64,000 nucleotides of DNA, from positions 777 to 64,776 of the forward strand of contig JAKQDQ010000042.1 of assembly GCA_029573725.1 (NCBI GenBank), given 5' to 3'. Shown here piece after piece: positions 1-64,000 of the stretch (positions are counted from its first letter, which is position 1; every line of letters starts with the position of its first letter). Both the position numbers and the translations under genes were made by a program. The DNA is from Verrucomicrobiota bacterium (GTDB lineage: Bacteria; Verrucomicrobiota; Verrucomicrobiia; Limisphaerales; JADLHS01). The notes beneath the pieces are model-generated. The model was given only the letters and a program-made list of their open reading frames with translations, ran no database searches and was not told the DNA's origin.

Positions 1-1
1 G

Positions 2-1282
2 ACGGAGCCGGGGTCGGGCGCGGAGACGCTGGACGCGCAGGGGTTGGTGGTTTGTCCCGGGTTGATTGATTTGCACGTGCATTTGCGGGAGCCGGGCCAG
101 ACGGCGAAGGAAACCATTGCAAGCGGGGCGGCGGCGGCGGCGAAGGGCGGGTTCACCTCGGTCCTCTGCATGCCCAACACGGCGCCGACGATTGACAATG
201 CCGGGACGGTTGCGCTGGTCAGCGCGCGCGCCCGGCGGCAACAGCTGGCCAATGTCTTTGTGGCCGGCGCCATCACCAAGGGCCTTGCCGGCGAGGAACT
301 GGCGCCCATCGGCTCGCTGCAGCGGGCCGGGGTGCTGGCGATCACGGATGACGGGCATTGCGTGCAGAACAACGAGTTGATGCGCCGGGCTTGTGAATAT
401 GCCCGGATGTTTGATTTGCCGGTGCTGGATCATTGCCAGGATTACGCGCTGGTGACGACCGGAGTCATGCATGAGGGCGAGTGGAGCACGCGCCTGGGTT
501 TGCAGGGCTGGCCGGCGGCGGGAGAGGAGGTCATCGTGGCGCGGAACATTCTCCTGGCGGAGGTGACGGGCGCGCGGGTGCATTGTCAGCATGTGAGCAC
601 GGCGGGCAGCGTGGCGTTGTTGCGCGAGGCGAAACGCCGCGGGTTGCCGATCTCGGGGGAGGCCTGCCCGCACCATTACACTCTGACGGATGCGGCGATT
701 GCGGGCAGCGAATCCTTTTGGGCCCGGGACGGCCGGAGCCTGTTTTCGGCGTTTGGCTGGCCGGAGACGCCTGCCGAACTGCCCGCCTGGCCGAGTTATG
801 ACACCCATTTCAAAATGAATCCTCCGCTGCGCTCGGCCCGGGACCGGGAGGCGGTATTGGAGGGGATTGTGGACGGAACAATTGAAATTTTGTGCAGCGA
901 TCACGCGCCACACTGTGATTTCGAGAAGGAGGTGGAGTTTGACAGCGCGCCGTTTGGCATCACGGGACTGGAGGTTGAGTTCTCCCTGGCCCTCATGCAG
1001 TTGTATCATGCGGGGCGGCTGGGGCTGGCCGAGCTGATCGCGAAGTACACCGTCGCCCCGGCACGTCTGCTGGGGTTGTCCAAGGGGACACTGGCGGTCG
1101 GTGCAGATGCCGATGTGACCCTCTTTGATCCGGACCGGGCGTGGGTCTGGCAGCGGAGCGAAACGGCGAGCCAGGCGCAGAACAATCCGTTCTATGGCTG
1201 GCGGTTGCGAGGGCGGCCGGTGGCGACGATCGTTGCCGGCCGGCGCACGGACGTTGAACAGAAAGCAGAGCTGGCCGTCTAA
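2..1282 (+). CDS. pyrC: dihydroorotase (5' end lies outside the window)
   Basis: The frame of ORF 44..1282 stays open to the window start. It has the amidohydrolase metal-binding motif DLHVHLREPG, an HCQHVST region and SDHAPH near the C-terminus. Length and layout fit class I dihydroorotase. Confidence 0.85.
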   Translation, partial: TEPGSGAETLDAQGLVVCPGLIDLHVHLREPGQTAKETIASGAAAAAKGGFTSVLCMPNTAPTIDNAGTVALVSARARRQQLANVFVAGAITKGLAGEELAPIGSLQRAGVLAITDDGHCVQNNELMRRACEYARMFDLPVLDHCQDYALVTTGVMHEGEWSTRLGLQGWPAAGEEVIVARNILLAEVTGARVHCQHVSTAGSVALLREAKRRGLPISGEACPHHYTLTDAAIAGSESFWARDGRSLFSAFGWPETPAELPAWPSYDTHFKMNPPLRSARDREAVLEGIVDGTIEILCSDHAPHCDFEKEVEFDSAPFGITGLEVEFSLALMQLYHAGRLGLAELIAKYTVAPARLLGLSKGTLAVGADADVTLFDPDRAWVWQRSETASQAQNNPFYGWRLRGRPVATIVAGRRTDVEQKAELAV

Positions 1283-1304
1283 GCAGAAGTTGCTAAACTA
1301 CGGA

Positions 1305-1748
1305 ATGATTATGAAAAAACTTATTTTGGGAACGATCACAGCCCTCGCCCTGACCGGGGTGATGGCGGCGGACGCGGTCAACTGGCTGACGGATGCCGTC
1401 AAGGCACAGGCGCAGGCCAAGGCGGAAAACAAGCTGGTGCTGCTGGATTTCACCGGTTCGGATTGGTGCGGTTGGTGCATCAAATTGAACAAGGAGGTCT
1501 TTTCGCAACCGGAATTTGCGGACTATGCGAAGCGGAATCTGGTTTGCGTGGAGGTGGATTTCCCGATGAAGAAAAAGCTGAGCGCGGAGCAGAAAAAGGC
1601 GAACGATGCACTGGCGGCGAAGTACAACATCAGGGGATATCCAACCATCATCGTGCTTAATGGCGAGGGCAAAAAAGTGGGCGAGCTGGGCTACATGAAA
1701 GGCGGACCGAAGAAATTTACGGCGGAACTGGACAAACTGAGGAAGTAA
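1305..1748 (+). CDS. secreted thioredoxin-fold protein
   Basis: Internal ATG at 1305 (MIMKKLILGTITALALTG, a signal-peptide-like N-terminus). It has the thioredoxin-like motif DFTGSDWCGWC (CxxC) and GYPT further on. The upstream part of ORF 1125..1748 overlaps pyrC and is Arg-rich noise. Confidence 0.75.
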   Translation: MIMKKLILGTITALALTGVMAADAVNWLTDAVKAQAQAKAENKLVLLDFTGSDWCGWCIKLNKEVFSQPEFADYAKRNLVCVEVDFPMKKKLSAEQKKANDALAAKYNIRGYPTIIVLNGEGKKVGELGYMKGGPKKFTAELDKLRK

Positions 1749-1829
1749 TCCAGTGCCTGGTTTCCGCGGCTGGCGACGGGGCCTCGGGCCGGCGCGGTGA
1801 GGGGTGTTTTCACAAGCCCGCGACGTCCA

Positions 1830-2555
1830 TCAATCGCGGGTGATTTCGCGCAACGCGTCTTCCAACTGGCGGCGCAACTGTTCCCGTTCGACTGCGGAAG
1901 CCTCGCGCGGCACGTGAATCAGCCGTCCCGTGCAGACGTGGCAGCGCGCAAAGGGCAGGGGGATTTGAAAGCGGTCCCAACTGCGCAATTGCAGCTTCCA
2001 ATTCAGATCGTAGGCGACGGGCAGGATGGGACGTCCGGTCAACTGCGCCAGGGCGACAATGCCTTCCTGCACCGAGTACCGTGGTCCGCGCGGGCCGTCG
2101 GGGGTGATGGCCAGATCGCAACCGTTCCCACCCCAGGTGACCAGTTCGCGCAACGCTTGCGGTCCGCGGCGGGAGGAGGAGCCGCGGACCGGCTCCACTT
2201 GGAACAACTCCAGCACCCGCGCCAGCAGAGCGCCGTCCTTGCTGGCGCTCACCAGGGCGGCCATGCGGCGGCCCGGCTGCCGGCGTTGCACCAGCCGGGC
2301 ATACAGACTCAGCACCAGCGCCAGCCGGTTGTGCCAGACGGCGAAAATGACCGGTGTAGCCGAGGCTCCGGACAAATAACCAGCTTGATCGGTGATCCGG
2401 ACCCGCACGGTGGCGCTCAGGGCGCAAACGGACAACCAGATGAGGCGCGCAAACAATCTCTGCCAGCCATTGGCCTGATGCGGAACGATCACCCCGGAGC
2501 GCCGAGGAATGCGCGGCCTGCCCGCAAGGGCATCGAATTCGGAGGGGGCGGCCAT
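1830..2555 (-). CDS. DUF374 / lysophospholipid acyltransferase family protein
   Basis: 241-aa ORF with VWHNRL (HxxxxD-like acyltransferase region), SASKDG and PDGPRGP motifs typical of DUF374 LPLAT-type proteins. Its start overlaps the ruvA stop. Confidence 0.65.
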   Translation of the reverse strand: MAAPSEFDALAGRPRIPRRSGVIVPHQANGWQRLFARLIWLSVCALSATVRVRITDQAGYLSGASATPVIFAVWHNRLALVLSLYARLVQRRQPGRRMAALVSASKDGALLARVLELFQVEPVRGSSSRRGPQALRELVTWGGNGCDLAITPDGPRGPRYSVQEGIVALAQLTGRPILPVAYDLNWKLQLRSWDRFQIPLPFARCHVCTGRLIHVPREASAVEREQLRRQLEDALREITRD

Positions 2556-3160
2556 CAGGCACCTTTTTTCAAAGCCACCCGGACGAGCGCCTCGATCCCG
2601 GCGTTATCGCCCAGCATGGCCAGCGCGGCGCGCACGGATTCATGTGCTTCCGCCGGTTTGAAGCCCAGAGCCATCAAGGCCAGCACCGCGTCGTTGAGCT
2701 TTTGCTCCGTGGCGGACAGGCCGTGCCGGGCGCTGGCGGCCTCCCAGGCGCCGGCCGCTCCGATCTTGTCACGCAGTTCCACGACGATGCGCTCGGCGGT
2801 CTTCCTGCCCACCCCGGAAATTTGGGAGAGGGCTTTGACGTCGCCCTGCGCCACCGCGCCACGGAACGCAACGGGGTTCATGCCGCTCAAAACATTCAAC
2901 GCCAGCTTCGGTCCAATGCCGCTGACGGTATTGATCAACATGCGGAACAGCTCCCGTTCCGGAGCGGTCATGAAGCCATAAAGCACCTGGGCGTCCTCGC
3001 GCACGACAAGGTGCGTGAGGATTTTGATCTCCGCCCCGGGCGCGGGCAATTTATCGAAGGACGAGAGTGGAATCAGCACGTCATAACCCACGCCATGGAC
3101 CTCCACGATCACCTGCGTGGGCAGGGCTTCCACCAGTTGGCCGTGAAGAAATGAAATCAT
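2555..3160 (-). CDS. ruvA: Holliday junction branch migration complex subunit RuvA
   Basis: N-terminus MISFLHGQL...VEVHGVGYDV, two helix-hairpin-helix segments (ISGVGRKTAERI) and a C-terminal domain III. 201 aa. Confidence 0.9.
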   Translation of the reverse strand: MISFLHGQLVEALPTQVIVEVHGVGYDVLIPLSSFDKLPAPGAEIKILTHLVVREDAQVLYGFMTAPERELFRMLINTVSGIGPKLALNVLSGMNPVAFRGAVAQGDVKALSQISGVGRKTAERIVVELRDKIGAAGAWEAASARHGLSATEQKLNDAVLALMALGFKPAEAHESVRAALAMLGDNAGIEALVRVALKKGA

Positions 3161-3295
3161 TGTGGATCAGTTGGGCACCGGTGCGGCGCACGGCCCGGGC
3201 TGCCCGCCGCGCGGGCAGCCGGATGGGATGCGTCCGCCGGCGGCAGGCGGGATGGTTGCAGGAAGGACAAGTCGGGTGCGGGGGACATGGGGCAT

Positions 3296-3883
3296 CTACA
3301 CCGGCTGGAGAGGCTTCAAGTGGCCCCGGCGACGTTCCAGGTTTTGCGCCTGCGCCAGGGCCAGGGCCAGCGCGTCCGCCGCATCGGCGGATGGCAGCAC
3401 GGCGAGGCCCAGGAGGCGTTGCACCATTTTGGCAACGGCCAGTTTTTGGGCGGCGCCGTAACCCACAATGGCCTGTTTCACCTTGCGCGGCGCGATTTCG
3501 TAAATCTCCAGGCCCGCTTCGGCCAGCGCGGCCAGCGCCGCGCCGCGCGCCTCGCCCATGACAAGGGCGGTTTTCAGATTTTGCGCGAAAAACAATCCTT
3601 CGACGGCGCAGACCGTCGGTTGGAACGTCATGGCGACTTCGCGCACGGTTTTCGCTATGTGGGCGAGGCACCGGGAATGCGGCCAGTCCCGCGGACAGAC
3701 AATGGTGCCGTGCGTCAGCGCGACCGGTTGGGGCGTCCGGGTGGCAATGACCCCGTATCCGGTGCCGCGCAGCGAGGGGTCCAGGCCGAGAATGATCCGG
3801 TGCGCGGCGGTTGCCGGCAGCGGCGGCAGCGCGGGGTGTGGCGCGGCGTGGCGCAGCCCGGCGCCTTGGACGCGGGCGGTCAT
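3296..3883 (-). CDS. ruvC: crossover junction endodeoxyribonuclease RuvC
   Basis: ILGLDPSLRGTGYGVI (catalytic Asp region), EGLFF and ADALALAL motifs. The start is set at the internal ATG at 3883. The longer ORF reaching 4063 overlaps the pssA start region. Confidence 0.8.
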   Translation of the reverse strand: MTARVQGAGLRHAAPHPALPPLPATAAHRIILGLDPSLRGTGYGVIATRTPQPVALTHGTIVCPRDWPHSRCLAHIAKTVREVAMTFQPTVCAVEGLFFAQNLKTALVMGEARGAALAALAEAGLEIYEIAPRKVKQAIVGYGAAQKLAVAKMVQRLLGLAVLPSADAADALALALAQAQNLERRRGHLKPLQPV

Positions 3884-4061
3884 TTCGTTGAATTGGCGGA
3901 GAGTAATCCCCACGTCCGCACTGTGCCAATGAATGAAGCCCCGTAAAAGGACAAAACCGTGGATTTTGTACTTTGTGCAACGACGGCGCGCTCCTACTCT
4001 GAACGCGCACGTGGCGGGCGCGGTGGAGCCGGGTCTGGCGCAACTCCCCTCACGGCAAAGC

Positions 4062-4937
4062 ATGGCTGATGATCAACAGCAATCTGGTGGGGCGCTGCCG
4101 GAGGCGAAACTGAAGATTTATTTCCTGCCCAATCTCCTGACGGCGGGGAACCTCTTCTGCGGGTTTGTCGCCCTGACCAAGATCGTGGAGGCGGATCTGC
4201 GGGCCGGGGATTATTCGGCGATCAAAGTGGCGCTGGCCTTCATCCTGGCCGCCTGTGTTTTTGATTTGTTCGACGGTCGCGTGGCGCGGCTGGTGGGCGC
4301 GGACAGCCCGTTCGGGCGCGAGTTTGATTCGCTGGCGGATTTGATTTCCTTTGGCGCCGCGCCGGCGTTTCTGGTGCACCGGATTGTGCTCAAGGACGTG
4401 TTTGTGAAATACGCGGAGTTGGGGTGGTTTGTGGCCTCGATTTATCTGGTGTGTGGCGCGTTTCGCCTGGCGCGTTTCAACACCCTGGCCGGCGCGCCGG
4501 GCGGGGGAGGCGGCCGGGAGTTTCTCGGCTTTCCCATTCCTTCGGCTGCCGCATTGGTGGCCTCGCTGACGCTGTTCATGATCTGGCTGAACGAAATGGG
4601 TTTGATGGAAGCGCGGATTACGCACACCCGATGGCGCTATCTGCTGCCGACCCTGATGCTGTTTCTGTCGTGGATGATGGTCAGCCGGGTGAAGTATCCG
4701 AGCTTCAAAGTGCTGAACCTGCGCACCACCCGGTCTTTTCCCGGGATGCTGATCGCGATTTTGTTGCTGGGAATCATTGTGGTGACGCGGGGCAAGGCGT
4801 TGATGTTCATCCTCCCGCTGTTTTTCACCGCCTATTTGATTTACGGGTTCGTGCGACCACACATCTCGCGGCGCATCCGGCGGGACATCATCGAGGAGGA
4901 CCTGGAGGATGAGGAGGACCCGCCCGCCCCGGCCTAG
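4062..4937 (+). CDS. pssA: CDP-diacylglycerol--serine O-phosphatidyltransferase
   Basis: CDP-alcohol phosphatidyltransferase signature DLFDGRVARL...G..FDSLAD plus multiple TM segments. The start is set at MADDQQQ (4062). Confidence 0.8.
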   Translation: MADDQQQSGGALPEAKLKIYFLPNLLTAGNLFCGFVALTKIVEADLRAGDYSAIKVALAFILAACVFDLFDGRVARLVGADSPFGREFDSLADLISFGAAPAFLVHRIVLKDVFVKYAELGWFVASIYLVCGAFRLARFNTLAGAPGGGGGREFLGFPIPSAAALVASLTLFMIWLNEMGLMEARITHTRWRYLLPTLMLFLSWMMVSRVKYPSFKVLNLRTTRSFPGMLIAILLLGIIVVTRGKALMFILPLFFTAYLIYGFVRPHISRRIRRDIIEEDLEDEEDPPAPA

Positions 4938-4946
4938 GCGACCATC

Positions 4947-5627
4947 ATGCCGGAGCTGCCTCCTTTCCTGGTTGCCGCGTTGACGGGATTTCTCGCCGGC
5001 GTCGCGCTGTCCATTCCAGTCGGCCCGGTCAACATCACCATTCTGAACGAAGGCGCGCGCCGGGGATTCAAATGGGCGGCGATGATCGGGATGGGCGCGA
5101 CGCTGATGGAAATGATTTATTGCGCGATTGCGTTCACCGGGTTTGCCGCCATTTTCGAAAACGGCCTGATCAAGGCGCTGATGGAGGTGTTCAGCTTTGC
5201 CTTCATGCTCTTTCTGGGGGTGAAGTTTTTGCTGTCCAAATCCGTGCCCACCATGGCGCGGATGGAGCACCGCATTGAGTTAAAACTCGAACAGCGCCTG
5301 CATCCGCACTCGGCGTTCATGACGGGATTCGTGCGCACCCTGGCCAACCCCGGGGTGCTGCTGGGGTGGATCGTGCTCGGGGCGATTTTTATTTCCCGCG
5401 GTCTGGTGCGGCCGGATTGGGAGGGCAAACTGGCCTGCCTGGCGGGCGTGACGGCGGGCGTTGGCCTGTGGTTCCTGTGCCTGAGCTGGGCCATCTCCCT
5501 GGGGCAGAAAAAATTTACTGACAAGACGCTGCTTAAAATGGAACGTATTTCCGGCGCCTGTCTGGTTGTGTTCGCCTTGTTTCAAGGGGTGTTTCTGGCC
5601 ATGCGCCTGACCAACCATAGAATGTGA
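4947..5627 (+). CDS. LysE/RhtB family amino-acid exporter
   Basis: 226-aa polytopic membrane ORF with an N-terminal PVGPVN motif and a layout typical of LysE-type translocators. Confidence 0.7.
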   Translation: MPELPPFLVAALTGFLAGVALSIPVGPVNITILNEGARRGFKWAAMIGMGATLMEMIYCAIAFTGFAAIFENGLIKALMEVFSFAFMLFLGVKFLLSKSVPTMARMEHRIELKLEQRLHPHSAFMTGFVRTLANPGVLLGWIVLGAIFISRGLVRPDWEGKLACLAGVTAGVGLWFLCLSWAISLGQKKFTDKTLLKMERISGACLVVFALFQGVFLAMRLTNHRM

Positions 5628-5648
5628 CATAAGAAGGGAACAACACCG

Positions 5649-5858
5649 ATGAAAAGCACGTTGGGCATTATTTTTCTGGTTGCCGGGGCGGGTCTGCTGG
5701 TCTGGGGCTACCGCGAGGCCCAAACTTTCAAGGGGAGATTGCATCAGACCTTCAGCGGTTCAACTAACAACCGCATTACGTGGATGTATGTGGGTGGTGC
5801 GGTTTTGGTGACCGCCGGTGCCGGGCTGGTTTATGCGAGCCGCGGCAAGGGGGGGTGA
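5649..5858 (+). CDS. small two-TM membrane protein (DUF3185-like)
   Basis: 69 aa with two hydrophobic helices flanking a polar loop. The sequence pattern recalls DUF3185. Confidence 0.55.
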   Translation: MKSTLGIIFLVAGAGLLVWGYREAQTFKGRLHQTFSGSTNNRITWMYVGGAVLVTAGAGLVYASRGKGG

Positions 5859-5869
5859 GCCCCACCGCC

Positions 5870-6325
5870 TCAGGCTGCTTCCGATTCGGTGGAGACGGCC
5901 CCGCCGCCCTCCTTCAGGGCGCTCATGATGGCGTGCCAGGCGAGGATCGCGCATTTCACCCGGGATGGGTACTTGTAAACCCCGGCGAACACGGCCAGCT
6001 TGCCGGCGTTCGCGGCGACCTTGCCGGTGGTGATCATATCATGAACTTCGGCAAACATGCGTTCGACGGCGGCTTTGGTTTTGCCCTTGGCGAATTCCGT
6101 CAACAAGGAGGCCGAGGCCTTTGAAATGCAGCAGCCCGAACCCACAAAGCTGATGTCGGTGATCGTGTCGGCGTCCATCACCAAGAACAGTTTCAGCTGA
6201 TCTCCGCAGAGGGGATTGTGTCCCTGGGCCGAACAGGTGGCGGCGGCAATTTCGTGAAAGTTCCGTGGTTTCTTGCAGTGGTCGAGAATGACCTCTTGGT
6301 AAAGGTCGTTCAAGTCATCAAACAT
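5870..6325 (-). CDS. SUF-type Fe-S cluster assembly scaffold (NifU/IscU/SufU-like)
   Basis: The internal start MFDDLNDLYQEVILDHCKKPRN, GHNPLCGD and GSGCCISKASAS carry the conserved Cys ligands of U-type scaffolds. Confidence 0.8.
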   Translation of the reverse strand: MFDDLNDLYQEVILDHCKKPRNFHEIAAATCSAQGHNPLCGDQLKLFLVMDADTITDISFVGSGCCISKASASLLTEFAKGKTKAAVERMFAEVHDMITTGKVAANAGKLAVFAGVYKYPSRVKCAILAWHAIMSALKEGGGAVSTESEAA

Positions 6326-6632
6326 GGAGGCAGTATAGCCGAGGCAAGACGAAATCCACGAAAGAATTGCTTTGGCGCGGGAAGGAGAGGACGACCGGCA
6401 GGGAGACGAAACGCATTGCGCCTCCACCCGTACAAGCCGCAATGACGCCGGCAGAAAGGGGACCATCTGCATCCCGAAAGGCGGGGCACGAAGTGGTTTG
6501 GCTCATGGAACTGATGGGGAGCGTTAATGGGGCGTGAATATCTTGTGAAAAAGATGGAGTTTGCCCGGAATTTCAGGCGTTTTTTCGGGCAAATCTCGGT
6601 TAATAATTATTTTTTAAAAAAACGCTTGAGCC

Positions 6633-6679
6633 CCACAATCCGTAGTAGCAACATGCCCGCGTTCCCCAATTAGTTGGGG
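6633..6679 (+). promoter_or_regulatory. possible tandem NrdR-box-like operators upstream of nrdJ
   Basis: Two 16-nt sites, CCACAATCCGTAGTAG (6633-6648) and the palindrome CCCCAATTAGTTGGGG (6664-6679). Their centres are 31 bp apart, about 135-180 nt upstream of the nrdJ ATG. Each matches the NrdR-box consensus acaCwAtATaTwGtgt only partially (about 9-10 of 16). Confidence 0.3.
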
Positions 6680-6811
6680 GATTTTGTTCCAAAAAAGCAG
6701 GCCCAAAATTCCGAGGAATTGACTGTGTTTTAAGCCGGATCCGGATTTTTCAGGTTCCTGGAATGATTGGGCATAACGTAGAAAAAGCCATTAATTTTAA
6801 GGTATCGAAAC

Positions 6812-9800
6812 ATGATTGATGCACGTGAAGATGTTATGACCGCTTCCACGAAATCCACTTACCGCCGCGCGGCTGGTGCGGCGTCCGTTGCGCGTGGGGC
6901 ACAACCCAAAAAGGCGGCGGCACGCAAGTCACTGCCCATCAAACGTGTCTTCAGTAGCGCCGGGATCAGCCCGTTCGATCAATTGGAATGGGACAAGCGC
7001 ACGGCCGAGATCACTGATGACAGTGGCAAGGTCATCTTCAAACAGGAAAATGTCGAAGTGCCCAAGTCGTGGTCCGTGCTGGCAACGAAGGTGGTGGTCT
7101 CGAAGTATTTCTATGGCGAGCAGAACACGCCCGAACGCGAAACGTCGGTGCGCCAGCTGGTCCATCGCATCACCCGGACGATTGCCGATTGGGGAGTCAA
7201 GGACGGATATTTCAGCAAGGCGGATGGCGAGATTTTTTATGACGAACTGACGTGGCTTTGTCTGAACCAGCACGGCGCGTTCAACTCCCCGGTCTGGTTC
7301 AATGTCGGGCTGTATCATCAGTACGGCATTGGAAAAAATTCGGACAAAGGCAACTGGGTGTACCATCCGAAGCTCCGGCAGGCGCAACGCGCGTCCACCC
7401 AGTACGAATTCCCGCAGTGCAGCGCCTGCTTCATTCAATCGGTGGAAGACAACATGGAAAGCATCATGCACCTGGCCTATGCCGAGGCGATGCTGTTCAA
7501 GTTTGGTTCGGGCACCGGCACGGATTTGACGCCGATTCGTTCCGCGCGGGAAAAGCTCAGCGGAGGCGGGCGTCCCAGCGGGCCGATGAGCTTTCTCAAG
7601 GTGTACGACCAGGTGGCCAACGTGGTGAAATCCGGCGGCAAGACCCGGCGCGCCGCCAAGATGAACACGCTGCGCGATTGGCACGGCGACATCGAGGAAT
7701 TCATTGACGCCAAGCAGAAGGAGGAAAAGAAGGCGTGGGCACTGATTGAACAGGGTTACGACGGTTCGTACAACGGCGACGCCTACGGCAGCGTGATGTA
7801 TCAGAATGAAAATCTTTCCGTCCGCGCCAGTGATGAGTTCATGCACGCGGCGGTGACCGGCCAGGAATGGTGGACGCGCGCCACCACCACCGGCCAGCCG
7901 CTCGAAAAGAAGGATGCCAGCCAGCTGCTGGACAAGATCGCCGAAGGCACCTGGATTTGCGGCGACCCGGGCATGCAATATGACGGGGCGATCCAAAAGT
8001 GGCATACCTGCAAGGGCACCGAGGCCATTCACTCAACCAATCCCTGCAGCGAGTACGTGTTCCTCAACAACACCGCCTGCAATCTCGCGTCCCTGAACCT
8101 GATGAAGTTCAAGCGGGCCGACGGCCGGTTCGACATCGAACGCTTCAAGGCCGCCGTGCGCATCTACATCACCGCCCAGGAGATTCTGGTGGACAACTCC
8201 AGCTATCCCACCAAGAACATTGCGGAAAATTCCCACATCTTCCGGACGCTGGGACTCGGGTTTGCCAACCTGGGCTCGCTCTGCATGAGCTATGGTCTGC
8301 CGTATGACAGCGACGAAGGGCGCGCCCTGGCGGGGGCAATCACGGCCATCATGACGGGCCACGCCTACGAACAATCCGCGGAAATCGCCGCCATCAGCGG
8401 CCCGTTCGCGGGCTATCACGATGCCCGCTGCCCCGGGGTGCCGCATCCGGTGAAAAAGAGCAACGTCGAATCCACGCTGGAGGTGATCCAACTCCATCGG
8501 GCCGCGGTGGAGGACATCCATCCGAGCGCGGAGTTCGGGTATTTGAAGGAGGAGGCGCGCCGTTGCTGGGATCGCGCCCTGACCCGCGGCCGGCAAGTGG
8601 GCTACCGGAACGCCCAAGTCACCGTCCTCGCGCCCACCGGCACGATTGCGTTCCTCATGGATTGTGATACGACCGGCGTTGAGCCGGACATTGCGCTGGT
8701 GAAGTACAAGCTCCTGGCGGGGGGCGGCATGTTGAAAATTGTCAATCGCACGGTGCCCGAAGGCCTGCGGCGACTGGGTTATGACGCCCGCCAAATCGAG
8801 GCCATCGTCGGGCACATTGAAAAGTTCGACACCATCGAAGATGTGGAGGAAAACGGCGCAACGGTGGCCAGCGGGCTGAAACCCGGGCATCTTCCGGTTT
8901 TCGATTGCGCCTTCAAGGCGTTCCGCGGCAAACGCAGCATCAGTTATCTGGCCCACCTCAAAATGATGGCCGCCGCCCAACCATTCATCAGCGGGGCCAT
9001 TTCCAAGACGGTGAACATGCCCAATGACTGCACCGTGGCGGATGTGCGCAACACCTATGTGGAAGCCTGGCGGATGGGCCTCAAATGTGTGGCCATCTAC
9101 CGCGATGGTTCCAAGCGTTCGCAGCCGCTGAACACCAAGCAGACCCGGGAGGGCGAGGATAAAAATGGCGCCGTTTCGTCCGCGGACATGGCGCTGGAGA
9201 CCCGGGTCAAGGAGTTGGAAAGCGAGATCACCCAGTTGCGGGAGACCGCGGGCAAACCGTTGCGTCGGCGGTTGTCGGAAACGCGCAGCGCCTTGACCCA
9301 CAAGTTCGACATTGCCGGACATGAGGGCTATCTCACGGTCGGCCTGTTCGAGGACGGCCAGCCCGGCGAATTGTTCATCACCATGGCCAAGGAGGGTTCG
9401 ACCATTGGCGGGTTGATGGATGGCATTGGCACGTTGACCAGCATGGCGCTGCAATACGGCGTCCCGTTGGAGGCCCTGGTGCGGAAGTTCGCGCATCAGC
9501 GTTTTGAGCCGAGCGGCTACACCAAAAATCCGGAAATCCGCAATGCCGCCTCGATCACGGATTACGTCTTCCGCTGGATGGCCATGCAGTTCATTCCCGG
9601 CTACCGCGAAGCGAACACGCAGTTGCGCAATCAGCCCGAGCTGGCCATTCCCGGGTTGATCGAGGAGATCAAAAAAAAAGTAAACCGTCCGGTGCCGGAT
9701 CTGCCGCTCGCGGATGACACCGAGGTGCTTGAGGTCCGGGCGGCCACAGGGAGCCGTGACGGGAGCGCCCCGGCCGGGGAGCGAGTGGTGAAAACCCTGG

Positions 9801-9922
9801 GTGATTCCGTGAAGCACTTCCAACAGGACGCGCCCACCTGTCCGAACTGCGGGCACATCGCGGTGCGTAATGCCTCGTGTTACAAATGCTTGAATTGCGG
9901 CGAGAGCCTCGGCTGCTCGTAG
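6812..9922 (+). CDS. nrdJ: adenosylcobalamin-dependent ribonucleotide reductase (class II)
   Basis: 1036-aa ORF with the active-site region NPCSEYVFLNNTACNLASLNL, a GLGFANLG motif and the C-terminal Cys-rich tail CPNCGH...CYKCLNCGESLGCS typical of NrdJ. Confidence 0.9.
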   Translation: MIDAREDVMTASTKSTYRRAAGAASVARGAQPKKAAARKSLPIKRVFSSAGISPFDQLEWDKRTAEITDDSGKVIFKQENVEVPKSWSVLATKVVVSKYFYGEQNTPERETSVRQLVHRITRTIADWGVKDGYFSKADGEIFYDELTWLCLNQHGAFNSPVWFNVGLYHQYGIGKNSDKGNWVYHPKLRQAQRASTQYEFPQCSACFIQSVEDNMESIMHLAYAEAMLFKFGSGTGTDLTPIRSAREKLSGGGRPSGPMSFLKVYDQVANVVKSGGKTRRAAKMNTLRDWHGDIEEFIDAKQKEEKKAWALIEQGYDGSYNGDAYGSVMYQNENLSVRASDEFMHAAVTGQEWWTRATTTGQPLEKKDASQLLDKIAEGTWICGDPGMQYDGAIQKWHTCKGTEAIHSTNPCSEYVFLNNTACNLASLNLMKFKRADGRFDIERFKAAVRIYITAQEILVDNSSYPTKNIAENSHIFRTLGLGFANLGSLCMSYGLPYDSDEGRALAGAITAIMTGHAYEQSAEIAAISGPFAGYHDARCPGVPHPVKKSNVESTLEVIQLHRAAVEDIHPSAEFGYLKEEARRCWDRALTRGRQVGYRNAQVTVLAPTGTIAFLMDCDTTGVEPDIALVKYKLLAGGGMLKIVNRTVPEGLRRLGYDARQIEAIVGHIEKFDTIEDVEENGATVASGLKPGHLPVFDCAFKAFRGKRSISYLAHLKMMAAAQPFISGAISKTVNMPNDCTVADVRNTYVEAWRMGLKCVAIYRDGSKRSQPLNTKQTREGEDKNGAVSSADMALETRVKELESEITQLRETAGKPLRRRLSETRSALTHKFDIAGHEGYLTVGLFEDGQPGELFITMAKEGSTIGGLMDGIGTLTSMALQYGVPLEALVRKFAHQRFEPSGYTKNPEIRNAASITDYVFRWMAMQFIPGYREANTQLRNQPELAIPGLIEEIKKKVNRPVPDLPLADDTEVLEVRAATGSRDGSAPAGERVVKTLGDSVKHFQQDAPTCPNCGHIAVRNASCYKCLNCGESLGCS

Positions 9923-9943
9923 CCGGTTTGCGCCCCCAAACCC

Positions 9944-9982
9944 GGCCGGAGAGCGAAAGTTCTCCGGCCTTCCAATTTTTCC
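9944..9982 (+). terminator. rho-independent terminator after nrdJ
   Basis: GGCCGGAGA (9944-9952) pairs with TCTCCGGCC (9961-9969) across an 8-nt loop. TTCCAATTTTTCC follows. Confidence 0.5.
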
Positions 9983-10039
9983 GGTCTTGCCGGCCGCTCA
10001 TCCCGCGCCGGCGCCCACCGGTCCGGGACGTCCGCAACC

Positions 10040-10789
10040 TCAGAACAGCCGGTGCCCCAGCCAGGTGAACAGCGGGGCGAGGACCAGCGCCGGAAGATAA
10101 TCGGCCAGCGGGACACGGCGGATCTCAAAAATCACCACACCCACGGTGCAGACGATCAAGCCGCCGACGGCGTTAACGGAATTCAACAACTCATGGGCGC
10201 GCAGCCAGGGCTGCAGGTAGATGCTGGTGGCCATCGTGATCGTGCCGAAGCATACGAACACCGGCACGGCGGAGACAATCGCCCCGCTGCCAAACATCAT
10301 GGCAAATCCCATCGCTGCCAGGCCATCCATCAGCGCCTTGATCGCCAGCGGATAAAAATAACCGGGTTGCCCGGCAACCACCGGCAGCGCGTCCTGGATC
10401 GCGCCCACCACGCCCAGCGGGGCGGCACAAAACAAAATGGTGCAGGCATTCATGCCGTGGTTGAACCGGTGACGCGCATCCGAGCGGGTGGCCTCGATCA
10501 ACTGCTTGGCCAGCTGCCCCAGATGGTTCAAGCTGGCCTGCACGCGCAGCCGCCGGCCCAACCAGCTGCCCAGCATCAGCGCCAGACAGGCGATCAAGCC
10601 TTGTTGGAGCATCTGCCCCCAACCGCCGTCGAGACTGAGCCAGGTGAGGCGCAGGCCAACGAACATGGCGCCCGTGCCCAGCGCCACCTTGAAGAACATC
10701 TGGATCGAAAGCGCCAGCGGCTTCCGAAGCAGCAACCCCAGAAGGCCGCCCAGCACAATGGCGGCCGCGTTGAGAATGGCTCCAATCAC
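10040..10789 (-). CDS. DUF554 family membrane protein
   Basis: 249-aa polytopic ORF starting MIGAILNAAAIVLGGLLG, the characteristic DUF554 (YdfK/YqgA-like) N-terminus. Confidence 0.7.
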   Translation of the reverse strand: MIGAILNAAAIVLGGLLGLLLRKPLALSIQMFFKVALGTGAMFVGLRLTWLSLDGGWGQMLQQGLIACLALMLGSWLGRRLRVQASLNHLGQLAKQLIEATRSDARHRFNHGMNACTILFCAAPLGVVGAIQDALPVVAGQPGYFYPLAIKALMDGLAAMGFAMMFGSGAIVSAVPVFVCFGTITMATSIYLQPWLRAHELLNSVNAVGGLIVCTVGVVIFEIRRVPLADYLPALVLAPLFTWLGHRLF

Positions 10790-10914
10790 GCGCAGACTGA
10801 AACATTTTGATGCCGGGTCGAGAAGTCAAAAGTTGCCGTGTGGCCGTGTCCCGGCAATCCACTCTGCGGATCCGTATTTGCATCGCACTGCACTTTTCGC
10901 GATACTCCGCGCCC

Positions 10915-12285
10915 ATGAGCAATGCACCTCGGTCGGCGCTGACGCCCTGGTATCGTGGTTTGACGGGGTATCACTGGTTCGTTTTCGCGGTGGCCAGTGC
11001 CGCCTGGTTCTTCGACTGTCTGGACCAGCGCCTGTTTTCGCTGGCCCGGATTCCCGCCCTGAAAACGCTGATGACCGACGCTTCGCCCGGGGCGATTCAG
11101 GCGGCGGGCAAGGAGGTGACGGCCATCTTCCTCATCGGGTGGGGCATCGGAGGGATCGTTTTTGGCGCGCTGGGGGACCGGTTCGGTCGCGCCAAGATGC
11201 TCACCACGACCGTTTTGCTCTACTCGGTTTGCACCGGGCTGACGTTTTTCAGCCATACCTGGATTGATTTCGCGCTGCTCCGCATGCTGACGGGATTGGG
11301 GGTGGGTGGTGTGTTCGGGCTGGCCGTGGCCTTGGTGGCGGAAACGGTGCCCGACCATTCCCGCACGGGTGCGCTGGGCATGCTGCAGGTGCTGTCCGCG
11401 GGCGGAAACATCTCCGCCGGATTGATCAAGATGTTGATTGATCACCTGGAAGCGGCGGGAACAATCACCGCCGGCGCCGGCTGGCGCTGGGCCTTTCTCG
11501 TCGGGGTGCTGCCGGCGTTGCTGGTGGTGTTGATCCAAAAATATCTGAGGGAAACCGATCCCTGGTTGAAACTCAAGGCCGCCGGCCGGCTGCCCACCGG
11601 TGGTTTTTTTGCGCCTTATCTTGGCCTGTTGAGTGAGAAGCGCTGGCGCAAAAATCTGCTGGCTGGCGCGGTCATCGCCTCCACAGGCGTGGTGGCCTAT
11701 TGGGGCATTGGCGAATACGGGGTGGATTTGCAGCGCAACGTGTTCCAGACCTACTACCAAAATCTGGGGCTGCCCCCGGCCGAAATTCAGGCGCGCCTCA
11801 GCCGGGCAATCAATATTTCCTACACGCTGTCCATGCTGGGCGCCGCCATCGGCATGTGGGTCTTCACCAAAGTCGCCCAGCATCTCGGCCGCCGGCCGGC
11901 GTTCGCCCTGGGCTTCAGTCTCGCCATGGTGGTGACGGTGATGGTGTATTGGAAAATGAAATCGCCGGCGGACGGATATTGGATGCTGCCGCTGATGACC
12001 AGCTGCCAGTCGGCGATGTTTGCAGGATTCGCGATTTATCTGCCGGAATTGTTTCCAAGCCGGTTGCGCAGCACGGGAACCTCCTTTTGCTACAATCTCG
12101 GCCGGTTTGCGGCGGCGATTGGCAGCTTCTTTTCCGCCACGCTGGCCACCGAAGTGTATGGCAAATTCGGCTCGCCATTGATGGAGCGTTATTCCGCCAT
12201 GACCATGTGCGCCATTTTCCTGTTTGGCCTGCTGATTTTGCCGTTTGCCCCGGAAACCAAGGGTAAACCGCTGCCGGAAGACTGA
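10915..12285 (+). CDS. MFS transporter
   Basis: About 456 aa with roughly 12 predicted TM helices and the MFS loop motif GALGDRFGRAK between TM2 and TM3. The start is set at the ATG at 10915. Confidence 0.8.
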   Translation: MSNAPRSALTPWYRGLTGYHWFVFAVASAAWFFDCLDQRLFSLARIPALKTLMTDASPGAIQAAGKEVTAIFLIGWGIGGIVFGALGDRFGRAKMLTTTVLLYSVCTGLTFFSHTWIDFALLRMLTGLGVGGVFGLAVALVAETVPDHSRTGALGMLQVLSAGGNISAGLIKMLIDHLEAAGTITAGAGWRWAFLVGVLPALLVVLIQKYLRETDPWLKLKAAGRLPTGGFFAPYLGLLSEKRWRKNLLAGAVIASTGVVAYWGIGEYGVDLQRNVFQTYYQNLGLPPAEIQARLSRAINISYTLSMLGAAIGMWVFTKVAQHLGRRPAFALGFSLAMVVTVMVYWKMKSPADGYWMLPLMTSCQSAMFAGFAIYLPELFPSRLRSTGTSFCYNLGRFAAAIGSFFSATLATEVYGKFGSPLMERYSAMTMCAIFLFGLLILPFAPETKGKPLPED

Positions 12286-12370
12286 GGCGGCCCGGGAGCG
12301 CCGGTACGATGCGGAAGGGCATACGCCGGCCTCGCGGCCCCGCATGGTAAACGGCGGCGGCGGGACCGGT

Positions 12371-13672
12371 TCAGACGCGGAGGAAAATCCGGCGTTGGTG
12401 GAGGAAGCGCACTATCCAGAACGCGATAAGCAATCCGCCCAGCGAAATCATCAAATCGCCCGCCCCCCGGGTGAGGTGCGCGTCGAACCACGCTTTGACG
12501 TCACCCCCGAACACGCGGGCGGACAACCGGCTGAACGAGCCGCCAAGGAAGTTTTTGATGAGGTAAATGGTGATGGCGTTCATGCCCATCCAGACAAACG
12601 GCCGGCACCATTTCTGCAATTTCCAGACGTCCACGATCAGATAAAACGCACCCAGCAGCAGCGCGGAGTAGCCGCCAGCCACCAGGACATAGGACGAGGT
12701 CCAGATTTTCTTGATGACGGGAAATTGCAGGCCCCAGATCCACCCGAGGACCGCGCAGAGCAGGCCGCCGCCCAACAGGTAGAGCAGCTTCCGACGGTCC
12801 GGCAGATTCTTGTCGCGCAGGATCAATCCGGCAAAGACCCCCAGCAACGCGGTGGCCACGGCAGGGAGCGTGCTCAAAATCCCCTCCGGATCCCAAAACA
12901 AATCCCAGCGGCGGCCGGGGAGATATTTGAAGTCAATGTGGTTGGCGAGGTTGTAACCCATTTCGAACTTGCCGGTGACCCGCCGGGTGGTTTCGGCGTA
13001 CAGGCGTTGCGCGGCAAGCCAGGCCGGATTGTCCCGGGTGGCGGATGGATTGGCCGGGCCCGAGCCGATTTGACGGAACAACTCCGCACTGGCCGGGTCG
13101 CCCGCGCGCTCGGCTCTGGCGACGAGGGCGGACTTTTCCAACTGAATGTCACGAATGGGCACGAAGGTCAGCAGGGCCCAATACCCGACCAGGAGGCCGG
13201 CGCAGACGGCGATGAGCGCGCGCGGTTTCAAGTAGATGAACAGCAGGCCGGCGGCCGTGTAGGCCAGGGCGATGCGGTTCAACACTCCCATCAAGCGGAT
13301 GTCCGGCCACGGATTGGTGACGCCGCCCGAGTAGAAAATGCCAATCAAGAACAACAGCACGCCGCGTTTCAAGACGCGCCAGAGGGCGTGCCCGCGGCCT
13401 GATTCACTGGTGATTTTGGTGAGCGAAAAGACAATGGCCGCACCCACCATGAAGACGAAGAGCGGAAAAATCAAATCGTAGAAATGAAATCCGGCCCACT
13501 CCACATGCTCCAATTGGTCGGCGAGGAAGCGGGTCACGGGGTTGCCGCTCAGACGATTGAGGGCATACACCAGGGAGTCGGCGCCGATGATCCAGAACAT
13601 GTCGAAGCCGCGGAGGGCGTCGAGGGACATCAGCCGGGTGGATTTGGTCGGGGGAACAGGAGCGTCAGTCAT
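12371..13672 (-). CDS. membrane acyltransferase family protein (DUF5009 / HGSNAT-like)
   Basis: Start MTDAPVPP...RLMSLDALRGFDMFWIIG, the typical N-terminal motif of heparan-alpha-glucosaminide N-acetyltransferase-like DUF5009 proteins, followed by many TM segments. Confidence 0.65.
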   Translation of the reverse strand: MTDAPVPPTKSTRLMSLDALRGFDMFWIIGADSLVYALNRLSGNPVTRFLADQLEHVEWAGFHFYDLIFPLFVFMVGAAIVFSLTKITSESGRGHALWRVLKRGVLLFLIGIFYSGGVTNPWPDIRLMGVLNRIALAYTAAGLLFIYLKPRALIAVCAGLLVGYWALLTFVPIRDIQLEKSALVARAERAGDPASAELFRQIGSGPANPSATRDNPAWLAAQRLYAETTRRVTGKFEMGYNLANHIDFKYLPGRRWDLFWDPEGILSTLPAVATALLGVFAGLILRDKNLPDRRKLLYLLGGGLLCAVLGWIWGLQFPVIKKIWTSSYVLVAGGYSALLLGAFYLIVDVWKLQKWCRPFVWMGMNAITIYLIKNFLGGSFSRLSARVFGGDVKAWFDAHLTRGAGDLMISLGGLLIAFWIVRFLHQRRIFLRV

Positions 13673-13950
13673 AGAATCCAGGTGAAACAAATCACGGCCA
13701 CGAGTGCCAGACCCACCAGCCACCAGACCCAGTGGATGCCGCGCGGTCGGAGTGGGCGCGGGCCGAATTCGCGCCGCACAAACTCGTCGTAATGGAAATC
13801 TTCCTCGGGCAGGCCCAGATCCGCTGCGGTCGCGCCCTCTGCAGCCTCGGACCAGCCGGTATGTTCGTCCGCCCCGCACTGCGGGCACGCCTTCGCCCGC
13901 CGCGGCACGGAGGCCCCGCAATGAGGACAATTTTCCGGTGAACTCATCAA
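13669..13950 (-). CDS. zinc-ribbon protein with C-terminal TM anchor
   Basis: CPHCG...CPQCG double CxxC motif and a C-terminal hydrophobic helix. Its TGA overlaps the ATG of the next gene (ATGA). Confidence 0.5.
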   Translation of the reverse strand: MMSSPENCPHCGASVPRRAKACPQCGADEHTGWSEAAEGATAADLGLPEEDFHYDEFVRREFGPRPLRPRGIHWVWWLVGLALVAVICFTWIL

Positions 13951-14202
13951 TCGCGAAGCAGAAAGTGTGCGTGTGAAGCCGTTAGTTCAAGCCCGATTTC
14001 CAGACGGGGCATGAGGGCCGGGTTGCTGGCCTCTGAAACCCGCGCGGGCGCCGTTGCCGCGCCGGGGACCTCCAGAGGCGTCATGGATGCGGTGACGGCA
14101 CGGGCGGAGGAGCGTCAGGGGGGGGGCTGGGGAAAAACCCGGGAAAGTGCTGAAGACCGGCGGCGCCGCCGGAGGGGTGGAGCCGGGCGCTTCGGAAGCG
14201 GT

Positions 14203-14976
14203 TCAGCTGCGGGCAACGTCCCCGGCGATGCCGGGCTTTTGCAGCAACAGCCGGCCGTCCAGATCGGCCGGGTCCAGGCTCCAACGCCGGGCGAGCTGGG
14301 GCACCTTTTCCACGTTGGCTACCAGGTGATCTGCCATGGCCCAATCGTCGCCAGGCGAATTTTCTCCATAAGCGAAGCAATTCATTCCCAGCTCGATCTC
14401 GGTATTGGTCTTGACCCCTTGATTCCACAGCGTGTTGCCGGCCCAGGCGTAAGCGCGGCGCACGCGGCCAAATTCCACCTGCACCCAGGCGTGGTGCTGC
14501 AGCACCGGGTCGGCTTGAAAAAATTGCACGTGACCGAGTTTGCGCCCGAGCCGCAGGAGAAAACGGTAGCAGGCATCCACATCCTCGTCCGGGACCGGCA
14601 ATCCCGCACCGAAGACCAGCACCCAACCATTGAAGGCGGGAGCGATGAACAATTTTCCTTCGGAAACCACGCGGTCCGACCAGGGGCACGGCCGCGGATT
14701 GCGCAATCCCAATGCGTGTTGTACCTGATGAGGGTCACGGGTGCGAACCGCCAGCCAGCGCGTCGGACGGCGGGTCTGGATCGGGTGGTAGGGCAAAAAG
14801 ATGAACCGCCCCAGCGGCGGCGCGGAACCATCTCCTTTCGCGGTTGATTGACCCGCCAGCGGCTTGCGGCGACGGCGTTGACCGCGCAGGAAAAGCAACC
14901 CGCCCCAGCCGCCCAGCAGCAGCAGCACCGGCAACGTCAACAATGCGACTGTCAGCACGTCCATCGCATTCATCAT
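14203..14976 (-). CDS. hypothetical membrane-anchored protein
   Basis: The internal start MMNAMDVLTVALLTLPVLLLLGGWG gives an N-terminal TM helix and a roughly 220-aa soluble domain. I recognise no family. Confidence 0.45.
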   Translation of the reverse strand: MMNAMDVLTVALLTLPVLLLLGGWGGLLFLRGQRRRRKPLAGQSTAKGDGSAPPLGRFIFLPYHPIQTRRPTRWLAVRTRDPHQVQHALGLRNPRPCPWSDRVVSEGKLFIAPAFNGWVLVFGAGLPVPDEDVDACYRFLLRLGRKLGHVQFFQADPVLQHHAWVQVEFGRVRRAYAWAGNTLWNQGVKTNTEIELGMNCFAYGENSPGDDWAMADHLVANVEKVPQLARRWSLDPADLDGRLLLQKPGIAGDVARS

Positions 14977-15043
14977 CACCAGTGTTAACAGAGAATGTTG
15001 CGCACGCAACCTTCTTGGGGCGTCCGTACGACGGAGACCCCGG

Positions 15044-15421
15044 TCATCCGGCTCTTTCCCTCCGCGCGCCCCCGGTGCCACCGGCGGCGCCTCCGCTTCC
15101 GGCGCAACAGTTCCGCACCCAGTTCAAGTACCGCTTGGCGCCGGCGGTGATGTTGACCACCACGAACTCGGGTGTGTCGTAGGGGTGTGCATCCAGGATG
15201 GCCTGTTGCAGGGCGGGAATGCGGGCGTGGGTGGTTTTGAGCAGCAGCAGGACTTCGACGCTGCATTCCACGCGCCCCTGCCAGACATAATGCGATTCGA
15301 TCCGTGGCAGCAGGTTGACACAGGCGGCAAGTCGCTTCGCCACCACCCGGCTGGCCAGGCGGCGCGCGGTTTTCAGATCGGGGGCCGTGACGAGGACGAG
15401 ACGGAATGAGGTCTGAGCCAT
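15044..15421 (-). CDS. cutA: divalent-cation tolerance protein CutA
   Basis: LVLVTAPD...A..LA..VV..RLAACVN...I.S.Y.W.G pattern and the YDTPE motif of CutA1. Confidence 0.85.
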   Translation of the reverse strand: MAQTSFRLVLVTAPDLKTARRLASRVVAKRLAACVNLLPRIESHYVWQGRVECSVEVLLLLKTTHARIPALQQAILDAHPYDTPEFVVVNITAGAKRYLNWVRNCCAGSGGAAGGTGGARRERAG

Positions 15422-15550
15422 GCCGCAGACTGGCAGACTTTCCCGCCCGCGTCACGTCCGGCGTGAATTTCCCGCGAATCCGGAGCCGGATGCGGCCGGC
15501 GCCGGGCCGCGGGAAGGGCGGTGCGGGTGAATGAAGGCTGTCCGCCGGGG

Positions 15551-16204
15551 TTATTGCGCCGGGGACGTGGCCGAGAGGGCAACCCCCAGGCTTTTGAAGT
15601 GGCTGACCAGCTGTTGCGCCGAGTTCCGCAGGGTGTGGCCGTCGTTGTTGGTTTTGTCGGCCACACTTCGGATGGCCGCCAGCCCTCCAACGGTCAGGTC
15701 CGTGCTCAACGCGGTTTGAATGTCTTTCAAATCCTGCATGAACGGCCCAAACGCCTGCTGCATTTCCGTATAGCCGCGTTTCACCTCGGTGAATTTCTGC
15801 TGCATTTCCGCGCGCCGCGCCGCGCTGCGCTGCTTGATGTCTTCGTTATGAATGTCGGCCAGCTGCTGGTCCCAGCGCTGGAAGTATTCGTTTCCGGCCT
15901 TGCGCATCCCCTCCACGCGTTTGCGCACATCCGCAGCGGTGGCTTCCAGACTCTTGACCGCGGCCGTGAACTTGTTGAAGCCAACGCGGAGATCGCCTTG
16001 CGGGTTGTTGATCAACTCGCCCAGACTGCCGAGAACCGCGTCAATCTTGGTTTGTCCGGTGGCGATGCTGTTGGCCGCGTCCAGCAGATCCGAAGCGGTG
16101 CGGTCGCCTTTTTTGTAATTTGCGGTCGTACACCCCGCCAGCGTTGCCACCAGCAGCGCCGCGAGGAAGTTTCGCGAGCAGAATTTCAAAGTCATCGTTT
16201 TCAT
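15551..16204 (-). CDS. DUF2959-like lipoprotein
   Basis: Start MKTMTLKF...LLVATLAGCTT (lipobox LAGC) followed by a helical Q/K/E-rich body resembling DUF2959. Confidence 0.65.
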   Translation of the reverse strand: MKTMTLKFCSRNFLAALLVATLAGCTTANYKKGDRTASDLLDAANSIATGQTKIDAVLGSLGELINNPQGDLRVGFNKFTAAVKSLEATAADVRKRVEGMRKAGNEYFQRWDQQLADIHNEDIKQRSAARRAEMQQKFTEVKRGYTEMQQAFGPFMQDLKDIQTALSTDLTVGGLAAIRSVADKTNNDGHTLRNSAQQLVSHFKSLGVALSATSPAQ

Positions 16205-16221
16205 AATGTATGGTTGGTGAT

Positions 16222-17130
16222 TTACCAGGGTCGGCGTTTCGTTTGCGGCCGGCCCTTCACAATCGTCGTTCTTTGGGTCGGGCTGCCTTGCCATTCCGGT
16301 TGGGTTTGGTTCATACAACGGCTGCGGAAATGGATCAGCAACTCAATCTCGCCGTCATAATTGGGTTTTTCCTTGGGAGAGTAAAGCCGGGATTGGGGTG
16401 GCCGAAGGCAATGATCTGAGCCAAAAGTTTTGTTACCGGAGGCGGGGAGACGGGTTTGTGTAACCGGGTTGTTGCGCCAAAAGTCGGTGTTGCCCGACTT
16501 GCGCACCGCACCCTGATCCAACAGACCACAGAGCAGGTCCTCCCGCAGCCGCAAGCGGCACGCACCCCGGCAGCCCGCTGCGCCAGGACGCGCGGGGGTC
16601 GTTGCAGAACCCCTTTTCCCCGACGCACAAGCTGGTGAAAAAAGCACTGCATCTTCGCCACCGGATTTGGTTTGCGTGGAACGGCGGGCTGCGCAAAAAC
16701 CGGGGAAAACCACGAACGTGAAACTGCGGCGGCCATCCAGTTGCTGCGCCGTGCCGGAACGTTTGGGGAAGACGAACTCCGCCACCAGCGGCGCGGAGAG
16801 GGCGCAGGATGAATCCGCTGCCTTCGGGCGCGCGCTGTGTGCGACAGGGCCGCAGGGTTGTGTGGGCCCGTTCACCTGCTCCAGCAAGTTCTGGGATGGA
16901 AGACGAGATTCCGTTATTCCGGCCCCCGCTGCCACGTTCCTTTGACCGGACGATGGCCAGACCGGGACTCCATTGGGGAGCCCGGCTTTCGGCTGCTGGC
17001 TGCAAACCGAAAATCGCGACCGTTGCTCTCCACTTAACCGCCCCGCCACCGTTTTGTAAACAACGAGCCTCTCGGCAACTTCGATCCGGGTGGAGCGTTT
17101 ACCATGGAAAGCACCAGTGGATTTGGACAA
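16222..17130 (-). CDS. hypothetical protein (weak call)
   Basis: This is the only long ORF in an otherwise empty 1.1-kb gap. It ends 18 nt before the DUF2959 gene on the same strand. Parts have coding-like third-position GC, but the composition is Arg/Ser/Pro-rich and no motif is recognisable. Confidence 0.25.
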   Translation of the reverse strand: MSKSTGAFHGKRSTRIEVAERLVVYKTVAGRLSGEQRSRFSVCSQQPKAGLPNGVPVWPSSGQRNVAAGAGITESRLPSQNLLEQVNGPTQPCGPVAHSARPKAADSSCALSAPLVAEFVFPKRSGTAQQLDGRRSFTFVVFPGFCAARRSTQTKSGGEDAVLFSPACASGKRGSATTPARPGAAGCRGACRLRLREDLLCGLLDQGAVRKSGNTDFWRNNPVTQTRLPASGNKTFGSDHCLRPPQSRLYSPKEKPNYDGEIELLIHFRSRCMNQTQPEWQGSPTQRTTIVKGRPQTKRRPW

Positions 17131-17345
17131 GTGGTTATTGCCAAGTGAACCGCACGGCCTGAAGACGGGCAGCCAGGAAACTTATTTTCACCATGATTGT
17201 TCTTCTGCGGCTGGCTGCGGCGAGATCGTTAAGTTTCCTCGCCCGGAGCAAGGATGTGGAGGTTGCCCGCCATGTCCACCTCCCGAATAACGGCGGTTGT
17301 TGGCGGTTTTCCACCAAATGAAGACCGGATCGCTCCGTCCCGAGC

Positions 17346-18377
17346 TTATCGACTGTCGGATTTGTGCGTGGTCTTTAAGTGCGTCGAACGCCAGCGCACC
17401 GCCAGGTCGGGAAAATCGGTGAAGAGACCGTCAATCCCCGCCTGATTGAACAACACCTCCTCGGCGTCCTCAACCGAGGCGAAGAATTTCGGAAGCTCAT
17501 CCGCGCGCAGGGTGTAAGGATGCACCACGAGCCCGGCGGCGTGGGCGTGTTTGACGAAGTCGGTGACGACGCGATCCGCGGGGGAGGTGCCGGTGACGAT
17601 GGCGTGAAGCGAGGGGCCAACGCCGTCCACCGTCTTCGCCGCTTCCGCCAATCCGGCCGGAGTAAACCAGGGGTCCGGCGTGCCGTCCGGGCGCTTGCCC
17701 CCCGAGCCGAGCAACAGCAGCAAATTTCCCTTCCAGCCCAGTTCGCCGCGGATGCGCTGGTTTTCGTCTATCTCGAAACACTGCACCCAGCAGGGATCCT
17801 GTTTCGTGGCGTAACCGTAGCGTCGCAGGATCGGCAGCACGATGCGGCTGATGTCGTGCCCTTGCCGCCGGTGCCAGGCCGCTTGTTTGATCTCCGGGTA
17901 AATGCCCACCCGGCGACCAAGTGTCTTGTTCAATCCGGCGATGAGTTGCAGTTCCTCCTCCAGGGTTGGCACCTTGAACGAAGATTGGCCGAGCGGGAAG
18001 CGCTTCGGAAAGACGACTTTGCCGGTCTTCGGATTGGTGCGCTCGTGCGCCTGCAGTTGTTTGATTTCGGCGAGGGTGAAATCGAGCGCGTAATAGTGGC
18101 CATCGGCCCGTTTGCGATCCGGAAAGCGTTGCGCCACGTCGGTGGTGGTTTCCAACTGGACATCGTGCATCACCACCGGCACGTCGTCCCTGGTCAGCAC
18201 CACATCCTGTTCGAGGTAATCCGCGCCCATTTCGTAGGCGAGAGTTTTGGCGGCGAGGGTGTGCTCGGGCAGATAGCCGCTCGCGCCGCGGTGGGCGATC
18301 ACCAGGGGTTGGGCGGAGCCGGCGGTGAGCGTGAGCGTCACGGTGGCCGTCAGGAGGGGCGACAGCAGTTTCAGCAT
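17346..18377 (-). CDS. glpQ: glycerophosphodiester phosphodiesterase
   Basis: Signal peptide followed by VIAHRGASGYLPEHT and YLEQDVVLTRDDVPVVMHD, the GDPD catalytic motifs. Confidence 0.85.
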   Translation of the reverse strand: MLKLLSPLLTATVTLTLTAGSAQPLVIAHRGASGYLPEHTLAAKTLAYEMGADYLEQDVVLTRDDVPVVMHDVQLETTTDVAQRFPDRKRADGHYYALDFTLAEIKQLQAHERTNPKTGKVVFPKRFPLGQSSFKVPTLEEELQLIAGLNKTLGRRVGIYPEIKQAAWHRRQGHDISRIVLPILRRYGYATKQDPCWVQCFEIDENQRIRGELGWKGNLLLLLGSGGKRPDGTPDPWFTPAGLAEAAKTVDGVGPSLHAIVTGTSPADRVVTDFVKHAHAAGLVVHPYTLRADELPKFFASVEDAEEVLFNQAGIDGLFTDFPDLAVRWRSTHLKTTHKSDSR

Positions 18378-18449
18378 GGCAGGTTCAGGTGATGAGTTCG
18401 GTTGCTGGGTTGGCTGGCGGCGAAATCAGGTGGGGCGGCATGTGGCCGA

Positions 18450-19289
18450 TCATGGCCCGGCCGTCCCGGCATTGGTTTTGCGCTGGTACACCCTGACGTA
18501 ATCCACCACGAATTCGTCCGGGAAAACGGTGTGTTTGATTTCGTCCGGGTTTGACGGGATTTCCATGCTCAGGATCAGGTATTCCTTGATGTGGGAAATG
18601 CCGGCGGTGACCTCGTAGTAGCGGTAACCGTCCACGAGGAACACGTATTTTTCGGGCGTCCACTCCACGGCGAACGTGTGGAAACCTTCGCTCACTCCGG
18701 GCCGGTGGCTCTGCATGCCGCGGGTGGTCTGTTGGTGGGGGCCGTAAGCCCAATGCACGTTGTGGGAAACAATGTCCGGCCCGAGCTTCTTGAAAAACTC
18801 CATGATGTCAATCTCCGCGCCGTAAACCGCCGGATCCTCCCCGGCGGAGATCAACGGGGACTGAATCCAGAACGCGGCCCAGATGCCGGGAGATTTCTGG
18901 AGCTGCGCGCGACATTCAAAGTAGCCGTAGCGCGCCATGAAACGGTTCTCCGTGCCGACGGCTCCGAGCAGGATGCGGCCGTCCTTTTTCAGCGCGCTCA
19001 GTTTCAGAAAGCCATTGGTGACGCTGACTGCCTCGGGGGACACGAAGCCCAGGTTACGCGGTCCAACCCCGCGCACCGCCCATTTGGTGGCATCAAGCGT
19101 GTTGCCATCAAAATCGTCCTGCCAGACGAGTTCATAACCCATTTCCTCCGGGGTATGGCGCGTGGGCGACATTGGTCCCTGTGGCGGTCGCTGGGCTTGG
19201 GCGCTCAACCCCGGGCCCAGCAGAATCGCGACCAGCAACCGGCCGGCCGCCACTACGAAGGGTCGGGAAAAAATATGCGCCGTGAGCAT
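18450..19289 (-). CDS. glycoside hydrolase family 16 (beta-glucanase/laminarinase-like)
   Basis: Start at 19289 (MLTAHIF, signal peptide), the catalytic EIDIME motif (ExDxxE) and WAAFW. The upstream two-fifths of the 466-aa ORF is Pro/Arg-rich noise. Confidence 0.85.
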   Translation of the reverse strand: MLTAHIFSRPFVVAAGRLLVAILLGPGLSAQAQRPPQGPMSPTRHTPEEMGYELVWQDDFDGNTLDATKWAVRGVGPRNLGFVSPEAVSVTNGFLKLSALKKDGRILLGAVGTENRFMARYGYFECRAQLQKSPGIWAAFWIQSPLISAGEDPAVYGAEIDIMEFFKKLGPDIVSHNVHWAYGPHQQTTRGMQSHRPGVSEGFHTFAVEWTPEKYVFLVDGYRYYEVTAGISHIKEYLILSMEIPSNPDEIKHTVFPDEFVVDYVRVYQRKTNAGTAGP

Positions 19290-19552
19290 CAGTGATCCTC
19301 GTTGGTCAGGCCGTAACCAGTGTCCATCGTCGGGAATGTTTTGCGCAGACTCGACCGAGGTCGAGACAATTTTGCGTCGCGCCGGCAGGCCGGCGGGGAC
19401 GTGGCCGGTGGACCGGGGGCAGTTCGACAGGAAGAGGGAATCACCTCCTGCGAGAGGCATGGGTGGGCCGGACCAATGGTCCGGCCGGCCTGTGGCCGGA
19501 CCCGGGCAAGGGGGTGATTGCTCCATGCCCCGCGCCGGCTTAAGCTGCAACG

Positions 19553-20158
19553 ATGGAATTGTCGCTGCCCGTGAGCAGAGCGTTGCTGTATGAATTGCCG
19601 TCCATTGTGGAGCGGCTGGAGTTGGGGCGGCTATTTCCGGAAGCACAACCGTTGGAGGTGGAACTGGGTTGTGGCGACGGCTCGTTTCTGGTGGATTACG
19701 CGGGGCAGAATCCGGCCACCAATTTTCTGGGCGTGGAACGTTTGCTGGGGCGCATCCGGAAGCTGGAGCGCAAGGGGCGGCGGCGGGGCCGGACCAATCT
19801 TTGCGGGGTGCGCATCGAGAGCGCCTATTTTCTCGAATATCTATTGCCACCGCATTGTGTCAGAGCGCTGCACATTTATTTCCCCGATCCGTGGCCCAAG
19901 CACAAGCATCGGAAATACCGGCTCATCAACGCACGTTTTCCCACGTTGGCCCATCAAGTCTTGGTTCCGGGCGGGCGGGTTTATTTGCGCACGGATGACG
20001 CGGATTATTTCCAGCAAATGCAATCGGTATTTGCCGCAGACCAACGGTTTCATCCCGTGGAGACGTCAGCGGACCTGGCGGCGGTGCGAACGGATTTTGA
20101 ACGCGATTTCAACGCGCAGGGCATTGTCACGCGGCGGGCGGCGTACGCGCGGGACTGA
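19553..20158 (+). CDS. trmB: tRNA (guanine46-N7)-methyltransferase
   Basis: LELGCGDGSFL SAM-binding motif and HIYFPDPWPKHKHRKYRL, diagnostic of TrmB. Confidence 0.9.
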   Translation: MELSLPVSRALLYELPSIVERLELGRLFPEAQPLEVELGCGDGSFLVDYAGQNPATNFLGVERLLGRIRKLERKGRRRGRTNLCGVRIESAYFLEYLLPPHCVRALHIYFPDPWPKHKHRKYRLINARFPTLAHQVLVPGGRVYLRTDDADYFQQMQSVFAADQRFHPVETSADLAAVRTDFERDFNAQGIVTRRAAYARD

Positions 20159-20159
20159 A

Positions 20160-20609
20160 TCAGACGTCAATCACCGGCCCGCCGCCGTCGCGGCCGGAGG
20201 CGCCGGAGGAATGTGGGCGGCGCACCTTGACGGTGGCCCGGGTGCTGCCGGTGGCGAGGTTGAGCAGTAGCGAAACCACGCTGATGATAATCGCGCCGAG
20301 CATGGCCCAGCCAAATCCTTCAATGACGAAGTTCATGCCGAATACGCTCATCATGGCTTTCACGAAGTAGAGCAGGCAGGCGTTGATGATGATGGTGAAG
20401 AAGCCCAGCGTAAACACCAGCAACGGCAGCGCGAAGAACAGCATCAACGGGCGGATGAAGGCGTTCAGCAGCCCCAGCAGCAGCGCGGCGACAAACACCG
20501 GCACCACGCCCGAGCATTCCAAGTGAGGGCGCAAAACCGTGACGGCCACCAGCACGGCAAACGCGTTGATGAGCCAGGTTTTGAAAAATTTTTTCCATTC
20601 GGAGTTCAT
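20160..20609 (-). CDS. four-TM membrane protein of the Phage_holin_4_2 (YvlD-like) family
   Basis: Start MNSEWKKFFKTWLINAFAVL, four hydrophobic helices and a Gly/Ser/Arg tail. The family is common in chromosomes and is not evidence of a prophage here. Confidence 0.65.
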   Translation of the reverse strand: MNSEWKKFFKTWLINAFAVLVAVTVLRPHLECSGVVPVFVAALLLGLLNAFIRPLMLFFALPLLVFTLGFFTIIINACLLYFVKAMMSVFGMNFVIEGFGWAMLGAIIISVVSLLLNLATGSTRATVKVRRPHSSGASGRDGGGPVIDV

Positions 20610-20735
20610 TCGTCCGCCTCGCACCGGAAGGAACATGGGGGAGAATCGGGATGGACACAAGCGACAATCCCGGAAACGGCCGGACTGGCCGGGGCGGGAC
20701 GTGGAAAAACCTCGCGGCGGCGCGCGCTTGTGCGC

Positions 20736-23700
20736 ATGCTACGGGCGATGAATCTCCGGGTTTTATTCTGGGCCGGCATGGGGTGGGCGACCTGCGCGCT
20801 GGGGACGGAAGCGCCGCGCGGGTATTATCGTTTCCCCACGCTGCACCACGACACGATTGTTTTCACGGCGGAAGGGGATTTGTGGCGCGTGGCCTGCAGC
20901 GGCGGCGTGGCGCAGCGGATCACTTCCCACCTGGGGACGGAGGCGGACGCCGCCATTTCTCCTGATGGTCAGACCCTGGCCTTCAGCGCCGAGTACGAAG
21001 GGCCAACGGAGGTTTACACGATGCCGCTGACGGGGGGATTGCCCGCGCGCCGCACCTTTCATGGCACCACCGCGCGGGTGGTGGGCTGGACGCCGCAGGG
21101 CCGGTTGCTGTACACGACCGAAGCGTTTTCCACGCTGCCCAACTGGCAACTGGTCGCGCTGGATCTGTCCACCGGCGCCCGCACGATTGTCCCGCTCGCG
21201 CAGGCCAGCCAGGGGGCGTACGACGAGCGCGAGCAGCAATTGTTCTTCACGCGACTGGCGCGACAGAGCAGCAGCACCAAGCGCTACACCGGCGGCACGG
21301 CGGAGAATCTTTGGCGCTTCGGCGCGGGGGAGGCGGAGGCGGTGCCGCTGCTGCCCGATTTCCAGGGGCAGAGCCGGAATCCGATGTGGTGGCAGGGGCG
21401 CGTGTATTTCGCTGCAGATCTGGATGGCGTGATGAATCTGTGGTCCATGAATCCGGACGGTTCGGACCGGCGCCAGCTCACGCACCACCGCCAGTTTGAG
21501 GTGAAGACGCCGGCGCAACAGGGCGGGCGGATCGTGTACCAGCACGGTGGGGATTTGCGGTTGTACGACATTGCCACGGGCCAGGATGCCGTGGTGGACA
21601 TCCGGCTGGCGTCGGACTTTGACCAGATGCGCGAGCGCTGGGTGAAGCGCCCGCTGGATTTTCTCACCAGCGCCCACGTTTCGCCGGAGGGCGACCGGGT
21701 GGTGTTGACGGCGCGCGGCAAGATTTTTGTGGCGCCCGTCGCCTCGGGGCGGTTCATTGAATGGCCGTCGCCGGCGGGCGTGCGTTATCGCGGCGCCCGC
21801 TTTATGCCGGACGGCAAAACGTTGCTGGCCTTGTCGGATGAAACCGGGGAGTGGGAATGCTGCCAGCTGCCCGCCAACGGGGTCGGGCCCGCCGAGCCCT
21901 TGACCCGGAACGGCACGGTTTACCGCTTCAGCCCGCAGCCCTCACCAGACGGCAAATATCTGGCCTGGTCGGACAAGGATCGCAAGCTGTGGTTGTTCAA
22001 AATGAAGGGACGGAAGACGAAATTGATTGCGACCTCGAAACACTCCGGCTTCGATGAGCTTGCGTGGTCGCCGGACAGTCAATGGCTCGCCTATACCGAT
22101 CCGGCCAGCAATCTGGTGCAGCAGATTCATCTGTATCGCCTGTCCGACGGCACCACGAGCACCGTGACCAGCGATCGGGTGGACAGTTATAGTCCCGCGT
22201 TTTCGCCAGATGGCAACTGGCTGTATTTTTTGAGCGACCGGCAATTGCGCTCGTTGGTGACCAGTCCGTGGGGCGCGCGGCAACCCGAACCGTTCTTCAC
22301 TGAAACCACGAAGATTTACGCGCTGGCGTTAAAGGATGATCTGCGCTGGCCATTTCAACCCCAGGACGAACTGCAATCGGAAAAGAAAGCGGAAAAATCC
22401 AGCAAGAGCAAAGCCCCCAAGGTCAATTTGAAGGGCTTGTCAGAGCGGTTGCATGAAGTGCCGGTGGAAGCGGGGAATTATTCGCGTCTGGAAGTGACCG
22501 CGAAACATTTGCTGTACGTGGCGCGCGGCGTGGGCTTTGAGGCCAAGCCGCAATTGCTGCAGCTCGCAATCACCAATAACGATCCCAAACCCAAAACGCT
22601 CGTGGAAAACCTGGCGAGCTATGAACGGGCCGCGAAAGGAAAGAAGCTGCTGATTCGCAAAGGAGACGCGTTTTATGTGGTGGCGGCGGATAGCAGCGCG
22701 CCGGCGAAGTTGGATGAGCGCCTGAAGCTGGATGATTGGACGCTCTCGATTGTTCCCCGCGAAGAATGGCGGCAGATTTACGTGGAATCGTGGCGGATGT
22801 TGCGTGATTTCTTCTACGACCGGGGCATGCACGGTGTGGATTGGCCGGCGATGCGCGCGAAATACCAGCCACTGGTGGAACGTGTCAGCGATCGCGCCGA
22901 GTTGAGCGATGTAATTTACGATCTCGCAGGCGAATTGTCGGCGTTGCACATTTTCGTCCGTTACGGCGATCAACGGGAAGGGTTGGACAACGTGCGTCCG
23001 GCCTCCCTGGGCGCACGGTTGGTGCCGGACGCTGGCGCGGGCGGCTGGCGGATTGAACACATTTACCGTGGCGATCCGGATTATCCCGAGGCGCTTGCGC
23101 CGCTCAGCCGGCCGGGTGTGGCGGCGGAGGCGGGAGACCTCATCACCGCCATCAACGGACGCAATCCGTTGGAGGGGGGCAGCCCCGAGCTGCTCCTGCG
23201 CCACCAGGCCGGCCAGCAGGTGTTGCTGGAACTCCAGCCCCGGTCCGGAGGCGCGAGACGCCGGGCAATCGTGGTGCCGATTTCCGCCGCGGCGGAGGCG
23301 GAGCTGCGCTATACCGAATGGGAACTGACGCGGCGCGAACGGGTGGAGCAGGTGGGGCAGGGGCAGATCGGTTACGTGCATTTGCGGGCCATGGGCGCGA
23401 AAGACATTGCCGATTGGGCGAAGGGCTTTTTCCCGGTGTTCAACCGGCCGGGATTGATCATTGACGTGCGCAACAACCGCGGCGGCAACATTGACGCGTG
23501 GATTCTGGAAAAGCTCCTGCGCAAAGCCTGGTTCTACTGGCAGCCGCGCGTTGGCGATCCGTATTGGAACATGCACTATGCGTTTCGCGGCCATCTCACG
23601 GTGCTGTGCAACGAACGCACCGCCAGCGACGGGGAGGCCTTCAGCGAAGGCATCAAACGGCTAGGGCTGGGCAAGGTCATCGGCACGCGCACTTGGGGCG

Positions 23701-23975
23701 GGGAAGTCTGGCTTTCCGCACAACGCTGGCTGGTGGACCGCGGCATGGCGACGGCGGCGGAAACGGGCGTGTATGGTCCGGAGGGCGAGTGGTTGATCGA
23801 GGGGCACGGCGTGGACCCGGACATCGTCGTGGATAATCTGCCGCATGCCACCTTCAACGGCCAGGATGCGCAATTGGATGCGGCGATCAGCCATCTCCAG
23901 GAATTGATCGCGCAGGATCCGCGGCCCGTTCCGCCTCCGCCCCGGTATCCGGATAAATCATTCCGCGCCAAGTAG
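20736..23975 (+). CDS. tricorn-like protease (TolB-type beta-propellers + PDZ + S41 peptidase)
   Basis: N-terminus YYRFPTLHHDTIVFTAEGDLWRV, repeated PDG propeller motifs and a C-terminal S41 region (NNRGGN...TASDGEAF). The start is at 20736 or 20748, after a signal-like segment. Confidence 0.85.
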   Translation: MLRAMNLRVLFWAGMGWATCALGTEAPRGYYRFPTLHHDTIVFTAEGDLWRVACSGGVAQRITSHLGTEADAAISPDGQTLAFSAEYEGPTEVYTMPLTGGLPARRTFHGTTARVVGWTPQGRLLYTTEAFSTLPNWQLVALDLSTGARTIVPLAQASQGAYDEREQQLFFTRLARQSSSTKRYTGGTAENLWRFGAGEAEAVPLLPDFQGQSRNPMWWQGRVYFAADLDGVMNLWSMNPDGSDRRQLTHHRQFEVKTPAQQGGRIVYQHGGDLRLYDIATGQDAVVDIRLASDFDQMRERWVKRPLDFLTSAHVSPEGDRVVLTARGKIFVAPVASGRFIEWPSPAGVRYRGARFMPDGKTLLALSDETGEWECCQLPANGVGPAEPLTRNGTVYRFSPQPSPDGKYLAWSDKDRKLWLFKMKGRKTKLIATSKHSGFDELAWSPDSQWLAYTDPASNLVQQIHLYRLSDGTTSTVTSDRVDSYSPAFSPDGNWLYFLSDRQLRSLVTSPWGARQPEPFFTETTKIYALALKDDLRWPFQPQDELQSEKKAEKSSKSKAPKVNLKGLSERLHEVPVEAGNYSRLEVTAKHLLYVARGVGFEAKPQLLQLAITNNDPKPKTLVENLASYERAAKGKKLLIRKGDAFYVVAADSSAPAKLDERLKLDDWTLSIVPREEWRQIYVESWRMLRDFFYDRGMHGVDWPAMRAKYQPLVERVSDRAELSDVIYDLAGELSALHIFVRYGDQREGLDNVRPASLGARLVPDAGAGGWRIEHIYRGDPDYPEALAPLSRPGVAAEAGDLITAINGRNPLEGGSPELLLRHQAGQQVLLELQPRSGGARRRAIVVPISAAAEAELRYTEWELTRRERVEQVGQGQIGYVHLRAMGAKDIADWAKGFFPVFNRPGLIIDVRNNRGGNIDAWILEKLLRKAWFYWQPRVGDPYWNMHYAFRGHLTVLCNERTASDGEAFSEGIKRLGLGKVIGTRTWGGEVWLSAQRWLVDRGMATAAETGVYGPEGEWLIEGHGVDPDIVVDNLPHATFNGQDAQLDAAISHLQELIAQDPRPVPPPPRYPDKSFRAK

Positions 23976-23990
23976 CCAGCGTTGCTCCAA

Positions 23991-25253
23991 TTATTCGTAG
24001 CGCAGTGATTCGATGGGATCGAGCTGGGCGGCCTTGTAGGCGGGATAGGTGCCGAAGAGGATGCCGACGGCCGAGCAGATCACCAGGCCGATCACGATCC
24101 AGTCGAGGGGCAGGGCGGGTTGGACTTTGAGCAAATATGCGGTGACGTTGCCGCCGAGGATGCCGAGCAATACCCCGATCGCACCGCCGACTTCGCATAA
24201 TACCACGGCTTCCACGATGAACTGCGTCATGATGTTACGTTTCTTCGCGCCGATGGCCCGGCGGATGCCGATTTCGCGCGTCCGTTCGGTCACGGACACC
24301 AGCATGATGTTCATGATGCCGATGCCTGCCGCCAGCAACGCAATTGCGCTGACCACCGCCACGCCGACACGGGCGGCGAACGTCAGCCCGCGAAATTGCC
24401 GGATGAGGGAATCGTTGGAGGAGATTTCAAAGTCGTCCGGCTCGCCCGGCGGCACCTTGCGCGCCACGCGCAGCACGCTGCGAACCTGCTCGACGCAATC
24501 GTCGTAACCGGCCTGGTTCCGGGCTTGCACCAGCAGCGTCAAACTGCGCCAGGTGTTGCCGCCATAACGGTTCAAACCCAGGGTGATCGGCACGGCCACG
24601 AAATTGTCCTGTCCCTCCCCCATGCGGGTGCTGGCTTCCAAAACCCCCACCACGACATGCGTCACCCCGTCGAACTTGATCGTCTGGCCGACCGCGTGGC
24701 CGCGGGGGAACAGTTTCCGCGCCAGCTTGTTCCCCAGCAAACACACAAACCGCGCCGCCTCCACATCCGCCGCCTGCAAGCTGCGGCCGGTCGCGAGGTC
24801 CAAGCCCTTGCACGCCAGCGCTTCCGGGGTCACGCCCAACAGCGTCACGTCGGGATCGGTGGTGACGAACCGCGAGGCCGCCTCGGCCTGCCGGAATTCC
24901 GCCTCCGCGCCCACCGCCGTGGCCAGGGTGGCGCGTTCCTGCAGCACGCGCAGATGCTGCAACGTCAACGGTTGGCGGCGGCGGAACTTTTCCCAGCCTT
25001 GCGGTCCTTCAAAGGAAAGGGTCGGCCACTTGTCCACCGTGAACGTGTGCGCACCCAATCCGCTTAACTCGCGTTCGATGTTGCTTTGCAGCACACGCAT
25101 GGCGGTCATTGTTACAATGATCGAAAACACGCCCACGACGACGCCAAGCAGGGTCAGAGTCGCGCGTAATTTGTGGGCGGCCAGGGCGCTCAGGGCCATC
25201 ACGAAGCTCTCCCGCACTTCGTCGAACCACAGGGTGGAACGCCGTTTTTTCAT
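23991..25253 (-). CDS. ABC transporter permease (MacB/FtsX family)
   Basis: N-terminal TM helix, a large periplasmic domain and C-terminal FtsX-type TM helices with the ERTREIGIRRAIGA motif. Confidence 0.85.
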   Translation of the reverse strand: MKKRRSTLWFDEVRESFVMALSALAAHKLRATLTLLGVVVGVFSIIVTMTAMRVLQSNIERELSGLGAHTFTVDKWPTLSFEGPQGWEKFRRRQPLTLQHLRVLQERATLATAVGAEAEFRQAEAASRFVTTDPDVTLLGVTPEALACKGLDLATGRSLQAADVEAARFVCLLGNKLARKLFPRGHAVGQTIKFDGVTHVVVGVLEASTRMGEGQDNFVAVPITLGLNRYGGNTWRSLTLLVQARNQAGYDDCVEQVRSVLRVARKVPPGEPDDFEISSNDSLIRQFRGLTFAARVGVAVVSAIALLAAGIGIMNIMLVSVTERTREIGIRRAIGAKKRNIMTQFIVEAVVLCEVGGAIGVLLGILGGNVTAYLLKVQPALPLDWIVIGLVICSAVGILFGTYPAYKAAQLDPIESLRYE

Positions 25254-25365
25254 GCGGCAAGGACCGGGGTGAAAGCTGGGTCGCCCGCAGGAAAAGTCGC
25301 GTCGGTTCGGAATCGCGCGGCGGACGTGTTCAGCCGGGCCGGGCTTGGTGATTTTGTTGGCGCAT

Positions 25366-26613
25366 TCATTCGCTTCTCAAGGCGTCCACCGGATTCATGC
25401 GGGCGGCGCGCCAGGCGGGGAGAAAACCGGCGAGGATGCCGGTCAGCGCGGAAACGCCAAGCGCCAGCGCGGCAATGGGCAGCGACAAGGTGGCGGGAAA
25501 AAAACGGGCAATACCCCAGGTGATGAGCGTCGCCAGCCCGAGGCCGATCAGTCCGCCCAGCAGACAAATGACTGCGGCTTCAATCAGGAATTGAATCAAG
25601 ATGGCGCGACGTTTGGCGCCTACGGCTTTGCGGACGCCGATTTCGCGGGTGCGCTCCGTGACCGAAACGAACATGATGTTCATGATGCCAATGCCGCCCA
25701 CGAACAGTGACAAACCGGTGATGAACAGGCCCACGCCGCCAATGATTCGGGAGACCTGGGTGAACTTCTGAATGAATGCTTCGAGCGAATTGACGGAGAA
25801 ATCGTCCGGGTCCGTGGGCGGCAGCCGCCGCACGTGGCGCATGACCGCGCGCACCTCCTCCCGGGCGTCTTCCAGGTGCGCCAATCCGCCAACCTTGACG
25901 GCAATCCGGATGCCGGGAAAGAACGTGAACCCGCGTCCCATCAGCGTGACCGGAATGTGCGCGGTGTTGTCGAGGTTTTCAATGCCCAGAAACTTGCCTT
26001 TTTTTTCCAGCACTCCGATGACTTCGAAGGCCATGTCGTCAATGCGCACCCGGCGGCCCACTGCCTGGCCGTGCGGGAAAAAGTTGCGGGCCACGTCGGC
26101 GCCCAGCACGCAAACCGGCCGGTGGCCCTCCACTTCGGCGGCCGTGAAATAGCGGCCTGCCGAAAAGCTCAGATCATCGGTGACCACGGCGGTCTCGGTG
26201 TTGCCCACCAGGAACACGCCGGTGGCGACGTTATGGCCGTAGCGCAGGGTGCGCACGCCCACGGACTGCAAATTGACGTGCCAGTGGGGATTGGCCTTGC
26301 GGATGAAGGCGTGTCCGTCCGCCAGGTAAATCTCCCGTCGTTTGAGCAGCTTCCACCAGGGCTCCTCATTGAACCACGGCCATTTCTGGATGAAGAACAC
26401 GTCCGTGCCGACGGCCGAAACGCTGGTGAGGAAGGCCGCGTTCAAGCCGCGAATCGCCGCGCCCATCAGGGTCACGGTGACGATGCCGATGATGATTCCC
26501 AAAGTGGTCAACACGGCGCGCAACTTGTTCGCTCCGATCGCATCCCAGGCAATGCGCAACCCCTCAACCATCTCGAGTAGTAATTTCATGACGGGCCGAA
26601 CGTGATTTCGCAC
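25366..26613 (-). CDS. ABC transporter permease (MacB/FtsX family)
   Basis: Paralogous architecture to the previous gene, with the ERTREIGVRKAVGA motif. Confidence 0.85.
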   Translation of the reverse strand: MRNHVRPVMKLLLEMVEGLRIAWDAIGANKLRAVLTTLGIIIGIVTVTLMGAAIRGLNAAFLTSVSAVGTDVFFIQKWPWFNEEPWWKLLKRREIYLADGHAFIRKANPHWHVNLQSVGVRTLRYGHNVATGVFLVGNTETAVVTDDLSFSAGRYFTAAEVEGHRPVCVLGADVARNFFPHGQAVGRRVRIDDMAFEVIGVLEKKGKFLGIENLDNTAHIPVTLMGRGFTFFPGIRIAVKVGGLAHLEDAREEVRAVMRHVRRLPPTDPDDFSVNSLEAFIQKFTQVSRIIGGVGLFITGLSLFVGGIGIMNIMFVSVTERTREIGVRKAVGAKRRAILIQFLIEAAVICLLGGLIGLGLATLITWGIARFFPATLSLPIAALALGVSALTGILAGFLPAWRAARMNPVDALRSE

Positions 26614-26679
26614 TGTTGCCGTTGCGTCGGGGGAAATGTTGGTCGGGAGTTCATTGGGAAATGATGGCGGCGCACCAGG

Positions 26680-27372
26680 TCATGATTTGCGTTCCAGCCG
26701 TTCGTCGCTCGCGATCAATCCGTCCCGAATGCGAAGGATGCGCCGCGCTTGACGAGCAATATCCTCCTCGTGAGTGACCAGAATAATGGTGTTGCCCTTT
26801 TGGGCGAGTTCCTCGAACAACGCCATGATTTCCTCGCCGGTCTTCGAGTCGAGGTTGCCAGTAGGTTCGTCCGCCAGCAGGATGGACGGCTGGTTCACCA
26901 GCGCGCGGGCCACCGCCACACGCTGGCGCTGGCCGCCGGAGAGTTCGTTGGGGCGGTGATGCACCCGGTCCCCCAGGCCGACTTGCTGGAGTGCGGTCAG
27001 GGCGGTTTGCCGGCGTTCGTCCGCGTGGACGCCCGCGTAGATCAGCGGCAGTTCGACATTGTGCAGGGCGTTCGACCGCGGCAGCAGGTTGAAAGTTTGA
27101 AACACGAAGCCGATCTCGCGGTTGCGCACCTCGGCCAGTTCGTTGTCGTCCATCTCGCTGACGTCGGTGCCGTTGAGTTCGTAGCGACCCGAGGTTGGCG
27201 AGTCCAGGCAGCCGAGCACGTTCATCAGCGTGGATTTTCCCGAACCGGACGGGCCCATGATTGCGACGTACTCGCCGCGCTGAATCTCCAGTGAAACCTC
27301 GCGCAAGGCGTGAATGGTTTCCGTCCCCATTTGATAGCGGCGCGAAATATTCTGCAGACGGATGAGGCTCAT
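26680..27372 (-). CDS. ABC transporter ATP-binding protein (MacB/LolD-type)
   Basis: Walker [10 protein letters not shown], signature LSGGQRQR and Walker B ILLADEPT. The start is set at MSLIRLQNI. Confidence 0.9.
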
Positions 27373-27472
27373 TCGGGCGAAGCGGGTGGTTCGCAACCGG
27401 GATATTGGACAATCAACCCAGTCCGCCGGCGACGAGAACTGCCATGACCCTCACTGTGCCGGGCGCGTGCCG

Positions 27473-28750
27473 TCATGGCTTTTCCTGGTCTCCTTCGGAG
27501 TCCGGTTTGCCGATGCGAATTTTTTTGCCGTCCTCCAGCTCGCGGTTGATGGCCTTGTAACCGCCCGACACGATTTCCATGCCTTCCGTCAATCCCTCGG
27601 TGATTTCCCAGTGGTCCTCATCGCTGATTCCAATTTTCACGGGCGCCATTTTCACGTGGTCTCCTTCCCGGACGAAGACCACCGAGACGGGTTTGGGGGA
27701 CTCCTTCGCTTTGCGACCGCTTTTCGTGGCGTCGGGGGCGGCGACGGGATTCTGCTCCGGCCCCTTGGGGATGCGGGCGGCCACACTGGCAATCGGCACG
27801 GTCAACACGTTGGTGCGGTAGCGGGTTTCCACGTAGGCGGTCACGGACATGCCCGGTCGAAATGCGGCCTTGTCCTGAATGCGGATTTTCACCTCGAACT
27901 TGGTGGCTTCTTGGCTGGTATTGCCGAGTGCGCTGGTTTTCGACGAATTGGCGATCTCGGAGACCTGTCCCCAAAACCGGCGGTCCTTGAACGCATCCAC
28001 CTCGAGTTGCGCCTTCTGTCCGGGACGGAGCAGGACGATGTCCGTTTCACCGATGTCCACCCGCGCCTCCATGTCGTTGAGATCGGCCACGGTCATGATT
28101 TCCGTGCCCGCCATCATGGTGTTGCCCGCCACGCGCTCGCCGACCTCGAGGTTCAGCTTGCTGACCGTGCCGGTGATGGGCGAATCAATGGTGGTTTTAG
28201 CCAGTTCCTCTTCGGCTCGCGCCAGTGAGGCCTTGGCTACATCGGCCTGATGTTGGGCCGATTCGACCTGCGCCTGCGCGATCTCGAGTGCGGTCTTGAA
28301 TTCGAGGAAGGTCGAATCCGAGATCAGTTGCGAGTGGAACAGGTCCTCATTGCGCTGGGCTTCCAATTCGGCCTTGGCGAGGTTGGCCTGCGCCAGTTTC
28401 AAGCTGGAGAGGGACGATTGATACGCCGCCTCGGACGAGCGTTGTTGCGCTTGATAAACGTCGGGTTTGATCCGCACCAGCAAATCGCCGCGCTTGACGC
28501 TCTGGCCTTCCTTGACCGCAAGCTCAATGATTTCACCGCTGACCTCGGCGCTGATTTTTACCTGCACCACAGGTTGGATGCGCCCGTTGGCCACCACGAT
28601 CTCCGTCAGATTGCGCCGCACCACTTTTTCGGTCTGCACGGTGATGGGCGCTTCACGGCGCTTGTAGATGACGGCCACGGCCAGTGCCGCCACCACCACG
28701 ACGATGAGTGCGATGACGATTGGCTTGCGGCCCTTTTTGGTGTTTGCCAT
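27473..28750 (-). CDS. efflux periplasmic adaptor subunit (HlyD/MacA family)
   Basis: Start MANTKKGRKPIVIALIVVVV (TM anchor), then lipoyl/barrel-sandwich and long coiled-coil segments. It is the first gene of the ABC efflux operon. Confidence 0.85.
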   Translation of the reverse strand: MANTKKGRKPIVIALIVVVVAALAVAVIYKRREAPITVQTEKVVRRNLTEIVVANGRIQPVVQVKISAEVSGEIIELAVKEGQSVKRGDLLVRIKPDVYQAQQRSSEAAYQSSLSSLKLAQANLAKAELEAQRNEDLFHSQLISDSTFLEFKTALEIAQAQVESAQHQADVAKASLARAEEELAKTTIDSPITGTVSKLNLEVGERVAGNTMMAGTEIMTVADLNDMEARVDIGETDIVLLRPGQKAQLEVDAFKDRRFWGQVSEIANSSKTSALGNTSQEATKFEVKIRIQDKAAFRPGMSVTAYVETRYRTNVLTVPIASVAARIPKGPEQNPVAAPDATKSGRKAKESPKPVSVVFVREGDHVKMAPVKIGISDEDHWEITEGLTEGMEIVSGGYKAINRELEDGKKIRIGKPDSEGDQEKP

Positions 28751-28992
28751 GTACGGTCTTCGTTTACGCGACGATCCGGTCCGCGGGTGGAGGATGCCCG
28801 CAGCCGGGCTCCGGAAACGGGCGCGGCCACGCCACCGCAGCGTCCGGAATGGTCCCCGAAAAATCCATGCGCCGAACTGTAGCAGTTCACGGCAAAAGTC
28901 CAAGTGGGATTGGCGGGACCCGCGCGGCCGCACACTTCCGGAAAGCGTTCCGGGATTGCTGAATGCCGCGTTTCGCCGCAGGATGAGGCGCG

Positions 28993-29832
28993 ATGAGCAA
29001 ACACGCCCCCGTGACCACCAGGCGGCCGGCCTGGCCTCCGGTTTTGCAGGTATCCCAACTCCGGGTTCGCCGTGGCCGAACCACCATTTTGCGTGAAATC
29101 AACTGGCGGGTGAACCGCCGCGAACATTGGGTCATCCTCGGCGCCAATGGTTCAGGCAAAACCTCCCTGCTCAGCGCGTTGACGGGTTATTTGATGCCCA
29201 CCAGCGGGACCATTTCCGTGCTGGGTGAAACTTACGGGGAAACGGACTGGCGCGAATTGCGGAAACGGATCGGCCTGGTCAGTTCGGCCTTGCGGCAGCG
29301 GATGGCGGATACCGAGCCGGCGTTGGAGAGTGTGGTCGGCGGCCGGTACGCCATGATTGATTTTTGGGGGCAACCAACGCCCGCCGACCGCCGGGCCGCC
29401 CGGCACTGGCTGCGCCAGGTGGGCGGTGCGCGGCTGGCGGATCGGCCGTGGGGTGTTTTATCGCAGGGTGAACGGCAGCGGATTCTCATTGCGCGCGCCT
29501 TGATGGCGCGGCCGGCTCTGTTGATTCTGGACGAACCGTGCGCAGGTTTGGATCCGACGGCCCGCGAGCGTTTCCTGCAGTTCCTGCAACGACTCGGCCG
29601 GCAGCCCGGCGCGCCGGCGCTGGTGCTCGTGACCCATCATGTGGAGGAAATCATGCCGGTCTTCTCGCATGTATTGTTGTTGCACCGGGGCGGGGTTTTG
29701 GCGGCCGGCCGGAAGCCGGCGGTGCTCACCCGGCCGGCGCTGGCGGAGGCGTTTGGCGTCCCGGTGCTGCTCACGCGGTATGCCGGGCGCTGGCACCTGC
29801 AGGTGCGGCCGCCCCGCCGTCTCGTTGTTTGA
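28993..29832 (+). CDS. ABC transporter ATP-binding protein (stand-alone, ModF-like)
   Basis: Walker A GANGSGKTS, signature LSQGERQR and Walker B LILDEPCAGLD. Confidence 0.8.
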   Translation: MSKHAPVTTRRPAWPPVLQVSQLRVRRGRTTILREINWRVNRREHWVILGANGSGKTSLLSALTGYLMPTSGTISVLGETYGETDWRELRKRIGLVSSALRQRMADTEPALESVVGGRYAMIDFWGQPTPADRRAARHWLRQVGGARLADRPWGVLSQGERQRILIARALMARPALLILDEPCAGLDPTARERFLQFLQRLGRQPGAPALVLVTHHVEEIMPVFSHVLLLHRGGVLAAGRKPAVLTRPALAEAFGVPVLLTRYAGRWHLQVRPPRRLVV

Positions 29833-29886
29833 ATCGTCCTGAACTTGGCACTTGGAAGTTCCCGGGTGACGCCCTATAAATCTGCC

Positions 29887-30603
29887 ATGCCAAGTTTACT
29901 GGCCCAGGGTGGTTTGCAGCCCTCGCTGTTGATGTTCGCCAGTGCGCCGGATGCCGCCTCGGTGGCGCACAAAATGACCATGCCCAATCTGCTGGCCGAC
30001 GGCGGGCCCATGTTGTGGGTGATCCTGTTCGCCGGTGCGGCCGGACTGGTCGTGTTCATTGAGCGCGCCCTGCATTGTCATCGCGCGCAGATCAATTCCG
30101 CCGAATTCCTCAACGGCGTCCGCACGGTCATCAAGCGGAACAATCTGGTGGAGGCGATTTCCATTTGCGACGCCACTCCCGGTCCGGTGGCGCGGCTGGT
30201 GAAGACCGCCATTCTCAACCGGGATTTTGGTCGCGAGCGGGTGCGCGAATCCCTGGAGGAAACCGGGCTGAGCGAAGTGCCGCGTCTGGAGAAACACCTG
30301 GACCTGCTGGCCACCATTGCGCAGCTTGCGCCGTTGCTCGGGTTGTTGGGCACGGTGCTCGGGTTCATCAAGACGTTTGCCACGCTGCAAAGTCAGGCGC
30401 TGTACGCCAACAGCAATTTGATGGCCGCGGGTGTTGGCCAGGCGCTCATTTGTTGCGCCGCCGGCCTGGCGGTCGCAATCCCGATCCATGCCGGCTACAA
30501 CTATCTGGTCAGCCGCGTCAACGCCATCGTCACGGACATGGAACGCACGGCCAACGAGATCGTGAACATCGTCACGGAAAACGGATCGGACCGACAACCA
30601 TGA
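29887..30603 (+). CDS. MotA/TolQ/ExbB proton-channel family protein
   Basis: Three TM helices and the conserved C-terminal region LGLLGTVLGFI...G.ALI.CAAGL. The start may be 29887 or 29974. Confidence 0.8.
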   Translation: MPSLLAQGGLQPSLLMFASAPDAASVAHKMTMPNLLADGGPMLWVILFAGAAGLVVFIERALHCHRAQINSAEFLNGVRTVIKRNNLVEAISICDATPGPVARLVKTAILNRDFGRERVRESLEETGLSEVPRLEKHLDLLATIAQLAPLLGLLGTVLGFIKTFATLQSQALYANSNLMAAGVGQALICCAAGLAVAIPIHAGYNYLVSRVNAIVTDMERTANEIVNIVTENGSDRQP

Positions 30604-31019
30604 AATTTCCGCGGCGCCGACGTTTGTTGCGCAATCCGTTCGACGCAACGGCTTACGCCGCCGTGTTCTTTTTGCTGGTGATTTTTGTCCTGCTCAGTTC
30701 CCGCCTTTACACCCCGGGCATCAAAATCCATCTGCCCGCCGCGGCGGATCTGCCGGGGACGGACCGGCCAACCCTCACCGTGGCCATGGATGAGTTCGGC
30801 CGGTATTTTTTTCAAAATCAATTGATTGAGGCGGCCGCCTTGCAGCAATCCCTGCAGCGGGCCAGCCAGCAGTCGGCCGAGCCCCTGACGTTGATCATCC
30901 TGCTGGATGAAGCAGTGCGCTACAAAAATGTGCAGGCGTTGCAGTTGTTGGCGCGGGCCGCGGGCATCCACGATTCGCTCATTGCCACCACGCCGCCCGC
31001 CGGCAGCCCGACCCCATGA
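30600..31019 (+). CDS. ExbD/TolR family biopolymer transport protein
   Basis: The ATG overlaps the exbB-like stop (ATGA). It has an N-terminal TM helix (AAVFFLLVIFVLL) and a periplasmic domain of about 139 aa. Confidence 0.8.
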   Translation: MKFPRRRRLLRNPFDATAYAAVFFLLVIFVLLSSRLYTPGIKIHLPAAADLPGTDRPTLTVAMDEFGRYFFQNQLIEAAALQQSLQRASQQSAEPLTLIILLDEAVRYKNVQALQLLARAAGIHDSLIATTPPAGSPTP

Positions 31020-31810
31020 CCTCATCCGTCACTGCTCCCACGGGCTTTCCCCGGCCGCCGGCGGTGGCGGAAGCAGCCTGGTCGCCGTGGCGCTGGATGC
31101 TGGCCTTGATCCTGGCCTTCGTGGGCCATGTCGCGCTGATTTTCATCTTCGGCCGCCACGAACCCATCTCTCCGCGTCCAGTCAAAAACGCGGTGCAGGC
31201 CGGCGTGATTCTGCAGCGTACCGAACTGATGGATTTGCAGGACCCGATGGTGTTTGCCGGCCCGCACCCGCGCGGTTTTGCCGCCAGCACCTGGCTCGCC
31301 ATGCCGACGGTGCCGCTCCCCAGCTTCCGCTGGACCGATGGTCCGCACTTTCTTGCCCTGGCGGCGGAGCAATTGGGAGTCTCCTTCTCGATGCAGGCTG
31401 TAGCGCCTCCCGCTGACCTGTCGCGCCGGTCGCCAAGCCCGCCGCCCGACTTTGCGGTTCTGCTTCCTCCCGCTCCGCCCGCGCCACCGACCCAAAGCGT
31501 GGTGCGGATCACCGGGGCTTTGGCGGGCTGGCCTCTGGTGGCCGACTGGCCCTTGCTGCCGGTCCAGTCCAGTCCTGAAAGCCTCACCAATTCCGTGGTG
31601 CAGGTGGTGGTGGATGAAGCCGGACGCGTGTTTTCCGCCGTCCTGCTGCCACCCGGGAGTGGTTCGGTGGAGGCGGATCAACAGGCCCTCAGACTGGCCC
31701 ATGCGGCGCGTTTCACCCCGCCGCCCGGCCAGCCGGCGATCCAGTTTGGCAGGATCATTTTTCAGTGGCAAAGCCGCGCCCCGGCCACGGGCACAACGCC
31801 TCCGCCATGA
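31016..31810 (+). CDS. TonB-like energy transducer (divergent)
   Basis: N-terminal TM helix, a Pro-rich spacer (PPADLSRRSPSPPPDFAVLLPPAPPAPP) and a C-terminal beta-rich domain. It is translationally coupled to the exbD-like gene. Confidence 0.5.
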   Translation: MTSSVTAPTGFPRPPAVAEAAWSPWRWMLALILAFVGHVALIFIFGRHEPISPRPVKNAVQAGVILQRTELMDLQDPMVFAGPHPRGFAASTWLAMPTVPLPSFRWTDGPHFLALAAEQLGVSFSMQAVAPPADLSRRSPSPPPDFAVLLPPAPPAPPTQSVVRITGALAGWPLVADWPLLPVQSSPESLTNSVVQVVVDEAGRVFSAVLLPPGSGSVEADQQALRLAHAARFTPPPGQPAIQFGRIIFQWQSRAPATGTTPPP

Positions 31811-32031
31811 CTGCTGCGGCGCTCATTTTCAGCTATGTGACCCTGTGGTTGGGCGGTCTGGTGGCCTTGACGGTTTATACGGAATTCCGGGGGCGCAAAT
31901 TTCGACCGGCGGTGCGTGAAGACCGCATTTTTCGCTGCACTCATTGCGGCCTGGTTTACACCGATGATCCCGATGTGGACCGATCCCGCTGCAGTCAATG
32001 CGGCAAACTAAACGACGCCATCAAATTTTAG
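31807..32031 (+). CDS. small membrane-anchored zinc-ribbon protein
   Basis: The ATG overlaps the upstream stop (ATGA). It has one TM helix and CTHCG...CSQCG. Confidence 0.45.
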   Translation: MTAAALIFSYVTLWLGGLVALTVYTEFRGRKFRPAVREDRIFRCTHCGLVYTDDPDVDRSRCSQCGKLNDAIKF

Positions 32032-32145
32032 TGGCCCCGACGATTCTCCCCGGGCCGGTCTGCGAGTGGCGGGACGGTGCTTCCGTGGGCGTTCGGCTTC
32101 ACCTGCCCGGGAGCGCGAAGCCGCCAGGGCCGGTCGCGGGCATCG

Positions 32146-33279
32146 TTAGGTGCCGGGGTGGTCGCCGAAGCAGGTCCCGACGCTGCGAGCACTCGTGATC
32201 CAGGAATGATCTGGCGGCACCAGTTTGAGCCGCCCGGCGACATCCGCGATGGGGACGGCCCGGGTGTCATCTCCCCGCGAGGCCACCATCATGCCGAACT
32301 GGCCTTGCTGAATCAGCCGGACGGCGGCCGCGCCGAGCCGCGTGGCGAGCAGGCGGTCCGCAGAGGTGGGTGTGCCGCCGCGTTGCACATAACCCAGGAT
32401 CGTCACGCGCGCCTCCAGATGGGTCAGTGCTTCGAGCTGCCTGGCCAGACGCAGGGTGTGTCCCGCGTGCGCCTCCTGCAGCTGCAGCAGCTCTGCCTTG
32501 GCCAGGCGTTTTTCGGTTTTGTTTTTGGCCTGCTTTTTATGCCGCACCACGGCGGCGACACGCGCGGCTTCCCGCATGGGCAGGGCGCCCTCCGCCACGG
32601 CCACGATGCTGAAGTTGGTGCCGTATTGTTTGCGCCTGCGGATGGCGGCGGCGACGTTGTGCACGTCGTAGGGAATTTCTGGAATCAAAATCACATCCGC
32701 ACCGCCGGCAATTCCCGCCCCCAGGGCCAGCCAGCCGGCGCGGTGGCCCATGATTTCCGCGATGATGATGCGGTGATGGCTGTGGGCCGTGCTGTGCAGG
32801 CGATCAATCGCCGTGGTGGCGATGTCCAGCGCGGTGTCGAAGCCGATGGCCGTGTCGGTCAGAACCACGTCGTTGTCAATGGTCTTGGGGATCGTGACGA
32901 TGTTCAACCCCGCTTCAATCAGGCGCAGCACGTTCTTATGCGTGCCGCCGCCCCCCAGGCAGACCAGGGCGTCCAGTTTTAATTTGCGGTAGTTGCGGGC
33001 AATGGTGCTGCGCATGTCCCGAATGCGGCCGTTCATTTCCATGGCCTGCGGCTTGTCGCGTCCCGTGCCGAGCACCGTCCCGCCGACGGTGAGAATCCCC
33101 GCCAGACTGCGCTTGTCCAGTTTGATGGTCAGATTCTCGGCCAGCCCGCGAAACCCGTCGCGGATGCCGACAATTTCCATGCCGGCGTCCAGGGCGGCCT
33201 TGCCCGCGCCGCGGATCGCCGCATTCAGGCCGGGACTGTCGCCGCCGGCGGTCAAGATTCCGACTCGTGTTTTGCTCAT
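32146..33279 (-). CDS. pfkA: 6-phosphofructokinase
   Basis: [31 protein letters not shown] and [10 protein letters not shown] motifs of the PFK-A family. Confidence 0.85.
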
Positions 33280-33479
33280 GGATTCAGGTTGTTGCACCCG
33301 TGGAGCCGGGCGGAGGCCGGAACACCGTCCGCGCCGGCCCGTCGCCCCGGCTGCACTGACGGCCTTTGCTTATCAATTTGGGGGATCGAGGTGAAGTCCG
33401 TTTTCAGCGTGGGTTGCGTTTGGCGATGTTTCGTCTAAAGTATGCGCGATTGAGAGTTAACCAAGTGAATTAAGACGCC

Positions 33480-34160
33480 ATGTTTTTTGACCCTCTATAT
33501 TTCATTTTCATGCTGCCAGCGATGCTGATTGGCCTCTGGGCGCAATTCAAGCTGACGGCCGCCTATGGTCGTTATAGCCGCGAGGGGCTGGCTTCCGGGG
33601 TGACGGGCGCCGAGGCGGCGCGGGAAATTCTGGATCGCGCGGGGTTGCAGAATGTGCCTGTGGAAGAGGTGCCGGGACATTTGACCGATCATTATGACCC
33701 GGCCAAACGCGCCCTGCGGTTGTCGAGCGGCAACTTTCGCGGGGCCTCGGTTGCGGCGGTGGGTGTGGCGGCGCATGAGGCCGGTCATGCCCTGCAACAC
33801 CAGGTCGGGTACGCGCCCATGCGCCTGCGCGCCGCCCTGGTGCCGGCCACCCGCTTCGCCAGTTACGCTTGGATCGTGTTGATCATGATCGGATTTTTCC
33901 TGCAAATGACCAAGCTGATCTACGTCGGCATCGGCCTGTTCAGCATCATGATGCTGTTTCAGTTGGTGACGCTGCCCGTGGAATTTGACGCCAGCCGCCG
34001 GGCCCGGGTGGAACTGTTGCGCCTGGGGATTGTGCGCTCCGAAGAAAGTCCCGGCGTCAGCCAGGTTCTGAACGCGGCAGGTTTGACCTACGTGGCCGCG
34101 TTGGTCAGTTCCGTCATGCAACTTCTGTATTTTCTGAGCCTCGCGCGCGGTCGGGATTGA
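33480..34160 (+). CDS. zinc metallopeptidase (Zn_peptidase_2 / YugP-like)
   Basis: N-terminus MFFDPLYFIFMLPAMLIGLWAQ, the HEAGHALQH zinc-binding motif and C-terminal TM helices. Confidence 0.8.
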   Translation: MFFDPLYFIFMLPAMLIGLWAQFKLTAAYGRYSREGLASGVTGAEAAREILDRAGLQNVPVEEVPGHLTDHYDPAKRALRLSSGNFRGASVAAVGVAAHEAGHALQHQVGYAPMRLRAALVPATRFASYAWIVLIMIGFFLQMTKLIYVGIGLFSIMMLFQLVTLPVEFDASRRARVELLRLGIVRSEESPGVSQVLNAAGLTYVAALVSSVMQLLYFLSLARGRD

Positions 34161-34596
34161 CGCTGGGGGTTTTTGGCTTGGGAGCCGCCTCCATCCCGCA
34201 ACCGGGCGGTGCCGGCGGCGTCAGCAGCCGGGTCACCCAACTCCGGACCGGCGACCACCGTCGGCCGGGACGGAAACCCGGCCCGGCCCGGTGCCGCACG
34301 GAGGCGCAGGCGGCCTGTTTTTGAGGAAGGCCATGCTTGATGGGTTTCCCGTGGAGGTGACGTGAACATCGGGGCAGGTTGGATTAGCCCCCCCGGGTCG
34401 GAGTGTCCGGGTTGACGCACGTTTGACATCTGCGGGAGTGGCCCGGATGGTCAGGCACAACGCGATGCGGATCGGCCCGCTCCGGCCCGCTCCGGCGCGA
34501 GGAGGTATCTCAAGCAAACGCGCACCGTCTCGATCCGGTCAAGGCAGCAAGCGAAGCAGGAAAGCCGGTCTCTGCACGAACTTTCCGAAGAAAAAA

Positions 34597-34621
34597 TGGT
34601 CGGGGCGGTGAGATTTGAATC
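34597..34621 (-). other. tRNA 3'-end fragment (tRNA-Pro-like), putative att site of the adjacent element
   Basis: The minus strand reads GATTCAAATCTCACCGCCCCGACCA: a T-loop (TTCAAAT), the 3' T-stem, the 3' acceptor strand CGCCCCG, discriminator A and CCA. A T-run follows. No complementary 5' acceptor strand (CGGGGCG), D arm or anticodon arm lies upstream, so it is a fragment and not a gene. Confidence 0.6.
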
Positions 34622-34744
34622 TAAAACGGTATTTTCGGCGTTGTTCGGTCAAACCGTGCTCCAAGCCCATTTTTATTGGGTGATTTTACGCTTTCGGCTT
34701 TTCCCGCTCCCGTCGTCCGACCACCCCAAAACGCAATCGGCGCG

Positions 34745-35449
34745 TTAGGAATTGTTAGGAGTCTTGCCGTCTCGCAACTTCGCCAGCGCCGATTCAATCC
34801 GATCATCCACGCCGTTCTTATCCGCATCTACCATTCCCCGCAACTGACCGTGACGATGCGCCAGAAACCAACCACCGACAGCCAACGCAACGCCACCCAA
34901 AATCAGTAATTCGTTGCCCACAATCATGCTTGGCAAAACCATGAGTGTCAAACCACCAACGACGAGCGCGGCGCTTGTCGTCACGCTGCCAATAAGCAGC
35001 TTGAGCGGCGGATAGAAAATGGATGCCAGGCCGAACGCGAATATGGCGGCGCCCACCCACACAATTCCCTTGAGGCTCGCCAGTTTCGCGCCGATTTCAC
35101 GGGCGGTGTCTTTCTGGGCCGCGCCGAGTTCCGTCTTGGCCCGCGTCTCCTCGCGCTCGACAACGGGCATCGGCGCGCTCACGACCACAGCCGCGGCGTT
35201 CGTCGCGCCGGATTCCAGCCGTGACCCAGTCGGCACGGTGTAGCTCCGCGTGCGCACCGTCTCCTGATCCTGACGCGACACGGCCGCTGGGTTGTCCGAT
35301 TGCACGACGGTTTGCTCAATGCCCTGAGTAGGTTTGCTCAATGTCGTGGCCTTGCCGCCCTTGAGCGGACCAGTGCCGGCGCAACCGCACAACAGGCCAA
35401 CAGATGCCCTCACGGCAAAATCAATCAGGGTGAAATTCAGTCGTTTCAT
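34745..35449 (-). CDS. hypothetical lipoprotein/membrane protein (last gene of the element)
   Basis: Start MKRLNFTL...VGLLCGCAG (lipobox-like) and three C-terminal TM helices. No family recognised. Confidence 0.45.
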   Translation of the reverse strand: MKRLNFTLIDFAVRASVGLLCGCAGTGPLKGGKATTLSKPTQGIEQTVVQSDNPAAVSRQDQETVRTRSYTVPTGSRLESGATNAAAVVVSAPMPVVEREETRAKTELGAAQKDTAREIGAKLASLKGIVWVGAAIFAFGLASIFYPPLKLLIGSVTTSAALVVGGLTLMVLPSMIVGNELLILGGVALAVGGWFLAHRHGQLRGMVDADKNGVDDRIESALAKLRDGKTPNNS

Positions 35450-35468
35450 GCTTCTTGGTGGCCGTCCG

Positions 35469-35774
35469 CTAGGACCTTTCCTGGAATCGCCGCAGTTCAA
35501 ACGCGCACTCGTTCAATGCGGCGGTATTGTGATCAATGCACACCGCCAGCTTCAGTGACGTCTCACTTTGCTTCTCGATGATTTGGGCGAGGGCGTGGTG
35601 ATGCGCCTCCCGCAGTTCCTTGTGATCGGCGAGGACGCTTTGGAGTTGCCGAACGAGCCAGTAAATGACGATGCCGCCACCGACCAGCAACAGGCAGAAC
35701 GCCGCCAGGAACAACCAGCGATCATTCATGGTGGCGGCATGATCCACGGCCTTGATCATTTCATTCGCATTCAT
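35469..35774 (-). CDS. small single-TM protein (holin/spanin-like topology)
   Basis: 101 aa (MNANEMIK...) with one TM helix (WLFLAAFCLLLVGGGIVIYWLV) and a helical tail. The function is unproven. Confidence 0.4.
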   Translation of the reverse strand: MNANEMIKAVDHAATMNDRWLFLAAFCLLLVGGGIVIYWLVRQLQSVLADHKELREAHHHALAQIIEKQSETSLKLAVCIDHNTAALNECAFELRRFQERS

Positions 35775-36241
35775 GGTTGCCTCACTTGTTGCACGCGTTC
35801 GATTAACAGCCGGCGCGTCGTGAAAAACTCCATCGCCTTCGTCGCCCGCACGAGCGTCGGCTCCCCCGGCCAGCTCGCCCAGTGCACCAGATTCGTGCTG
35901 CGCTCGAGGACCGGTGTCAGTCGCACCCAGGTTTCGCTCTGCACAACCGGTGCGACGGGTTTCGCCTCCCACTCCACCACGTTGCTGAAATCTGATGCGA
36001 TGCCGCTGCCATCCACGGCCGTTGCCGCGAAGCACCAGCGGCCCGGATGCGGTAACACCACCGCTTGCGTCAGCGTCAAACCCGCGTTGGTCACGAAGCA
36101 GTAATTCGCGCCGTTCGTACCGAAATGAATCCGGTAGCTGACGACGCCCGGCGATGGCGACGCATCCCACACGAGCGTGACCGACTGCGCGTGGACCATC
36201 AGCGCACAAGCCAGAATCAAACTTGTGAACAATGGCTTCAT
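35771..36241 (-). CDS. secreted FN3/Ig-like domain protein
   Basis: Signal peptide MKPLFTSLILACALMVHAQS followed by an FN3-like pattern (LVWDASPSPGVVSYRIHFG...). Confidence 0.5.
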   Translation of the reverse strand: MKPLFTSLILACALMVHAQSVTLVWDASPSPGVVSYRIHFGTNGANYCFVTNAGLTLTQAVVLPHPGRWCFAATAVDGSGIASDFSNVVEWEAKPVAPVVQSETWVRLTPVLERSTNLVHWASWPGEPTLVRATKAMEFFTTRRLLIERVQQVRQP

Positions 36242-36756
36242 GTTCTCGTGAGCTGCACCGCGCCGCTCCGGCTCTTCAGGAGCGCGCCGTATTTCGCCAG
36301 GTGCGCCTGGACCAGACGCGGGATAACCGGCGGCGTGTCGTTCTTGTCGTAACCCGTCTGTTCCGTGCCGGTGTTGTGATACTTCAGCCCTTCACCGGCC
36401 GGCGCCGCCGTGCGATCCGCCACGAGGAGTTCCCGCGCCATCTCGCACGTTGCTTCGATGACCGCCTTCGGCACAGAGTCAGCGGGAAGCTCGTCTTCAG
36501 AATCTGGGAGGCGACACCGTCGCCGCGGCCATTGCCGCGCTTGTGCCTCGTCCGCCTTCACGCCGTTGAACTGGTATTGCCCATCAATCAGCCACGTCGC
36601 CATCACGAGCGCCTTCTCCTTGTTGGCCAACGTCGCCGCGGTCCACGCGGAGGCATACAAGTGCCCGTCGTGATACGCGTCGCCATCCGCCGCGTTCGCG
36701 TAAGCGTTGGCATCCACCAGACCGGCTCCGGTTTCTTTGATGAGCGTCAGCGCCAT
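36238..36756 (-). CDS. putative head-tail adaptor (DnaT_2-like phage protein)
   Basis: The N-terminus MALTLIKETGAGLVDANAYANAADGDAYH matches the pattern I associate with phage DnaT-like/adaptor proteins. It sits just downstream of the capsid genes. Confidence 0.5.
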   Translation of the reverse strand: MALTLIKETGAGLVDANAYANAADGDAYHDGHLYASAWTAATLANKEKALVMATWLIDGQYQFNGVKADEAQARQWPRRRCRLPDSEDELPADSVPKAVIEATCEMARELLVADRTAAPAGEGLKYHNTGTEQTGYDKNDTPPVIPRLVQAHLAKYGALLKSRSGAVQLTRT

Positions 36757-36762
36757 AACCCT

Positions 36763-37629
36763 TCACAGGTTTTGCACCAGCGCGAGCACGGCCTCTGAAA
36801 AACGCGTGCGCAGAAACGTCGCCCGCTCCGTCCACCACGTCGTCACGCCCGACAGATTCAATTCAATCGCCACGAAACTGCCGTCCGGCTGGCGCATCAA
36901 ATCCACACACACGTAGCCGAGCCCGACGTCCGTCATGCGCCGGCTCAGTTGGCGCAATGCCACCTTGTCGGCATCGGGAAATTCCAACAGCTCCCGATGC
37001 CGTTCGTCCGGTCGCTCCATCGGATCGCGATAGACGGCCAGCCGCCGGAAACCGTCGGCATCCAAGTCGCCCGCTAACAGTCGTTCGCCTAGCGGACGCT
37101 TTTTAAGCACGTAGGAAATCAGGATGCGACCGTTGAACAGTTCGACTTTGTAGGTGTTGCCGTCGTTCGGATTGACCTCGCGGCAGATGATGTCGCGCGC
37201 CAGATCCCAATCGCCGTAGCGCACTTGCCCCGGTGTCACGACATGAAAGCCCGCGCCACCCGCAGTGAACGACCGCTTCACGATCAACTTGTCCACGCCC
37301 CAGGTATCAAACAGTGCCAGCGCGGCGGACTTGCTGTTCACGGTCTGCCATTGCATGGTTGGAAAGCCCGCTTGATCCAGCGCGAGCAATTGCTCTGCGC
37401 GCGTCCAGCGGCGCCCGCCAAACGCTTTCCCGGGCAGTTGCTGCCGCACACTCGCCGGCAACTCGAAATGACTAAGCACCATGCCGTAGCCCGCGAGCTG
37501 CAATTCGGTCGGCCCGACGCCCCACACCACGTCCGCCTCATGCCCGTTGGCGCGCAGATGCGCCGCCACGGCTTCGTAGCGACTCAGCAACGACTCGCCG
37601 GCATTCCAGGTATGTAAGAGTGCTTTCAT
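36763..37629 (-). CDS. ATP-grasp domain protein (RimK/glutathione-synthetase-like ligase)
   Basis: LIVKRSFTAGGAGFHVV (ATP-binding Lys/Gly-rich loop), YKVELFNGRILISYV and YVCVDLMRQPDGSFVAIELN (Mg/ATP-binding E-x-N region), about 288 aa. Confidence 0.65.
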   Translation of the reverse strand: MKALLHTWNAGESLLSRYEAVAAHLRANGHEADVVWGVGPTELQLAGYGMVLSHFELPASVRQQLPGKAFGGRRWTRAEQLLALDQAGFPTMQWQTVNSKSAALALFDTWGVDKLIVKRSFTAGGAGFHVVTPGQVRYGDWDLARDIICREVNPNDGNTYKVELFNGRILISYVLKKRPLGERLLAGDLDADGFRRLAVYRDPMERPDERHRELLEFPDADKVALRQLSRRMTDVGLGYVCVDLMRQPDGSFVAIELNLSGVTTWWTERATFLRTRFSEAVLALVQNL

Positions 37630-37632
37630 GCT

Positions 37633-38031
37633 TTAACCACCCAGCACGCTGCCCGCCGCTTGGTTGGACTGTGCCGACTCGCCGGCACCGTTATAGGCCA
37701 CCACGTAGTAGGTGTAAGGGATGCCCAGTTCCGCCGTCCAATCCACGAAGCTGGTTTGATTCGCGAACATCTGCGCCCGCAACGCGAACGCCTCGTTGAA
37801 TGGCTTGCGATACAGCCGAAACCCCGTCTCATTGGCGGACTGATCCGTCCACGAAAGCGCGATGTTGCCGAAGCCACTCACGGCAATCAGATTGATCGGC
37901 GCATTCGGCACGGGTGTCGGCTGCACCCGCGCGCGGCGCCGGTCCTGCAACCACGTCGCCAGCCAGCCGTGAAACCGCCGCGCAGGCGACCACGACCTAC
38001 CGTTCGCTCTGGTTTGAGGCAACTTGCGCAT
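37633..38031 (-). CDS. FN3-domain protein (possible capsid decoration protein)
   Basis: PNAPINLIAVSGFGNIALSWTDQSANETGFRLYRK...YTYYVVAYNGAGES is a canonical fibronectin type III pattern. The start is uncertain because the N-terminal 40 aa are Arg-rich. Confidence 0.5.
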   Translation of the reverse strand: MRKLPQTRANGRSWSPARRFHGWLATWLQDRRRARVQPTPVPNAPINLIAVSGFGNIALSWTDQSANETGFRLYRKPFNEAFALRAQMFANQTSFVDWTAELGIPYTYYVVAYNGAGESAQSNQAAGSVLGG

Positions 38032-38203
38032 CGTCAGCTTTTGGCTCGTCTTCGCTCACCACGGGTTCAACGGGCTTCGCCGCCACCGGTTGCACCGGCG
38101 ACGGTGGCCCGTCCGGCACGGACTTGCCCACAACGACCGGCGGCGCATCCGCCACGACCAGTGGCCGCCGCACACGTCGGATGATGGGAAGTAGTTCGTT
38201 CAT
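37997..38203 (-). CDS. small Pro/Val-rich hypothetical protein
   Basis: 68-aa ORF directly downstream of the capsid gene. Low complexity, weak call. Confidence 0.3.
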   Translation of the reverse strand: MNELLPIIRRVRRPLVVADAPPVVVGKSVPDGPPSPVQPVAAKPVEPVVSEDEPKADDAQVASNQSER

Positions 38204-38260
38204 TGGTAGTTCGCCCTCGCCCGCGTAGCAGGCGAGGGCAATCGCCTGACCGTGCTACGG

Positions 38261-39271
38261 TCAGTTGTTGTGATCCACCGCCACGATGCGGACGTTCTTG
38301 TTCTCGAACACCCGCGTCCAGTTGGCGGCATTCTCCAGTTCCGCGTTGGTCGGGCTCGTGCCCGCCACCGCCGCGGAATTGAACTTCACGCCTCGCGGAT
38401 GCAGGATGAAGCGACGCCGGTTGATGAAGTTCGTGTCGCTGTCCAACGCGGCTCGCGCCCACTCGACCCCTTCCGTGCCGTGCCCGCCCATCAGCGGTTC
38501 ACCCGCCAGCGGCGCCGCGCCACGGGCGAATGCGCCCGGCCCGAACAGGTAGCTGGTGTAAACCTGACCATCGGTCGTGCCGTTACGCACGGGCAGACCA
38601 TCGTCCACGATGACGCGCCGGCCCTGGAAGGTCTTGATCTGCGCTTTCCCCTCGCTGTCGGGGATGAAGTCAATCAAGTCCAGTTTGCGCAGCGCCGCTT
38701 CGGTGCCCGAGTGCATCGCCACTGCCGTGAGACGGTCGCCCCGGTCGCCGAGCTTCACCGTCGCATCCACGAAGGTGGCGCCGTTGAGCCGCGTCGCGGA
38801 CGACTGGCCCGCGATGCTTTCACTCGCGATGGACAACTTGTTGCCCGCCATCGTCGCCGAGGCGAACAGGCCCTTGAGGCTGGAAACGATCAGGCCCTGG
38901 TCCACCCGAATCCAGTAGTCGCCCACCAGCTCCACCAACGCGCCCATCGGATCATCACCGGAAAGCACCTTGGCCAGGTCATTCACGCTCCACGCATTCG
39001 CGTCCATCTGGATGCGCGCAATGTCCTTGCTCGCGGTGATCTTGTTCACCGTGAGCGGCGCATTGTCAGCCAGAATCTGGCGCGTCGGATTCACATCCTG
39101 CCAGAACGGCATGTCCACCGTGTTCCCACCACCAGCGGCCAGCGCGTCAAAGAACGGGTCGCTCTCGACGATGCCACTCGCACCGAACGCCGACAGGGTC
39201 GCCGTGCGCTCGATCACGTATTTCTCAAACACACTCGGAACAATCACGTCCGAGATTGCCGTCTTAGCCAT
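38261..39271 (-). CDS. major capsid protein
   Basis: 336 aa, immediately after the scaffold gene. The N-terminus MAKTAISDVIVPSVFEKYV and the MPFWQD motif resemble phage coat proteins. Size and position fit an HK97-fold MCP. Confidence 0.75.
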   Translation of the reverse strand: MAKTAISDVIVPSVFEKYVIERTATLSAFGASGIVESDPFFDALAAGGGNTVDMPFWQDVNPTRQILADNAPLTVNKITASKDIARIQMDANAWSVNDLAKVLSGDDPMGALVELVGDYWIRVDQGLIVSSLKGLFASATMAGNKLSIASESIAGQSSATRLNGATFVDATVKLGDRGDRLTAVAMHSGTEAALRKLDLIDFIPDSEGKAQIKTFQGRRVIVDDGLPVRNGTTDGQVYTSYLFGPGAFARGAAPLAGEPLMGGHGTEGVEWARAALDSDTNFINRRRFILHPRGVKFNSAAVAGTSPTNAELENAANWTRVFENKNVRIVAVDHNN

Positions 39272-39326
39272 AAACTAACCTTTCGTTTTTCTTGCGCGCC
39301 AGCGCGGTGGCCGGCACGCAGTGCCC

Positions 39327-40076
39327 TCAAGCCGTCGCCTTCAGGCGTGCGGCCAGTTGCGGGTCGGATTTCTCAATCTTCATTTGCTCCGTCACGTTCC
39401 ACGTCTCCTTGCGGAAGGGATTACGCACGGACCGGTGGCCAGCCCCACCGGAGCCAGAGCCGGCGGCACCGCCACCAGCGTTTGCTTCGAACAAGTGCGG
39501 CGCGTCGGACACCAACGCCTCCACCCATTCAGCCAAAGTCATCGGCGACACCCCGTCCTTGCCGGTGCGCATCCGCTCGCCGTCGAAAGCTTGGGGAACT
39601 CCGTCCACCAGCTTGAACGTCATTCGCGCTCGCGACGTGATGTCAGGAATTGCGGTCGCCCGCAGCCCGCGTTTCGTCGCCTCGTTCACGACCGCTTGAT
39701 CAATTTGAATCGCTGTCAAACGACCATGCAGGGCATCACGCTCGGCGACCACGACCCTGTGTTGCTTGTCCCAATCCGCGCGGGCCGTCCTGAGCCGGGC
39801 CTCAATCACCTTGTCCACTTCGCCCGCCTTGATCTGCGCCGCTTCCTCCAGCTGGCGCTTCTCCTCGGTAAGCTGCCGCACGGCATCCGGATCAATGCCC
39901 TCAAAGCGTTTCAACTGATTCGCCAGCGCGATGTTGTTCTGCCGAAACTCCTCGTGTTTCGCCCGGTCCACCACGCCTTCCGCATCCAGGACAAACGCGC
40001 CATCGCGCTCGACGTAAAAGCCCGCTTGTTCCGCCGGGATTTCCTCCCGCTTCCCGTATTTGTATTTCAGTGCCAT
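39327..40076 (-). CDS. phage scaffolding protein
   Basis: 249 aa, charged and helical (coiled-coil EEKRQLEEAAQIKAGE...), with a Gly-rich linker and a basic C-terminus. It lies between the portal-proximal gene and the MCP. Confidence 0.65.
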   Translation of the reverse strand: MALKYKYGKREEIPAEQAGFYVERDGAFVLDAEGVVDRAKHEEFRQNNIALANQLKRFEGIDPDAVRQLTEEKRQLEEAAQIKAGEVDKVIEARLRTARADWDKQHRVVVAERDALHGRLTAIQIDQAVVNEATKRGLRATAIPDITSRARMTFKLVDGVPQAFDGERMRTGKDGVSPMTLAEWVEALVSDAPHLFEANAGGGAAGSGSGGAGHRSVRNPFRKETWNVTEQMKIEKSDPQLAARLKATA

Positions 40077-40149
40077 ATCTTCTTTTTGTCGCAGCGGACG
40101 TGAGTCCGCTTATTTGTTCATTTCGCACTCCGCGCTCCGAATTCCGCAC

Positions 40150-40731
40150 TCACAACTCCACCTGAATCCGCCCTTGCATCATCACCCCCGGACTCAGTTG
40201 GCCTTCCACGTAGTGATGCACGCGCAGCCAGATGAACGTGTCCACCGGCCATTCGCCTCCCTCGCCCGGACCATCCCACGACCCGTGCACGGCTGCATAC
40301 GCCGTCCCAATCGACGGCGTTAAATCACCCATCACCAGCGTTCCCGGCGTCATCACCGCGATGAAGCGCAGCCATCCATGCGCGTTCACCTCCTCCGCGC
40401 CCAACGGTCGCGTCGCCCACACCAACCACTTCACGCCCGGCCCAAAGTTGTCCTCCGCCCGAAAACCCACGAACCCGGCGTTCTCCGTAAACGGCCCGGC
40501 ATCGCGCAGCGATAAACCGCCATCCGACCACGTTGCCTCTCCGGGCAGCACCGCCGGATTCGCCGCGTCACCCGCGAGCGCCCGGTTGCGCAACACCCTC
40601 GTCATCGCCTTGCGCCCGCTCACGCGCCGCACCGTGCCATCAGCCAGCAGCACCGGATTGTTCTTCGCCCACGCGCTCCACGCCCGACGTTGCGTTTGCG
40701 TCAGGGACTTCCATTCCTTCGCCGCTTTCAT
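40150..40731 (-). CDS. hypothetical head-module protein
   Basis: The start MKAAKEW overlaps the portal stop (ATGA). 193 aa, no motif recognised. Confidence 0.45.
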   Translation of the reverse strand: MKAAKEWKSLTQTQRRAWSAWAKNNPVLLADGTVRRVSGRKAMTRVLRNRALAGDAANPAVLPGEATWSDGGLSLRDAGPFTENAGFVGFRAEDNFGPGVKWLVWATRPLGAEEVNAHGWLRFIAVMTPGTLVMGDLTPSIGTAYAAVHGSWDGPGEGGEWPVDTFIWLRVHHYVEGQLSPGVMMQGRIQVEL

Positions 40732-42218
40732 TGCGTTGCGTCTCCTTGTTCGCTTGCCATCGGCATTTGTTGACCGCGACAAACCAGTTGGTGCTCCTCC
40801 TCATTGGTGCGTCCCGGCGGCAACACTTCACCGCGCCGGAACAGCTCGCACATCGTCTCCCGGCTGATCGCCCCCGCCTGCCACGCGGCCACGACGGCCG
40901 TGATCTCATCACTCGACATCCCCTTCGTGCTGAAGTCCGAGTTGAGTTCCATCAACACGACGTCTTCACCAATTTCCTCAGGGCTTTCCTCGGTCGAGTT
41001 CCACCAATAAACCCAGCGCAACACGTGCGTCAGTGAATCACTCACACTCAACGACACCGCCGACAGCACCGAGTTTTCACCGCTTTGACGAAGTTCGATC
41101 GCATCGGCGGATTCGCCCACGCGCTTCTGTGCTTCGAGCATTCGCGTGCCAAGCACCGCCATGAGCCGTTCATCACGATCCATCGCCCGTTCAAACGTCG
41201 TCAGCCCTTGGCCCGTGAACTCCAGGAAACCAGCCGTCGCACCGGGAGTTTCCGCCACCCACGCAGTGCTTGAGCCGATTCGCAGCGTCGCCGACTTGTC
41301 GAACCCGCTCACCCAGGCCGTCGGCAGTGCGGTAAAATGCAGGCCATGCTTGTAGTCGGCATTCAGCCGATAGTGATCCAGATTCACCGCGATGATGTCC
41401 GCCAGCGGCAGTTTATCCACGCATGGCTGGCAGTTACGCGGACCATGAAACACGAACGGAATCAGTGGCAGCGGTTTCCCCAGGCGAAGCGGAATCCGGG
41501 TTTCGACTTTGACCCATTCGGGTTTGCTGCGCTTGGACTTCGACTCCTGGCGCTGCCAGATTTCCACCTGATAAAACCATCCGGTATTCTTTTCGTCAGA
41601 ACTTTTGGCTCCCTTCACGAGTCGCAACACCCGGAGTTGTTCCACTTCCTTGACGACGAAAGGATCCTCCTGACTCTGCCCCGTCTCACTCAGGACGAGC
41701 AGGGTCAGAACATTCCGACCATTCACCCGTTCCGTACGCCAGTTGATGATTTGTTCCACTTGGTAGAGTACGGCATAGGCGCGACGTTCCACGTCACCTT
41801 CCCAATCCACGAGTGTCCCGGCCCGACCCACCGTGATGACCTCACTGACGATGTTCTTCGCGTAGGATTCCAGCGGCGTGCCGAGCATGTCGGCATCATC
41901 CCGGAATCCCGCGAGTGCCTTGCCCACACCGGACTGGTCGTCCGGCAATTTCACGGCGGACTCGCGCCGGAAGATCAAACCCACGAAACCATCCACCGTG
42001 CGGGCCGTGGCATTGAAGAAGGAAGCACGGGATTTGTAGGCGGCATATTCGGTTTCGGATTGCGAGTCGAGGCGCGGCAGATACCGGGTGCCGGCGGCCT
42101 TCACCGCGTCCTCGCCCGCAAAAACATCCCGCGCCCGCAACCACGCGGCGGCGTTGGCATCGTAATCAGGATGGGTCGAGTTGACCGGCACGCGCGCACC
42201 GTAGCACGTCATTTTCAC
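40728..42218 (-). CDS. phage portal protein (DUF4055-like)
   Basis: 496 aa. The N-terminal pattern HPDYDANAAAWLRARDVFAGEDAVKAAGTRYLPRL...EYAAYKSRA is typical of DUF4055-type portals. Confidence 0.8.
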   Translation of the reverse strand: MKMTCYGARVPVNSTHPDYDANAAAWLRARDVFAGEDAVKAAGTRYLPRLDSQSETEYAAYKSRASFFNATARTVDGFVGLIFRRESAVKLPDDQSGVGKALAGFRDDADMLGTPLESYAKNIVSEVITVGRAGTLVDWEGDVERRAYAVLYQVEQIINWRTERVNGRNVLTLLVLSETGQSQEDPFVVKEVEQLRVLRLVKGAKSSDEKNTGWFYQVEIWQRQESKSKRSKPEWVKVETRIPLRLGKPLPLIPFVFHGPRNCQPCVDKLPLADIIAVNLDHYRLNADYKHGLHFTALPTAWVSGFDKSATLRIGSSTAWVAETPGATAGFLEFTGQGLTTFERAMDRDERLMAVLGTRMLEAQKRVGESADAIELRQSGENSVLSAVSLSVSDSLTHVLRWVYWWNSTEESPEEIGEDVVLMELNSDFSTKGMSSDEITAVVAAWQAGAISRETMCELFRRGEVLPPGRTNEEEHQLVCRGQQMPMASEQGDATQ

Positions 42219-42404
42219 GGCTCACCCGCATGTCATCTGCGCCTCACGAACCATCACGAACCCCACCCCTCTTGCCACGAACACACCCGAACTATTTTTT
42301 GTGGATTCCCCCTTGACGGTTTTCACAACCACGACGCGACACAACTTGCGAACGCCGCAATGTCCGTTGGCGGGCAGCGGCGTTCTCCCGTGTCTCCACT
42401 CCGT

Positions 42405-42599
42405 AGCTCTCGATGTGGTGTGTGTGTCAGCTCCGCACAGGCCGCGTAGATGGACGGCGAATGCATCTGCCGCGCCAGCCTGCCGCAGGCGCAACACAGG
42501 CTGTCACGGCAGATGCTTCGCCGGAGGAATTGAATGCGCTGTCGCGCAGCGCGACCCGTGCTCCGCAATGGTGATGACACACACACCACATCGAGAGCT
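42405..42599. repeat. 195-bp inverted-repeat element with perfect 25-bp arms (IR1)
   Basis: AGCTCTCGATGTGGTGTGTGTGTCA (42405-42429) is the exact reverse complement of 42575-42599. The 145-nt interior contains further nested stems, for example GGCGAATGCATCTGCCG / CGGCAGATGCTTCGCC and CAGCCTG / CAGGCTG. Confidence 0.85.
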
Positions 42600-42813
42600 G
42601 CTACGTTACGTTCGCAGTCACTGGCTGCGCTGGCAGGGCAGCATTGCCAGCTTCTATTTCCAGCGCGTCACCCAGCCCGTCCAGTTCTGGGTCGCGTGCG
42701 GGCGTCCACCCCAGTTCGCGCCCCGCATCCCGTGGTGGCAGCCGTTCGTCTGGCAGTATCTCGTCATCACTGGCTGGGTGCGGCCATCGCGCCAGCCACC
42801 TTGGGCAGCGTGA
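42568..42813 (+). CDS. hypothetical Trp-rich small protein (weak call)
   Basis: 81-aa frame (MVMTHTPHRELLRYVRSHWLRWQG...) with very high third-position GC, better than the antisense ORF 42601..42861. Its ATG lies at the inner edge of the right arm of IR1. Confidence 0.25.
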   Translation: MVMTHTPHRELLRYVRSHWLRWQGSIASFYFQRVTQPVQFWVACGRPPQFAPRIPWWQPFVWQYLVITGWVRPSRQPPWAA

Positions 42814-42901
42814 GCCGCTTCGTGGCTCACCGTCGCCGTGAACGATATCCACCTTGAGCATGGCGTAAGAACGGAAGTTTTGGCACGCTGCGGATTGAGC
42901 C

Positions 42902-43453
42902 ATGTGCACCGATTACGAAGGCCCAAAGCCGGAACAAAAAGCAGAGATCGAGCGTAAAATCCGATGTGAGGTTTTCGGCTTTGTCCCGCGTGCCCGTGTT
43001 CGCCCCACTGACCCGGCGCCAATCATCATTCCGGTGGAAGATTCTTTGGCCTGCTCCGAAATGCGGTGGGGCTGGACTGTGCCGTGGGACAAAGCACCAT
43101 TGGTCAACGCCAAGAGTGAAACCCTCACCACGCTTGCCACGTTCAAGCCCCACTTGGATCAGCGCTGTCTGATTCTCGCCCGCAGTTTCAAAGAAGGCGG
43201 CGCGCAATTTCACCAATCCGGATGGGGCGTGTTCTGTCTGGCCGGTCTCTGGCGCGAGGAATCCAGCGGCCCGCGCTTCGTCATGCTCACCACCACACCC
43301 AGCGAATCCGTCGCCCCCTTTCACAATCGGATGCCGTTTCTGCTCCGGGAAGAACAATTCCCCGACTGGTTGCGCGGCGATTACCTCAAAGTGCTGGCCG
43401 CACCGGACAAGTCGCCGCTGGAGAAATTCCAGAAGCAGCCCGAATTGTTTTAG
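42902..43453 (+). CDS. SOS response-associated peptidase (SRAP/YedK family)
   Basis: It starts with MC (the catalytic Cys2) and has the conserved NAKSET and HNRMPFLL motifs. 183 aa. It is on the strand opposite to the structural genes. Confidence 0.8.
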   Translation: MCTDYEGPKPEQKAEIERKIRCEVFGFVPRARVRPTDPAPIIIPVEDSLACSEMRWGWTVPWDKAPLVNAKSETLTTLATFKPHLDQRCLILARSFKEGGAQFHQSGWGVFCLAGLWREESSGPRFVMLTTTPSESVAPFHNRMPFLLREEQFPDWLRGDYLKVLAAPDKSPLEKFQKQPELF

Positions 43454-43513
43454 TTCACTCGCGCCGTCCCGCTTTTCAAGCAGTCGAGACCGGTGAACAC
43501 CAATCGTCCTTCG

Positions 43514-43726
43514 TCACCATCGTCGTTTTGGACCAACGTAGATCGCGTTACACCGACAACGCGCCTGGAATGCTTTTGGAATCGGCGACCGCATCTTGAT
43601 CTCGGCCACGACACGGCATTGTTGGCAAATCAGCAACGCCACGAAATCTTCGGATTCGTAACCGACACTGACCTTCACGCGGGAAGTTTCACACGCAGCC
43701 ACGTAAACTCGTTCTTCGCTGGCCAT
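43514..43726 (-). CDS. small zinc-ribbon-like hypothetical protein
   Basis: 70 aa with a non-degenerate composition and CQQC...CRC cysteine pairs. Its third-position GC is lower than the host's. Confidence 0.35.
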   Translation of the reverse strand: MASEERVYVAACETSRVKVSVGYESEDFVALLICQQCRVVAEIKMRSPIPKAFQARCRCNAIYVGPKRRW

Positions 43727-44742
43727 TTCAACGCGCCGGGTATTCGGTCGCCCTCGAAAGACAAAATTGGCCCGCTGCGCTCGAAGGGAAATTAGTTCGC
43801 GCTACATGGCTCGCCGGTGCGGCTCGCACTTCGCGTGCTCAACCACCACGAGGCGCGCAACCATTCACGGTTTCCATGTGCGAACGTCACGCTCGCGGCC
43901 CTTTCGCTCCAGCGCCCACGCATCGAACGCCGCAGGTTGTCGAACGTCGGTCGTGCATTCCAACCGTTCAGGTTGGCGGATGTTTTAGGCGCGCTGTCAG
44001 GCATGGGGATGGAATGACGCCGGCTCGTCGCTTCGCTCCTCGAATTGCAAGGTGGCCCGTGCGGCACGCACCAGCCTGGCTTCACAGAGCGGACACTTGC
44101 GCTTCGGCGCGGCTGCCCCGCTTCGCAGTTCAGCCGACCTCGCGCCAGGTGACGCGGTTCGGGCAGGCGCTGGCCGCCAGATGATCCTCACCGCTTCCGC
44201 ACTGTTCCGCCCGCGCCACTGGCCGGACTCGTCAGCTTTCCGCCCGCTCCATTCGCTGCCGCACTCCGCTTCGCCGACTTCGCTGGATGCTCTCGCTCAT
44301 TCCGACGGCCGCAAACTGCCGAGACCGGCACGGACAGCGGTGCTCCCAAAAACGCAAGACGCCGAAGGCCGCGATGCTCCGCATGTCGCCCAGGACAAGA
44401 CCACCGGAATAGCCGTGAGCCCGCCCAGCTTTCGCTGGCGCGAAACTGGCCGGACTCACTGATGGTGGCCATCCGCAAGGATGTCTGAGACTTCGTCGTC
44501 AGGCTGCGGTCCTGCTACCGATCCACACCCTGATCCCCTGGTGGCCGTCCGCAAGGACCTCCGCTCTGCCGTCGAAGACTCAGAATGGTTGGCTTCGCGT
44601 TGGCGCGACTGCGCCCGGTGGCCGGTGACGCTGTCACCCGGCAGACCCGGCCAAAGGCATCGGCTCGCGGCGGATTGGCACGAACGACCGGCGAGGCTTA
44701 CGGTGCTCGTTCCTGCGCGCCTGTGGCCTCGCCTTGCGTACC

Positions 44743-44886
44743 GGGGCGACACACAACACATATTGTGCGTTCGTTCCCTCGTGCCTCGGTCACACCTTTA
44801 TTCCTGATCGCACCGACACTCCTCACTCGTGAGCCGCTTCGGTGCGGGAATAAAGGGTCGCACAATATGGCGTTGTGTGTAGCCCC
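44743..44886. repeat. 144-bp nested imperfect inverted repeat (IR2)
   Basis: GGGGCGACACACAACACATATTGTGCG (44743-44769) pairs with CGCACAATATGGCGTTGTGTGTAGCCCC (44859-44886). Inner stems are ACCTTTATTCC/GGAATAAAGGGT, CGCACCGA/TCGGTGCG and CTCAC/GTGAG. Confidence 0.8.
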
Positions 44887-45370
44887 GCTGCTTCACTGTC
44901 ACGCTGATTGCTTCCTGGATTCCCCATCCGGCACGCGACTGCCCTCGTCGCGTGGCAATCACCGCGCCAGCTCGCAGGCATCCTTCGCGCCAACACCGCC
45001 GCTCCGCATGATGGCCAGTGCGGCACGCACCAGCCGGGTCTGCTTGCCCCAATAGCTCGCCGGTACGGCTCGCACCCCCACCCAACCCCAATGCTCGACC
45101 CCTTCCGTCCCCAAGGGGTCGTCGCGCGCAAAGTAGTTTGCTCGCTTCGCTGGTTGGATCGCGTGGCTGCAGGATGCAACCACGCGCCAATGGAAGGCCG
45201 GACTCCGGCTTTTCAGGTCCGGCTTTTTCTGCTCCGCGTTTCTCTCCATCGCCCTCCCGGCCTCGCCGCAAGACCAGCCCGCCCACTCGTGGCGACCTTC
45301 TGAAGACCACTTCCACGGGGGAGGGCTGGCGGCTCGGCGTTGTCGTGAAGGGCGACGGACAGAAGACGCA

Positions 45371-45949
45371 ATGCAGAGCAGAAAAAAAAAGACCATGAAA
45401 ACAAATAAACAAAACTATGAAGGGGCTCGGGAGCAGATCCGCAATACTCAGCAGACCAACACCAGCACAGTTCGACAAGAAGTTGATGCAGTGGTGGCCA
45501 AGTTTTCCACCCCGACCGGTGGAGACGTGACCGCGCAGGACATCGCGGAGCAGAAAGCCCGTGATGCGAAGCAAGCCAAGGTTGATAATCGCTTGCCGAT
45601 TGATTCCCAGGCACGGAAGCAGAACCGGACGCTTCCGACCCCGAAGGTGTTGAACCTTTTGTTGACCACGTTGCCGGACGTTTACCGCGCCGCCGAGGTT
45701 GTCGGGAAATGGGTTTGGGTGACGTTCAAGGAGCAACCCGCCGCCGAGATTCGGCAGCACTTGGCCCAGCTTGGCTTCCACTGGAATCGTGAGCGGCAGA
45801 CATGGCAGCACCCCTGCGGCCAGTTCCGCTTGAGCAGCAACAACGACCCGCACGAGAAGTATTCCAGTTACTACCCCGCCCGGATTCGTCGCAGCACCAA
45901 AGCACAGACCCCGGAGATGATGGCCAGTGGCGCTGCCACCGCCGCGTGA
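45371..45949 (+). CDS. hypothetical protein (phage/plasmid accessory type)
   Basis: 192 aa. The C-terminal segment VGKWVWVTFKEQPAAEIRQHLAQLGFHWNRERQTWQH resembles a small domain I have seen on plasmid/phage accessory proteins. An alternative start is at 45395. Confidence 0.5.
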   Translation: MQSRKKKTMKTNKQNYEGAREQIRNTQQTNTSTVRQEVDAVVAKFSTPTGGDVTAQDIAEQKARDAKQAKVDNRLPIDSQARKQNRTLPTPKVLNLLLTTLPDVYRAAEVVGKWVWVTFKEQPAAEIRQHLAQLGFHWNRERQTWQHPCGQFRLSSNNDPHEKYSSYYPARIRRSTKAQTPEMMASGAATAA

Positions 45950-45993
45950 TTCAACCGGGGCGGGCAGCACCCGCCCCCAACTCTCCCAAGATT

Positions 45994-46209
45994 ATGACGA
46001 ACTCCTACACCCTCCGAGCCGGTGACCTTGTCGAGTATGCCGGCCAGCCGTGCCGCGTGGTTCGCGTGAGCGAATCCGCCGCCCTTGTCGCCGTGATTCA
46101 AAAGCCGCGCACCATCACCCCGCGCTTTGGCAAGCCGGTGACCATTCAACCACGCCCCAAGCTGGAGCGCATTTCCCCAAACTCCGAAATCCCCATCCTT
46201 AACCGCTAA
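45994..46209 (+). CDS. small hypothetical protein
   Basis: 71 aa (MTNSYTLRAGDLVEYAGQPCRVVRV...), SH3/KOW-like beta pattern, tightly spaced with its neighbours. Confidence 0.4.
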   Translation: MTNSYTLRAGDLVEYAGQPCRVVRVSESAALVAVIQKPRTITPRFGKPVTIQPRPKLERISPNSEIPILNR

Positions 46210-46213
46210 CACT

Positions 46214-46675
46214 ATGAACCAAGACCAGAATATCAATCCAGAGGAAGCGCTCCGCGCCGTTTTCGGCGAACCGCAGCAGATCGCCGACGGCATCACCGCG
46301 TTCGGCCCGGTCGTTTACAGTTACACCCGCGCGCAGGCCGTCGCCGACGGCGTGCAAGTCGAAGTCACCAAGACCGCGCAGGAAGCCGGAATCCGCTTCC
46401 CGGTTTTTCTCACCCGCACCGTATTCGACGCCTACGTTGCCGTGCCGCCCGACGTGACCGGCCAAGACGAAGCCGGGCGACTCTGGGACATCGTCTGGAT
46501 GTTGCGCTTTGCCATCCAGCGCACCAGCCGCGGAGTTGCGCGCCTGCCGTTCGCGCTCTACGTGCGCAACGACAACCGCGCCGCCAAGCTCATCAAGTTG
46601 GTCGCCGTCGCTGGCCCGCTCGACATTGACGACCCATCGCCCGCCATCACCGTGATGTTGCCGGACGAAGATTGA
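46214..46675 (+). CDS. hypothetical protein (possibly DUF6573-like plasmid/phage accessory protein)
   Basis: 153 aa with a clean, non-degenerate sequence. The family assignment is from memory only. Confidence 0.5.
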   Translation: MNQDQNINPEEALRAVFGEPQQIADGITAFGPVVYSYTRAQAVADGVQVEVTKTAQEAGIRFPVFLTRTVFDAYVAVPPDVTGQDEAGRLWDIVWMLRFAIQRTSRGVARLPFALYVRNDNRAAKLIKLVAVAGPLDIDDPSPAITVMLPDED

Positions 46676-46721
46676 AACCACCACAGGCCGCGCTCCGCTC
46701 CGGGGCGCGGCCCTTTGACCT

Positions 46722-47057
46722 ATGACTTCCCAATCATTTCTTGGATTCGAGCAGCAGACCCGCGACGCCGAACTCGCCGCCGCCAATGCCAAGCTACAGG
46801 CCAAGCTCGCGGAGCAGGCCCAACGCGCCATCCGCAAGCGACAGGAGGAAATGGCCAAGAACACCCGCCGATGGAAGCGCGAGGAAGCCACGCGCAAGCG
46901 GAACGACATCCTCGTTGCTCAGTGCGGCATCAATTGGTATTCGCGCCGCCGCGATGCGGGCATCTACTGGACGCACTGCAAGACTTGCGGCCAGTTGCTC
47001 CACTACACCGACGACAAAAACGCGAAGCCCCAAGTTTGCGCCGGTCGCAAATCGTAG
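46722..47057 (+). CDS. coiled-coil + zinc-ribbon hypothetical protein
   Basis: 111 aa with a charged helical N-terminus and C-terminal C..W...HCKTCG...C cysteines. Confidence 0.45.
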   Translation: MTSQSFLGFEQQTRDAELAAANAKLQAKLAEQAQRAIRKRQEEMAKNTRRWKREEATRKRNDILVAQCGINWYSRRRDAGIYWTHCKTCGQLLHYTDDKNAKPQVCAGRKS

Positions 47058-47132
47058 CCCCCCCATATTTTCCAGCCTGCCGCGATGACACCCTCGCGGC
47101 TGGAGGCAGGTGCGGCTCGCACAAAAATTTTT

Positions 47133-47172
47133 CGCCTGACGGCTCGCGCTCGTCAGGCGAATCCATTTTTTC
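47133..47172. terminator. bidirectional rho-independent terminator between the plus-strand island and terL
   Basis: CGCCTGACG (47133-47141) pairs with CGTCAGGCG (47151-47159). ATTTTTT follows on the plus strand and AAAAATTTTT precedes it, which gives a T-run on the minus strand. Confidence 0.55.
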
Positions 47173-47233
47173 GGCTGGGTCTTGCGCCGACCCAGACCCG
47201 CGCCAAAGGGTGGCAACCCTCTGGGCACTGTGC

Positions 47234-48631
47234 TCACAGCCCCCGCAACTTCCGCTCGCTGATCGTTCGGGTTTTCGTCGCCACCAAGTAGCGGAGACAG
47301 TCCGCGCAGTCATCGCCCCCAACGCCATCCTCGTCCGCGTCCACCTTGAGCACGTCCTCGGGCCGGTTTGGATCGTGTTGGAGTGCCGGCAACGTCTCAA
47401 TCAGCCGCCCGCAACGGGCGTGAATGAATAGTGTCGGCCTGATGCCTCCCTCAATATCACCTAACCCTTGCATAACTTCTGCCCAACCGTTCACCCGGTC
47501 GGTGTTGGCTGGACGCAGCGTGATACCCTGTTTCGCATATTGCGCGGCAATCGTCGTCCCGTCCGATTGCCGGCTGAAAACATCCGCGCCGGCCACGAAC
47601 CGTTTCAGGTCCGCCAGCGTCAATGCCCGGTCGCCAATCTTGTGCCGCGCGAGCATGGCCTTGATCGCCGCCGCGTGCCGTTGCGGCAGCCACAACCGCT
47701 CCGCGTGTTCATCCACGACATAGGTGTTTCCATCGCCATCGCGGCAGCCGAGCAGGCAGACCGTGTAATGGACGTGGCCGTAGTCAAAGGCACAGAACCA
47801 CTCCACGGCCCGCGCATCGTCGAAGTCCTCGACGACGTGAACGTCGCGCCGGAACTGCGTGAAGAACTGACCGGCGGCAATGTCCCAATCACCATCGAGC
47901 CAGGCGCGGCGTTGCCAGCCCGTCAGACCTTCCAGAATCCGCCGGTATTCCGGGTTGTTGAACGCATTGTCGTCGACGCGGGCCGGAATGAAGCGCGTTT
48001 CCGTCTCGCGCCGCTCCAGCATCGGCTGGACGAATCGCTTGCGATACCACGCATGACCAACGCCGCCGGGATTCGTGGTGGAGTAGATGCGCGGACGCCA
48101 GTTTGGCTTGGACGACCGGCAGCACGTCGTAATGTCTTGAAACTTCCGGCTCGTCAGTGTGGTTGCTTCCTCGATCCCAATGACATCGTATTCCAAGCCC
48201 AGGTAGGCATCCACGTCCCGGTCATTCTGGAAATGCCCGGCAATGATGCGCGAACCATTCGCGAAGGTGAGGATGCCGCGGAACGCGCTGAACTCATGTG
48301 GCAGCCGGTTGAACAGCCGTTGCCGGAGATCCTCGAAGTGCTCCAGGTTCGCTTTGCCCACTTTGCGGAGCAGCAGACATTTCAATCCTGGCACACGCTG
48401 ACAATCGTCGGCGCCGACTTGGGACAACATCCAGTGCGACTTGCCGCCGCCACGAGCGCCACCGTAACCGACTTCCGTCGGCCCGTCGGGGCGGTCGCAC
48501 AATCGGGCGGCAGCACTGGCAACCAGTTGACGCTCTTGCAACCACAATTTCGCGGCCACGAAGTTGCGGGTTTGATCCTCGGGACAGCCCGCCGCAATCG
48601 CGGCGTTCAGGAAAATTTCACGCTCGTTCAT
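47234..48631 (-). CDS. terL: terminase large subunit
   Basis: 465 aa with Walker A-like GGARGGGKS, Walker B LLLRKVG..., the ATPase coupling motif GIEEAT and a C-terminal RNaseH-like nuclease region (FDYGH..., DADEDG). Confidence 0.9.
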   Translation of the reverse strand: MNEREIFLNAAIAAGCPEDQTRNFVAAKLWLQERQLVASAAARLCDRPDGPTEVGYGGARGGGKSHWMLSQVGADDCQRVPGLKCLLLRKVGKANLEHFEDLRQRLFNRLPHEFSAFRGILTFANGSRIIAGHFQNDRDVDAYLGLEYDVIGIEEATTLTSRKFQDITTCCRSSKPNWRPRIYSTTNPGGVGHAWYRKRFVQPMLERRETETRFIPARVDDNAFNNPEYRRILEGLTGWQRRAWLDGDWDIAAGQFFTQFRRDVHVVEDFDDARAVEWFCAFDYGHVHYTVCLLGCRDGDGNTYVVDEHAERLWLPQRHAAAIKAMLARHKIGDRALTLADLKRFVAGADVFSRQSDGTTIAAQYAKQGITLRPANTDRVNGWAEVMQGLGDIEGGIRPTLFIHARCGRLIETLPALQHDPNRPEDVLKVDADEDGVGGDDCADCLRYLVATKTRTISERKLRGL

Positions 48632-49224
48632 GGCTTCGCCTCCTGGACGTCAATCACCGGTTGCTCCGGGACAGCTTCCACCTTCGCGCTATACGCCTTG
48701 CGGATGGCAATCTCCCAATCCACATCAATCGTCGCCTTCACCGTGGTGTTGACCTCCTTCACTTCTGTCGGCATCCCTGCCGCCAGCCGACCGAGCTTGG
48801 TTGCCAGTTCCAGCACGCGGGCGATGCCTTCCAGCGTGCCGCACTTGGCTTTGTTCTTTTCCCACCGCGCCAACATTTCATCCGCCAGCGCGATTAGCTT
48901 CTTGTGCCGCTGCCACTCGGCGACTTTCACGGCTTCATGCACCTTGTTCCAATCGACCGCCTTTTCGAGCGCCAACCCTTCGATGGCTTCGCGCTCGATG
49001 GTCGCCAGGTGCGCGGCGTGAGCTTGCACCCGTGCCGGCCAGTCGAACCGCCGCGACCAACGTTCGATCATGGTCTTGGACTTGCCGTGCTGGACGGCCA
49101 CGACCGCCAGCGAGCGTTGTGCGCCAAGTTCTAAGTAGGTTTTGAAAGCCGCGAACGCCTTGTTGCTCTCGCGGGGTTGCTGTTCAAATGACAACGCTGC
49201 TGTTTCTTGCTTGCTCGATTTCAT
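48628..49224 (-). CDS. terS: terminase small subunit (HTH type)
   Basis: The start MKSSKQ at 49224 and N-terminal AFAAFKTYLELGAQRSLAVVAVQHGKSKTMIERWSRRFDW match the HTH pattern of small terminases. Its stop overlaps the terL start. Confidence 0.65.
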   Translation of the reverse strand: MKSSKQETAALSFEQQPRESNKAFAAFKTYLELGAQRSLAVVAVQHGKSKTMIERWSRRFDWPARVQAHAAHLATIEREAIEGLALEKAVDWNKVHEAVKVAEWQRHKKLIALADEMLARWEKNKAKCGTLEGIARVLELATKLGRLAAGMPTEVKEVNTTVKATIDVDWEIAIRKAYSAKVEAVPEQPVIDVQEAKP

Positions 49225-49378
49225 GGTCTTTTTTTCCGCTGGCCCGTCCGGCTCGGACCGTCTCGCCTTAACGGCAGTAGTGGAATGGCAACCCGACCCA
49301 AGAAGGGTTGCCTTCCCGACTGCCTGCTTTGCTGGTGTAGTCCACTTTCTATTTAAGGGATGTTGGACTGTTGGACTG

Positions 49379-50416
49379 CTACTCGTTTCCGACCCAATAC
49401 AGCCCGCCGCCACTCTTGATTAAACCGTTGGCCACAAGCCGTTTGAGGTAGTTTGCCACGCTGCTCCGGCTCATCTTGAACTCGCTTTTGGCGGCTTCGA
49501 CGATTTTGGCGAAGGTTTTGCCCTCCGAACTCATCACGGCATCCACAAATTCCTTGTCCGAACACACCTTGTTTTTGGACTGTGGCCGGCGCAGTGCTTC
49601 CGGGTTCAGGTCGCTGGCGACCTTCATCAGGGGATACTCCCAGCCGACCACGAACTCCGGCAGTTGCGGCAGGTTGCGGAGGATGCTGGTGACGGTGAAG
49701 TGATCCGGCTCTTCGTGCGGCGTCAGCACGACGATGGTGTCGGGGTCGCGCGCCCACGCGCCTGCACCGCTCATGCGGTCCATCGCCGACTTCGCCGTGC
49801 TATCGCCCTTGGCAAAATGGTGCGCGACCACGATGGCCGCGCCGGTCTTCTGCGCCATTGCTTCAAACTCGTTCATCAGGCTGGCGATCTCGCCGTTGGC
49901 GTTCTCGTCGCGGTTGCCCAGCACCTTGTAAGCGGGGTCGAGGATGATCAGACCGAACTGATGCTTGGCGAGTTGTTCCTCCAGCTTGGGCCGCAGCAGG
50001 GTGATGTCGGCATTGTGCCCGCGCAGATTCCAAATGTGCAGCGTCTTGCCCATCGCCTTGCACTCGGGCCGCGCCCCGCACAACGCATTGATGCGTTGCG
50101 CCACCGCCCAGGTGTGCAGCTCGAAATTGATATACACCACCGGCAGCTTGGCGCATTGCCGTCCCCACCACGGTTGCCCGCTCGCCACGGACAACGCCAG
50201 GTCCAGCAGACACCACGACTTGTTGCTCTTGCTCGTCCCGCCGAGGATCATCTTGCACCCTTGGTGCAGGATGCCCTCGATGATGAGCGGCGGCGGTGGC
50301 GTCGCCACGGCGCACAACTGCTCCAGCGTCAGAATGTCCGGCAGCGGCGGCGCGACCGCGCCCAGGTCCACCGCCGGGTCAACCTGCTCAGTCGGGGAAT
50401 AGGTTTTGATCTCCAT
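49379..50416 (-). CDS. RepA/DnaB-like replicative helicase (AAA_25) with C-terminal wHTH
   Basis: Walker A ILGGTSKSNKS, Walker B LIILDP and a RecA-like core, with a C-terminal MarR-like helix (VANYLKRLVANGLIKSGG). Confidence 0.7.
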   Translation of the reverse strand: MEIKTYSPTEQVDPAVDLGAVAPPLPDILTLEQLCAVATPPPPLIIEGILHQGCKMILGGTSKSNKSWCLLDLALSVASGQPWWGRQCAKLPVVYINFELHTWAVAQRINALCGARPECKAMGKTLHIWNLRGHNADITLLRPKLEEQLAKHQFGLIILDPAYKVLGNRDENANGEIASLMNEFEAMAQKTGAAIVVAHHFAKGDSTAKSAMDRMSGAGAWARDPDTIVVLTPHEEPDHFTVTSILRNLPQLPEFVVGWEYPLMKVASDLNPEALRRPQSKNKVCSDKEFVDAVMSSEGKTFAKIVEAAKSEFKMSRSSVANYLKRLVANGLIKSGGGLYWVGNE

Positions 50417-50417
50417 G

Positions 50418-51407
50418 CTAATCCTTGAGCCAGACGATGCGTTGCAGTTTTCCGTCCCGGTATGCGCCGGGCACGCGCACCGGCTGGGAATAGGTGAAAA
50501 GTTTCGGGTCGCAGCCGAACACGGTCAGCACGGCCTTGAGTCGCGCCTCGATCCGCCTGTCGCGGGGTGCGTCCAGCCAGCCGTGGAGCGACTTCCCGGC
50601 GGTATCAATGATGGCGTGCAGGTTGAAATGCAGCCGGCGATTCAGATAGGCGAAGATCGCGCCAACTTCATCCTTCGCCAGCGTGTCCGACTCCACGACC
50701 ATGAACCGCGTGCCGTTGCAGTTCGCGTTGCTGCGCTGAAAACTCCCCGGCTTGAACGATGAGCCGCAGGTGAAGTTGCCCATCACCGGCCCGATTTGAT
50801 ACCAGTCGGCTATCGGCCGGAAATGCGTCCGATGTTCCGGCCTGCCCGAACTGTAAATGTCGCCGATCCACACATGACAATGCGCCGGCCAGAGCTTGAG
50901 CCAGGTGCGGAACTGGTCTTCGGCGTCGCGCTCCGCTACTAACAGCGGCGAGTCCTCCAATATCTGCGCGAACGGCCAGTGGAAATTCTCGAACAACTCC
51001 GGTTTGAACCGCTCCGCCGTCACCGTCAGCGTTTCCAAAATCAACTGCTCGCCCGCGTCGCGGCCCTCGGACTTGGCGCGAGCCTGGACAACCTCACGCG
51101 GCAGCACCGTGCCGCTCGCTTGCAACACGTCACCGCTCCGCAAAACTTTTCCGCCCGGTAACGTCAGCGCCCACGGCGACGCGTTCAACCCGCGCCGCAA
51201 TCGCCGGTTGGCTTCCGCCACCGCCGGGGCGCACGAGGCGTGGAAACAGTAAATCGTCGGCGCTCCATCCACGTTGATCCGGCAGTCTTTCTTGCCGGTC
51301 TTGTGCGTGTGCAGCGACTCACCCGGACAGCGGCAGAAGCCGCTGACCTCGCTCTGCCAGTCCACCGCGCCGACGATGCTGGCGGCAATGTGCCGCGGGT
51401 CAGTCAT
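50418..51407 (-). CDS. putative DNA primase (Zn-finger + AEP/Prim-Pol-like core)
   Basis: The start MTDPRH at 51407 is followed by an N-terminal CPG...H.H...C...CFHASC zinc motif. The acidic VVESD and SLHGW motifs resemble AEP motifs I and II. It lies directly upstream of the helicase. Confidence 0.5.
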   Translation of the reverse strand: MTDPRHIAASIVGAVDWQSEVSGFCRCPGESLHTHKTGKKDCRINVDGAPTIYCFHASCAPAVAEANRRLRRGLNASPWALTLPGGKVLRSGDVLQASGTVLPREVVQARAKSEGRDAGEQLILETLTVTAERFKPELFENFHWPFAQILEDSPLLVAERDAEDQFRTWLKLWPAHCHVWIGDIYSSGRPEHRTHFRPIADWYQIGPVMGNFTCGSSFKPGSFQRSNANCNGTRFMVVESDTLAKDEVGAIFAYLNRRLHFNLHAIIDTAGKSLHGWLDAPRDRRIEARLKAVLTVFGCDPKLFTYSQPVRVPGAYRDGKLQRIVWLKD

Positions 51408-51792
51408 GGTGACCGCCCACCAGTTGCGGCGTGACTTTGCGATGCCACTCGTCGTGGCACGGCTTGCACAGATAATCCTTCGGCCACCGGTCCGCCTCGT
51501 CCTTGCCGAAGATCGCCTGCGGCGACCAATGATGTTCTTCCGCGCCCCGAGCCCCACATCGGGCGCAGCGCGGTTGATCCATGCGCTCGACGACGCGGAC
51601 GAGCGACAAGTCCACGCCGTTGGTGGCGAGGGTTTCCTTTGGAATCCAATAGCCACCGTTTTTGCTCGCCGTCCACCAACGACATTCCAGACACCACCAG
51701 CCAAAATGCTCGGCGGCGCTGGCACTCAGCCGACAGGAAATCTCCTGGCGGGTGTCACGCGCACAACGCGGGCAACGGCGGTTTCGTATCAT
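51400..51792 (-). CDS. HNH-type zinc-finger nuclease-like protein
   Basis: CPRC...CLEC...CARCG cysteine pairs and EEHHWSP...CKPCHDEWH (HNH-like His-Me finger). Confidence 0.5.
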   Translation of the reverse strand: MIRNRRCPRCARDTRQEISCRLSASAAEHFGWWCLECRWWTASKNGGYWIPKETLATNGVDLSLVRVVERMDQPRCARCGARGAEEHHWSPQAIFGKDEADRWPKDYLCKPCHDEWHRKVTPQLVGGHHD

Positions 51793-51813
51793 GGTGGCCG
51801 GTGCGGTTCGCAC

Positions 51814-52020
51814 TCAGAACTTCAATTCCGGTTCGCAGTGTTCCTTGACCGCCCGCAGAAAATCAGCGGGCCGTTTCAAGACCTCCTTCGCGACGTGCGG
51901 CGGCAGATGGAGCAGATTCTTCGCGCCGTATTTGTCCGCGATGAATTGCAGCACCATGCCCTCGACACGCGGATCACCGCCGAGCAGGCGGTGCAACCGT
52001 TCCACCGTCTGCACCGACAA
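51814..52020 (-). CDS. small hypothetical protein (TTG/GTG start)
   Basis: Only the 3' end of the 383-aa shadow ORF looks real (LSVQTVERLHRLLGG...KYGAKNLLHLPPHVAKEVLKRPADFLRAVKEH). It follows REP-like repeat copy A. Confidence 0.3.
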   Translation of the reverse strand: MSVQTVERLHRLLGGDPRVEGMVLQFIADKYGAKNLLHLPPHVAKEVLKRPADFLRAVKEHCEPELKF

Positions 52021-52040
52021 CCGGCCCGTCGCGGGATTTG

Positions 52041-52127
52041 AAATTTCTCCCTCTCCGCCTCGGTCGGGGAGAGGGATAAAGGGTGAGGTGTCGCTAGGCA
52101 TTTGTCGCATCCGTCCTATTTGTCCTA
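52041..52127. repeat. REP-like hairpin repeat, copy A
   Basis: TCTCCCTCTCCGCCTCGGTCGGGGAGAGGGATAAAGGGTGAGGTGTCGC...ATCCGTCCTATTTGTCC is shared with copies at 53186 and 53806. Confidence 0.75.
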
Positions 52128-52994
52128 CGCCGTCAGCACCATTTCGGCGCTGGCTTTGGCTGCCGGGTCGTAACCCTTTTCGATCACCCACAACCGGTGC
52201 GCGGCGACGAACGCCCGCCACCCGGTTTCCATTTCGTCTTCGGTCCAGACGTGTTCGATTGGCGCGGACGGCTCGACCGAGTTGACGATGAGGTTCATGC
52301 ACCGCACCGGCTCGCCCAGCGCCCGGCGATACGCCGCGAGTTGGTAACACCAACTCTTGTAAGGCTTGGGTGGCACAGGCGACCCGCCTGTCGTTCCGGG
52401 CGGCCCGCCCGGAACTTTCCCTCCCCGTTGCGGAAACTTCATCGTCTTCAAATCCACGAGCGTCAGCCCGTGAACCGGATGCTCGATGAGCAAGTCCGCC
52501 GTGCCGGCGTAACCCCATTCGGGATGCACCAGCACCTTCTCGGTCCAACGCAGCACGAGCGCGTTGGCCTGATACCAGTCGCGGTATTTGTTCAACCAGG
52601 CCGAGTGCAAATCCGCCCGGTCCACTTCCAGCGTGTGCGCGATGCGTTCCGCTCCGGCGTGAAACGCCGTGCCGAAATCCGCCGCGCTGTCGCGGGTCGT
52701 CTGCGAATCCGCGACCACCCGCCGGGCGAAATCGTCTTCGCTTTCGCCGGGGTTGCGCGGCAGCGTCAACGCCGCCATCACCGCTTGCTCTTGCAACCAG
52801 GCCGTGAGTTCCGGCTTGGCGATGACGCCGAGGATGTTCGTCACGCTCGGCAGCAGGCCCAGCTTGCGGGCATCCCGCAGCGTGGTCGGGCGCATGGTGG
52901 CCGTCTGCAAAGACCCCTTGAGGGACGGGACGGTGTGCAACGGCACACCATCCCGTTGATACCAATGCGCCGAATCTGGTGAAAATAGCTTCAT
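52125..52994 (-). CDS. PD-(D/E)XK family exonuclease (phage RecB/Cas4-like)
   Basis: GYAGTADLL...LVDLKT...YQLAAY motifs (D, D/ExK, QxxxY), 289 aa, inside the recombination module. Confidence 0.7.
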   Translation of the reverse strand: MKLFSPDSAHWYQRDGVPLHTVPSLKGSLQTATMRPTTLRDARKLGLLPSVTNILGVIAKPELTAWLQEQAVMAALTLPRNPGESEDDFARRVVADSQTTRDSAADFGTAFHAGAERIAHTLEVDRADLHSAWLNKYRDWYQANALVLRWTEKVLVHPEWGYAGTADLLIEHPVHGLTLVDLKTMKFPQRGGKVPGGPPGTTGGSPVPPKPYKSWCYQLAAYRRALGEPVRCMNLIVNSVEPSAPIEHVWTEDEMETGWRAFVAAHRLWVIEKGYDPAAKASAEMVLTA

Positions 52995-53120
52995 ATTCGT
53001 TTTCCTTGGGGAATCACTCTGAGAACTCTGAAGGAGTTCCAGAAATTGGCCCCGGGTAAGGTCGGGAGGCCGCTACCCGGGGATCATGGGATGATATCCA
53101 CGTAATCAGTTTCACCCGGT

Positions 53121-53735
53121 TCAAAATCCGACTTCGGGATCGAAGTCGCCAGCGGGCGGCGTTGTCGCCGCGCTGCTTTTGGATTCCCCTCCCTCCCCGC
53201 GCTGGGGAGAGGGTTGGGGTGAGGTGCGCGGCGAAGCCGCATTGGCCACAGGCGCTGCCTGTTTTGCTTTCCATTCGGCGTAACGCTGGCGCGTCGCCGC
53301 CGGATCGTAAGTGCCGCTGGGCGTCACCTTCCTGGTCGGCTTGCTCACCGCATCAATCGCGGCGTAAGTCTTGCCGCTCATGTTCTGCTGGTGACTGATG
53401 ACCAGCGTGCAACTCGCGCCGATGAGCTTGGCGAGATCAATCGTCTCGCCCGGCGTCACCGGACGCCCCCGCCACTTGCCCAGGAACTCCGCGAGCTTCG
53501 CCTTCGGATGCAGGCTCGCCGTGAAGTTCTTCGACACCGTGCAGGGTTTGCCGTCGTCGGTCTTCTGCTCGCTCTCGAAAACGAGCTTCACCTTGTTGAC
53601 CATCTTCTTGACCCCTTGAAACTCCGTTTCAACGAGGCCCATATCCATCACATCCACGCAGCACGCGGGATGGATGCCTTCGGGATGCGGCTTGAAGTCG
53701 CCGCCGTCTTTGCTTGTCAGTGTGAGGTTACTCAT
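53121..53735 (-). CDS. DUF669-like phage protein with SSB-style acidic tail
   Basis: Start MSNLTLTSKDGGDFKPHPEGIHPACCVDV (DUF669-like N-terminus), and the C-terminus ends GDFDPEVGF. The linker PRTSPQPSPQRGEGGE is encoded by REP-like repeat copy B. Confidence 0.55.
   Translation of the reverse strand: MSNLTLTSKDGGDFKPHPEGIHPACCVDVMDMGLVETEFQGVKKMVNKVKLVFESEQKTDDGKPCTVSKNFTASLHPKAKLAEFLGKWRGRPVTPGETIDLAKLIGASCTLVISHQQNMSGKTYAAIDAVSKPTRKVTPSGTYDPAATRQRYAEWKAKQAAPVANAASPRTSPQPSPQRGEGGESKSSAATTPPAGDFDPEVGF
53186..53228. repeat. REP-like hairpin repeat, copy B (inside a CDS)
   Basis: CCCCTCCCTCCCCGCGCTGGGGAGAGGGTTGGGGTGAGGTGCG. Confidence 0.7.
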
Positions 53736-54262
53736 GTGCTTTGTTCTTTCTGTTTTTGGTTTTTGTTTTCCGTGGTAGGGACGTGCTGCTGCGCGTCCCA
53801 AATCTTTCCTCCCTCTCCGCCTCGAACGGGGAGAGGGCCGGGGTGAGGTGTCGCATCCGTCCCATTTGTCCCCTTCGTCCCTTCATACCCCGTGCGGCTC
53901 GCACCCGGCGACAGTTCGCCGCGCAGCAGGCGGAAGAAGGTTTCGGCGCGCATCGTGATCAGCCAGGGGGAGCGATTGCGGCGGTGCGCCACAATCCACG
54001 CCAGTTTCTTGGGCTTCGCGGCGTCAGCCGCATTGAGTCCAGACCCCGTCTGGTCGCGCTCGGCCTGGGCGCAGGCGTCGGTGAGGTTCAGGTTTTGCAC
54101 CCGCTTCACCTCGACGTGCAGCCACGCCAGCGCGTCGCTGACCACGTCGGGCGAATCCGGCGAGCCGCTAAATTGCTGCCCGCGCCTTGCATCGAATCCA
54201 TTTTCCCGAAGCAAGGCGGCAAACTCCCGTTCACCGCGTTTTCCTTTGTCTCGGCAATTCAT
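53732..54262 (-). CDS. Holliday-junction-resolvase-like / PD-(D/E)XK endonuclease
   Basis: KGKRGEREFAALLRENGF...SPDVV...LHVEVKR pattern (E, D, ExK). The C-terminal 50 aa are encoded by REP-like repeat copy C. Its stop overlaps the next start (ATGA). Confidence 0.55.
   Translation of the reverse strand: MNCRDKGKRGEREFAALLRENGFDARRGQQFSGSPDSPDVVSDALAWLHVEVKRVQNLNLTDACAQAERDQTGSGLNAADAAKPKKLAWIVAHRRNRSPWLITMRAETFFRLLRGELSPGASRTGYEGTKGTNGTDATPHPGPLPVRGGEGGKIWDAQQHVPTTENKNQKQKEQST
53806..53872. repeat. REP-like hairpin repeat, copy C (inside a CDS)
   Basis: TTCCTCCCTCTCCGCCTCGAACGGGGAGAGGGCCGGGGTGAGGTGTCGCATCCGTCCCATTTGTCC. Confidence 0.75.
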
Positions 54263-54417
54263 GGATTCGATCCTTTCCGGGCGTCATCTCGGGTCGCGAA
54301 GCGACTTTGTGATTTAGGGCATCCATTTTGAGGCAGGCTTGGGAAGCCCAACCCGTGCTCGCGCAGCAGCGACGCAAACTCGCGCTCACCAACTTTGCCT
54401 TTGCGCCGGGAGTTCAT
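54259..54417 (-). CDS. short ORF whose N-terminus is a paralogue of the downstream endonuclease N-terminus
   Basis: MNSRRKGKVGEREFASLLREHGLG aligns with MNCRDKGKRGEREFAALLRENGFD and diverges afterwards. It has ATGA overlaps at both ends. Confidence 0.35.
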   Translation of the reverse strand: MNSRRKGKVGEREFASLLREHGLGFPSLPQNGCPKSQSRFATRDDARKGSNP

Positions 54418-54551
54418 TGGCCGTTGTCCTTGCGGTTGGCTTTGGCGCGACGCTCGCGCATCTCCTCGACGCACTGGACGCAGTAGCAGCCGGTGATGAC
54501 GCAGAAGTTCGCCAGCATGACTGCGAACAGAATGTTGATGATGGTGTTCAT
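54414..54551 (-). CDS. small single-TM protein
   Basis: MNTIINILFAVMLANFCVITGCYCVQC..., 45 aa. Confidence 0.35.
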   Translation of the reverse strand: MNTIINILFAVMLANFCVITGCYCVQCVEEMRERRAKANRKDNGQ

Positions 54552-54585
54552 TGATTTGCCTTTCGTGTTGGTTCGTTGGTGTTGG

Positions 54586-54846
54586 TTAAATCCCCGTGCG
54601 CGGACGAACGACACCGCGCCGGCAGACTTTGAAATTCGATTTCAGGTGTTCGATGACCTCCGGCCAGTGGAACAAAACGACAGAGGAAATTTTGATGAAG
54701 GGCAGGAATCCCTCGCGTTGCCAGTTCTCGACGGTTCGCACCGTCACCTTGAGCTTCGCGGCGAGTTCCTTCTTGGTGAGCATTTCGTCGCGTGGATCAG
54801 CCGGCAACGGCGCGGACGTGGTTGAGATTTGTGTGTTGTTGCTCAT
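54586..54846 (-). CDS. AlpA/excisionase-family HTH protein (HTH_17)
   Basis: LTKKELAAKLKVTVRTVENWQREGFLPFIK is the typical MerR-superfamily excisionase/AlpA helix-turn-helix. Confidence 0.7.
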   Translation of the reverse strand: MSNNTQISTTSAPLPADPRDEMLTKKELAAKLKVTVRTVENWQREGFLPFIKISSVVLFHWPEVIEHLKSNFKVCRRGVVRPRTGI

Positions 54847-54863
54847 GCGTCGCTCCTGGGGAA

Positions 54864-55058
54864 TCAGCAGTCGAAGATTTCAAACGTGGGTTTGCCGAGC
54901 GCATCGGCGATGCGCTGCTTGAGCCTGGCATCCGGCGCGATGCGTCCGGTTTCGACGCGAGAGATTTCGATCTCCCTTGTTCCGACTCGGTCGGCGAGTT
55001 GAAGCTGGGTTAAGCCCTTCAACACCCGCGCCGCCTTCATTCGATGATTCACAGTCAT
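54864..55058 (-). CDS. XRE-family (Cro/CI-type) HTH regulator
   Basis: 64 aa with KAARVLKGLTQLQLADRVGTREIEISRVETG, a canonical HTH_3 pattern. Confidence 0.75.
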   Translation of the reverse strand: MTVNHRMKAARVLKGLTQLQLADRVGTREIEISRVETGRIAPDARLKQRIADALGKPTFEIFDC

Positions 55059-55127
55059 TTCCGGTTTGTTGGTTACGGTGGCGAACCGCTCGTCACGTCT
55101 CTTTTCCCCGGAAATCGCGGAATCAGG

Positions 55128-55161
55128 GCATGAAAATGGGGTTAGCAGTCACGCTAACCCC
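55128..55161 (-). terminator. putative terminator separating the WYL-linked genes from the XRE operon
   Basis: GGGGTTAGC (55138-55146) pairs with GCTAACCCC (55153-55161). On the minus strand ATTTTCAT follows. Confidence 0.45.
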
Positions 55162-55205
55162 TGTGCGGGAATGAATTGTGAGAAATCAGGAAATCGCGGA
55201 GGAAA

Positions 55206-56378
55206 TCACGAAACGGCGGCACGCAGCGCGTCGGCAAGATTGGAACACTGTGCCTCCCAATTTTCAGGATCGAGCATTTCTAATTCTTCGACGGCGTCGC
55301 GGATCAGCGATGGGAAATCCACCTCGCGTTCCGCGCCGGAGGCGAGCCGCTTGGCAAACTCGACGCCGGCCTGCCCCTTGATGGCTTTTCGCCAGCGCAC
55401 GAACTCGGCGAGCGCGACATACTCCTTCCCGCGTTTGCGCCACGCCGCAACCTTGGTGCGCAACGTGGAATCTTTCATGTCCAGATCGCGGCTGGCTTTG
55501 GCGACATCCCCACTGGCGAGAATCGCCAGGAACAAATCGCGCGCCTCGCGGTCAATCTTCGCCGCGAAGCCGAACAGTCCGTCGCCGTGCATCTGTTCGA
55601 TGCGCGCCTTGGCCGCGCTCAAATCCAGCTTTTGTTTCGCCACCAGTTCCATGTGCCGGTCAATCCGTTCCACGGTCTTGACCAGTCCCGGCCCGGAGGC
55701 CAGCCGTTGATCAAACGCGGCGAGCACAGCATCAATTTGCTCGTGCAACGTGAACGCGCCCGCGCCGGAAACCGCCAGCCATCGGGACAGGCCAAGCAAA
55801 AGAAAACCGTGGCGCACTTGCATCGCGCCGACAGTTTTCGAGTGATGCGCTTCCGTCGGCGTCAGCAGAACGAACGGCCCGCCCACACTTGCGACCAGTT
55901 GTTCCGACTCACCCGCCAGCGCCGCCGCATCGTGCGGAAGATGAAGAAACACTGGCAGCTTCGCCGCGCCTCGCGCCGCGATGCGCGTGGATTGCTCGCC
56001 GTTGGCACTTCCAACCGGCGACTGGAATTTCAAGGCGCGTCGCACCGCTTCGCCGAGTTTCACCACATCCACCGCCCACACGAGAACGTCGGTCGGTTGG
56101 AGTTCAATGGGTTCGCAGCTCCCGCCATCGCACTCGCACACGGCGGCCAGACGGTCGGGCGCGTGCATCACCACTCGATGCCGGCAATCGCAGGGAAACC
56201 GGTTCGTGCAGGGATGACTTGAGCTTTGCTCGCCGTTCGGATTCAGGAAAACACGCGCCGCGTCAAACTCGCTGCCGAGTTCGCGCCGCCATTCCGCCAG
56301 CACTGCTGCCGCAGTGGGCAGGGCTTCAAGACTTGTCCACAATCCCGGTTTCCGTTTCATCTGTTTCGTTGTCGTCAT
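55206..56378 (-). CDS. hypothetical protein with Cys cluster and C-terminal Fis-like HTH
   Basis: About 380-390 aa. It has HPCTNRFPCDCRH...CECDGGSC cysteines and an HTH-like segment near the C-terminus, GDVAKASRDLDMKDSTLRTKV. Its start overlaps the upstream gene by 15-53 nt. Confidence 0.5.
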   Translation of the reverse strand: MTTTKQMKRKPGLWTSLEALPTAAAVLAEWRRELGSEFDAARVFLNPNGEQSSSHPCTNRFPCDCRHRVVMHAPDRLAAVCECDGGSCEPIELQPTDVLVWAVDVVKLGEAVRRALKFQSPVGSANGEQSTRIAARGAAKLPVFLHLPHDAAALAGESEQLVASVGGPFVLLTPTEAHHSKTVGAMQVRHGFLLLGLSRWLAVSGAGAFTLHEQIDAVLAAFDQRLASGPGLVKTVERIDRHMELVAKQKLDLSAAKARIEQMHGDGLFGFAAKIDREARDLFLAILASGDVAKASRDLDMKDSTLRTKVAAWRKRGKEYVALAEFVRWRKAIKGQAGVEFAKRLASGAEREVDFPSLIRDAVEELEMLDPENWEAQCSNLADALRAAVS

Positions 56379-57522
56379 CTTCGCCGATGAAGCCGCGTTC
56401 TTTCAGCCAGTTTTCGATGATGATGCCATCGTCATCGCGTCCGTATTGCGCCTTGTTCGATGGAATGATCGTCACGCGGCGGGGTTTCTTTGATCCGGCG
56501 AATTTGATTTCAAACGTCGCCCGCTTGATGCGTTCCGGGTCTTCCGGCCAGAACAACTTTTCCTTTTCCACCAGCCCGTAGATGTCATCCGAGGCGCGCG
56601 TCACCCGCTGCCACGGTTTGCCGCCGAACAGGAATTGCACTTCCTTGAGCGTGACGCTCTCCATCCCCTCGATGTCCAGGCACGCAAGACAGCCCCGCCC
56701 CATGAGCAGCGGCTTGAGCCGGTATTTGCCCGTGCCCGGAAAAAATTCCTCCTTGCCGAACAGATGCAAGCCAAATGCCTTTCGGAACAATTCCAGTTCC
56801 CGCTTGCCGCAGCAATTCATACGGAGTTCGCCTTGCATCGTGTCATACACCACCACGTCATGCTTCTGCGGGCGGTAAAACACGCTCGACGATTCGCCTT
56901 CCACCATCGCGCTTTCTCGCTTGCATGGCAGACCGTGCCGCACCAGAAACCAACACTCGCCTTCCTTGGGAAATGGAATGACTTTGCATCCGCGCCCGCG
57001 CTTGCTTTTGGCATACCAGTCATCCAGCCGCGCTTCCAGCGCCTCAATTTGCTCCTTGCCCGGCGGCGTGAACTTGGGCGGCTCATCTCCCTCGCAGACG
57101 AAGTATTCAAACGAACGCGGGCGCGTGAGTTGATGTTCGTTGTGAAGTTCTTCGAGCAGCAGCCGGTTCAGCAGCAGGGTTTGCACAGCCACGTCCGCCG
57201 GCGACGGCTTGTCACCAACCTCCAGCGTGAACTTGCGTGGCCCTTGCGCTTCCAGAATCGCTTCCATCGCTTCATCTGTCGCCATTTCGTTCACGAGGTT
57301 GAGCGATTCCACGAGGTCGCGGGGCATGTCGGGATCGGGGTCGAGAAACACCGCCGCCAGCTTTTCCAAATCCACCGGCCCATCGGCGACGTCGGCGGGC
57401 AGCGTCACGCCGCGCGTGGCGAGGTATTCCTTTGCTGGCGTCAGCCATGTCACCAGACTGGCGGGCCGGATTTTTCCCAAGATGTCAGGATTAGTGAAGC
57501 GTCGGGTGTTCAGGTTTGGCAT
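56326..57522 (-). CDS. hypothetical protein (no recognisable family)
   Basis: 398 aa, clean non-degenerate sequence with an acidic tail. It is the first gene downstream of the WYL regulator on the same strand. Confidence 0.55.
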   Translation of the reverse strand: MPNLNTRRFTNPDILGKIRPASLVTWLTPAKEYLATRGVTLPADVADGPVDLEKLAAVFLDPDPDMPRDLVESLNLVNEMATDEAMEAILEAQGPRKFTLEVGDKPSPADVAVQTLLLNRLLLEELHNEHQLTRPRSFEYFVCEGDEPPKFTPPGKEQIEALEARLDDWYAKSKRGRGCKVIPFPKEGECWFLVRHGLPCKRESAMVEGESSSVFYRPQKHDVVVYDTMQGELRMNCCGKRELELFRKAFGLHLFGKEEFFPGTGKYRLKPLLMGRGCLACLDIEGMESVTLKEVQFLFGGKPWQRVTRASDDIYGLVEKEKLFWPEDPERIKRATFEIKFAGSKKPRRVTIIPSNKAQYGRDDDGIIIENWLKERGFIGEDDDNETDETETGIVDKS

Positions 57523-57652
57523 GTTTGTTTGGTCGGTTGCTTTCTGATTTCTTCAATCGTTCACCCCGCAGGATAGCCGGAGGGGTCTGCCAAATGCTGT
57601 CAGACCCCACGAAATAAATCAGAAAGTTGTCCTCCGTCTTTTCACGGCCAGT

Positions 57653-58666
57653 TCACCTGTCCTGCCTCATCTTCGCGTATCGCTGGTTCAATTCCGCCGT
57701 GACCTTCTCTATACGCGCGACCAGCGTTTGCGGTGCGATGACGGTCGCGTGCGTGCCCCAGCTTAACGCCCAGCGCTCCACTTCCTCGACGTTGTTCAGC
57801 CGCATCCGCAGCCTCATTTCTCCACCGGGCAGTTCGTCCACCGTCTGACTCCAATGCCAGCGCCGACCGCGCAGCAGGTCTGCCGACCATGAATCAAATT
57901 CGATGACGACTTCAAATTCATCATCCGGCTTCCCGGTGAACACGCTGAACGACCCGCGCAAGTGCCGGTCGAGATTGAAGTCCTTCGGCGCGGGAAATTT
58001 CTCATCCGTCACTTCCAGCGTCTTCATGCGTGTCAGCACAAACCCCCGGATGGCCTGCCGCGCCAGGTCATGCGCGAACAGATACCAGCGGTTGTCCACG
58101 CACGCGACGTGGTAGGGGCGCACGCTGCGACGCTCCGGCTTTTGCGCCCCCAGCTTGCGGTATTGAAACCGCACAACCCGCCGCTCCCGCACCGCCTTGA
58201 GCAATCCCTGAAAAATTTCCAGATCGGTTTCCTCCGGCGCGAACGGACGGAATGAAAACGCCCCGTCTAGCCCGCCAAAGCTGAATGACGATTCCTTGTC
58301 TAGTTGCCCCGTCAGTTTGCGGAAAGAACCTTCCAGCAGATGTTCAAACGGCGTTCCTTGATACTGGACAATCGCCTTGTGCGCCACCATCAGCGCGAAC
58401 AAATCCGCTTCCGTCACCGGCACGGATGGAAACCGGTCCACTTTTTCTGAATAGAAATATCCGTAGCGTTTCTGGTGATATTCGATCGGCAGGTTCAACC
58501 GGCACTTCATGAAATCAATGTCGCGCTTGATGGTTCGCGACGACACTTCCGTTGCCTCCGCCAGCGAGGAACAGTTCGGGAAAGCCTCGCCCTGCAATTT
58601 TTCATGGATTAACAGCATCCGCTCCAATGGCGGCCTCGAATGGAGTTGTTCGCTGACTTTTGGCAT
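57653..58666 (-). CDS. HTH-WYL-WCX transcriptional regulator (BrxR/CapW-like architecture)
   Basis: N-terminal wHTH (LAEATEVSSRTIKRDIDFM), a central WYL domain (VRFQYRK...RSVRPYHVACVDNRWYLFAHD) and a C-terminal WCX-like extension. The start is at 58666. Confidence 0.85.
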   Translation of the reverse strand: MPKVSEQLHSRPPLERMLLIHEKLQGEAFPNCSSLAEATEVSSRTIKRDIDFMKCRLNLPIEYHQKRYGYFYSEKVDRFPSVPVTEADLFALMVAHKAIVQYQGTPFEHLLEGSFRKLTGQLDKESSFSFGGLDGAFSFRPFAPEETDLEIFQGLLKAVRERRVVRFQYRKLGAQKPERRSVRPYHVACVDNRWYLFAHDLARQAIRGFVLTRMKTLEVTDEKFPAPKDFNLDRHLRGSFSVFTGKPDDEFEVVIEFDSWSADLLRGRRWHWSQTVDELPGGEMRLRMRLNNVEEVERWALSWGTHATVIAPQTLVARIEKVTAELNQRYAKMRQDR

Positions 58667-58739
58667 GGCGTGAAGATTTTTCAAAATTCTGCTCCCCGGT
58701 GACAATGGATGTCAAACCCCCTTCTGTTAAGATGGGTGC

Positions 58740-60035
58740 ATGAATTTGAACCTTCATCGCGTTCAACCCATGGCAATTCCCTTGAAACTTGACCATTTTC
58801 GGCTTCGGCGGCAATCGCAGTTGGAACAGGAACTTGCCAGCCGCCCGCTGTTCAAAAAGGTGGACGGCATGGCGGGCAAGGAATGGCGGATCAGCCAGTT
58901 GAAGCAGATTGTCAGCGGCAACCTGTTCGTGCCCGAAGGCACGATTCCCCTTTTGGACGCGGCGGTGTTGCGCATGAAGACAGTCATGCGCTTGTCGTAT
59001 CCCGTTCGAGTCTTTCTGCGACCCGATTCAGGCAACGTAACCGCCTGCCTTGCGTTTCTGGGCGCGGACACTTTGAACATTGCCGTCGCCCCCGGCCTGA
59101 TTCGGGGCGATTCGCCAGCCGCGCTTGCCTACCACTTGGCGACCGCCGCGTTCCACGGTTTGCAGCACTACCCGCAATACCTTGGGCTGTTGCTCACGCT
59201 GCGTGCGCCATTCGATTTGGAAGGCCGGCTCAAGGCGTATGAGATTTTGCGGCTCAACCGCTACGCCGCGAATTGTTTCGCGGTCGTTTGTTGTGACAGC
59301 CTGGAGATTGCCACCCGGCACGGCTTTTCAAGGGTCACCGGCATCCCGGTCACCGGAAGCAAACCGGCTTTGAATCTCGACGTTCTCGCCGGGCACGCGA
59401 TTCAGAACACCGCGTTGAACGGCGGCAATGTGCTCGACGACTATTCGCCGTTGGATCACTACGAACCGATTCTGCCCCTTGTGCTCCGCCGCTTCTTGGA
59501 GAGCGAACCGTATCGCGCCTGTCGCGGGGAAAGCGGAGGGACGCCCCGCGACCAGTTCGAGGCCGAGATTTTGGAACTCGACCGCCAGGCGTATCCGCTC
59601 ACGGAAACCATCCCCAAAATCCATGGCGAATTTGCGGCGATTGCGTCGTTGCTGGCCGCGCATTGGGTGATGGAATCGTGCGGGCCGGTGACGCAGCGGC
59701 GCGAGGAAATCCTGCTTGAGTCATTCGAGTTGGAGCGGAAGCAGCTCGACGAAATCGCCGCACAAACCGGCTGGCGGCGCGAAGGCGAAACCAGCACGAA
59801 GCAGCTTCTCGACGCGCTGTCCGGTGGCCGCGATTGGAAAAACATTCATTGCGTCCAAATAATCCGCACCGCGTTCCTGATTGCCGCCGAGGAACACCAG
59901 GGCAAGCTGCCCGACAAGGTGAAGGCGGCGTTTGTCGAAATCGGTCGGATATGCCGCCTTGAGCCGAACGAATGTAGCGCCGTGTGCGAAGTCTTGATGG
60001 AGGAGGCAATCAAGAAATCAGGCCAGACCGAATGA
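58740..60035 (+). CDS. hypothetical protein, divergent from the WYL regulator
   Basis: 431 aa (alternative start at 58770). Helical, no catalytic motif recognised. It is the first gene of the plus-strand defence-type operon. Confidence 0.5.
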   Translation: MNLNLHRVQPMAIPLKLDHFRLRRQSQLEQELASRPLFKKVDGMAGKEWRISQLKQIVSGNLFVPEGTIPLLDAAVLRMKTVMRLSYPVRVFLRPDSGNVTACLAFLGADTLNIAVAPGLIRGDSPAALAYHLATAAFHGLQHYPQYLGLLLTLRAPFDLEGRLKAYEILRLNRYAANCFAVVCCDSLEIATRHGFSRVTGIPVTGSKPALNLDVLAGHAIQNTALNGGNVLDDYSPLDHYEPILPLVLRRFLESEPYRACRGESGGTPRDQFEAEILELDRQAYPLTETIPKIHGEFAAIASLLAAHWVMESCGPVTQRREEILLESFELERKQLDEIAAQTGWRREGETSTKQLLDALSGGRDWKNIHCVQIIRTAFLIAAEEHQGKLPDKVKAAFVEIGRICRLEPNECSAVCEVLMEEAIKKSGQTE

Positions 60036-60211
60036 AACACAGGTGCGTCAACATTCCCAGAAACGACTGCTCTCCGGTGAATCCGCTGGGACGCGAACTC
60101 GCGACGCGGACACGCTGGCAGCCCGTCATGTTGACGCCGCCGATCCAGATTACATTTGTCAGTTTTCCGTGCCGCGATTATCATACACGACAAAGTCAGT
60201 CAGTTCATTCG

Positions 60212-61518
60212 ATGAACCGGATCAGTTTCTTAGACCTCTTTTGCGGATGCGGTGGGTTCAGCCTCGGAATGGAGCGGGCTGGACTTTACTGTTTGGCAGC
60301 CATTGATTTCAACCCGGAAGCCGTCGCTGTCTTCAAAGCCAATTTCCCGCATGTAACACAGGCATTGGAGCGCGACCTCACCGCTTTCTCTCCACGCGAA
60401 CTGGCGAGCTTGATTGAAACCGAAACCGTGGACGTGATTGTTGGAGGCCCGCCCTGTCAGGGATTTTCCACGGTGCGGCAGCGTGATGGCGCAAACAGTG
60501 GGCCGCGCATGGTTGAGGACAAGCGACGCCATTTGTATCAGGAATTTTTGCGCTACGTTGAATTCTTCCGACCGAAGGTGTTCGTGATGGAAAACGTGTT
60601 GGGAATCAAGTCGGCAGCCGGCGGCAAATATTTTACGCGCGTGCAGAAGGAGGCGCGAGCCATCGGCTACCGCGTCCACTCCCAGGTTGAAAAGGCGATT
60701 GAATTGGGCGTGCCGCAAAAACGCCAGCGTCAGTTGATCGTCGGCACTCGCCTTGACCTGCCCGACTATTTCCCCGGCCAGTTGAAGCCCGCACCTCGCG
60801 CTGTCGAAAAGCCGACGCTCGGCGAGGCGATTTGCGACCTTCCCCCCGTTCGTGCGGGCGGTGGCGAGGAAGAAACCGACTACGACATGCCCGGCGCATG
60901 GCCTATGTCGCCAAATATGGTCGACGTTATCTCTACGAGACGCTTGAAGTCCAACGGGCGTCGAAATTGACGGCACATCGCGCGCGCCCGCACAGCGAAC
61001 GTGATCTGCGCGATTTTGCCCGGTTGCACGAAGGCGAACACTGCGCCGAGGCGATGAAGCGCGGCGAGAAATTCGAGTTCCCCTACGACAAGGAGACGTT
61101 CAAGGATCGCTATACCCGCCAACATCGCAACGAAGCCTGCTCCACCATCGTCGCGCATTTGAGCAAGGACGGACTGATGTTCATCCATCCGACACAAAAC
61201 CGCTCGCTCACGCCGCGCGAGGCTGCCCGTGTGCAGAGTTTCCCTGACTGGTTTCAATTTCCGGTTGCCCGCACTCATCAATTCCGCGTCATTGGCAATG
61301 CAGTCCCGCCATTGGTTGCGGAGGCCATCGGATACGTCGCGAAATCCTACCTGGAGAAAACTATGAAAACACAAAAAGCAGTCCATTTCGGTTTGTCGCC
61401 GCTACCGTCCAGCCAGAAGGAAGCTGTCCAATGGCTTCTCGGCTTGGTGACGCGGCAGAGGGCAAAGCATTACAGCAATTGTCAGCCGCCGATTTTAAGC
61501 GTGGCTGGTATTCCGTAG
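60212..61518 (+). pseudogene. DNA (cytosine-5)-methyltransferase, split by a frameshift near 60880-60905
   Basis: Motifs I (DLFCGCGGFSLG), IV (GGPPCQGFS), VI (ENV) and VIII (QKRQR) are in the frame of ORF 59984..60970. Motifs IX and X (LTPREAARVQSFPDWFQF, GNAVPPLVAEAIG) are in the frame of ORF 60832..61518. The two frames overlap over 60832-60970. Confidence 0.75.
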
Positions 61519-61783
61519 GGTTTTTGTATCCCGGCCTCCACCCGGACAGCGCACTTGAGCACGGAAAGGAGTTGTGCAACGACGCCGAAGATTTTCCCGA
61601 AGTCCGCAAAGTTGAACCGCGTTTGCTCGCGCCATACTACGTTGACAGCGGTTGGCCTCGCCGTCCTCGCGTTGCTCCTGTTAATTTTCTGCCCTCGCCG
61701 CTAGACTGCGTTGCATCCCGCTCCACTCTACGTGCATCCATTTGGGATGGCGCAAACGACGTTTTCTTTGCATCATGCGCGCC

Positions 61784-63286
61784 ATGTCGCGCACTTCGTC
61801 CTCAGAATACGAGACAGTTCCACCCGAGCCAGCCGCGCTCGTGGAATCGCTGCGCGCGTTTGGATACGAACTTTCAACAGCCTTGGCCGACCTTGCCGAT
61901 AACAGCCTTTTCCACCATTCACGGCACATCACCGTTCATTTTCACTGGGCCGGGGAAAATTCTGCAATCGCCTTGGCGGATGACGGCGACGGGATGGACG
62001 AGCGCACATTGGTAAATGCGATGCGGCTTGGCAGCCGCAACCCACGCGCGCCGCGCGATCCAGGAGATTTTGGGCGGTTCGGTTTGGGGCTGAAGACCGC
62101 CTCGTTTTCCCAATGTCGCCGCGTGACGGTTTTCACGAAGCAGCACCGTAAGGAAACCCTGATTCGTTGCTGGGACTTGGATCACGTTGCCGAAACCGGC
62201 GAATGGCAACTGCTTCGAACTTCGTCGGCGCTTGCCGCGAGGCTGGCAGAAAAACTCGCCGATACGAAGCAGGGCACAGTTGTCATTTGGGAAAAACTGG
62301 ATCGGCTGACTGCCGACACCAAGACCGAGAACGATGCCGACGAGGATGCCTTCTTACGACGCGCGGAACAGGTCGGCGACCATTTCTCGGCAGTCTTCCA
62401 CCGTTTCATGAATGGAAATCGTGCTGTCGCTTTCTCCCTGAACGGCACAGCCATCCAGCCTTGGGATCCGTTCCTTGTTGATGAAGCCGCCACCCAGCGG
62501 CTTCCATTGGAGCGCCTTCGTTTTCAGGGGCATGTCGTCGAGGTCGAGCCGTTCATCCTTCCGCATCTTTCCAAGCTGGATATTTCCGCTCATCGCACCG
62601 CTGCAGGCTTGCGCGGATGGAACGCACACCAGGGATTTTACATTTACCGCAATCGCCGCCTGCTTGTTCCCGGTGACTGGCTCGGCATCAAAGGCTGGCG
62701 TCAGGAGGAACATTACAAGCTCGCCCGCATCCAGGTTGATTTGCCTAACGCACTCGATCACGAATGGGAAATTGACGTGACTAAATCGCGTGCAAGGCCG
62801 CCTGAAAAACTTCGGCGTGAACTCGTTCGCATCGGTGAAAGCACACGCAGCGTGGCAAAGCGTGTTTACTCGCATCGTGGCGCGAAGCTCGTTCCCGCCG
62901 AGGGACAGGAGCGCGTGTTCCTTTGGGAACAGACGGCGAAGCACAACCAGGTGTCCTACCGCGTCAACCGCGATCACCCACTGGTGAAACAAGTTCGCGC
63001 GGCTTGTTCCGACGCGCCGAAGTTCAGCGCGCTGATCCGGCTCATTGAGGAAACGATTCCCGTTCCACTCATCACCATCACGGATCGGGAAAAGCCAGAC
63101 CAGACCATCGGCCCGTTTGAAACCTCGAAAGAGTCGGAAATTCTTGAAGTCATGCGGCAGGTATTCGCCTCGCTCCGCGCCAGCGGACTGTCGCGCAGGG
63201 AAGCCTTGTTGCGCCTTGCCCACTTCGAGCCGTTTCCGCGCTTTCCAGAATTGCTCCAAACCATCCAGGAGGAAGATGAACCATGA
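61784..63286 (+). CDS. GHKL (HATPase_c_3) MORC-like ATPase
   Basis: N-box LADLADNS, G1 box DDGDGM and G2 box GRFGLGLKTAS of the Bergerat fold. About 500 aa. The start is at 61784 or 61775. Confidence 0.75.
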   Translation: MSRTSSSEYETVPPEPAALVESLRAFGYELSTALADLADNSLFHHSRHITVHFHWAGENSAIALADDGDGMDERTLVNAMRLGSRNPRAPRDPGDFGRFGLGLKTASFSQCRRVTVFTKQHRKETLIRCWDLDHVAETGEWQLLRTSSALAARLAEKLADTKQGTVVIWEKLDRLTADTKTENDADEDAFLRRAEQVGDHFSAVFHRFMNGNRAVAFSLNGTAIQPWDPFLVDEAATQRLPLERLRFQGHVVEVEPFILPHLSKLDISAHRTAAGLRGWNAHQGFYIYRNRRLLVPGDWLGIKGWRQEEHYKLARIQVDLPNALDHEWEIDVTKSRARPPEKLRRELVRIGESTRSVAKRVYSHRGAKLVPAEGQERVFLWEQTAKHNQVSYRVNRDHPLVKQVRAACSDAPKFSALIRLIEETIPVPLITITDREKPDQTIGPFETSKESEILEVMRQVFASLRASGLSRREALLRLAHFEPFPRFPELLQTIQEEDEP

Positions 63287-64000
63287 GTGATGCTTTCAGT
63301 AAAGCCCGCGCGATTGCCGTGACGCTCTTAAACACCGAGCCGTTGCGGACGCCGGAGGTGATTCACGCCCAGGTTCAGAAGGCCATCTCCATCATCCCCG
63401 GCCTGACGGCGGAAGATGGCGAGGCACTTGTCGCCCAACTGATGCACGAGGCCAATGTCTTTGTGCCTGATGCAACCTTGATGGATGACCCAACCGACCA
63501 CATCGAATGGCTTCCAACCAAGCGCGCGGTGATTCAGGAAAAGCAGGGCTGGAAATTTTGGAATCGCTACAAGGAATTTCTGGAAAAGGACAAGAAGCTT
63601 CCCGAACCGGTCGTGAGCGCCCTTGGAAAACTCACCGATGATATTCTCGGCAAGCTCGAAGACCCCGAACGAACACCGTCATGGGATTGTCGCGGCATGG
63701 TTGTCGGCAGCGTGCAGTCTGGCAAGACCGCCAACTACTGCGGCCTCATCTGCAAGGCGATTGACTCCGGCTATCGGCTGGTCGTGGTGCTCGCCGGGAT
63801 GCACAACAATCTTCGCAGCCAGACGCAATACCGTCTCGACGAAGGCGTGCTTGGGCGCGACAGCCAGAAAGACCGCCAGCTTGACCAGACGACAAGTTTG
63901 ATTGGCGTCGGAAAACTTTTCGGCCAGTTGCTACCCGTTCACACACTCACAAGCAGTCTGGACGATGGCGACTTTCGCGCGCCCAAGGCCGACACAGGCG
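63283..64000 (+). CDS. Z1 domain protein (3' end lies outside the window)
   Basis: The ATG overlaps the upstream stop (ATGA). GSVQSGKTANYCGLICKAIDSGYRLVVVLAGMHNNLRSQTQYRLDEG is the characteristic Z1 P-loop region. The frame stays open to the window end and is not in the supplied ORF track because it has no stop. Confidence 0.8.
   Translation, partial: MSDAFSKARAIAVTLLNTEPLRTPEVIHAQVQKAISIIPGLTAEDGEALVAQLMHEANVFVPDATLMDDPTDHIEWLPTKRAVIQEKQGWKFWNRYKEFLEKDKKLPEPVVSALGKLTDDILGKLEDPERTPSWDCRGMVVGSVQSGKTANYCGLICKAIDSGYRLVVVLAGMHNNLRSQTQYRLDEGVLGRDSQKDRQLDQTTSLIGVGKLFGQLLPVHTLTSSLDDGDFRAPKADTG

Follow-up and report, generated by a model that had tools for sequence, protein, structure and literature searches.

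A tail-less, capsid-encoding integrative element of a Verrucomicrobiota bacterium with the probable character of a phage satellite

Results

Borders and extent of the element

The window, by which is meant the whole 64,000-nucleotide stretch of DNA that was analysed, consists from 1 to 34.2 kb of ordinary chromosome, with genes for dihydroorotase, RuvA, ribonucleotide reductase, tricorn protease and PFK, and then enters an integrated element whose features are collected in Table 1. The original prediction had placed the left border at a tRNA fragment, and this is borne out: TGGTCGGGGCGGTGAGATTTGAA at 34597 is a tRNA 3' piece present in a single copy within the window, and from that position onward the attL repeat is the 3' end of a tRNA-Pro read on the minus strand. 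ARAGORN detects no intact tRNA in the window. A second att copy, which had been sought past the window end, is found on the public contig L008, which is 100% identical to window positions 51775-64000 and carries the element further. This 38-nt copy (L008 21421-21458, equivalent to window 73195-73232) overlaps the 3' end of an intact tRNA-Pro(CGG) that is adjoined by the gene for a 434-aa tyrosine integrase (Phage_integrase). The att-to-att span is 38,613 bp (38.6 kb), of which about 9.2 kb lie past the window end, where L008 encodes MzaC (Z1), MzaD (DUF4420), MzaE (AIPR), a second Dcm, Vsr and a small ORF ahead of the integrase and the tRNA. The left border of the proposed extent therefore stands, and the interval from 58.7 to 64 kb also lies inside the element, as Mza defence cargo that continues past the window.

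Table 1. Positions in the window of the features of the element, with the evidence for each
Feature	Position	Strand	Evidence
attL, 38-nt direct repeat TTTCCGAAGAAAAAATGGTCGGGGCGGTGAGATTTGAA	34582-34619		Exact far copy on contig L008
Lipoprotein-like membrane protein, 234 aa	34745-35449	-	Lipobox and about 3 TM segments
Small protein, 101 aa	35469-35774	-	N-terminal TM segment, helical C-terminal part (from sequence)
Secreted protein, 156 aa	35771-36241	-	Signal peptide, fn3-like stretch (from sequence)
Head-tail adaptor Ad1	36238-36756	-	phrog_477 E=2e-31; Pfam DnaT_2 E=1e-24
ATP-grasp-like protein, 288 aa	36763-37629	-	Weak ATP-grasp peptide maturase matches, E=3e-4, far under cut-off
Variable head-accessory protein	37633-38031	-	N-terminal W..W.Q.RRR.R motif, then fn3 (weak, E=0.005)
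Major capsid protein, SPP1 gp13-like	38261-39271	-	phrog_247 E=3e-93; Pfam Gp13-like
Head scaffolding protein	39327-40076	-	phrog_206 E=1e-36
193-aa orphan	40150-40731	-	Between portal and scaffold; helical N-terminal part and beta-sandwich
Portal, DUF4055 type	40728-42218	-	phrog_145 E=7.5e-125; Pfam DUF4055 E=4e-37
Imperfect palindrome, ~200 nt	42395-42612		MFE -138 kcal/mol, z=-12
SRAP (SOS-response-associated peptidase)	42902-43453	+	Pfam SRAP E=3e-19; phrog_1599
Conserved non-coding DNA, blocks A and B	43690-45370		Substitution and indel pattern
R1, RNA-like motif	44201-44350	-	Rod-like hairpin, ~150 nt
Plus-strand block: p192, small ORF, DUF6573, p111	45371-47057	+	GC3 pattern, codon-periodic substitutions, conserved in relatives
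DUF6573	46214-46675	+	Pfam DUF6573 E=2e-17
Terminase large subunit (TerL)	47234-48631	-	phrog_2 E=8e-29; Pfam Terminase_6N
Terminase small subunit (TerS)	48628-49413	-	phrog_6299 E=5e-21; likely start 49224, 198 aa
AAA_25 helicase	49379-50416	-	Pfam AAA_25 E=2e-31; primase-helicase phrog_2597 E=4e-55 over helicase part only
ORF upstream of helicase	50418-51725	-	Cys/His-rich N-terminal part
Exonuclease	52125-52994	-	phrog_298 E=2e-21
NGO0469-family replication initiator	53121-53801	-	NF046043 E=2e-37, above its cut-off
RusA-like/PDDEXK resolvase	53732-54262	-	phrog_244 E=6e-20
AlpA/excisionase-like HTH	54586-54846	-	HTH_17 E=4.9e-4 (weak)
XRE regulator	54864-55058	-	Pfam HTH_3 E=8.5e-12
Two proteins of the regulatory region	55206-57522	-	Between XRE and WYL
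WYL regulator	57653 to 58666 or 58705	-	WYL and WCX domains; PADLOC WYL E=5e-42
Defence cargo in window	58740-64000	+	431-aa protein, split C5 DNA methylase, MzaB, start of MzaC
MzaB	61776-63286	+	HATPase_c_3; PADLOC E=4e-109
MzaC (Z1)	from ~63283, cut by window end	+	PADLOC E=2e-181

Head genes and the genes that follow the adaptor

The adaptor, major capsid protein, scaffold, portal, TerL and TerS genes are all recognised by PHROGs and Pfam on the minus strand, in the phage order that had been predicted; three further genes, for the ATP-grasp-like protein, the fn3 protein and the 193-aa orphan, lie within the head module. Over its full length, the major capsid protein shares 46% identity with SPP1 gp13. 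Ad1 is the sole neck protein encoded by the element, and its metagenomic homologues form 1,968 clusters (at 90% identity), the best 120 listed being at least 69% identical to it. The 193-aa orphan has 144 homologues, of which the named ones all come from Verrucomicrobiota; its AlphaFold2 model is confident (pLDDT 92.5), but it lacks a Pfam domain, and Foldseek finds nothing significant for it in PDB or BFVD. The ATP-grasp-like gene is variable cargo within the head module, present among relatives only in L022 (80%). The N-terminal motif of the head-accessory protein recurs in 10 relatives, joined there to unrelated C-terminal parts of 57-367 aa; versions with LamG and Ig-like domains also occur.

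Past the adaptor only three small secreted or membrane ORFs remain in the window, as predicted. The lipoprotein-like protein, whose gene is the final one ahead of att or integrase in relatives, is 64-88% identical among them with dN/dS of 0.09-0.20; the 101-aa and 156-aa proteins are 49-66% and 47-71% identical across relatives. Neither the lipoprotein-like nor the 156-aa protein has a match in Pfam, PHROGs or NCBIfam, and the 101-aa protein has no family match in Pfam or PHROGs; to call the latter holin- or spanin-like would be only a guess. Profile searches of the in-window ORFs (Pfam and PHROGs, with NCBIfam for the unassigned ones) return no tail, lysis or integrase gene, and with Pfam, PHROGs, NCBIfam and one structure search the element shows no gene for a tail, a stopper, a protease, an HNH endonuclease or lysis. 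Tail genes past the window, which the original prediction had named among the findings that would overturn the satellite reading, do not appear on L008 in precomputed Pfam gene calls or PADLOC, and neither do lysis genes.

The TerL-portal interval

The run of minus-strand genes that had been described from 58.7 down to 34.7 kb is for the most part real, but it is interrupted at 42.2-47.2 kb, where five plus-strand genes (SRAP, p192, a small ORF, DUF6573 and p111) lie together with a conserved non-coding stretch of some 2.6 kb. The SRAP gene, which is found in a subset of relatives only, here splits the non-coding stretch, and a terminator-like hairpin at 47131-47161, identified by a terminator scan, closes the plus-strand block. 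The palindrome sits about 180 nt upstream of the portal start, and its core (42471-42508) is 97-100% identical in the relatives L001 and L017. Blocks A and B are conserved above the level of the capsid gene, with substitutions that show no periodicity by codon position (62/65/64) and indels that are mostly non-multiples of 3. R1, which lies within them, is modelled with 35 pairs, 13 of which show compensatory changes; 93.6% of cells are paired, compared to 83.9% in shuffles (0/500), and each of the 13 family loci in which the motif was detected carries a single copy. A comparison with Rfam gives nothing at gathering score in the window, and nothing at E<=1 at the position of R1 (42200-45600 scanned).

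Replication, regulation and defence cargo

Several of the gene identities first proposed for the replication and regulatory region require revision. The exonuclease is supported, and the XRE and WYL regulators are clear from Pfam, but the gene read as DUF669/SSB-like encodes instead an NGO0469-family replication initiator. The supposed primase has no profile match in Pfam, PHROGs or NCBIfam, although a primase is possible at this position, and the supposed HNH gene (51814-52101) has no HNH match, nor does any other ORF of the element in these three collections. The AlpA-like HTH survives only as a weak assignment, because its HTH_17 score lies under the Pfam cut-off and its PHROG excisionase or regulator matches range from 1e-4 to 1e-5. 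The defence cargo amounts to about 13 kb and comprises an Mza system, Dcm methylases and Vsr. MzaB, MzaC, MzaD (PADLOC E=3e-29) and MzaE (E=3e-91), the last two on L008, form one operon flanked by Dcm genes and Vsr, which identifies it as an Mza system; the C5 DNA methylase gene upstream (Pfam DNA_methylase) is broken into two ORFs.

A family of tail-less relatives

The tail-less design is shared by at least 16 diverged relatives, chiefly from Verrucomicrobiota metagenome bins (among them L001/L002, L016, L018, L019, L021, L022, L025 and L027, and further L028, L032, L035, L040, L051, L053 and L055), which were viewed out to 10 kb from the query gene, a span that in most of them covers the region upstream of TerS only in part. 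In these relatives the adaptor gene is followed by two or three small envelope proteins and then by an integrase, a tRNA or host genes, and the neck completion, tube, tape measure, distal tail and lysis genes are missing from all of them as they are from the element. Their head proteins are 56-88% identical to those of the element, all head ORFs are intact, and the head genes have dN/dS of 0.09-0.35, indicating purifying selection, at a dS of about 1 that is near saturation. Integration sites differ (tRNA Thr, Leu and Gly), the integrase adjoins the end of the head module in some relatives, cargo differs from one to another, and one metagenome bin can hold several distinct copies.

Discussion

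Relationship to tailed phages

The head of the element is related to those of complete tailed phages. SPP1, Enterococcus phiFL3A and the IMG/VR contig L006 have capsid proteins 46-60% identical to that of the element and have the scaffold and the Ad1 adaptor in common with it, and SPP1-like phages share the order TerS, TerL, portal, scaffold, capsid and adaptor. In SPP1-like phages, temperate and virulent, the adaptor is followed by genes for the stopper, tail completion, tube and chaperones and then for the tape measure and distal tail proteins, whereas the element family ends at the adaptor. In the tailed contigs L006 and L045 the adaptor leads directly into a canonical siphovirus neck and tail with a tape measure of 777-824 aa; the L045 adaptor is 50% identical to Ad1, yet the L045 head genes are unrelated to those of the element. 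The SPP1 head has T=7 geometry and a capacity of about 45 kb of DNA, so a 38.6-kb element fits a head of this type.

Comparison with known satellites

The closest functional parallel is with the capsid-forming PICIs (cf-PICIs) of Proteobacteria and Firmicutes, such as EcCIEDL933 and KpCIDSM30104. The element resembles them in having an integrase, att sites, a replication module, TerS, TerL, portal, capsid and adaptor and in having no tail or lysis genes. cf-PICIs carry an integrase, regulators, replication genes, TerS, TerL, portal, capsid and adaptor, often with defence cargo (PMC10085698; 10.1101/2025.02.11.637232), and measure about 10-18 kb (10.1101/2025.02.11.637232), a range that the element far exceeds. 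Their regulation module has a regulator of the AlpA, MerR or Stl type, for which the element offers its weak AlpA-like match beside the clear XRE and WYL regulators. Unlike cf-PICIs, it has no prohead protease, the place of which is taken by the scaffold (phrog_206), no HNH endonuclease in the packaging module, and no head-tail connector, since Ad1 stands alone and is followed by genes for secreted and membrane proteins. Its portal (DUF4055) and capsid (Gp13-like) belong to Pfam families other than those of cf-PICIs, for which trees have been built on the HK97-type PF05065 capsid (PMC13230959), and its capsid is probably full-size rather than small. Its origin in Verrucomicrobiota, and the family-specific non-coding region and RNA motif between TerL and portal, are further differences. 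Counted by function, at most 8 of 11 cf-PICI components are present, while the SatelliteFinder cfPICI model asks for at least 9 of 11 core profiles. The analogy that had been drawn with cf-PICIs is one of function only; in size, protease, HNH and connector the element departs from them.

Other systems share parts of this design. The cf-PISP likewise builds its own heads without tail genes, so the capsid-forming design exists outside the classical islands, but it is a 15.8-kb episome that carries genes for plasmid maintenance and head genes of the cf-PICI type, whereas the element is integrated at a tRNA gene, is 38.6 kb long and has head genes unrelated to these. I55 of Pseudomonas belongs to the large satellites with defence cargo, which measure 20-70 kb (commentary PMC12772148). 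Like the element, such satellites are integrative, lie beside an RNA gene, encode a tyrosine integrase, carry restriction-modification-type defence cargo and are thought to travel in phage particles; they differ in having no capsid or packaging genes and using the heads of jumbo phages, while the element has its own head and terminase. The Streptomyces satellites MiniFlayer and MulchRoom, from outside Proteobacteria and Firmicutes, have their own encapsidation genes (PMC10690885), but they have other gene content and were isolated as particles alongside known helpers. Gene transfer agents were also considered, and the element does not match them, having an integrase, att sites and replication genes, and relatives with varied cargo at varied tRNAs.

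Interpretation

The element is probably a member of an abundant, integrative, capsid-forming and tail-less family whose members are phage satellites in the functional sense. Of the two readings first put forward, a satellite or a prophage that lost its tail module, the satellite is supported by the lack of tail genes past the window, the presence of a second att copy and the recurrence of the layout in at least 16 relatives. Because many diverged relatives have this design too, a satellite that borrows helper tails is the most likely reading; the differing tRNA sites, and the position of the integrase next to the end of the head module in some relatives, are what active mobile elements would be expected to show. 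We infer dependence on a helper from the missing tail and lysis genes and their family-wide absence. Defence cargo, moreover, is typical of satellites (PMC10085698).

Once induced, the element would excise and replicate; the XRE, AlpA-like and WYL regulators presumably mediate this induction, possibly in response to a helper-phage signal. It would then assemble full-size heads, probably of T=7 geometry, its own TerS would direct headful packaging of its DNA, and Ad1 would cap the portal. For its head-closure protein, for tails and for lysis of the cell it would rely on a co-infecting or co-resident siphovirus, and the best candidate helpers would be phages with a neck and tail module of the kind that follows the related adaptors in L006 and L045.

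Some observations count against the satellite reading. The element is phage-sized, its replication and recombination set is fuller than in classical satellites, and its AlpA-like match is weak; the 193-aa orphan, the three envelope proteins and the two neighbours of the WYL gene are conserved and have no assigned role. It also encodes one neck protein only. Because SPP1-type heads keep their DNA only once the stopper is bound, its free capsids need not be stable in the way that those of cf-PICIs are.

These conserved proteins lend some weight to an improbable alternative, in which the element is a self-sufficient virus-like entity that delivers DNA without a conventional tail, or through an apparatus of unrecognised type for which the 193-aa orphan, the variable display protein and the proteins that are secreted or membrane-bound would be the parts. 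Several of the proteins are specific to the family, one has a confident fold for which no structural relative was found, and the fn3, LamG and Ig-like C-termini on a conserved N-terminal anchor resemble adhesion modules. However, the morphogenesis region leaves little coding capacity unassigned, prediction places three of the proteins outside the cell or in a membrane, and the adaptor is homologous to those that dock onto canonical siphovirus necks. We know of no tail-less bacterial virus with the HK97 fold, a portal and a terminase.

It is quite improbable that the element is instead a defective prophage, that is, a siphovirus from which the tail and lysis module was deleted and which persists either as an inert remnant or for the sake of its defence cargo alone. 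The SPP1-type siphovirus head, with complete tailed phages among the relatives whose capsid proteins are 60% identical, the phage-like size and the split methylase gene would suit such an origin. A single deletion followed by decay, however, predicts none of the features seen across the family, namely the tail-less layout in at least 16 diverged relatives at different tRNA genes, the intact head ORFs under purifying selection at a dS of about 1, the intact integrase and both att sites, and an adaptor with so many close homologues among its 1,968 clusters. A one-off defect is unlikely because the tail-less design is shared by diverged relatives whose head genes are under purifying selection, while tailed phages with related adaptors have a normal neck and tail. 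Heads without tails and host-beneficial defence genes might suggest a domesticated particle system, either akin to a gene transfer agent or of service to the host in some other way, but this is very improbable given the mobile-element traits (integrase, att sites, own replication module and own TerS) and the variable cargo, variable sites and multiple distinct copies per metagenome bin, which are unlike a vertically inherited domesticated locus.

Within the satellite reading, a more far-reaching scenario is offered tentatively, as a single proposal that is doubtful in its joint form. The family may represent an independent origin of capsid-forming satellites from SPP1-like siphoviruses, phage-sized and with full-size heads, that traded tail and lysis genes for defence cargo; a helper-sensing structured leader (R1, the conserved blocks and the 200-nt hairpin) may govern the head operon, and the capsids may display exchangeable adhesion domains.

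Significance

The capsid-forming satellites described so far are, to our knowledge, small islands of 10-18 kb from Proteobacteria and Firmicutes, and Verrucomicrobiota, which are common in soil and water, have as far as we know almost no characterised phages. Virus-prediction tools are likely to score elements of this kind as prophages or viral contigs, and several of the relatives are already present in IMG/VR. The family offers targets for study in its structured RNA motif and its several conserved orphan proteins. Such elements may be widespread, because the adaptor has nearly 2,000 homologue clusters, with the best 120 listed at that high level of identity. If the satellite reading is true, the capsid-forming strategy would exist in Verrucomicrobiota as well, and in a different form, with a phage-sized genome, an SPP1-type head that relies on a scaffold, only one neck protein and a large defence cargo.

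Borders of the element

The window has a G+C content of about 62%, and the part of it that precedes the element is ordinary chromosome, with genes for dihydroorotase, RuvA, a class II ribonucleotide reductase, a tricorn protease, phosphofructokinase and a zinc peptidase. The tRNA-fragment border of the original prediction is borne out: the plus strand there reads TGGTCGGGGCGGTGAGATTTGAA, the reverse complement of a tRNA T-arm, acceptor stem and CCA end, which occurs once in the window. The fragment went unrecognised around the border by Rfam at E<=10, and its identity was confirmed by a match to the intact tRNA on L008, a JGI contig found through the exact product of the last complete gene of the window, a 503-aa HATPase_c_3 protein. 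ARAGORN found no intact tRNA in the window and Rfam at the gathering score nothing at all, and a direct-repeat search within it yielded no second att copy, the copy being located past its end.

L008 is 100% identical to the end of the window and continues 9.3 kb further, through genes for a Z1 protein (969 aa), a DUF4420 protein, an AIPR protein, a second C5 methylase, a 123-aa ORF, Vsr, a 68-aa ORF and a tyrosine integrase (434 aa), to an intact tRNA-Pro(CGG), so that the intact tRNA, the second att copy and the integrase that had been expected past 64 kb are all found there. The second att is an exact copy of the 38 nt TTTCCGAAGAAAAAATGGTCGGGGCGGTGAGATTTGAA at the 3' end of the tRNA-Pro(CGG); the element is therefore 38,613 bp long, repeat to repeat, and its borders are those expected for integration into a tRNA gene. 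Tail genes just beyond the window were looked for in the L008 extension, and none was found there or anywhere else between the two ends of the element. The two observations that would have told against the satellite reading, tail genes among the small ORFs or just past the window and the lack of a second att copy, were thus both looked for, and neither was made.

Coordinates of features in the window and, where a locus is named, in related contigs
Feature	Position	Strand
Ordinary chromosome	first 34.2 kb	
Left att repeat (38 nt)	34582-34619	
tRNA fragment	34597	minus
Repeat TGGTGGCCGTCCGCAAGGACCT, 4 copies	35456-35477, 44463-44484, 44539-44560, 52895-52916	
ATP-grasp-like gene	36763-37629	minus
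Variable head protein gene	37633-38031	minus
Variable head protein in relatives	L018 11217; L019 11275; L022 5510; L027 6557; L028 11431; L035 11504; L051 8654-9685	
Non-coding DNA	42219-42901, 43454-45370	
Hairpin/imperfect palindrome	42395-42612	
33-nt repeat GCAnGnTGGCCnGTGCGGCACGCACCAGCC, 2 copies	44047-44079, 45006-45038	
RNA motif	44201-44350	minus
Plus-strand gene block	45371-47161	plus
Terminator-like hairpin	47131-47161	
Identity with L008	51775-64000	
Mza cargo	58740-64000; L008 11509-19858	
Upstream C5 methylase, two ORFs	60032/60269-60970, 60967-61518	
Insertion in L052	L052 6311-9515	

Gene content and the question of a cryptic tail

Genes were assigned by profile searches (Pfam, PHROGs, NCBIfam). 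Read leftwards along the minus strand, the element encodes a WYL regulator, two proteins without a family match, an XRE regulator, an AlpA/excisionase-like HTH protein, a RusA-like/PDDEXK resolvase, a replication initiator of the NGO0469 family, a PD-(D/E)XK exonuclease, a 95-aa protein without assignment, an ORF with a Cys/His-rich N-terminal part, an AAA_25 helicase, TerS, TerL, a portal protein of the DUF4055 type, a 193-aa orphan, a scaffolding protein, an SPP1 gp13-like major capsid protein (phrog_247, E=3e-93), a small ORF (68 aa), an fn3 protein (132 aa), an ATP-grasp-like protein (288 aa) and the head-tail adaptor Ad1 (phrog_477, E=2e-31), followed by a secreted 156-aa protein, a single-pass membrane protein of 101 aa and a lipoprotein-like membrane protein of 234 aa. 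The gene order originally proposed is broadly right, with five corrections: no HNH match was found; the “primase” is the ORF with the Cys/His-rich N-terminal part, which has no profile assignment; the “DUF669/SSB-like” gene is the replication initiator; the AlpA-like match is present but weak; and minus-strand coding does not hold over 42.2-47.2 kb.

The same searches recognised no tail tube, tape measure, sheath, baseplate or fibre protein, in agreement with the earlier reading of the window as devoid of tail, fibre and endolysin ORFs, and no head-closure (stopper) protein, prohead protease, HNH nuclease, holin or endolysin either. The two WYL-adjacent proteins, a 431-aa protein, the products of the plus-strand genes p192 and p111, and the three envelope proteins had no match in PADLOC, NCBIfam, Pfam or PHROGs. 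In the morphogenesis region the orphan, the 68-aa ORF, the fn3 and ATP-grasp-like proteins and the three envelope proteins are left without assignment, which is too little to encode a tail. Because it carries a signal peptide, the protein that follows Ad1 is not a head-closure protein. A model of the orphan built from a 32-sequence alignment (pLDDT 92.5, pTM 0.86) has a predicted N-terminal helical part followed by a beta-sandwich; Foldseek found no significant match for it in the PDB or BFVD, the best matches being to generic beta-sandwiches (E 0.037 and 0.0095, respectively, with TM of about 0.3), and nothing significant came up when the sequences of the orphan, the ATP-grasp-like protein and Ad1 were searched against the PDB. 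The orphan has 144 homologues, and all those with a named source come from Verrucomicrobiota.

The gene 3' of the capsid gene encodes a protein with a conserved N-terminal motif, R.W..W.Q.RRR.R, and C-terminal parts of 57-367 aa that are unrelated among family members (fn3 in the window element, LamG or Ig-like in other relatives). Judged by this pattern, the protein looks like an exchangeable capsid-displayed domain. The ATP-grasp-like gene, which sits between this head-accessory gene and the adaptor, is shared only with the relative L022, and its product has weak similarity to peptide-maturase ATP-grasp enzymes.

At its other end the element carries an Mza defence system, in which PADLOC identifies the HATPase, Z1, DUF4420 and AIPR proteins as MzaB-MzaE; two C5 methylase genes, the upstream one in two ORFs, and Vsr flank them. 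In the relative L040 a related Mza cluster lies 3' of the adaptor.

Tail-less relatives and tailed contigs

Capsid-protein scans gave 7 IMG/VR loci and 29 loci from species-representative genomes, most of them from Verrucomicrobiota bins, with a capsid protein at least 64% identical in 27 of the 29, and context look-ups gave additional loci. Relatives were viewed within 10-kb flanks, and synteny was based on blastx and precomputed gene calls; a simple GC3-based gene caller gave shadow ORFs in some of them. Where the sequence suffices, the common order is TerS, TerL, a reverse-strand block with a non-coding region, portal, (orphan), scaffold, capsid, variable gene(s) and Ad1. Small envelope proteins follow Ad1 in most relatives, only two of them in some, and other cargo lies immediately 3' of Ad1 in L001/L002 and L040; beyond the envelope proteins come an excisionase-like gene and integrase, a tRNA gene (Thr, Leu, Gly), or host or defence genes. 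This layout was seen in L001/L002, L016, L018, L019, L021, L022, L025, L027, L028, L032, L035, L040, L051, L053/L054 and L055, and homologues of the tail proteins of L006, a tailed phage contig from IMG/VR, were found in none of them. The search for the element in related genomes and viral contigs has thus turned up the same design in many relatives, and it is unlikely, given this recurring tail-less layout, that the element would be the one-off deletion product of a tailed prophage.

The window was compared with eight relatives in codon alignments, at dS of about 0.8-1.8. TerL and portal had dN/dS of 0.10-0.16, the scaffold 0.09-0.27 and the capsid protein 0.15-0.35; the values were 0.15-0.33 for Ad1 and 0.09-0.20 for the lipoprotein-like protein. 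Selection has thus preserved the function of the head and packaging genes through a long divergence, in a lineage that has no tails.

L006 encodes a capsid protein 60% and an adaptor 36% identical to those of the element, and a second tailed contig, L045, an adaptor 50% identical to Ad1 together with unrelated head genes. In both, the genes directly after the adaptor encode proteins of about 125, 123-128 and 136-142 aa, then one of 384-385 aa, one or two small ones and one of 777-824 aa, which is the standard siphovirus order of neck, tube, chaperone and tape measure. At E<=1e-10, Ad1 has 1,968 homologue clusters (90% identity), and the best 120 of the 1,968 are at least 69% identical.

Some single metagenome bins contain two or three distinct family members. 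For the members on contigs binned as Bifidobacterium, Hyphomicrobiales or Dehalococcoidia (L015, L018, L019, L022, L029, L033, L037), wrong binning of a mobile element is a more probable explanation than hosts in these taxa. L052, in which a tyrosine recombinase gene trio and an IS66 fragment break the head module just upstream of the adaptor, is a degraded member. A conserved element size, suggested by relatives' contigs of 38.6-38.8 kb, was dropped; one such contig, L053, continues into host genes.

Non-coding DNA and a conserved RNA motif

The interval between TerL and portal contains a plus-strand block of p192, a small ORF, DUF6573 and p111, the last with a Cys-rich C-terminal part, and in the window element also an SRAP gene. 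The block is antisense to the packaging and head genes, is conserved in most relatives and ends in a strong terminator-like hairpin. Between it and the portal lie about 2.6 kb of non-coding DNA, in which relatives differ less than in the capsid gene (in the comparison with L028, 12.5% mismatches as opposed to 24.5%). A coding reading of 43.5-45.4 kb was rejected: substitutions do not follow a codon period, and the majority of indels have lengths not divisible by three. The non-coding blocks are ordered A-B-SRAP-C in the window element and L018, and A-C-B in L001 and L040.

Within this DNA is a rod-like RNA motif of about 150 nt with clear covariation: 13 of its 35 pairs have compensatory changes, and the share of paired cells is 93.6%. 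In shuffles the figure was 83.9%, and none of the 500 came up to the observed value; with the pairing slid it was 33-42%. Its strand, inferred from G-U pairs, is that of the head genes. The covariance model R1 finds exactly one copy in each of 13 scoring family loci, three of them outside model building, at the same relative position (L001, L002, L017-L020, L027, L028, L035, L040, L047, L048, L051), and none on the tailed contigs; the motif has no match in Rfam. In L048 the plus-strand block is absent and the motif is kept. A hammerhead ribozyme, considered for the string CUGAnGAG...GAA, was rejected: the position after GAA varies, and the Rfam hammerhead models give no match. About 180 nt upstream of the portal start is a very stable hairpin some 200 nt long (MFE -138 kcal/mol, z=-12); over its inner 38 nt, distant relatives show 97-100% identity.

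The non-coding region may serve as leader, origin or pac region. Given their position upstream of the head operon and on the same strand, the RNA motif, the hairpin and the non-coding DNA could, speculatively, form a regulatory leader. Binding of a regulator is a possible role for the repeats TGGTGGCCGTCCGCAAGGACCT and GCAnGnTGGCCnGTGCGGCACGCACCAGCC, the latter with its two copies in the non-coding DNA at a distance of 959 nt.

Discussion

Capsid-forming PICIs (cf-PICIs) have been reported from Proteobacteria and Firmicutes. Like them, the element has an integrase, replication genes, terminases, capsid, portal and adaptor and lacks tail and lysis genes; unlike them, it is outside their size range and without protease, HNH or connector, and the families of its capsid and portal are different. 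Agreement with the cf-PICI definition being partial, the element is functionally cf-PICI-like but should not be classified among the cf-PICIs. The satellites that have been reported with Verrucomicrobia hosts, from marine virus particles, lack a capsid gene (PMC9618062). A full-text literature search of incomplete coverage found no description of the present family.

The element is integrated at tRNA-Pro, its att sites are intact, and it has an integrase, its own replication genes, its own terminase and a full set of head-assembly genes up to the adaptor, and lacks tail and lysis genes in a design conserved under purifying selection. It is likely that it is a capsid-forming, tail-less satellite-like element. 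The satellite reading proposed originally is the best one, its tail-less design being conserved, and dependence on a helper is the step that we infer. On induction the element would excise, replicate and fill SPP1-sized heads with its own DNA by headful packaging. Its capsid protein shares 46% identity with SPP1 gp13; the SPP1 head has T=7 geometry and holds about 45 kb, which would leave enough room for the 38.6-kb element. Ad1 is the only neck protein that the element encodes, and a helper siphovirus would supply the stopper, the tail and lysis. Despite its unrelated head genes, L045 has an adaptor almost as close to Ad1 (50%) as those of the most distant family members (56-57%), and phages with a neck of the L006/L045 type would, from these comparisons, be the obvious candidates for the helper.

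Follow-up and report, generated by a model that had tools for sequence, protein, structure and literature searches.

An uncatalogued ATP-grasp family as optional cargo in the SPP1-type head operon of a satellite-like Verrucomicrobiota element

A gene for an ATP-grasp enzyme of an uncatalogued family was found in the head operon of an integrated, satellite-like Verrucomicrobiota element, which has an SPP1-like head operon and no recognisable tail genes. The gene is optional cargo in a variable slot between the major capsid protein (MCP) gene and the head-tail adaptor (Ad1) gene, it is under purifying selection, and its product is predicted from conserved residues and a modelled fold to be a catalytically competent carboxylate-amine ligase. 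Our tentative reading, which we regard as possible rather than probable, is that this ligase is expressed late and modifies the display protein encoded beside it or another component of the head or neck. The window mentioned below is the whole stretch of 64,000 nucleotides that was analysed.

Results

Operon layout and the element

The genes of the head operon and of the terminase are listed in Table 1. The ORF coordinates and the minus strand given in a preliminary description of this DNA were all correct, and the identities it proposed for the MCP and the adaptor were confirmed by the PHROG matches. The MCP shared 46-51% identity with the coat proteins of SPP1, phiFL3A and BL3. The genes were closely packed: the ATP-grasp gene lay 3 nt after the FN3 display gene and 6 nt before the adaptor gene, the 68-aa ORF overlapped the start of the display gene by 35 nt, the gene of the secreted FN3-like protein overlapped the adaptor stop codon by 4 nt, and 4-nt overlaps were found further downstream. 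The scan for promoters and terminators from 34.0 to 42.6 kb returned sites no more numerous than in shuffled sequence. Homologues of the 210-aa protein encoded between the portal and scaffold genes were detected in some of the related loci only (L005, L042, L050, L053, L066 and L083). The secreted FN3-like protein, also proposed earlier, was borne out by its signal-peptide-like N-terminus and by a profile match to the FN3 domains of PTPRF and fibronectin. When the two FN3-like proteins of the operon were compared profile to profile, no significant similarity emerged (probability 1.7%); the FN3 assignment of each was confirmed by its own PDB search.

Table 1. Coordinates of the ATP-grasp gene and of the head, packaging and membrane-protein genes in the window
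Feature	Coordinates	Strand	Evidence or remark
Lipoprotein-like membrane protein, 251 aa, last operon gene	34745..35500	(-)	lipobox-like homologues
~100-aa protein, one hydrophobic membrane-anchor-like N-terminal segment	35469..35774	(-)	conserved in many loci
Secreted FN3-like protein, 156 aa	35771..36241	(-)	signal-peptide-like N-terminus; PDB PTPRF FN3 profile 4.8e-5
Head-tail adaptor, SPP1 gp15 / Ad1 type, 172 aa	36238..36756	(-)	PHROG 477 2.5e-32; Pfam DnaT_2 4e-26
Predicted ATP-grasp ligase, 288 aa, uncatalogued family	36763..37629	(-)	AF2 fold, conserved residues and dN/dS
Modular display protein, 132 aa	37633..38031	(-)	Pfam fn3 E=2e-4; PDB fibronectin profile 8.8e-7; AF2 pLDDT 85
68-aa ORF	37997..38203	(-)	N-terminal LLPIIRRxRRPL motif conserved; homologues in many loci
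MCP, SPP1 gp13-like	38261..39271	(-)	PHROG 247 6e-94
Scaffolding protein	39327..40076	(-)	PHROG 206 2e-38
210-aa protein between portal and scaffold genes	40150..40782	(-)	no family match
Portal protein	40728..42218	(-)	PHROG 145 1e-125; Pfam DUF4055
Terminase large subunit	47234..48631	(-)	PHROG 2 and 979; Pfam Terminase_6N
Terminase small subunit	48628..49413	(-)	PHROG 6299 1e-21

The terminase small and large subunits (TerS and TerL), portal, scaffold, MCP and Ad1 were identified as the element's own head genes, and primase/helicase, HTH regulators and RusA were also present. No tail families were recognised among the element ORFs searched, four of which, in the early region (289-435 aa), were without assignment, and the tail genes of a related complete phage (L029) were matched in none of the 80 metagenome loci. 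The metagenomes held at least 481 adaptor-bearing relatives. Relatives ended shortly after the adaptor, where excisionase-like and integrase genes followed the gene of the 251-aa protein; L001, L007 and L010 had an integrase gene beyond the head module, and L012 and L015 had integrase-like ORFs there. Neither the integrase nor the excisionase-like gene of L001 had a homologue in the window, and a search for terminal direct repeats gave nothing convincing. Among the 401 sampled genomes of the phylum, the adaptor occurred in the window's own genome only.

Tail-less head modules with a swappable lectin/FN3 display protein look like capsid-forming satellites. The cf-PICIs (PMC10085698) are likewise integrated; they encode TerS, TerL, a portal, a capsid and a head-tail adaptor of their own but nothing recognisable as a tail gene. 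Integrase and excisionase-like genes, as in cf-PICIs, bound the window's relatives just after the head module. According to the cf-PICI survey, these satellites come mainly from Proteobacteria and Firmicutes and have a median length of 14 kb, whereas the present element lies in Verrucomicrobiota and measures about 24 kb plus cargo. The element further differs from cf-PICIs in that it uses a scaffold and not a prohead protease, that no head-tail connector or stopper was found in it, that the window copy has no homologue of the integrase of its relatives, and that ATP-grasp is not among the core components listed in the parts of the survey consulted. The SPP1 head module (gp6 portal, gp11 scaffold, gp13 MCP and gp15 adaptor; PMC9701221) has the same gene order, portal-scaffold-MCP-...-adaptor; the window's MCP is 46% identical to gp13, and its adaptor falls in the gp15/Ad1 family. 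Unlike SPP1, the element has no gp16-type stopper or tail genes after the adaptor, and its MCP-adaptor interval holds the variable display-protein slot and the ATP-grasp enzyme.

Fold and active site of the ATP-grasp ORF

No Pfam match to the ATP-grasp ORF was obtained even at E<=10, and nothing exceeded the curated cut-offs in Pfam, NCBIfam, PHROG or PADLOC; known defence families gave no match except one at chance level. Fold comparison was needed because neither sequence nor profile searches of the PDB gave more than marginal matches (best PurK, E 0.006). The AF2 model had a mean pLDDT of 89.6 and a pTM of 0.87, and Foldseek returned 564 PDB matches at E<=0.001 with a best E of 1e-12, among which the best 50 were all ATP-grasp enzymes (Ddl, ArgX/LysX, PsnB, MdnC, DcsG, PurK and RimK). 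The top BFVD matches, where named, were phage ATP-grasp proteins. The modelled three-domain alpha/beta fold is that of an ATP-grasp enzyme, as had been proposed in the preliminary description.

The two sequence motifs quoted in that description could be assigned to parts of the active site. The first holds the ATP-binding Lys and the Gly-rich loop (K118, S120, G125 and G127), and the second holds the Mg2+ ligands (D243, E256 and N258), which in a profile alignment fall on the D...E.N (DF...EVNT) motif of DdlA. K118 was invariant within the close family and aligned with the Lys of the PurK motif VKRR..GYDGRG. A lack of catalytic residues had been named beforehand as a finding that would weaken the enzyme assignment; the set K118, K161, D243, E256 and N258 was present and conserved. 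In the wide family (n=51), R77 was found in 51/51, K118 in 50/51, K161, D243 and E256 each in 49/51, and N258 in 48/51 sequences.

The label "RimK-type" found no support as a family assignment, with the RimK model (TIGR00768) giving 15 bits against a cut-off of 143.4, over residues 234-259 only, and Pfam giving no RimK match. Likeness to Ddl was at the level of the modelled fold only, as there was no Pfam match and the family profile reached Ddl in the PDB at E 0.02-0.6 only. Graspetide maturases were the only sequence-family matches below E=0.01, in the C-terminal part of the ORF, at 19.9 bits against a cut-off of 350 for TIGR04187, 16.8 against 475 for MvdD, and 11.4 against 425 for a third graspetide model (TIGR04184/TIGR04185/TIGR04187 set).

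Among the listed PDB matches, LysX/ArgX (TM-score 0.62-0.67), RimK (0.60), and PsnB and MdnC (0.57-0.59) were among the best. LysX/ArgX and RimK ligate amino acids to an acidic tail at the C-terminus of their protein substrate, which is a carrier or a ribosomal protein. The window's enzyme shares with them the three-domain fold, a length of about 280 aa, and the Lys, Gly-loop and D/E/N Mg2+ residues, and their TM-scores of 0.60-0.67 were the best among the listed matches. In contrast, sequence similarity to them was negligible (15 bits against 143 for RimK; E ~0.7 for LysX with the family profile), no partner was found for the window's enzyme in which an acidic C-terminal tail is conserved, and the enzyme's gene lies in a phage-type head operon, whereas LysX and RimK belong to the context of amino-acid biosynthesis or the ribosome.

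Position, distribution and selection of the ATP-grasp gene

Wherever the flanks were present (13 genome loci, L021, L037 and 6 metagenome loci), the ATP-grasp gene was located directly upstream of Ad1 and after the display gene. The head-module sequences formed one clade (support 98/94) that spanned 40-93% identity, and the position was constant down to about 40% identity. A highly diverged subtype occupied the same slot, beside an Ad1 74% identical to that of the window. The alternative of randomly scattered morons, raised in the preliminary description, was not supported by this arrangement. The linkage to neighbouring genes proposed there stood in part: the place next to the adaptor is fixed, but only 4 of the 46 metagenomic relatives (~9%) carried the gene, always directly before the adaptor gene, and FN3 display proteins also occurred without it. 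L024 and L025 were without both the ATP-grasp and the FN3 genes, and L087 had only a partial ATP-grasp match. Across related elements the MCP-adaptor interval varied in length from 667 to 3174 nt and held several unrelated cargoes.

Outside these elements the family was hard to find. The tblastn search of 50,697 phage records yielded no homologue of the ATP-grasp protein, the IMG/VR pattern scan with its alignment yielded no relative, and the host genome (an uncultured assembly of 187 contigs) contained no second copy of the family. The dN/dS of the ATP-grasp gene was 0.07-0.20 over dS 0.5-1.0, which placed its constraint on a par with that of the MCP and the adaptor. The catalytic set was retained in all but one subtype, in which the active site had drifted (D243E, E256D, N258E and K161R) in an intact ORF at the same slot.

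These data bear on whether the gene is a passenger with no role in the particle, that is, a recently captured cellular gene which is neutral, serves an unrelated function such as counter-defence or host takeover, or is being lost, its position reflecting an insertion-tolerant slot only. Such an explanation, which we consider quite unlikely, would fit the low frequency of the gene, the highly variable slot with its unrelated cargoes, the drifted subtype, the partial match in L087, and the empty searches of the phage records and IMG/VR. It is opposed by the low dN/dS, by the retention of the catalytic set elsewhere in the family, by the same position across a clade of 40-93% identity, and by the lack of any match to known defence families beyond the chance-level one.

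A modular display protein and a small ORF beside the enzyme

The FN3 protein encoded immediately upstream of the enzyme was confirmed as such. Its Pfam fn3 match fell short of the curated cut-off, a 12-sequence profile matched fibronectin FN3 (Table 1), and residues 46-130 were modelled by AF2 as a seven-strand sandwich. This single FN3 domain is preceded by a disordered basic N-terminus and an anchor helix at residues 16-35 (..RRFHGWLATWLQDRRR..). Its BFVD matches were phage FN3 modules, and in sister elements the same anchor helix was joined to Laminin_G_3 domains. The display proteins are one family, in which the N-terminal anchor helix is shared and the other domain, FN3 or ConA-like lectin, can be exchanged. 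The display protein was nearly universal (31 of 36 loci), and homologous FN3 versions in L110 and L093, which lack ATP-grasp, had similar C-termini.

Two ideas about this protein were rejected. An inseparable two-gene cassette of FN3 protein and ATP-grasp, suggested by the joint absence in L024 and L025, was not compatible with a display protein in 31 of 36 loci and with FN3 versions that occur without the enzyme. Activation of a ubiquitin-like C-terminal GG by the enzyme was discarded because the C-terminus varies (GG, GGA, GA, GS, QA, AE and GGE) and the FN3 proteins of elements that lack the enzyme have similar ends. A conserved acceptor motif did not emerge, and the C-terminal GG of the FN3 protein was not conserved.

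Graspetide maturases such as MdnC/MvdD and PsnB act on a ribosomally made polypeptide encoded nearby. The window's enzyme might be a maturase of this microviridin type that forms side-chain ester or amide macrocycles on the 68-aa ORF product or another small peptide, and the preliminary description had considered a small-peptide product. The weak C-terminal matches to TIGR04187, MvdD and MvdC point in this direction, as does the high rank of PsnB, MdnC and an ATP-grasp associated with RiPPs in the fold comparison. In the 68-aa ORF, the N-terminal motif is conserved and resembles a leader, and Asp, Glu, Lys, Ser and Thr abound in the tail. However, the enzyme scored far under the family cut-offs (19.9 against 350 bits), the Pro- and acid-rich tail of the 68-aa ORF was variable with no repeated core motif, the ORF was present in most related elements without the enzyme, and the display gene lies between the two. 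The 68-aa ORF was therefore rejected as a RiPP precursor in the main reading, and a maturase is in our judgement very unlikely.

Relatives in polysaccharide loci

The nearest relatives outside the head-module clade (33-39% identity) were located in polysaccharide-biosynthesis loci, and in the tree the head-module clade nested among such sequences. In L017 the relative adjoined RmlC, RmlD, GNAT and a TupA-like ATP-grasp, and in L018 it was fused to a TupA-like domain; in L031 its neighbours were glycosyltransferases (GT2 and GT4), DUF2142 and a pyruvyl transferase, in L034 it occurred with GT2 and a sulfotransferase, and in L035 it adjoined a polysaccharide deacetylase. One further family member was fused to GNAT. 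The gene context of these relatives points to a sugar or small molecule as the substrate in the ancestral family. The C-terminal, TupA-like domain of Cj1438 amidates glucuronate in capsular polysaccharide (PMC11800379).

The main rival to modification of a particle protein is an amidoligase that joins an amine or amino acid to the carboxylate of a uronic-acid-type sugar, a precursor or another small molecule, by which a host surface glycan, or a particle-carried glycan recognised by the lectin-type display proteins, would be altered. We hold this explanation to be doubtful. It draws on the neighbours and fusions of the relatives, on their place in the tree, on the Cj1438 precedent, and on partner display proteins with domains of carbohydrate-binding type (FN3 or Laminin_G_3); the ligation chemistry of TupA-like amidoligases is presumably the same. 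On the other hand, the window's protein has no PF14305 match and is a partner of the TupA-like domain rather than that domain, the element ORFs searched included no recognisable glycosyltransferase or sugar-nucleotide gene, and a second copy of the family is absent from the host genome. The gene is also set tightly in a late structural operon and not near the attachment site with a promoter of its own, and a glycan made late in the lytic cycle would have little time to matter.

Discussion

ATP-grasp enzymes phosphorylate a carboxylate and transfer the acyl group to an amine. The fold and residues of the window's enzyme suggest that it would use ATP and Mg2+ in this way. Because its gene is only 3 nt and 6 nt from its neighbours, late production alongside the head proteins is probable, and some part of the head or neck would be its most likely substrate. 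The leading candidate is the FN3 display protein, anchored at its N-terminus, which may have an amino acid added or become cross-linked. In line with modification of a particle protein, ligases that modify proteins and peptides are among the listed matches with the best TM-scores, and graspetide maturases give the sole sequence-family matches above noise. The drifted subtype, whose ORF is intact and occupies that slot too, would agree with a role as binding partner of a virion component. Modification of the particle is weakened by the dispensability of the gene (4 of 46, with L024 and L025 lacking it), by homologous FN3 display proteins without the enzyme, and by the nearest outside relatives being in polysaccharide loci, and the failure to find a conserved acceptor motif counts against it. 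A stricter form, in which the enzyme is dedicated to the tail-less satellite capsid and adds an amino acid to, or cross-links, the FN3 display protein or other head or neck proteins, seems unlikely to us; in that case the drifted subtype would be a pseudo-enzyme retained for its part in the structure.

It is well known that ATP-grasp ligases can act on proteins, as RimK, LysX and tubulin ligases do, or on ribosomal peptides. We found none tied to phage particle building in the literature searched, and to our knowledge no ATP-grasp ligase has been described that covalently tailors a phage head component at the expense of ATP. Capsid tailoring is otherwise represented by the self-catalysed cross-links of HK97 and by glycosylation in some mycobacteriophages. 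Modification of a particle protein by the present enzyme would add an enzymatic, ATP-driven step to capsid maturation; amidation of a sugar would point to a phage-borne route for editing the glycans bound by such display proteins. In the present case an uncatalogued ATP-grasp family keeps one head-operon position under purifying selection, in a family of elements of which the metagenomes hold 481 relatives or more. Three points are new: the element is without recognisable tail genes, the MCP-adaptor slot is variable and holds a modular display protein, and ATP-grasp is optional cargo there. The setting, head modules without tails and with an exchangeable lectin or FN3 display protein, may be as important as the enzyme. 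Satellites of this kind would lie in a phylum from which the cf-PICI survey, in the parts consulted, gives no report (PMC10085698).

The end of the element had been placed at 35771, which proved too early, as two membrane-protein genes follow in the same operon. Neither product had a family match. In many loci the gene of the ~100-aa protein was kept behind that of the adaptor or of the secreted FN3-like protein, and the ~100-aa protein possibly has a role in lysis or exclusion. Homologues of the 251-aa protein showed an L(A/V)GC motif resembling a lipobox and had hydrophobic segments towards the C-terminus, and this protein could be a candidate lysis protein.

Organization of the head operon

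The ATP-grasp gene was located in a packed operon on the minus strand, from 42.2 to 34.7 kb of the window (Table). The major capsid protein (MCP) of this operon shared 46-51% identity with the coat proteins of SPP1, phiFL3A and BL3. The ATP-grasp gene was separated by 3 nt from the FN3 stop codon and by 6 nt from the adaptor start, and the two junctions downstream of the adaptor start were 4-nt overlaps.

Table. Genes of the SPP1-like head operon in the window
Feature	Position	Strand	Length (aa)	Remarks
Portal	40728-42218	-	496	PHROGs/Pfam 1e-125
Protein of no recognised family	40150-40782	-	210	between portal and scaffold genes
Scaffold	39327-40076	-	249	PHROGs/Pfam 2e-38
MCP	38261-39271	-	336	SPP1 Gp13-like, PHROGs/Pfam 6e-94
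Small ORF	37997-38203	-	68	
FN3 protein	37633-38031	-	132	
Candidate ATP-grasp enzyme	36763-37629	-	288	
Adaptor Ad1	36238-36756	-	172	PHROGs/Pfam 2.5e-32
Signal-peptide-bearing protein	35771-36241	-	156	
Membrane protein	35469-35774	-	~100	
Lipoprotein-like membrane protein	34745-35500	-	251	

In the window and in three relative loci (L001, L004 and L005), the small ORF and the FN3 gene shared exactly 35 nt, with the FN3 gene in the +1 frame; coupled translation, or fusion through a programmed frameshift, could underlie this overlap. Homologues of the 210-aa protein were found only in some relatives (L005, L042, L050, L053, L066 and L083), so its position is a second optional slot of the head operon.

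Identification of the ATP-grasp enzyme

No match to the ORF was obtained in Pfam even at E ≤ 10, nor in PHROGs, and in NCBIfam the matches were weak and confined to the C-terminal part, with 19.9 bits for graspetide maturases (cut-off 350) and 15 bits for RimK (cut-off 143). The profile of the 51-member family retrieved ATP-grasp enzymes exclusively from the PDB, with marginal scores (PurK 0.006, DdlA 0.02). It was the predicted structure, not the sequence libraries, that settled the identity. The AlphaFold2 model (mean pLDDT 89.6, pTM 0.87) gave 564 PDB matches at E ≤ 0.001, and all 50 of those listed were ATP-grasp enzymes (Ddl, ArgX/LysX, PsnB, MdnC, DcsG, PurK and RimK), with best TM-scores among them of up to 0.67 for LysX/ArgX. 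The top named matches in BFVD were phage ATP-grasp proteins. The protein belongs to a known superfamily, yet lies outside every curated family.

The canonical residues R77 (51/51), K118 (50/51) and K161 (49/51), as well as the putative Mg2+-motif residues D243 (49/51), E256 (49/51) and N258 (48/51), were conserved in the family alignment. In the profile alignment, the Mg2+ motif of DdlA (D...E.N) was matched by D243, E256 and N258, and the ATP loop of PurK by K118 and its Gly-rich loop. Because of this conservation and alignment, the enzyme is probably active. The dN/dS of the gene was 0.07-0.20 at unsaturated distances, similar to that of the MCP and adaptor genes. The fold matches and the conserved catalytic residues bore out the ATP-grasp assignment made in the preliminary description.

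Association of the ATP-grasp gene with the head operon

The ATP-grasp family is small, with 28 clusters in 5.8 billion proteins and 80 representatives in 1.8 billion. The order MCP, variable stretch, FN3, ATP-grasp and adaptor was kept in 13 loci, mostly Verrucomicrobiota assemblies, down to 47% enzyme identity. The same order surrounded relative P0030 (40% identity), and the same placement was found for P0064, a long-branch subtype whose adjoining adaptor was 74% identical to that of the window. These head-module sequences formed one clade (support 98/94). Given this kept order and single clade, the gene is not the randomly placed moron, unlinked to head genes, against which the preliminary description had set its proposal; a passenger role appears unlikely. 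The enzyme is nevertheless an optional cargo of a variable slot. Two IMG/VR contigs of the same element family (L024 and L025; TerL 79%, MCP 67%, adaptor 57%) carried neither the FN3 gene nor the ATP-grasp gene. A metagenome scan with the adaptor alignment yielded at least 481 relatives, and among the best 80 the enzyme was present in 4 of the 46 loci with enough upstream sequence.

The long-branch subtype (L037:484-1431, L045:3108-4052 and L047:3-722; proteins P0064 and P0068) carried K161R, D243E, E256D and N258E at catalytic positions and may be a pseudo-enzyme. Its ORF was intact and lay directly before an adaptor 71-74% identical to that of the window, and was preceded by the gene of a 148-aa protein in which the anchor is joined to a beta-rich domain of a non-FN3 type.

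FN3 proteins and the display slot

Both proteins that had been described as FN3-like on either side of the enzyme were confirmed by profile searches. The 132-aa protein matched Pfam fn3 slightly under the cut-off (2e-4), and its 12-member profile reached fibronectin FN3 at 8.8e-7; the profile of the 156-aa secreted protein matched FN3 domains of PTPRF and fibronectin (4.8e-5). In the model of the 132-aa protein (pLDDT 85), a basic, disordered N-terminus leads into a helix (16-35), after which seven strands form a sandwich (46-130); the model was similar to FN3 modules found in the tail and fibre proteins of phages.

The length of the MCP-adaptor interval was variable (667-3174 nt across 36 loci), and in 31 of these loci the display-gene position held proteins of one single-linkage cluster. 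The N-terminal anchor of the window protein (..RRGWLATWLQDRRR..) was present in at least 14 of these 31 loci. The C-terminal domains varied among FN3, Laminin_G_3 and unassigned, with lengths up to 613 aa (window 37633-38261; slot in L042-L115), and five of seven long members tested had one or two Laminin_G_3 (ConA-like lectin) domains. With a common anchor and differing C-terminal domains, the display protein is an anchored one that swaps domains, and the FN3 protein is one of its alleles; such a protein would fit a role on the surface of the head or neck, as decoration or as adhesin. FN3 alleles with C-termini similar to that of the window also occurred without the enzyme (L110 and L093).

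A conserved 78-89-aa protein of no assigned family lay directly before the adaptor in L073 (4728-4997) and 11 other loci, in the slot position held by ATP-grasp in the window. The display protein of these 12 elements was long, several with lectin-type domains.

Cellular relatives and the possible substrate

Family members at 33-39% identity were located in polysaccharide loci. In two Gammaproteobacteria assemblies, one relative (in L017:9896-11832) neighboured RmlC, RmlD and GNAT and was directly followed by a TupA-like ATP-grasp, and the other (L018, 183-2081) was fused to a TupA-like domain beside GNAT, RmlD and RmlC, an arrangement that may represent a two-ligase glycan-decoration module. 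A TupA-like domain amidates glucuronate of capsular polysaccharide (PMC11800379). Among other relatives, that in L031 had GT2 and GT4 transferases, DUF2142 and a pyruvyl transferase as neighbours, that in L034 GT2 together with a sulfotransferase, and that in L035 a polysaccharide deacetylase; one member was fused to GNAT. With midpoint rooting, the head-module clade was nested among these relatives in the tree. Its probable origin is capture from a cellular family that decorates glycans, although the rooting is uncertain.

These cellular relatives, together with the lectin-type display partners, agree with a glycan or small-molecule amidoligase, but no sugar genes were recognised in the element and the enzyme gene sits in the presumed late operon, which makes this function somewhat less likely than the modification of a particle protein. 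A particle protein as substrate, close to the head-protein modification first proposed, is tentatively ranked first. By analogy with the superfamily, a carboxylate would be converted to an acyl phosphate at the expense of ATP and then attacked by an amine. The anchored FN3 protein would be the leading candidate substrate because the enzyme gene is embedded in the late operon with an invariable place beside the display protein and adaptor, because the enzyme is structurally close to protein- and peptide-modifying ligases, and because even the subtype with the drifted active site retains an intact ORF. A RiPP role is very improbable.

A tail-less, satellite-like element

TerL, TerS, primase/helicase, RusA and HTH regulators were encoded upstream of the head operon, and no tail genes were recognised among the element ORFs searched. 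Past the lipoprotein gene, L001, L007, L010, L012 and L015 carried an excisionase-like gene (~116 aa) and then an integrase or, in L012 and L015, an integrase-like ORF, both lying no more than about 2-3 kb from the adaptor; apparent host genes came next in L007 and L010. No homologue of this integrase was found in the window copy. In a related complete phage (L029) the adaptor was followed by a normal tail module, whose genes had matches in 0/80 metagenomic relatives (best 80 of at least 481). The SPP1-type module for packaging and head formation is complete in the element but, unlike in SPP1, no gp16-type stopper was found; the SPP1 stopper is required to retain DNA in the head (PMC9701221).

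With no recognisable tail genes or stopper and an integrase end in relatives, the closest architecture is that of the capsid-forming PICI (cf-PICI) satellites (PMC10085698), and the element family (window 34745-49413; L001, L007, L010, L012, L015 and L038-L117) looks like a capsid-forming satellite, which would presumably depend on a helper phage. The Verrucomicrobiota host is outside the phyla listed for cf-PICI in the accessible text of that survey. In the literature searchable here, no description was found of an ATP-grasp tied to a head operon of the SPP1 type in a tail-less element.

In L081 and L082, a second portal gene (7168-8268, -) lay in opposite orientation about 0.4 kb past the lipoprotein gene, and two elements of the family may be arranged tail to tail. 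In several Verrucomicrobiota assemblies the ATP-grasp-bearing element was present two or three times, as diverged copies on separate contigs (L007, L009 and L011; L008 and L015; L006 and L016; L013 and L014), and the genome of the window held a single copy. Additionally, a 17-nt motif, GCCGGTGCGGCTCGCAC, with the palindromic core GTGCG-GCT-CGCAC, occurred in seven copies inside the element (window 43813-53904), at 43.8, 44.1, 45.0, 45.1, 47.1, 51.8 and 53.9 kb.

Follow-up and report, generated by a model that had tools for sequence, protein, structure and literature searches.

The 5-kb gap between the large terminase gene, terL, and the portal gene (42219-47233 of the window, the 64-kb stretch of DNA analysed here) very probably represents an organised region of a prophage family, in which a conserved operon, hairpins over start codons and a folded ORF-free element are combined with variable slots. 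All the gap genes are read in the direction opposite to the head genes. The features of the gap and its borders are listed in Table 1.

Table 1. Features within and bordering the terL-portal gap (positions in the window).
Feature	Positions	Strand	Description
Portal gene	40728-42218	-	496 aa; phrog_145 at 1e-125, DUF4055
Divergent control region	42230-42325		GTTCG(T/G)G repeats, AT-rich block, CGTCAA/TTGACG
Hairpin H1	42403-42601		~200 nt; 3' arm spans ATG 42568
Small Trp-rich ORF	42568-42813	+	81 aa; coding periodicity 0.20/0.17/0.40, p=1e-25
Variable cargo slot	42837-43689	+	SRAP 42902-43453 plus ~240 nt unique to window
Rest of folded module	43865-44674	-	block A, block B, degenerate tandem-hairpin unit, hairpin C
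Core domain D-D2	44675-44993	-	13-bp long-range helix encloses hairpins D and D2
Hairpin and G-rich tract	45070-45120	-	immediately 3' of terL stop codon in many relatives
Hairpin E	45212-45400		~190 nt; orf192 start codon within base
orf192	45395-45949	+	first gene of operon; invariant ATGAAA start; true length 184 aa, as in NCBI model
orf71	45994-46209	+	small protein; up to 97% amino-acid identity in relatives; clear coding periodicity
DUF6573 protein gene	46214-46675	+	153 aa; PF20213 at 4.5e-19
orf111	46722-47057	+	last gene of operon; homologs 42-53% identity, ~10 loci; gene-like codon-position GC
Intrinsic terminator	47131-47161	+	12-bp stem, 7 GC pairs, then T-run; ends plus-strand operon
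terL, large terminase gene	47234-48631	-	465 aa; PHROG 2 at 2.5e-29, PF03237 (Terminase_6N)

The terL-portal split and its cargo

The first-pass annotation of this DNA correctly placed terL and the portal gene 5 kb apart, regarding them as genes that are usually adjacent and are here parted by an accessory island. Comparison with relatives does not support the latter view. The two genes lie 2.0-6.9 kb apart in 29 of the 29 relatives that carry both and are adjacent in none, a count that, like all counts and statistics across relatives given below, comes from related loci that are non-independent samples. TerL is 71-86% identical to its counterparts in 80 Verrucomicrobia loci, and the split is evidently ancestral and universal in this prophage family of Verrucomicrobia subdivision 3.

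Gap content differs among relatives only in part, as the cargo varies while a core is kept. The suggestion of a cargo hotspot is therefore right as to variable cargo and wrong in treating the island as mainly cargo: about 60% of it is a conserved core, consisting of the orf192-DUF6573 operon, seen in ~45 loci, and the folded module, which at least 52 of 86 sequences carry. The majority of the non-shared ORFs in the 29 gaps are confined to a single locus, and cargo elsewhere includes AIPR, HEPN_RiboL-PSP, N6/N4 methylase, DUF4238, Peptidase_M78 with HTH, and DUF2283 genes. In the window the slot holds SRAP (PF02586, 6e-21; Cys2 present) and has no DNA homolog in close relatives; in the closest relative, L035, a HEPN gene occupies it.

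Both ends of the gap carry candidate transcription signals. The intrinsic terminator at the terL end, annotated initially as strong and bidirectional, is canonical on the plus strand, where it is convergent with terL. On the terL strand its T-run is offset by five A's, a non-canonical arrangement that did not pass the terminator scan, so the description is only partly true. At the portal end, four GTTCG(T/G)G repeats in portal sense (42245-42292) are accompanied by a CGTCAA/TTGACG motif (42313-42318), and a CGTCAA/AT-rich block with four repeats recurs ~60-110 nt upstream of the portal gene in many loci. This conserved block makes plausible the proposal that the head genes need their own promoter, although no sigma-70 consensus site was found in the control region. 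The downstream head genes are most likely served by a promoter of their own just before the portal gene.

The plus-strand genes and their hairpins

SRAP and four small ORFs at 45371-47057 had been listed on the plus strand, and all five stand: SRAP has its PF02586 match, and in the four ORFs mismatches against relatives recur with a 3-base period (p from 1e-15 to 1e-133), which marks these ORFs as real. The list was incomplete, as a fifth small gene, encoding the Trp-rich protein, had been missed; tblastn finds it in 16 loci. The start of orf192 is the ATG at 45395, with ATGAAA invariant across 16 loci. Its product has no Pfam match, a structure search returned no matching fold, and the one hit obtained, to the ZorC C-terminus, is weak (7e-5). 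Together with orf71 and the DUF6573 gene, orf192 occurs in most loci.

DUF6573 has 4597 homologs; it occurs in 237 plasmid records and is absent from all 50,697 phage records. On plasmids it belongs to arrays of small genes that all run one way, near type IV secretion (T4SS) genes or with ArdC-like, ParB-like, DUF3560 and RadC genes. A hairpin precedes the DUF6573 array in pP33-1 (~200 nt) and in pSB102 (~275 nt); in the latter the first ATG lies in the hairpin base and the template-strand fold is the stronger.

Long hairpins are present in the gap as first described, in the number of three (H1, D at 44742-44887, and E) rather than two, with z-scores of -5 to -10. They are among the few minimum-free-energy outliers of the whole window. 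H1 (z = -7.9 plus, -10.1 minus) and E (z = -6.2 plus, -7.6 minus) overlie the start codons of plus-strand cassettes, at 42568 and 45395 respectively, and neither contains a -35/-10 consensus. The 29-nt apex of H1 (42475-42503) is identical in seven loci that are otherwise ~70-80% alike. Hairpin E adjoins orf192 in every locus and has compensatory changes in 20 of 53 pairs; 94.9% of its alignment cells are paired, a figure that falls to 85.9% in shuffles and to 44-49% when partners are slid. In loci L013 and L014 the Trp-rich ORF and its own hairpin are inserted between blocks A and B of the folded module.

Hairpins of this kind could be 5' leaders of plus-strand mRNAs that hide the start codon, for translational gating or RNase III processing, and so be unrelated to single-stranded DNA; the leader of lambda N is an example of such a hairpin. 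Each hairpin always travels with its own gene, the start codons lie within stem bases whose pairing is conserved, the plus-strand folds are themselves significant, and at three positions G-U and Watson-Crick pairs replace each other on the plus strand. Against this, plus-strand alternations between Watson-Crick and A-C number five to six, compared with three involving G-U, and the better fold is that of the complementary strand, both in the window and, for E, in 22 of 22 loci, though this is a strand with a high overall G content. The same design on conjugative plasmids also sits where promoters active in single-stranded DNA are expected, large stem-loops upstream of leading-region operons (PMC11541004, PMC12672017). 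Taken together, we consider mRNA leaders unlikely.

A folded ORF-free element

The initial report of about 1.6 kb without convincing ORFs is confirmed: between 43.7 and 45.4 kb there is no 3-base periodicity and GC is flat across codon positions, whereas every flanking gene is periodic. This stretch is the best-conserved resident of the gap, neither empty nor decayed. It contains a conserved folded element of ~1.15 kb (43.87-45.02 kb) with a core of ~0.3-0.6 kb. Block A (43880-44050) is followed by block B (44084-44345), a tandem-hairpin unit (44365-44425), of which relatives have two to five copies and the window has lost most, and hairpin C (44484-44584). In the core domain, 44675-44687 pairs with 44981-44993 around hairpins D and D2 (44888-44977).

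Covariation supports this fold. In alignment A3, 68 of 141 pairs are compensatory, compared with 36.8 in shuffles, and none of 500 shuffles reaches the observed value; the covariation score is 0.322 (0.107 in shuffles). Pairing holds in 96.5% of the cells of the ORF-free stretch, compared with 84.4% of cells in shuffles and 32-39% once partners are slid, and pairing tests on hairpin E and D-D2 give similar results. Within D-D2, 29 of 44 pairs are compensatory (17 sequences). The possibility that the stretch is decayed cargo, a functionless remnant of pseudogenes or insertions, would accommodate the indels of many lengths between even close relatives and the loss of most tandem units in the window. 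It is contradicted by the absence of coding periodicity or any conserved reading frame, by the strong covariation, and by collinear conservation in dozens of loci at 65-85% DNA identity, and is scarcely credible.

The element is tied to terL in position and polarity. An nhmmer profile detects D-D2 in 52 of 86 sequences, and its orientation relative to terL never varies. In ~20 loci D-D2 lies 90-900 nt after the terL stop, and the module comes directly after terL, on its strand and without an intervening terminator. The hairpin and G-rich tract likewise comes just after terL in L029, L045, L046 and L076 (blastn). In two metagenomic contigs the module adjoins DnaG-type primase genes. Adjacency to terL in most relatives, tandem repeats of variable copy number and short GTGCGGCNCGCAC palindromes flanking the blocks would suit a site bound as duplex DNA, such as a pac site, replication origin or recombination site. 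Duplex sites would not be expected to show compensatory changes, a helix spanning 300 nt or loop motifs biased 10:1 towards one strand, and elsewhere the element carries a replication initiator gene (NGO0469 family, 53121-53801), which has a structured region of its own. A duplex site is accordingly improbable.

That strand bias comes from mini-hairpins of the form N-C-GAA-G-N', of which 27 modules contain 105 in terL sense and 10 on the other strand. The six GCGAAGC copies present between 42.4 and 45.2 kb are all in terL sense, and loop variants remain within GNA. From these loop motifs, the likely folding strand is the terL-sense one, the template for transcription of the gap genes. RNAalifold energies agree in direction (-221 terL-sense, -169 opposite), but are inflated because this strand is G-rich overall. 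A wobble-pair strand test was mixed, with D-D2 and block B favouring the minus strand and blocks A and C the plus strand.

Proposed mechanism

We tentatively propose, at slightly less than even confidence for the features and mechanism as a whole, that the gap has a role comparable to that of the establishment (leading) region in conjugative plasmids. Expression of early or accessory genes (the DUF6573 type, SRAP, and defence and anti-defence cargo) would be gated by the hairpins, and the large folded element, which carries arrays of C-GNA-G mini-hairpins, would act as a single-stranded nucleic acid of terL polarity. That this nucleic acid is DNA, with the hairpins serving as Frpo/ssi-type promoters or priming sites, is possible but falls a little short of an even chance. 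Against a plasmid-like reading, genes for terS, terL, portal, scaffold and capsid are present, so the element packages double-stranded DNA, and no single-stranded stage, relaxase, oriT or T4SS was seen in the window.

A somewhat less probable reading takes the folded element as a putative new large structured non-coding RNA of 0.6-1.2 kb in terL sense, of the ROOL/GOLLD/OLE kind. In many relatives it would be a 3' extension of the terL message, with the repeated hairpins as protein-binding sites. Its multi-domain build, covarying long-range helix and compensatory pairs fit an RNA, and the 13-bp helix around a 300-nt three-way junction resembles an RNA domain more than it does the known single-stranded DNA signals. 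Known ssi and Frpo elements are 40-330 nt long, compared with 1.15 kb here. Where the module lies directly 3' of terL without a terminator, it would be transcribed as RNA of matching polarity. G-U pairs make up ~6% of cells in the minus-strand prediction, and the module is autonomous, occurring in other mobile-element contexts, and better conserved than adjacent cargo. Conversely, no Rfam family matches it, even with permissive filters; the consensus lacks GNRA tetraloops, and its loops are instead C-GNA-G triloops, as typically found in stable DNA hairpins (PMC13037366, PMC3201870). In the window, moreover, a terminator and an antisense operon separate module and terL, and no promoter was found. 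On this evidence we lean slightly towards DNA over a large RNA.

Comparison with known systems

Moron or accessory hotspots in phage late operons resemble the gap in their fixed position, varying content, defence-type cargo and own terminator. Unlike them, this island is mostly conserved, runs opposite to the late genes and parts terL from the portal gene in every family member.

ROOL, GOLLD and OLE share with the module a length above 500 nt, the absence of ORFs, many covariation-supported helices, carriage by prophages or mobile elements and a function not obvious from context. The module differs in having no Rfam match, and neither GNRA tetraloops nor further RNA tertiary motifs were seen in it.

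GCGNAGC mini-hairpins mark priming or promoter sites on single-stranded DNA in G4, RSF1010 ssiA and N4 (PMC13037366). The G4 complementary-strand origin, RSF1010 ssiA/ssiB and the N4 early promoters resemble the module in their strand-specific hairpins capped by GCGNAGC or C-GNA-G (PMC13037366), and the module also has the tandem repeats of such initiation signals and, in the two metagenomic contigs, DnaG-type primases beside it. These signals measure 40-150 nt and belong to replicons with a proven single-stranded stage (PMC13037366), whereas the module is a larger fold with a long-range helix.

Conjugative leading regions (F, ColIb-P9, pESBL; PMC11541004, PMC12672017) differ from the gap in that it lies in a tailed prophage with terminase and portal genes and no relaxase, oriT or T4SS seen, has no recognisable -35/-10, places the start codon inside the stem, and contains a 1.15-kb folded block with no counterpart in described leading regions. 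In common with the gap they have one-directional arrays of small genes, large stem-loops just before operons with the stronger fold on the template strand, and defence-related cargo nearby. The gene family is shared as well, since DUF6573 arrays are also found on pSB102, pP33-1 and Xanthomonas, Cellulomonas and Thermobacillus plasmids.

The terL-portal gap in related elements

The window has a GC content of about 62% and carries a small prophage-like element within a stretch of Verrucomicrobia genome. The first-pass annotation correctly placed terL, the portal gene, the SRAP gene and the four plus-strand ORFs of this element, and set the gap between terL and portal (42219-47233) against the adjacency of these genes in most tailed-phage head modules. 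A terL scan of one genome per species recovered 80 related loci. Almost all stem from Verrucomicrobia subdivision 3 MAGs, their terL identities span 71-86%, and one MAG is often the source of several loci. terL and portal are adjacent in none of the 29 loci that hold both genes; they lie 2.0-6.9 kb apart in every one, and the split is therefore an ancestral property of the family rather than an event in this genome. Several distinct element copies occur within single MAGs (terL 76-86% identical): L001, L008, L017, L033, L043 and L052 all come from bin-3030, and four BP6.bin43 contigs present the same situation. Either a single genome harbours many related prophages or strain variants have been merged in these bins.

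Alignment of the relatives revealed an island whose content varies in part and is conserved in part. Homologues of orf192, orf71 and the DUF6573 gene, members of the plus-strand operon of the window, are present again in most loci. Among the 29 gaps compared, ORFs outside the shared set are mostly confined to a single locus; the types of cargo include SRAP, HEPN, AIPR, DUF4238, N6/N4 methylase, Peptidase_M78 with HTH, DUF2283, DUF6448 and PurA-like. As in a moron hotspot, the genomic position is fixed and the gene content changes from locus to locus. The earlier proposal of a cargo hotspot thus applies to one part of the island, but the greater part is a conserved module.

The SRAP gene of the window encodes a 183-aa protein that is shorter than the PF02586 profile and matches it above the cut-off (6.4e-21), with an N-terminal MC at the catalytic Cys2 position and an HNRMP motif. 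Just two counterparts, both distant (29-36% identity), were found among the relatives. Even the closest relatives have no DNA homolog of the segment that contains this gene (42837-43689), and in L035 a HEPN_RiboL-PSP gene stands in its place. A 70-aa ORF beside the SRAP gene in this window-specific segment has an ambiguous codon-position GC (0.58/0.48/0.56) and no real homolog in the fetched loci, tblastn giving only a 20-residue stretch in L035 and L078. The product of orf71 shares up to 97% amino acid identity with its counterparts, above the range seen for terL, and matches nothing in the family libraries.

Features of the prophage-like element and of related loci (coordinates are those of the window unless a locus is named)
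Feature	Position	Strand	Remark
Host phosphofructokinase gene	32146-33297		
Head-tail adaptor	36238-36756	minus	
Major capsid protein	38261-39271	minus	
Scaffold protein	39327-40076	minus	
Portal	40728-42218	minus	far side of gap from terL
GTTCG(T/G)G repeats	42245-42292	portal sense	four copies
Hairpin H1	42403-42601		covers start of Trp-rich ORF
Trp-rich ORF	42568-42813		
70-aa ORF	43514-43726	minus	beside SRAP gene
Block A	43880-44050		
Block B	44084-44345		
Hairpin C	44484-44584		11/18 pairs compensatory
13-bp helix	44675-44687 with 44981-44993		closes D-D2 domain
Hairpin D	44742-44887		
Hairpin D2	44888-44977		
Small hairpin and G-rich tract	45070-45120		
Hairpin E	45212-45400		covers start of orf192
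orf71	45994-46209	plus	
Terminator	47131-47161	plus	
terL	47234-48631	minus	
terS	48628-49413	minus	
AAA_25 helicase	49379-50416	minus	
Primase-like ORF	50418-51725	minus	
Exonuclease	52125-52994	minus	
Folding-energy outlier	52921-53220	plus	
Replication initiator, NGO0469 family	53121-53801	minus	
GTGCGGCNCGCAC copies	43817, 44059, 45018, 45063, 47110, 51801, 53892		
Direct repeats with GTGCGGCNCGCAC	44047-44079 / 45006-45038; 43806-43829 / 45052-45075		24-33 nt
H1-type hairpin and Trp-rich ORF, L013	14040-14990		between blocks A and B
H1-type hairpin and Trp-rich ORF, L014	8400-9280		between blocks A and B
D-D2, L122	6939-7184		beside DnaG-type primase
D-D2, L203	7676-7926		beside DnaG-type primase
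D-D2, L101	558-801		
D-D2, L107	8187-8418		

Conserved noncoding DNA within the gap

The DNA at 43.7-45.4 kb is conserved yet not protein-coding. Blastn shows it as collinear blocks in about 20 loci, and a profile search extends this to further loci. When mismatches against the relatives were counted by codon phase, strong 3-base periodicity was seen in portal, the Trp-rich ORF (a gene newly recognised here), orf192, orf71, the DUF6573 gene and terL (p 1e-15 to 1e-133), and none in 43.7-45.4 kb save for two weak signals of low coverage. Codon-position GC is flat for every ORF drawn in this DNA, and the indels that separate close relatives come in arbitrary lengths. A coding reading was rejected on the lack of periodicity and the flat codon-position GC, together with six-frame tblastn matches that fall in all frames. 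This DNA, in which the first-pass annotation saw no convincing ORFs, holds a conserved, strand-specific folded element.

Several known kinds of noncoding DNA were considered and set aside. When Rfam 15 was searched in E-value mode, the matches on 41.5-48 kb were noise, and the module of L013, L015 and L018 had none; the noise includes miRNA-precursor and isrG models, which merely mirror long hairpins. An ORF-less group II intron is not supported, with no intron among the Rfam matches. A CRISPR-like or anti-CRISPR RNA array does not fit repeats that have no spacers and stems that differ from unit to unit. Integron attC sites are not supported either, since the hairpins lie at 5' ends, overlapping start codons, rather than at 3' ends, and no IntI or other integrase was found adjoining the island. 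Nor is a replication origin supported, the replication initiator gene being located elsewhere.

There are 9 copies of the palindrome GTGCGGCNCGCAC where 2.0 would be expected, and most of them lie within the island. Its copies border module blocks as direct repeats, and some differ in presence or absence among close relatives, resembling small insertions or recombination scars. On the plus strand, just one stretch of the whole 64 kb stands out in folding energy; it overlaps the 3' end and downstream region of the NGO0469-family initiator gene, and may therefore be the replication origin of the element. No tRNA or tmRNA was found.

A covarying folded module

RNAalifold was run once on each strand of a 15-sequence alignment of the ORF-free module (43865-45020), and 141 pairs were predicted on both. 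Paired cells amount to 96.5%, against 84.4% in shuffled alignments and 32-39% with partners displaced by 1-3 columns. Compensatory changes occur in 68 of the 141 pairs (36.8 ± 3.3 in shuffles), and the covariation score is 0.322 versus 0.107 shuffled, with none of 500 shuffles attaining the observed figure. Between block B and hairpin C, relatives carry 2-5 copies of a tandem unit of about 38 nt, consisting of a conserved linker, a 5-bp variable but complementary stem, a bulge of 3 nt and a triloop-capped stem of 3 bp; in the window this array is reduced to a degenerate remnant. The two long hairpins outside the module, H1 and E, are also significant and covarying (z from -6 to -10), and 29 nt at the apex of H1 are identical in seven loci. 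Both are large stem-loops directly upstream of operons, H1 preceding the Trp-rich ORF and E preceding orf192.

As in large noncoding RNAs, the module is ORF-free over more than 500 nt, conserved, multi-helix and supported by covariation; it matches no described family in Rfam 15. The long-range helix closing the D-D2 domain and the size of 1.15 kb are RNA-like, and argue against a function as single-stranded DNA. To our knowledge, folded noncoding elements this large and covarying are rare. ROOL, GOLLD and OLE are examples, and each such find started a line of work.

Strand polarity

Folding energies are lower on the terL-sense (minus) strand than on the other for the module (-221 vs -169), hairpin E (-69.6 vs -48.0) and H1 (-140 vs -127), which is weak evidence for strand because the terL-sense strand is generally G-rich. 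The wobble test was mixed, with Watson-Crick/wobble alternation favouring minus in D-D2, block B and hairpin E and plus in blocks A and C. The clearest strand signal comes from the loop motifs, which favour the terL-sense strand. Across 27 modules, N-C-GAA-G-N' was counted 105 times on this strand and 10 times on the other. Between 42.4 and 45.2 kb, each of the six GCGAAGC copies is on the terL-sense strand, and loop variants are confined to GNA (GAA, GTA, GCA and GGA). The island genes are all on the plus strand, and are templated by the minus strand that loops and energies favour for folding, an arrangement shared with plasmid leading regions that have Frpo-type promoters.

C-GNA-G and GCGNAGC form extraordinarily stable DNA mini-hairpins (PMC13037366, PMC3201870), and such mini-hairpins are present at the single-strand priming or promoter sites of G4, RSF1010 ssiA and N4 (PMC13037366). 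Like ssi/primase hairpins, which have GNA or GNNA mini-hairpin caps, the hairpins of the island are strand-specific and capped by mini-hairpins with GNA loops, and the consensus is devoid of GNRA tetraloops. These loops suggest that the folded element has a single-stranded-DNA-type function, a reading we favour tentatively and rate a little short of evenly balanced. Against it, the element is a terminase-packaging phage in which no single-stranded stage is visible, and no -35/-10 boxes were seen. Neither strand of 41.5-48 kb matched the sigma-70 promoter (TTGACA/TATAAT), an E. coli consensus that may not be that of Verrucomicrobia; the 3' arm of hairpin E contains no conserved -35/-10 boxes, and no stem rebuilds such boxes in the manner of Frpo, judged by the E. 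coli consensus.

A dedicated promoter probably serves the head genes, as first proposed, given the elements conserved upstream of portal. The interval from a conserved CGTCAA / AT-rich block to the start of portal contains four GTTCG(T/G)G repeats, which are present again in many relatives and may be late-regulator binding sites. The plus-strand operon ends in a terminator. It was rightly recognised, but it is canonical on the plus strand only, so its description as bidirectional holds only in part.

Position and other contexts of the module

D-D2 was found with nhmmer profiles in 52 of 86 sequences, its orientation relative to terL constant. In about 20 loci it starts 90-900 nt past the terL stop, preceded by a small hairpin and G-rich tract (both retained in the window) with no terminator between. 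Read-through from terL would thus, in many relatives, make exactly the module RNA. This speaks against single-stranded DNA and for a large RNA, which we regard as a real possibility of clearly less than even probability; other readings hold the remainder.

In the window and its nearest relatives the orf192 operon separates terL from the module, while in L018, L072, L003 and L077 this operon is on the far side of the module. Minimal gaps, such as that of L038 (2.0 kb), hold little beyond D-D2 and an ORF containing the Trp-rich domain. From this placement, no other resident of the gap is as old or as constant as the folded element. In L013 and L014 an H1-type hairpin and Trp-rich ORF are inserted together within the module rather than beside portal, indicating that the unit moves as one piece.

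About 22 of 120 matches from a metagenome scan, the pattern of which was too degenerate, are real, and some of these copies lie away from terL. In L122 and L203, D-D2 adjoins DnaG-type primases of about 1000 aa; the element in the window itself encodes a primase-like ORF and an AAA_25 helicase. D-D2 also occurs in L101 and L107, the contexts being a methylase with a ResIII helicase and the vicinity of host ligA / MFS genes.

The folded element is abundant in Verrucomicrobia mobile elements and has no match in Rfam. D-D2 beside terL is a practical marker for slots with defence and anti-defence cargo. If the element acts as DNA, the hairpin promoters or priming signals of conjugation and ssDNA phages would also be at work in a tailed phage, and phages too would follow the "first genes expressed on entry" logic known from the leading regions of plasmids.

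DUF6573 and the parallel with conjugative plasmids

DUF6573 is present in 237 plasmid records, of which 136 are conjugative, and absent from all 50,697 phage records, a distribution that favours a single-stranded-DNA-type function for the folded element. On plasmids its gene is placed in one-directional arrays of small genes beside T4SS genes, or with ArdC-like, ParB-like, DUF3560 and RadC genes. Plasmid genes upstream of DUF6573 are not homologous to orf192. The DUF6573 structure model is unusable (pLDDT 44), a fair orf192 model (pLDDT 66) gave a best Foldseek hit against the PDB of only E=0.45, and PDB sequence searches were empty. The present context gives DUF6573, which has thousands of homologs, a testable setting.

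The leading-region operons of F and IncI are driven by large stem-loops active only in single-stranded DNA (PMC11541004, PMC12672017). Hairpins lie directly before the DUF6573 array in pP33-1 (about 200 nt) and pSB102 (about 275 nt), which likewise points towards single-stranded DNA; in pSB102 the first ATG falls within the hairpin base and the template-strand fold is the stronger. Hairpins E and H1 share this design. The element carries terS, terL, portal, scaffold, capsid and adaptor genes and shows no sign of the oriT/relaxase/T4SS-type ssDNA entry of plasmid leading regions, no relaxase or T4SS gene having been found among the ORFs scanned, which are part of those in the window.

Through DUF6573, the island shares a gene family with leading regions, and the hairpin and DUF6573 cassette is common to this phage family and conjugative plasmids. 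We put forward, as a proposal somewhat below an even chance, that a tailed-prophage family carries in its head-gene block a counterpart of the conjugative-plasmid leading region: hairpin-gated establishment genes of DUF6573 type, swappable defence/anti-defence cargo, and an undescribed 0.6-1.2 kb folded element working as a single-stranded nucleic acid of one polarity, which would be either a large structured RNA of a new class or an ssDNA-type promoter/priming array, the first large one in a dsDNA phage.
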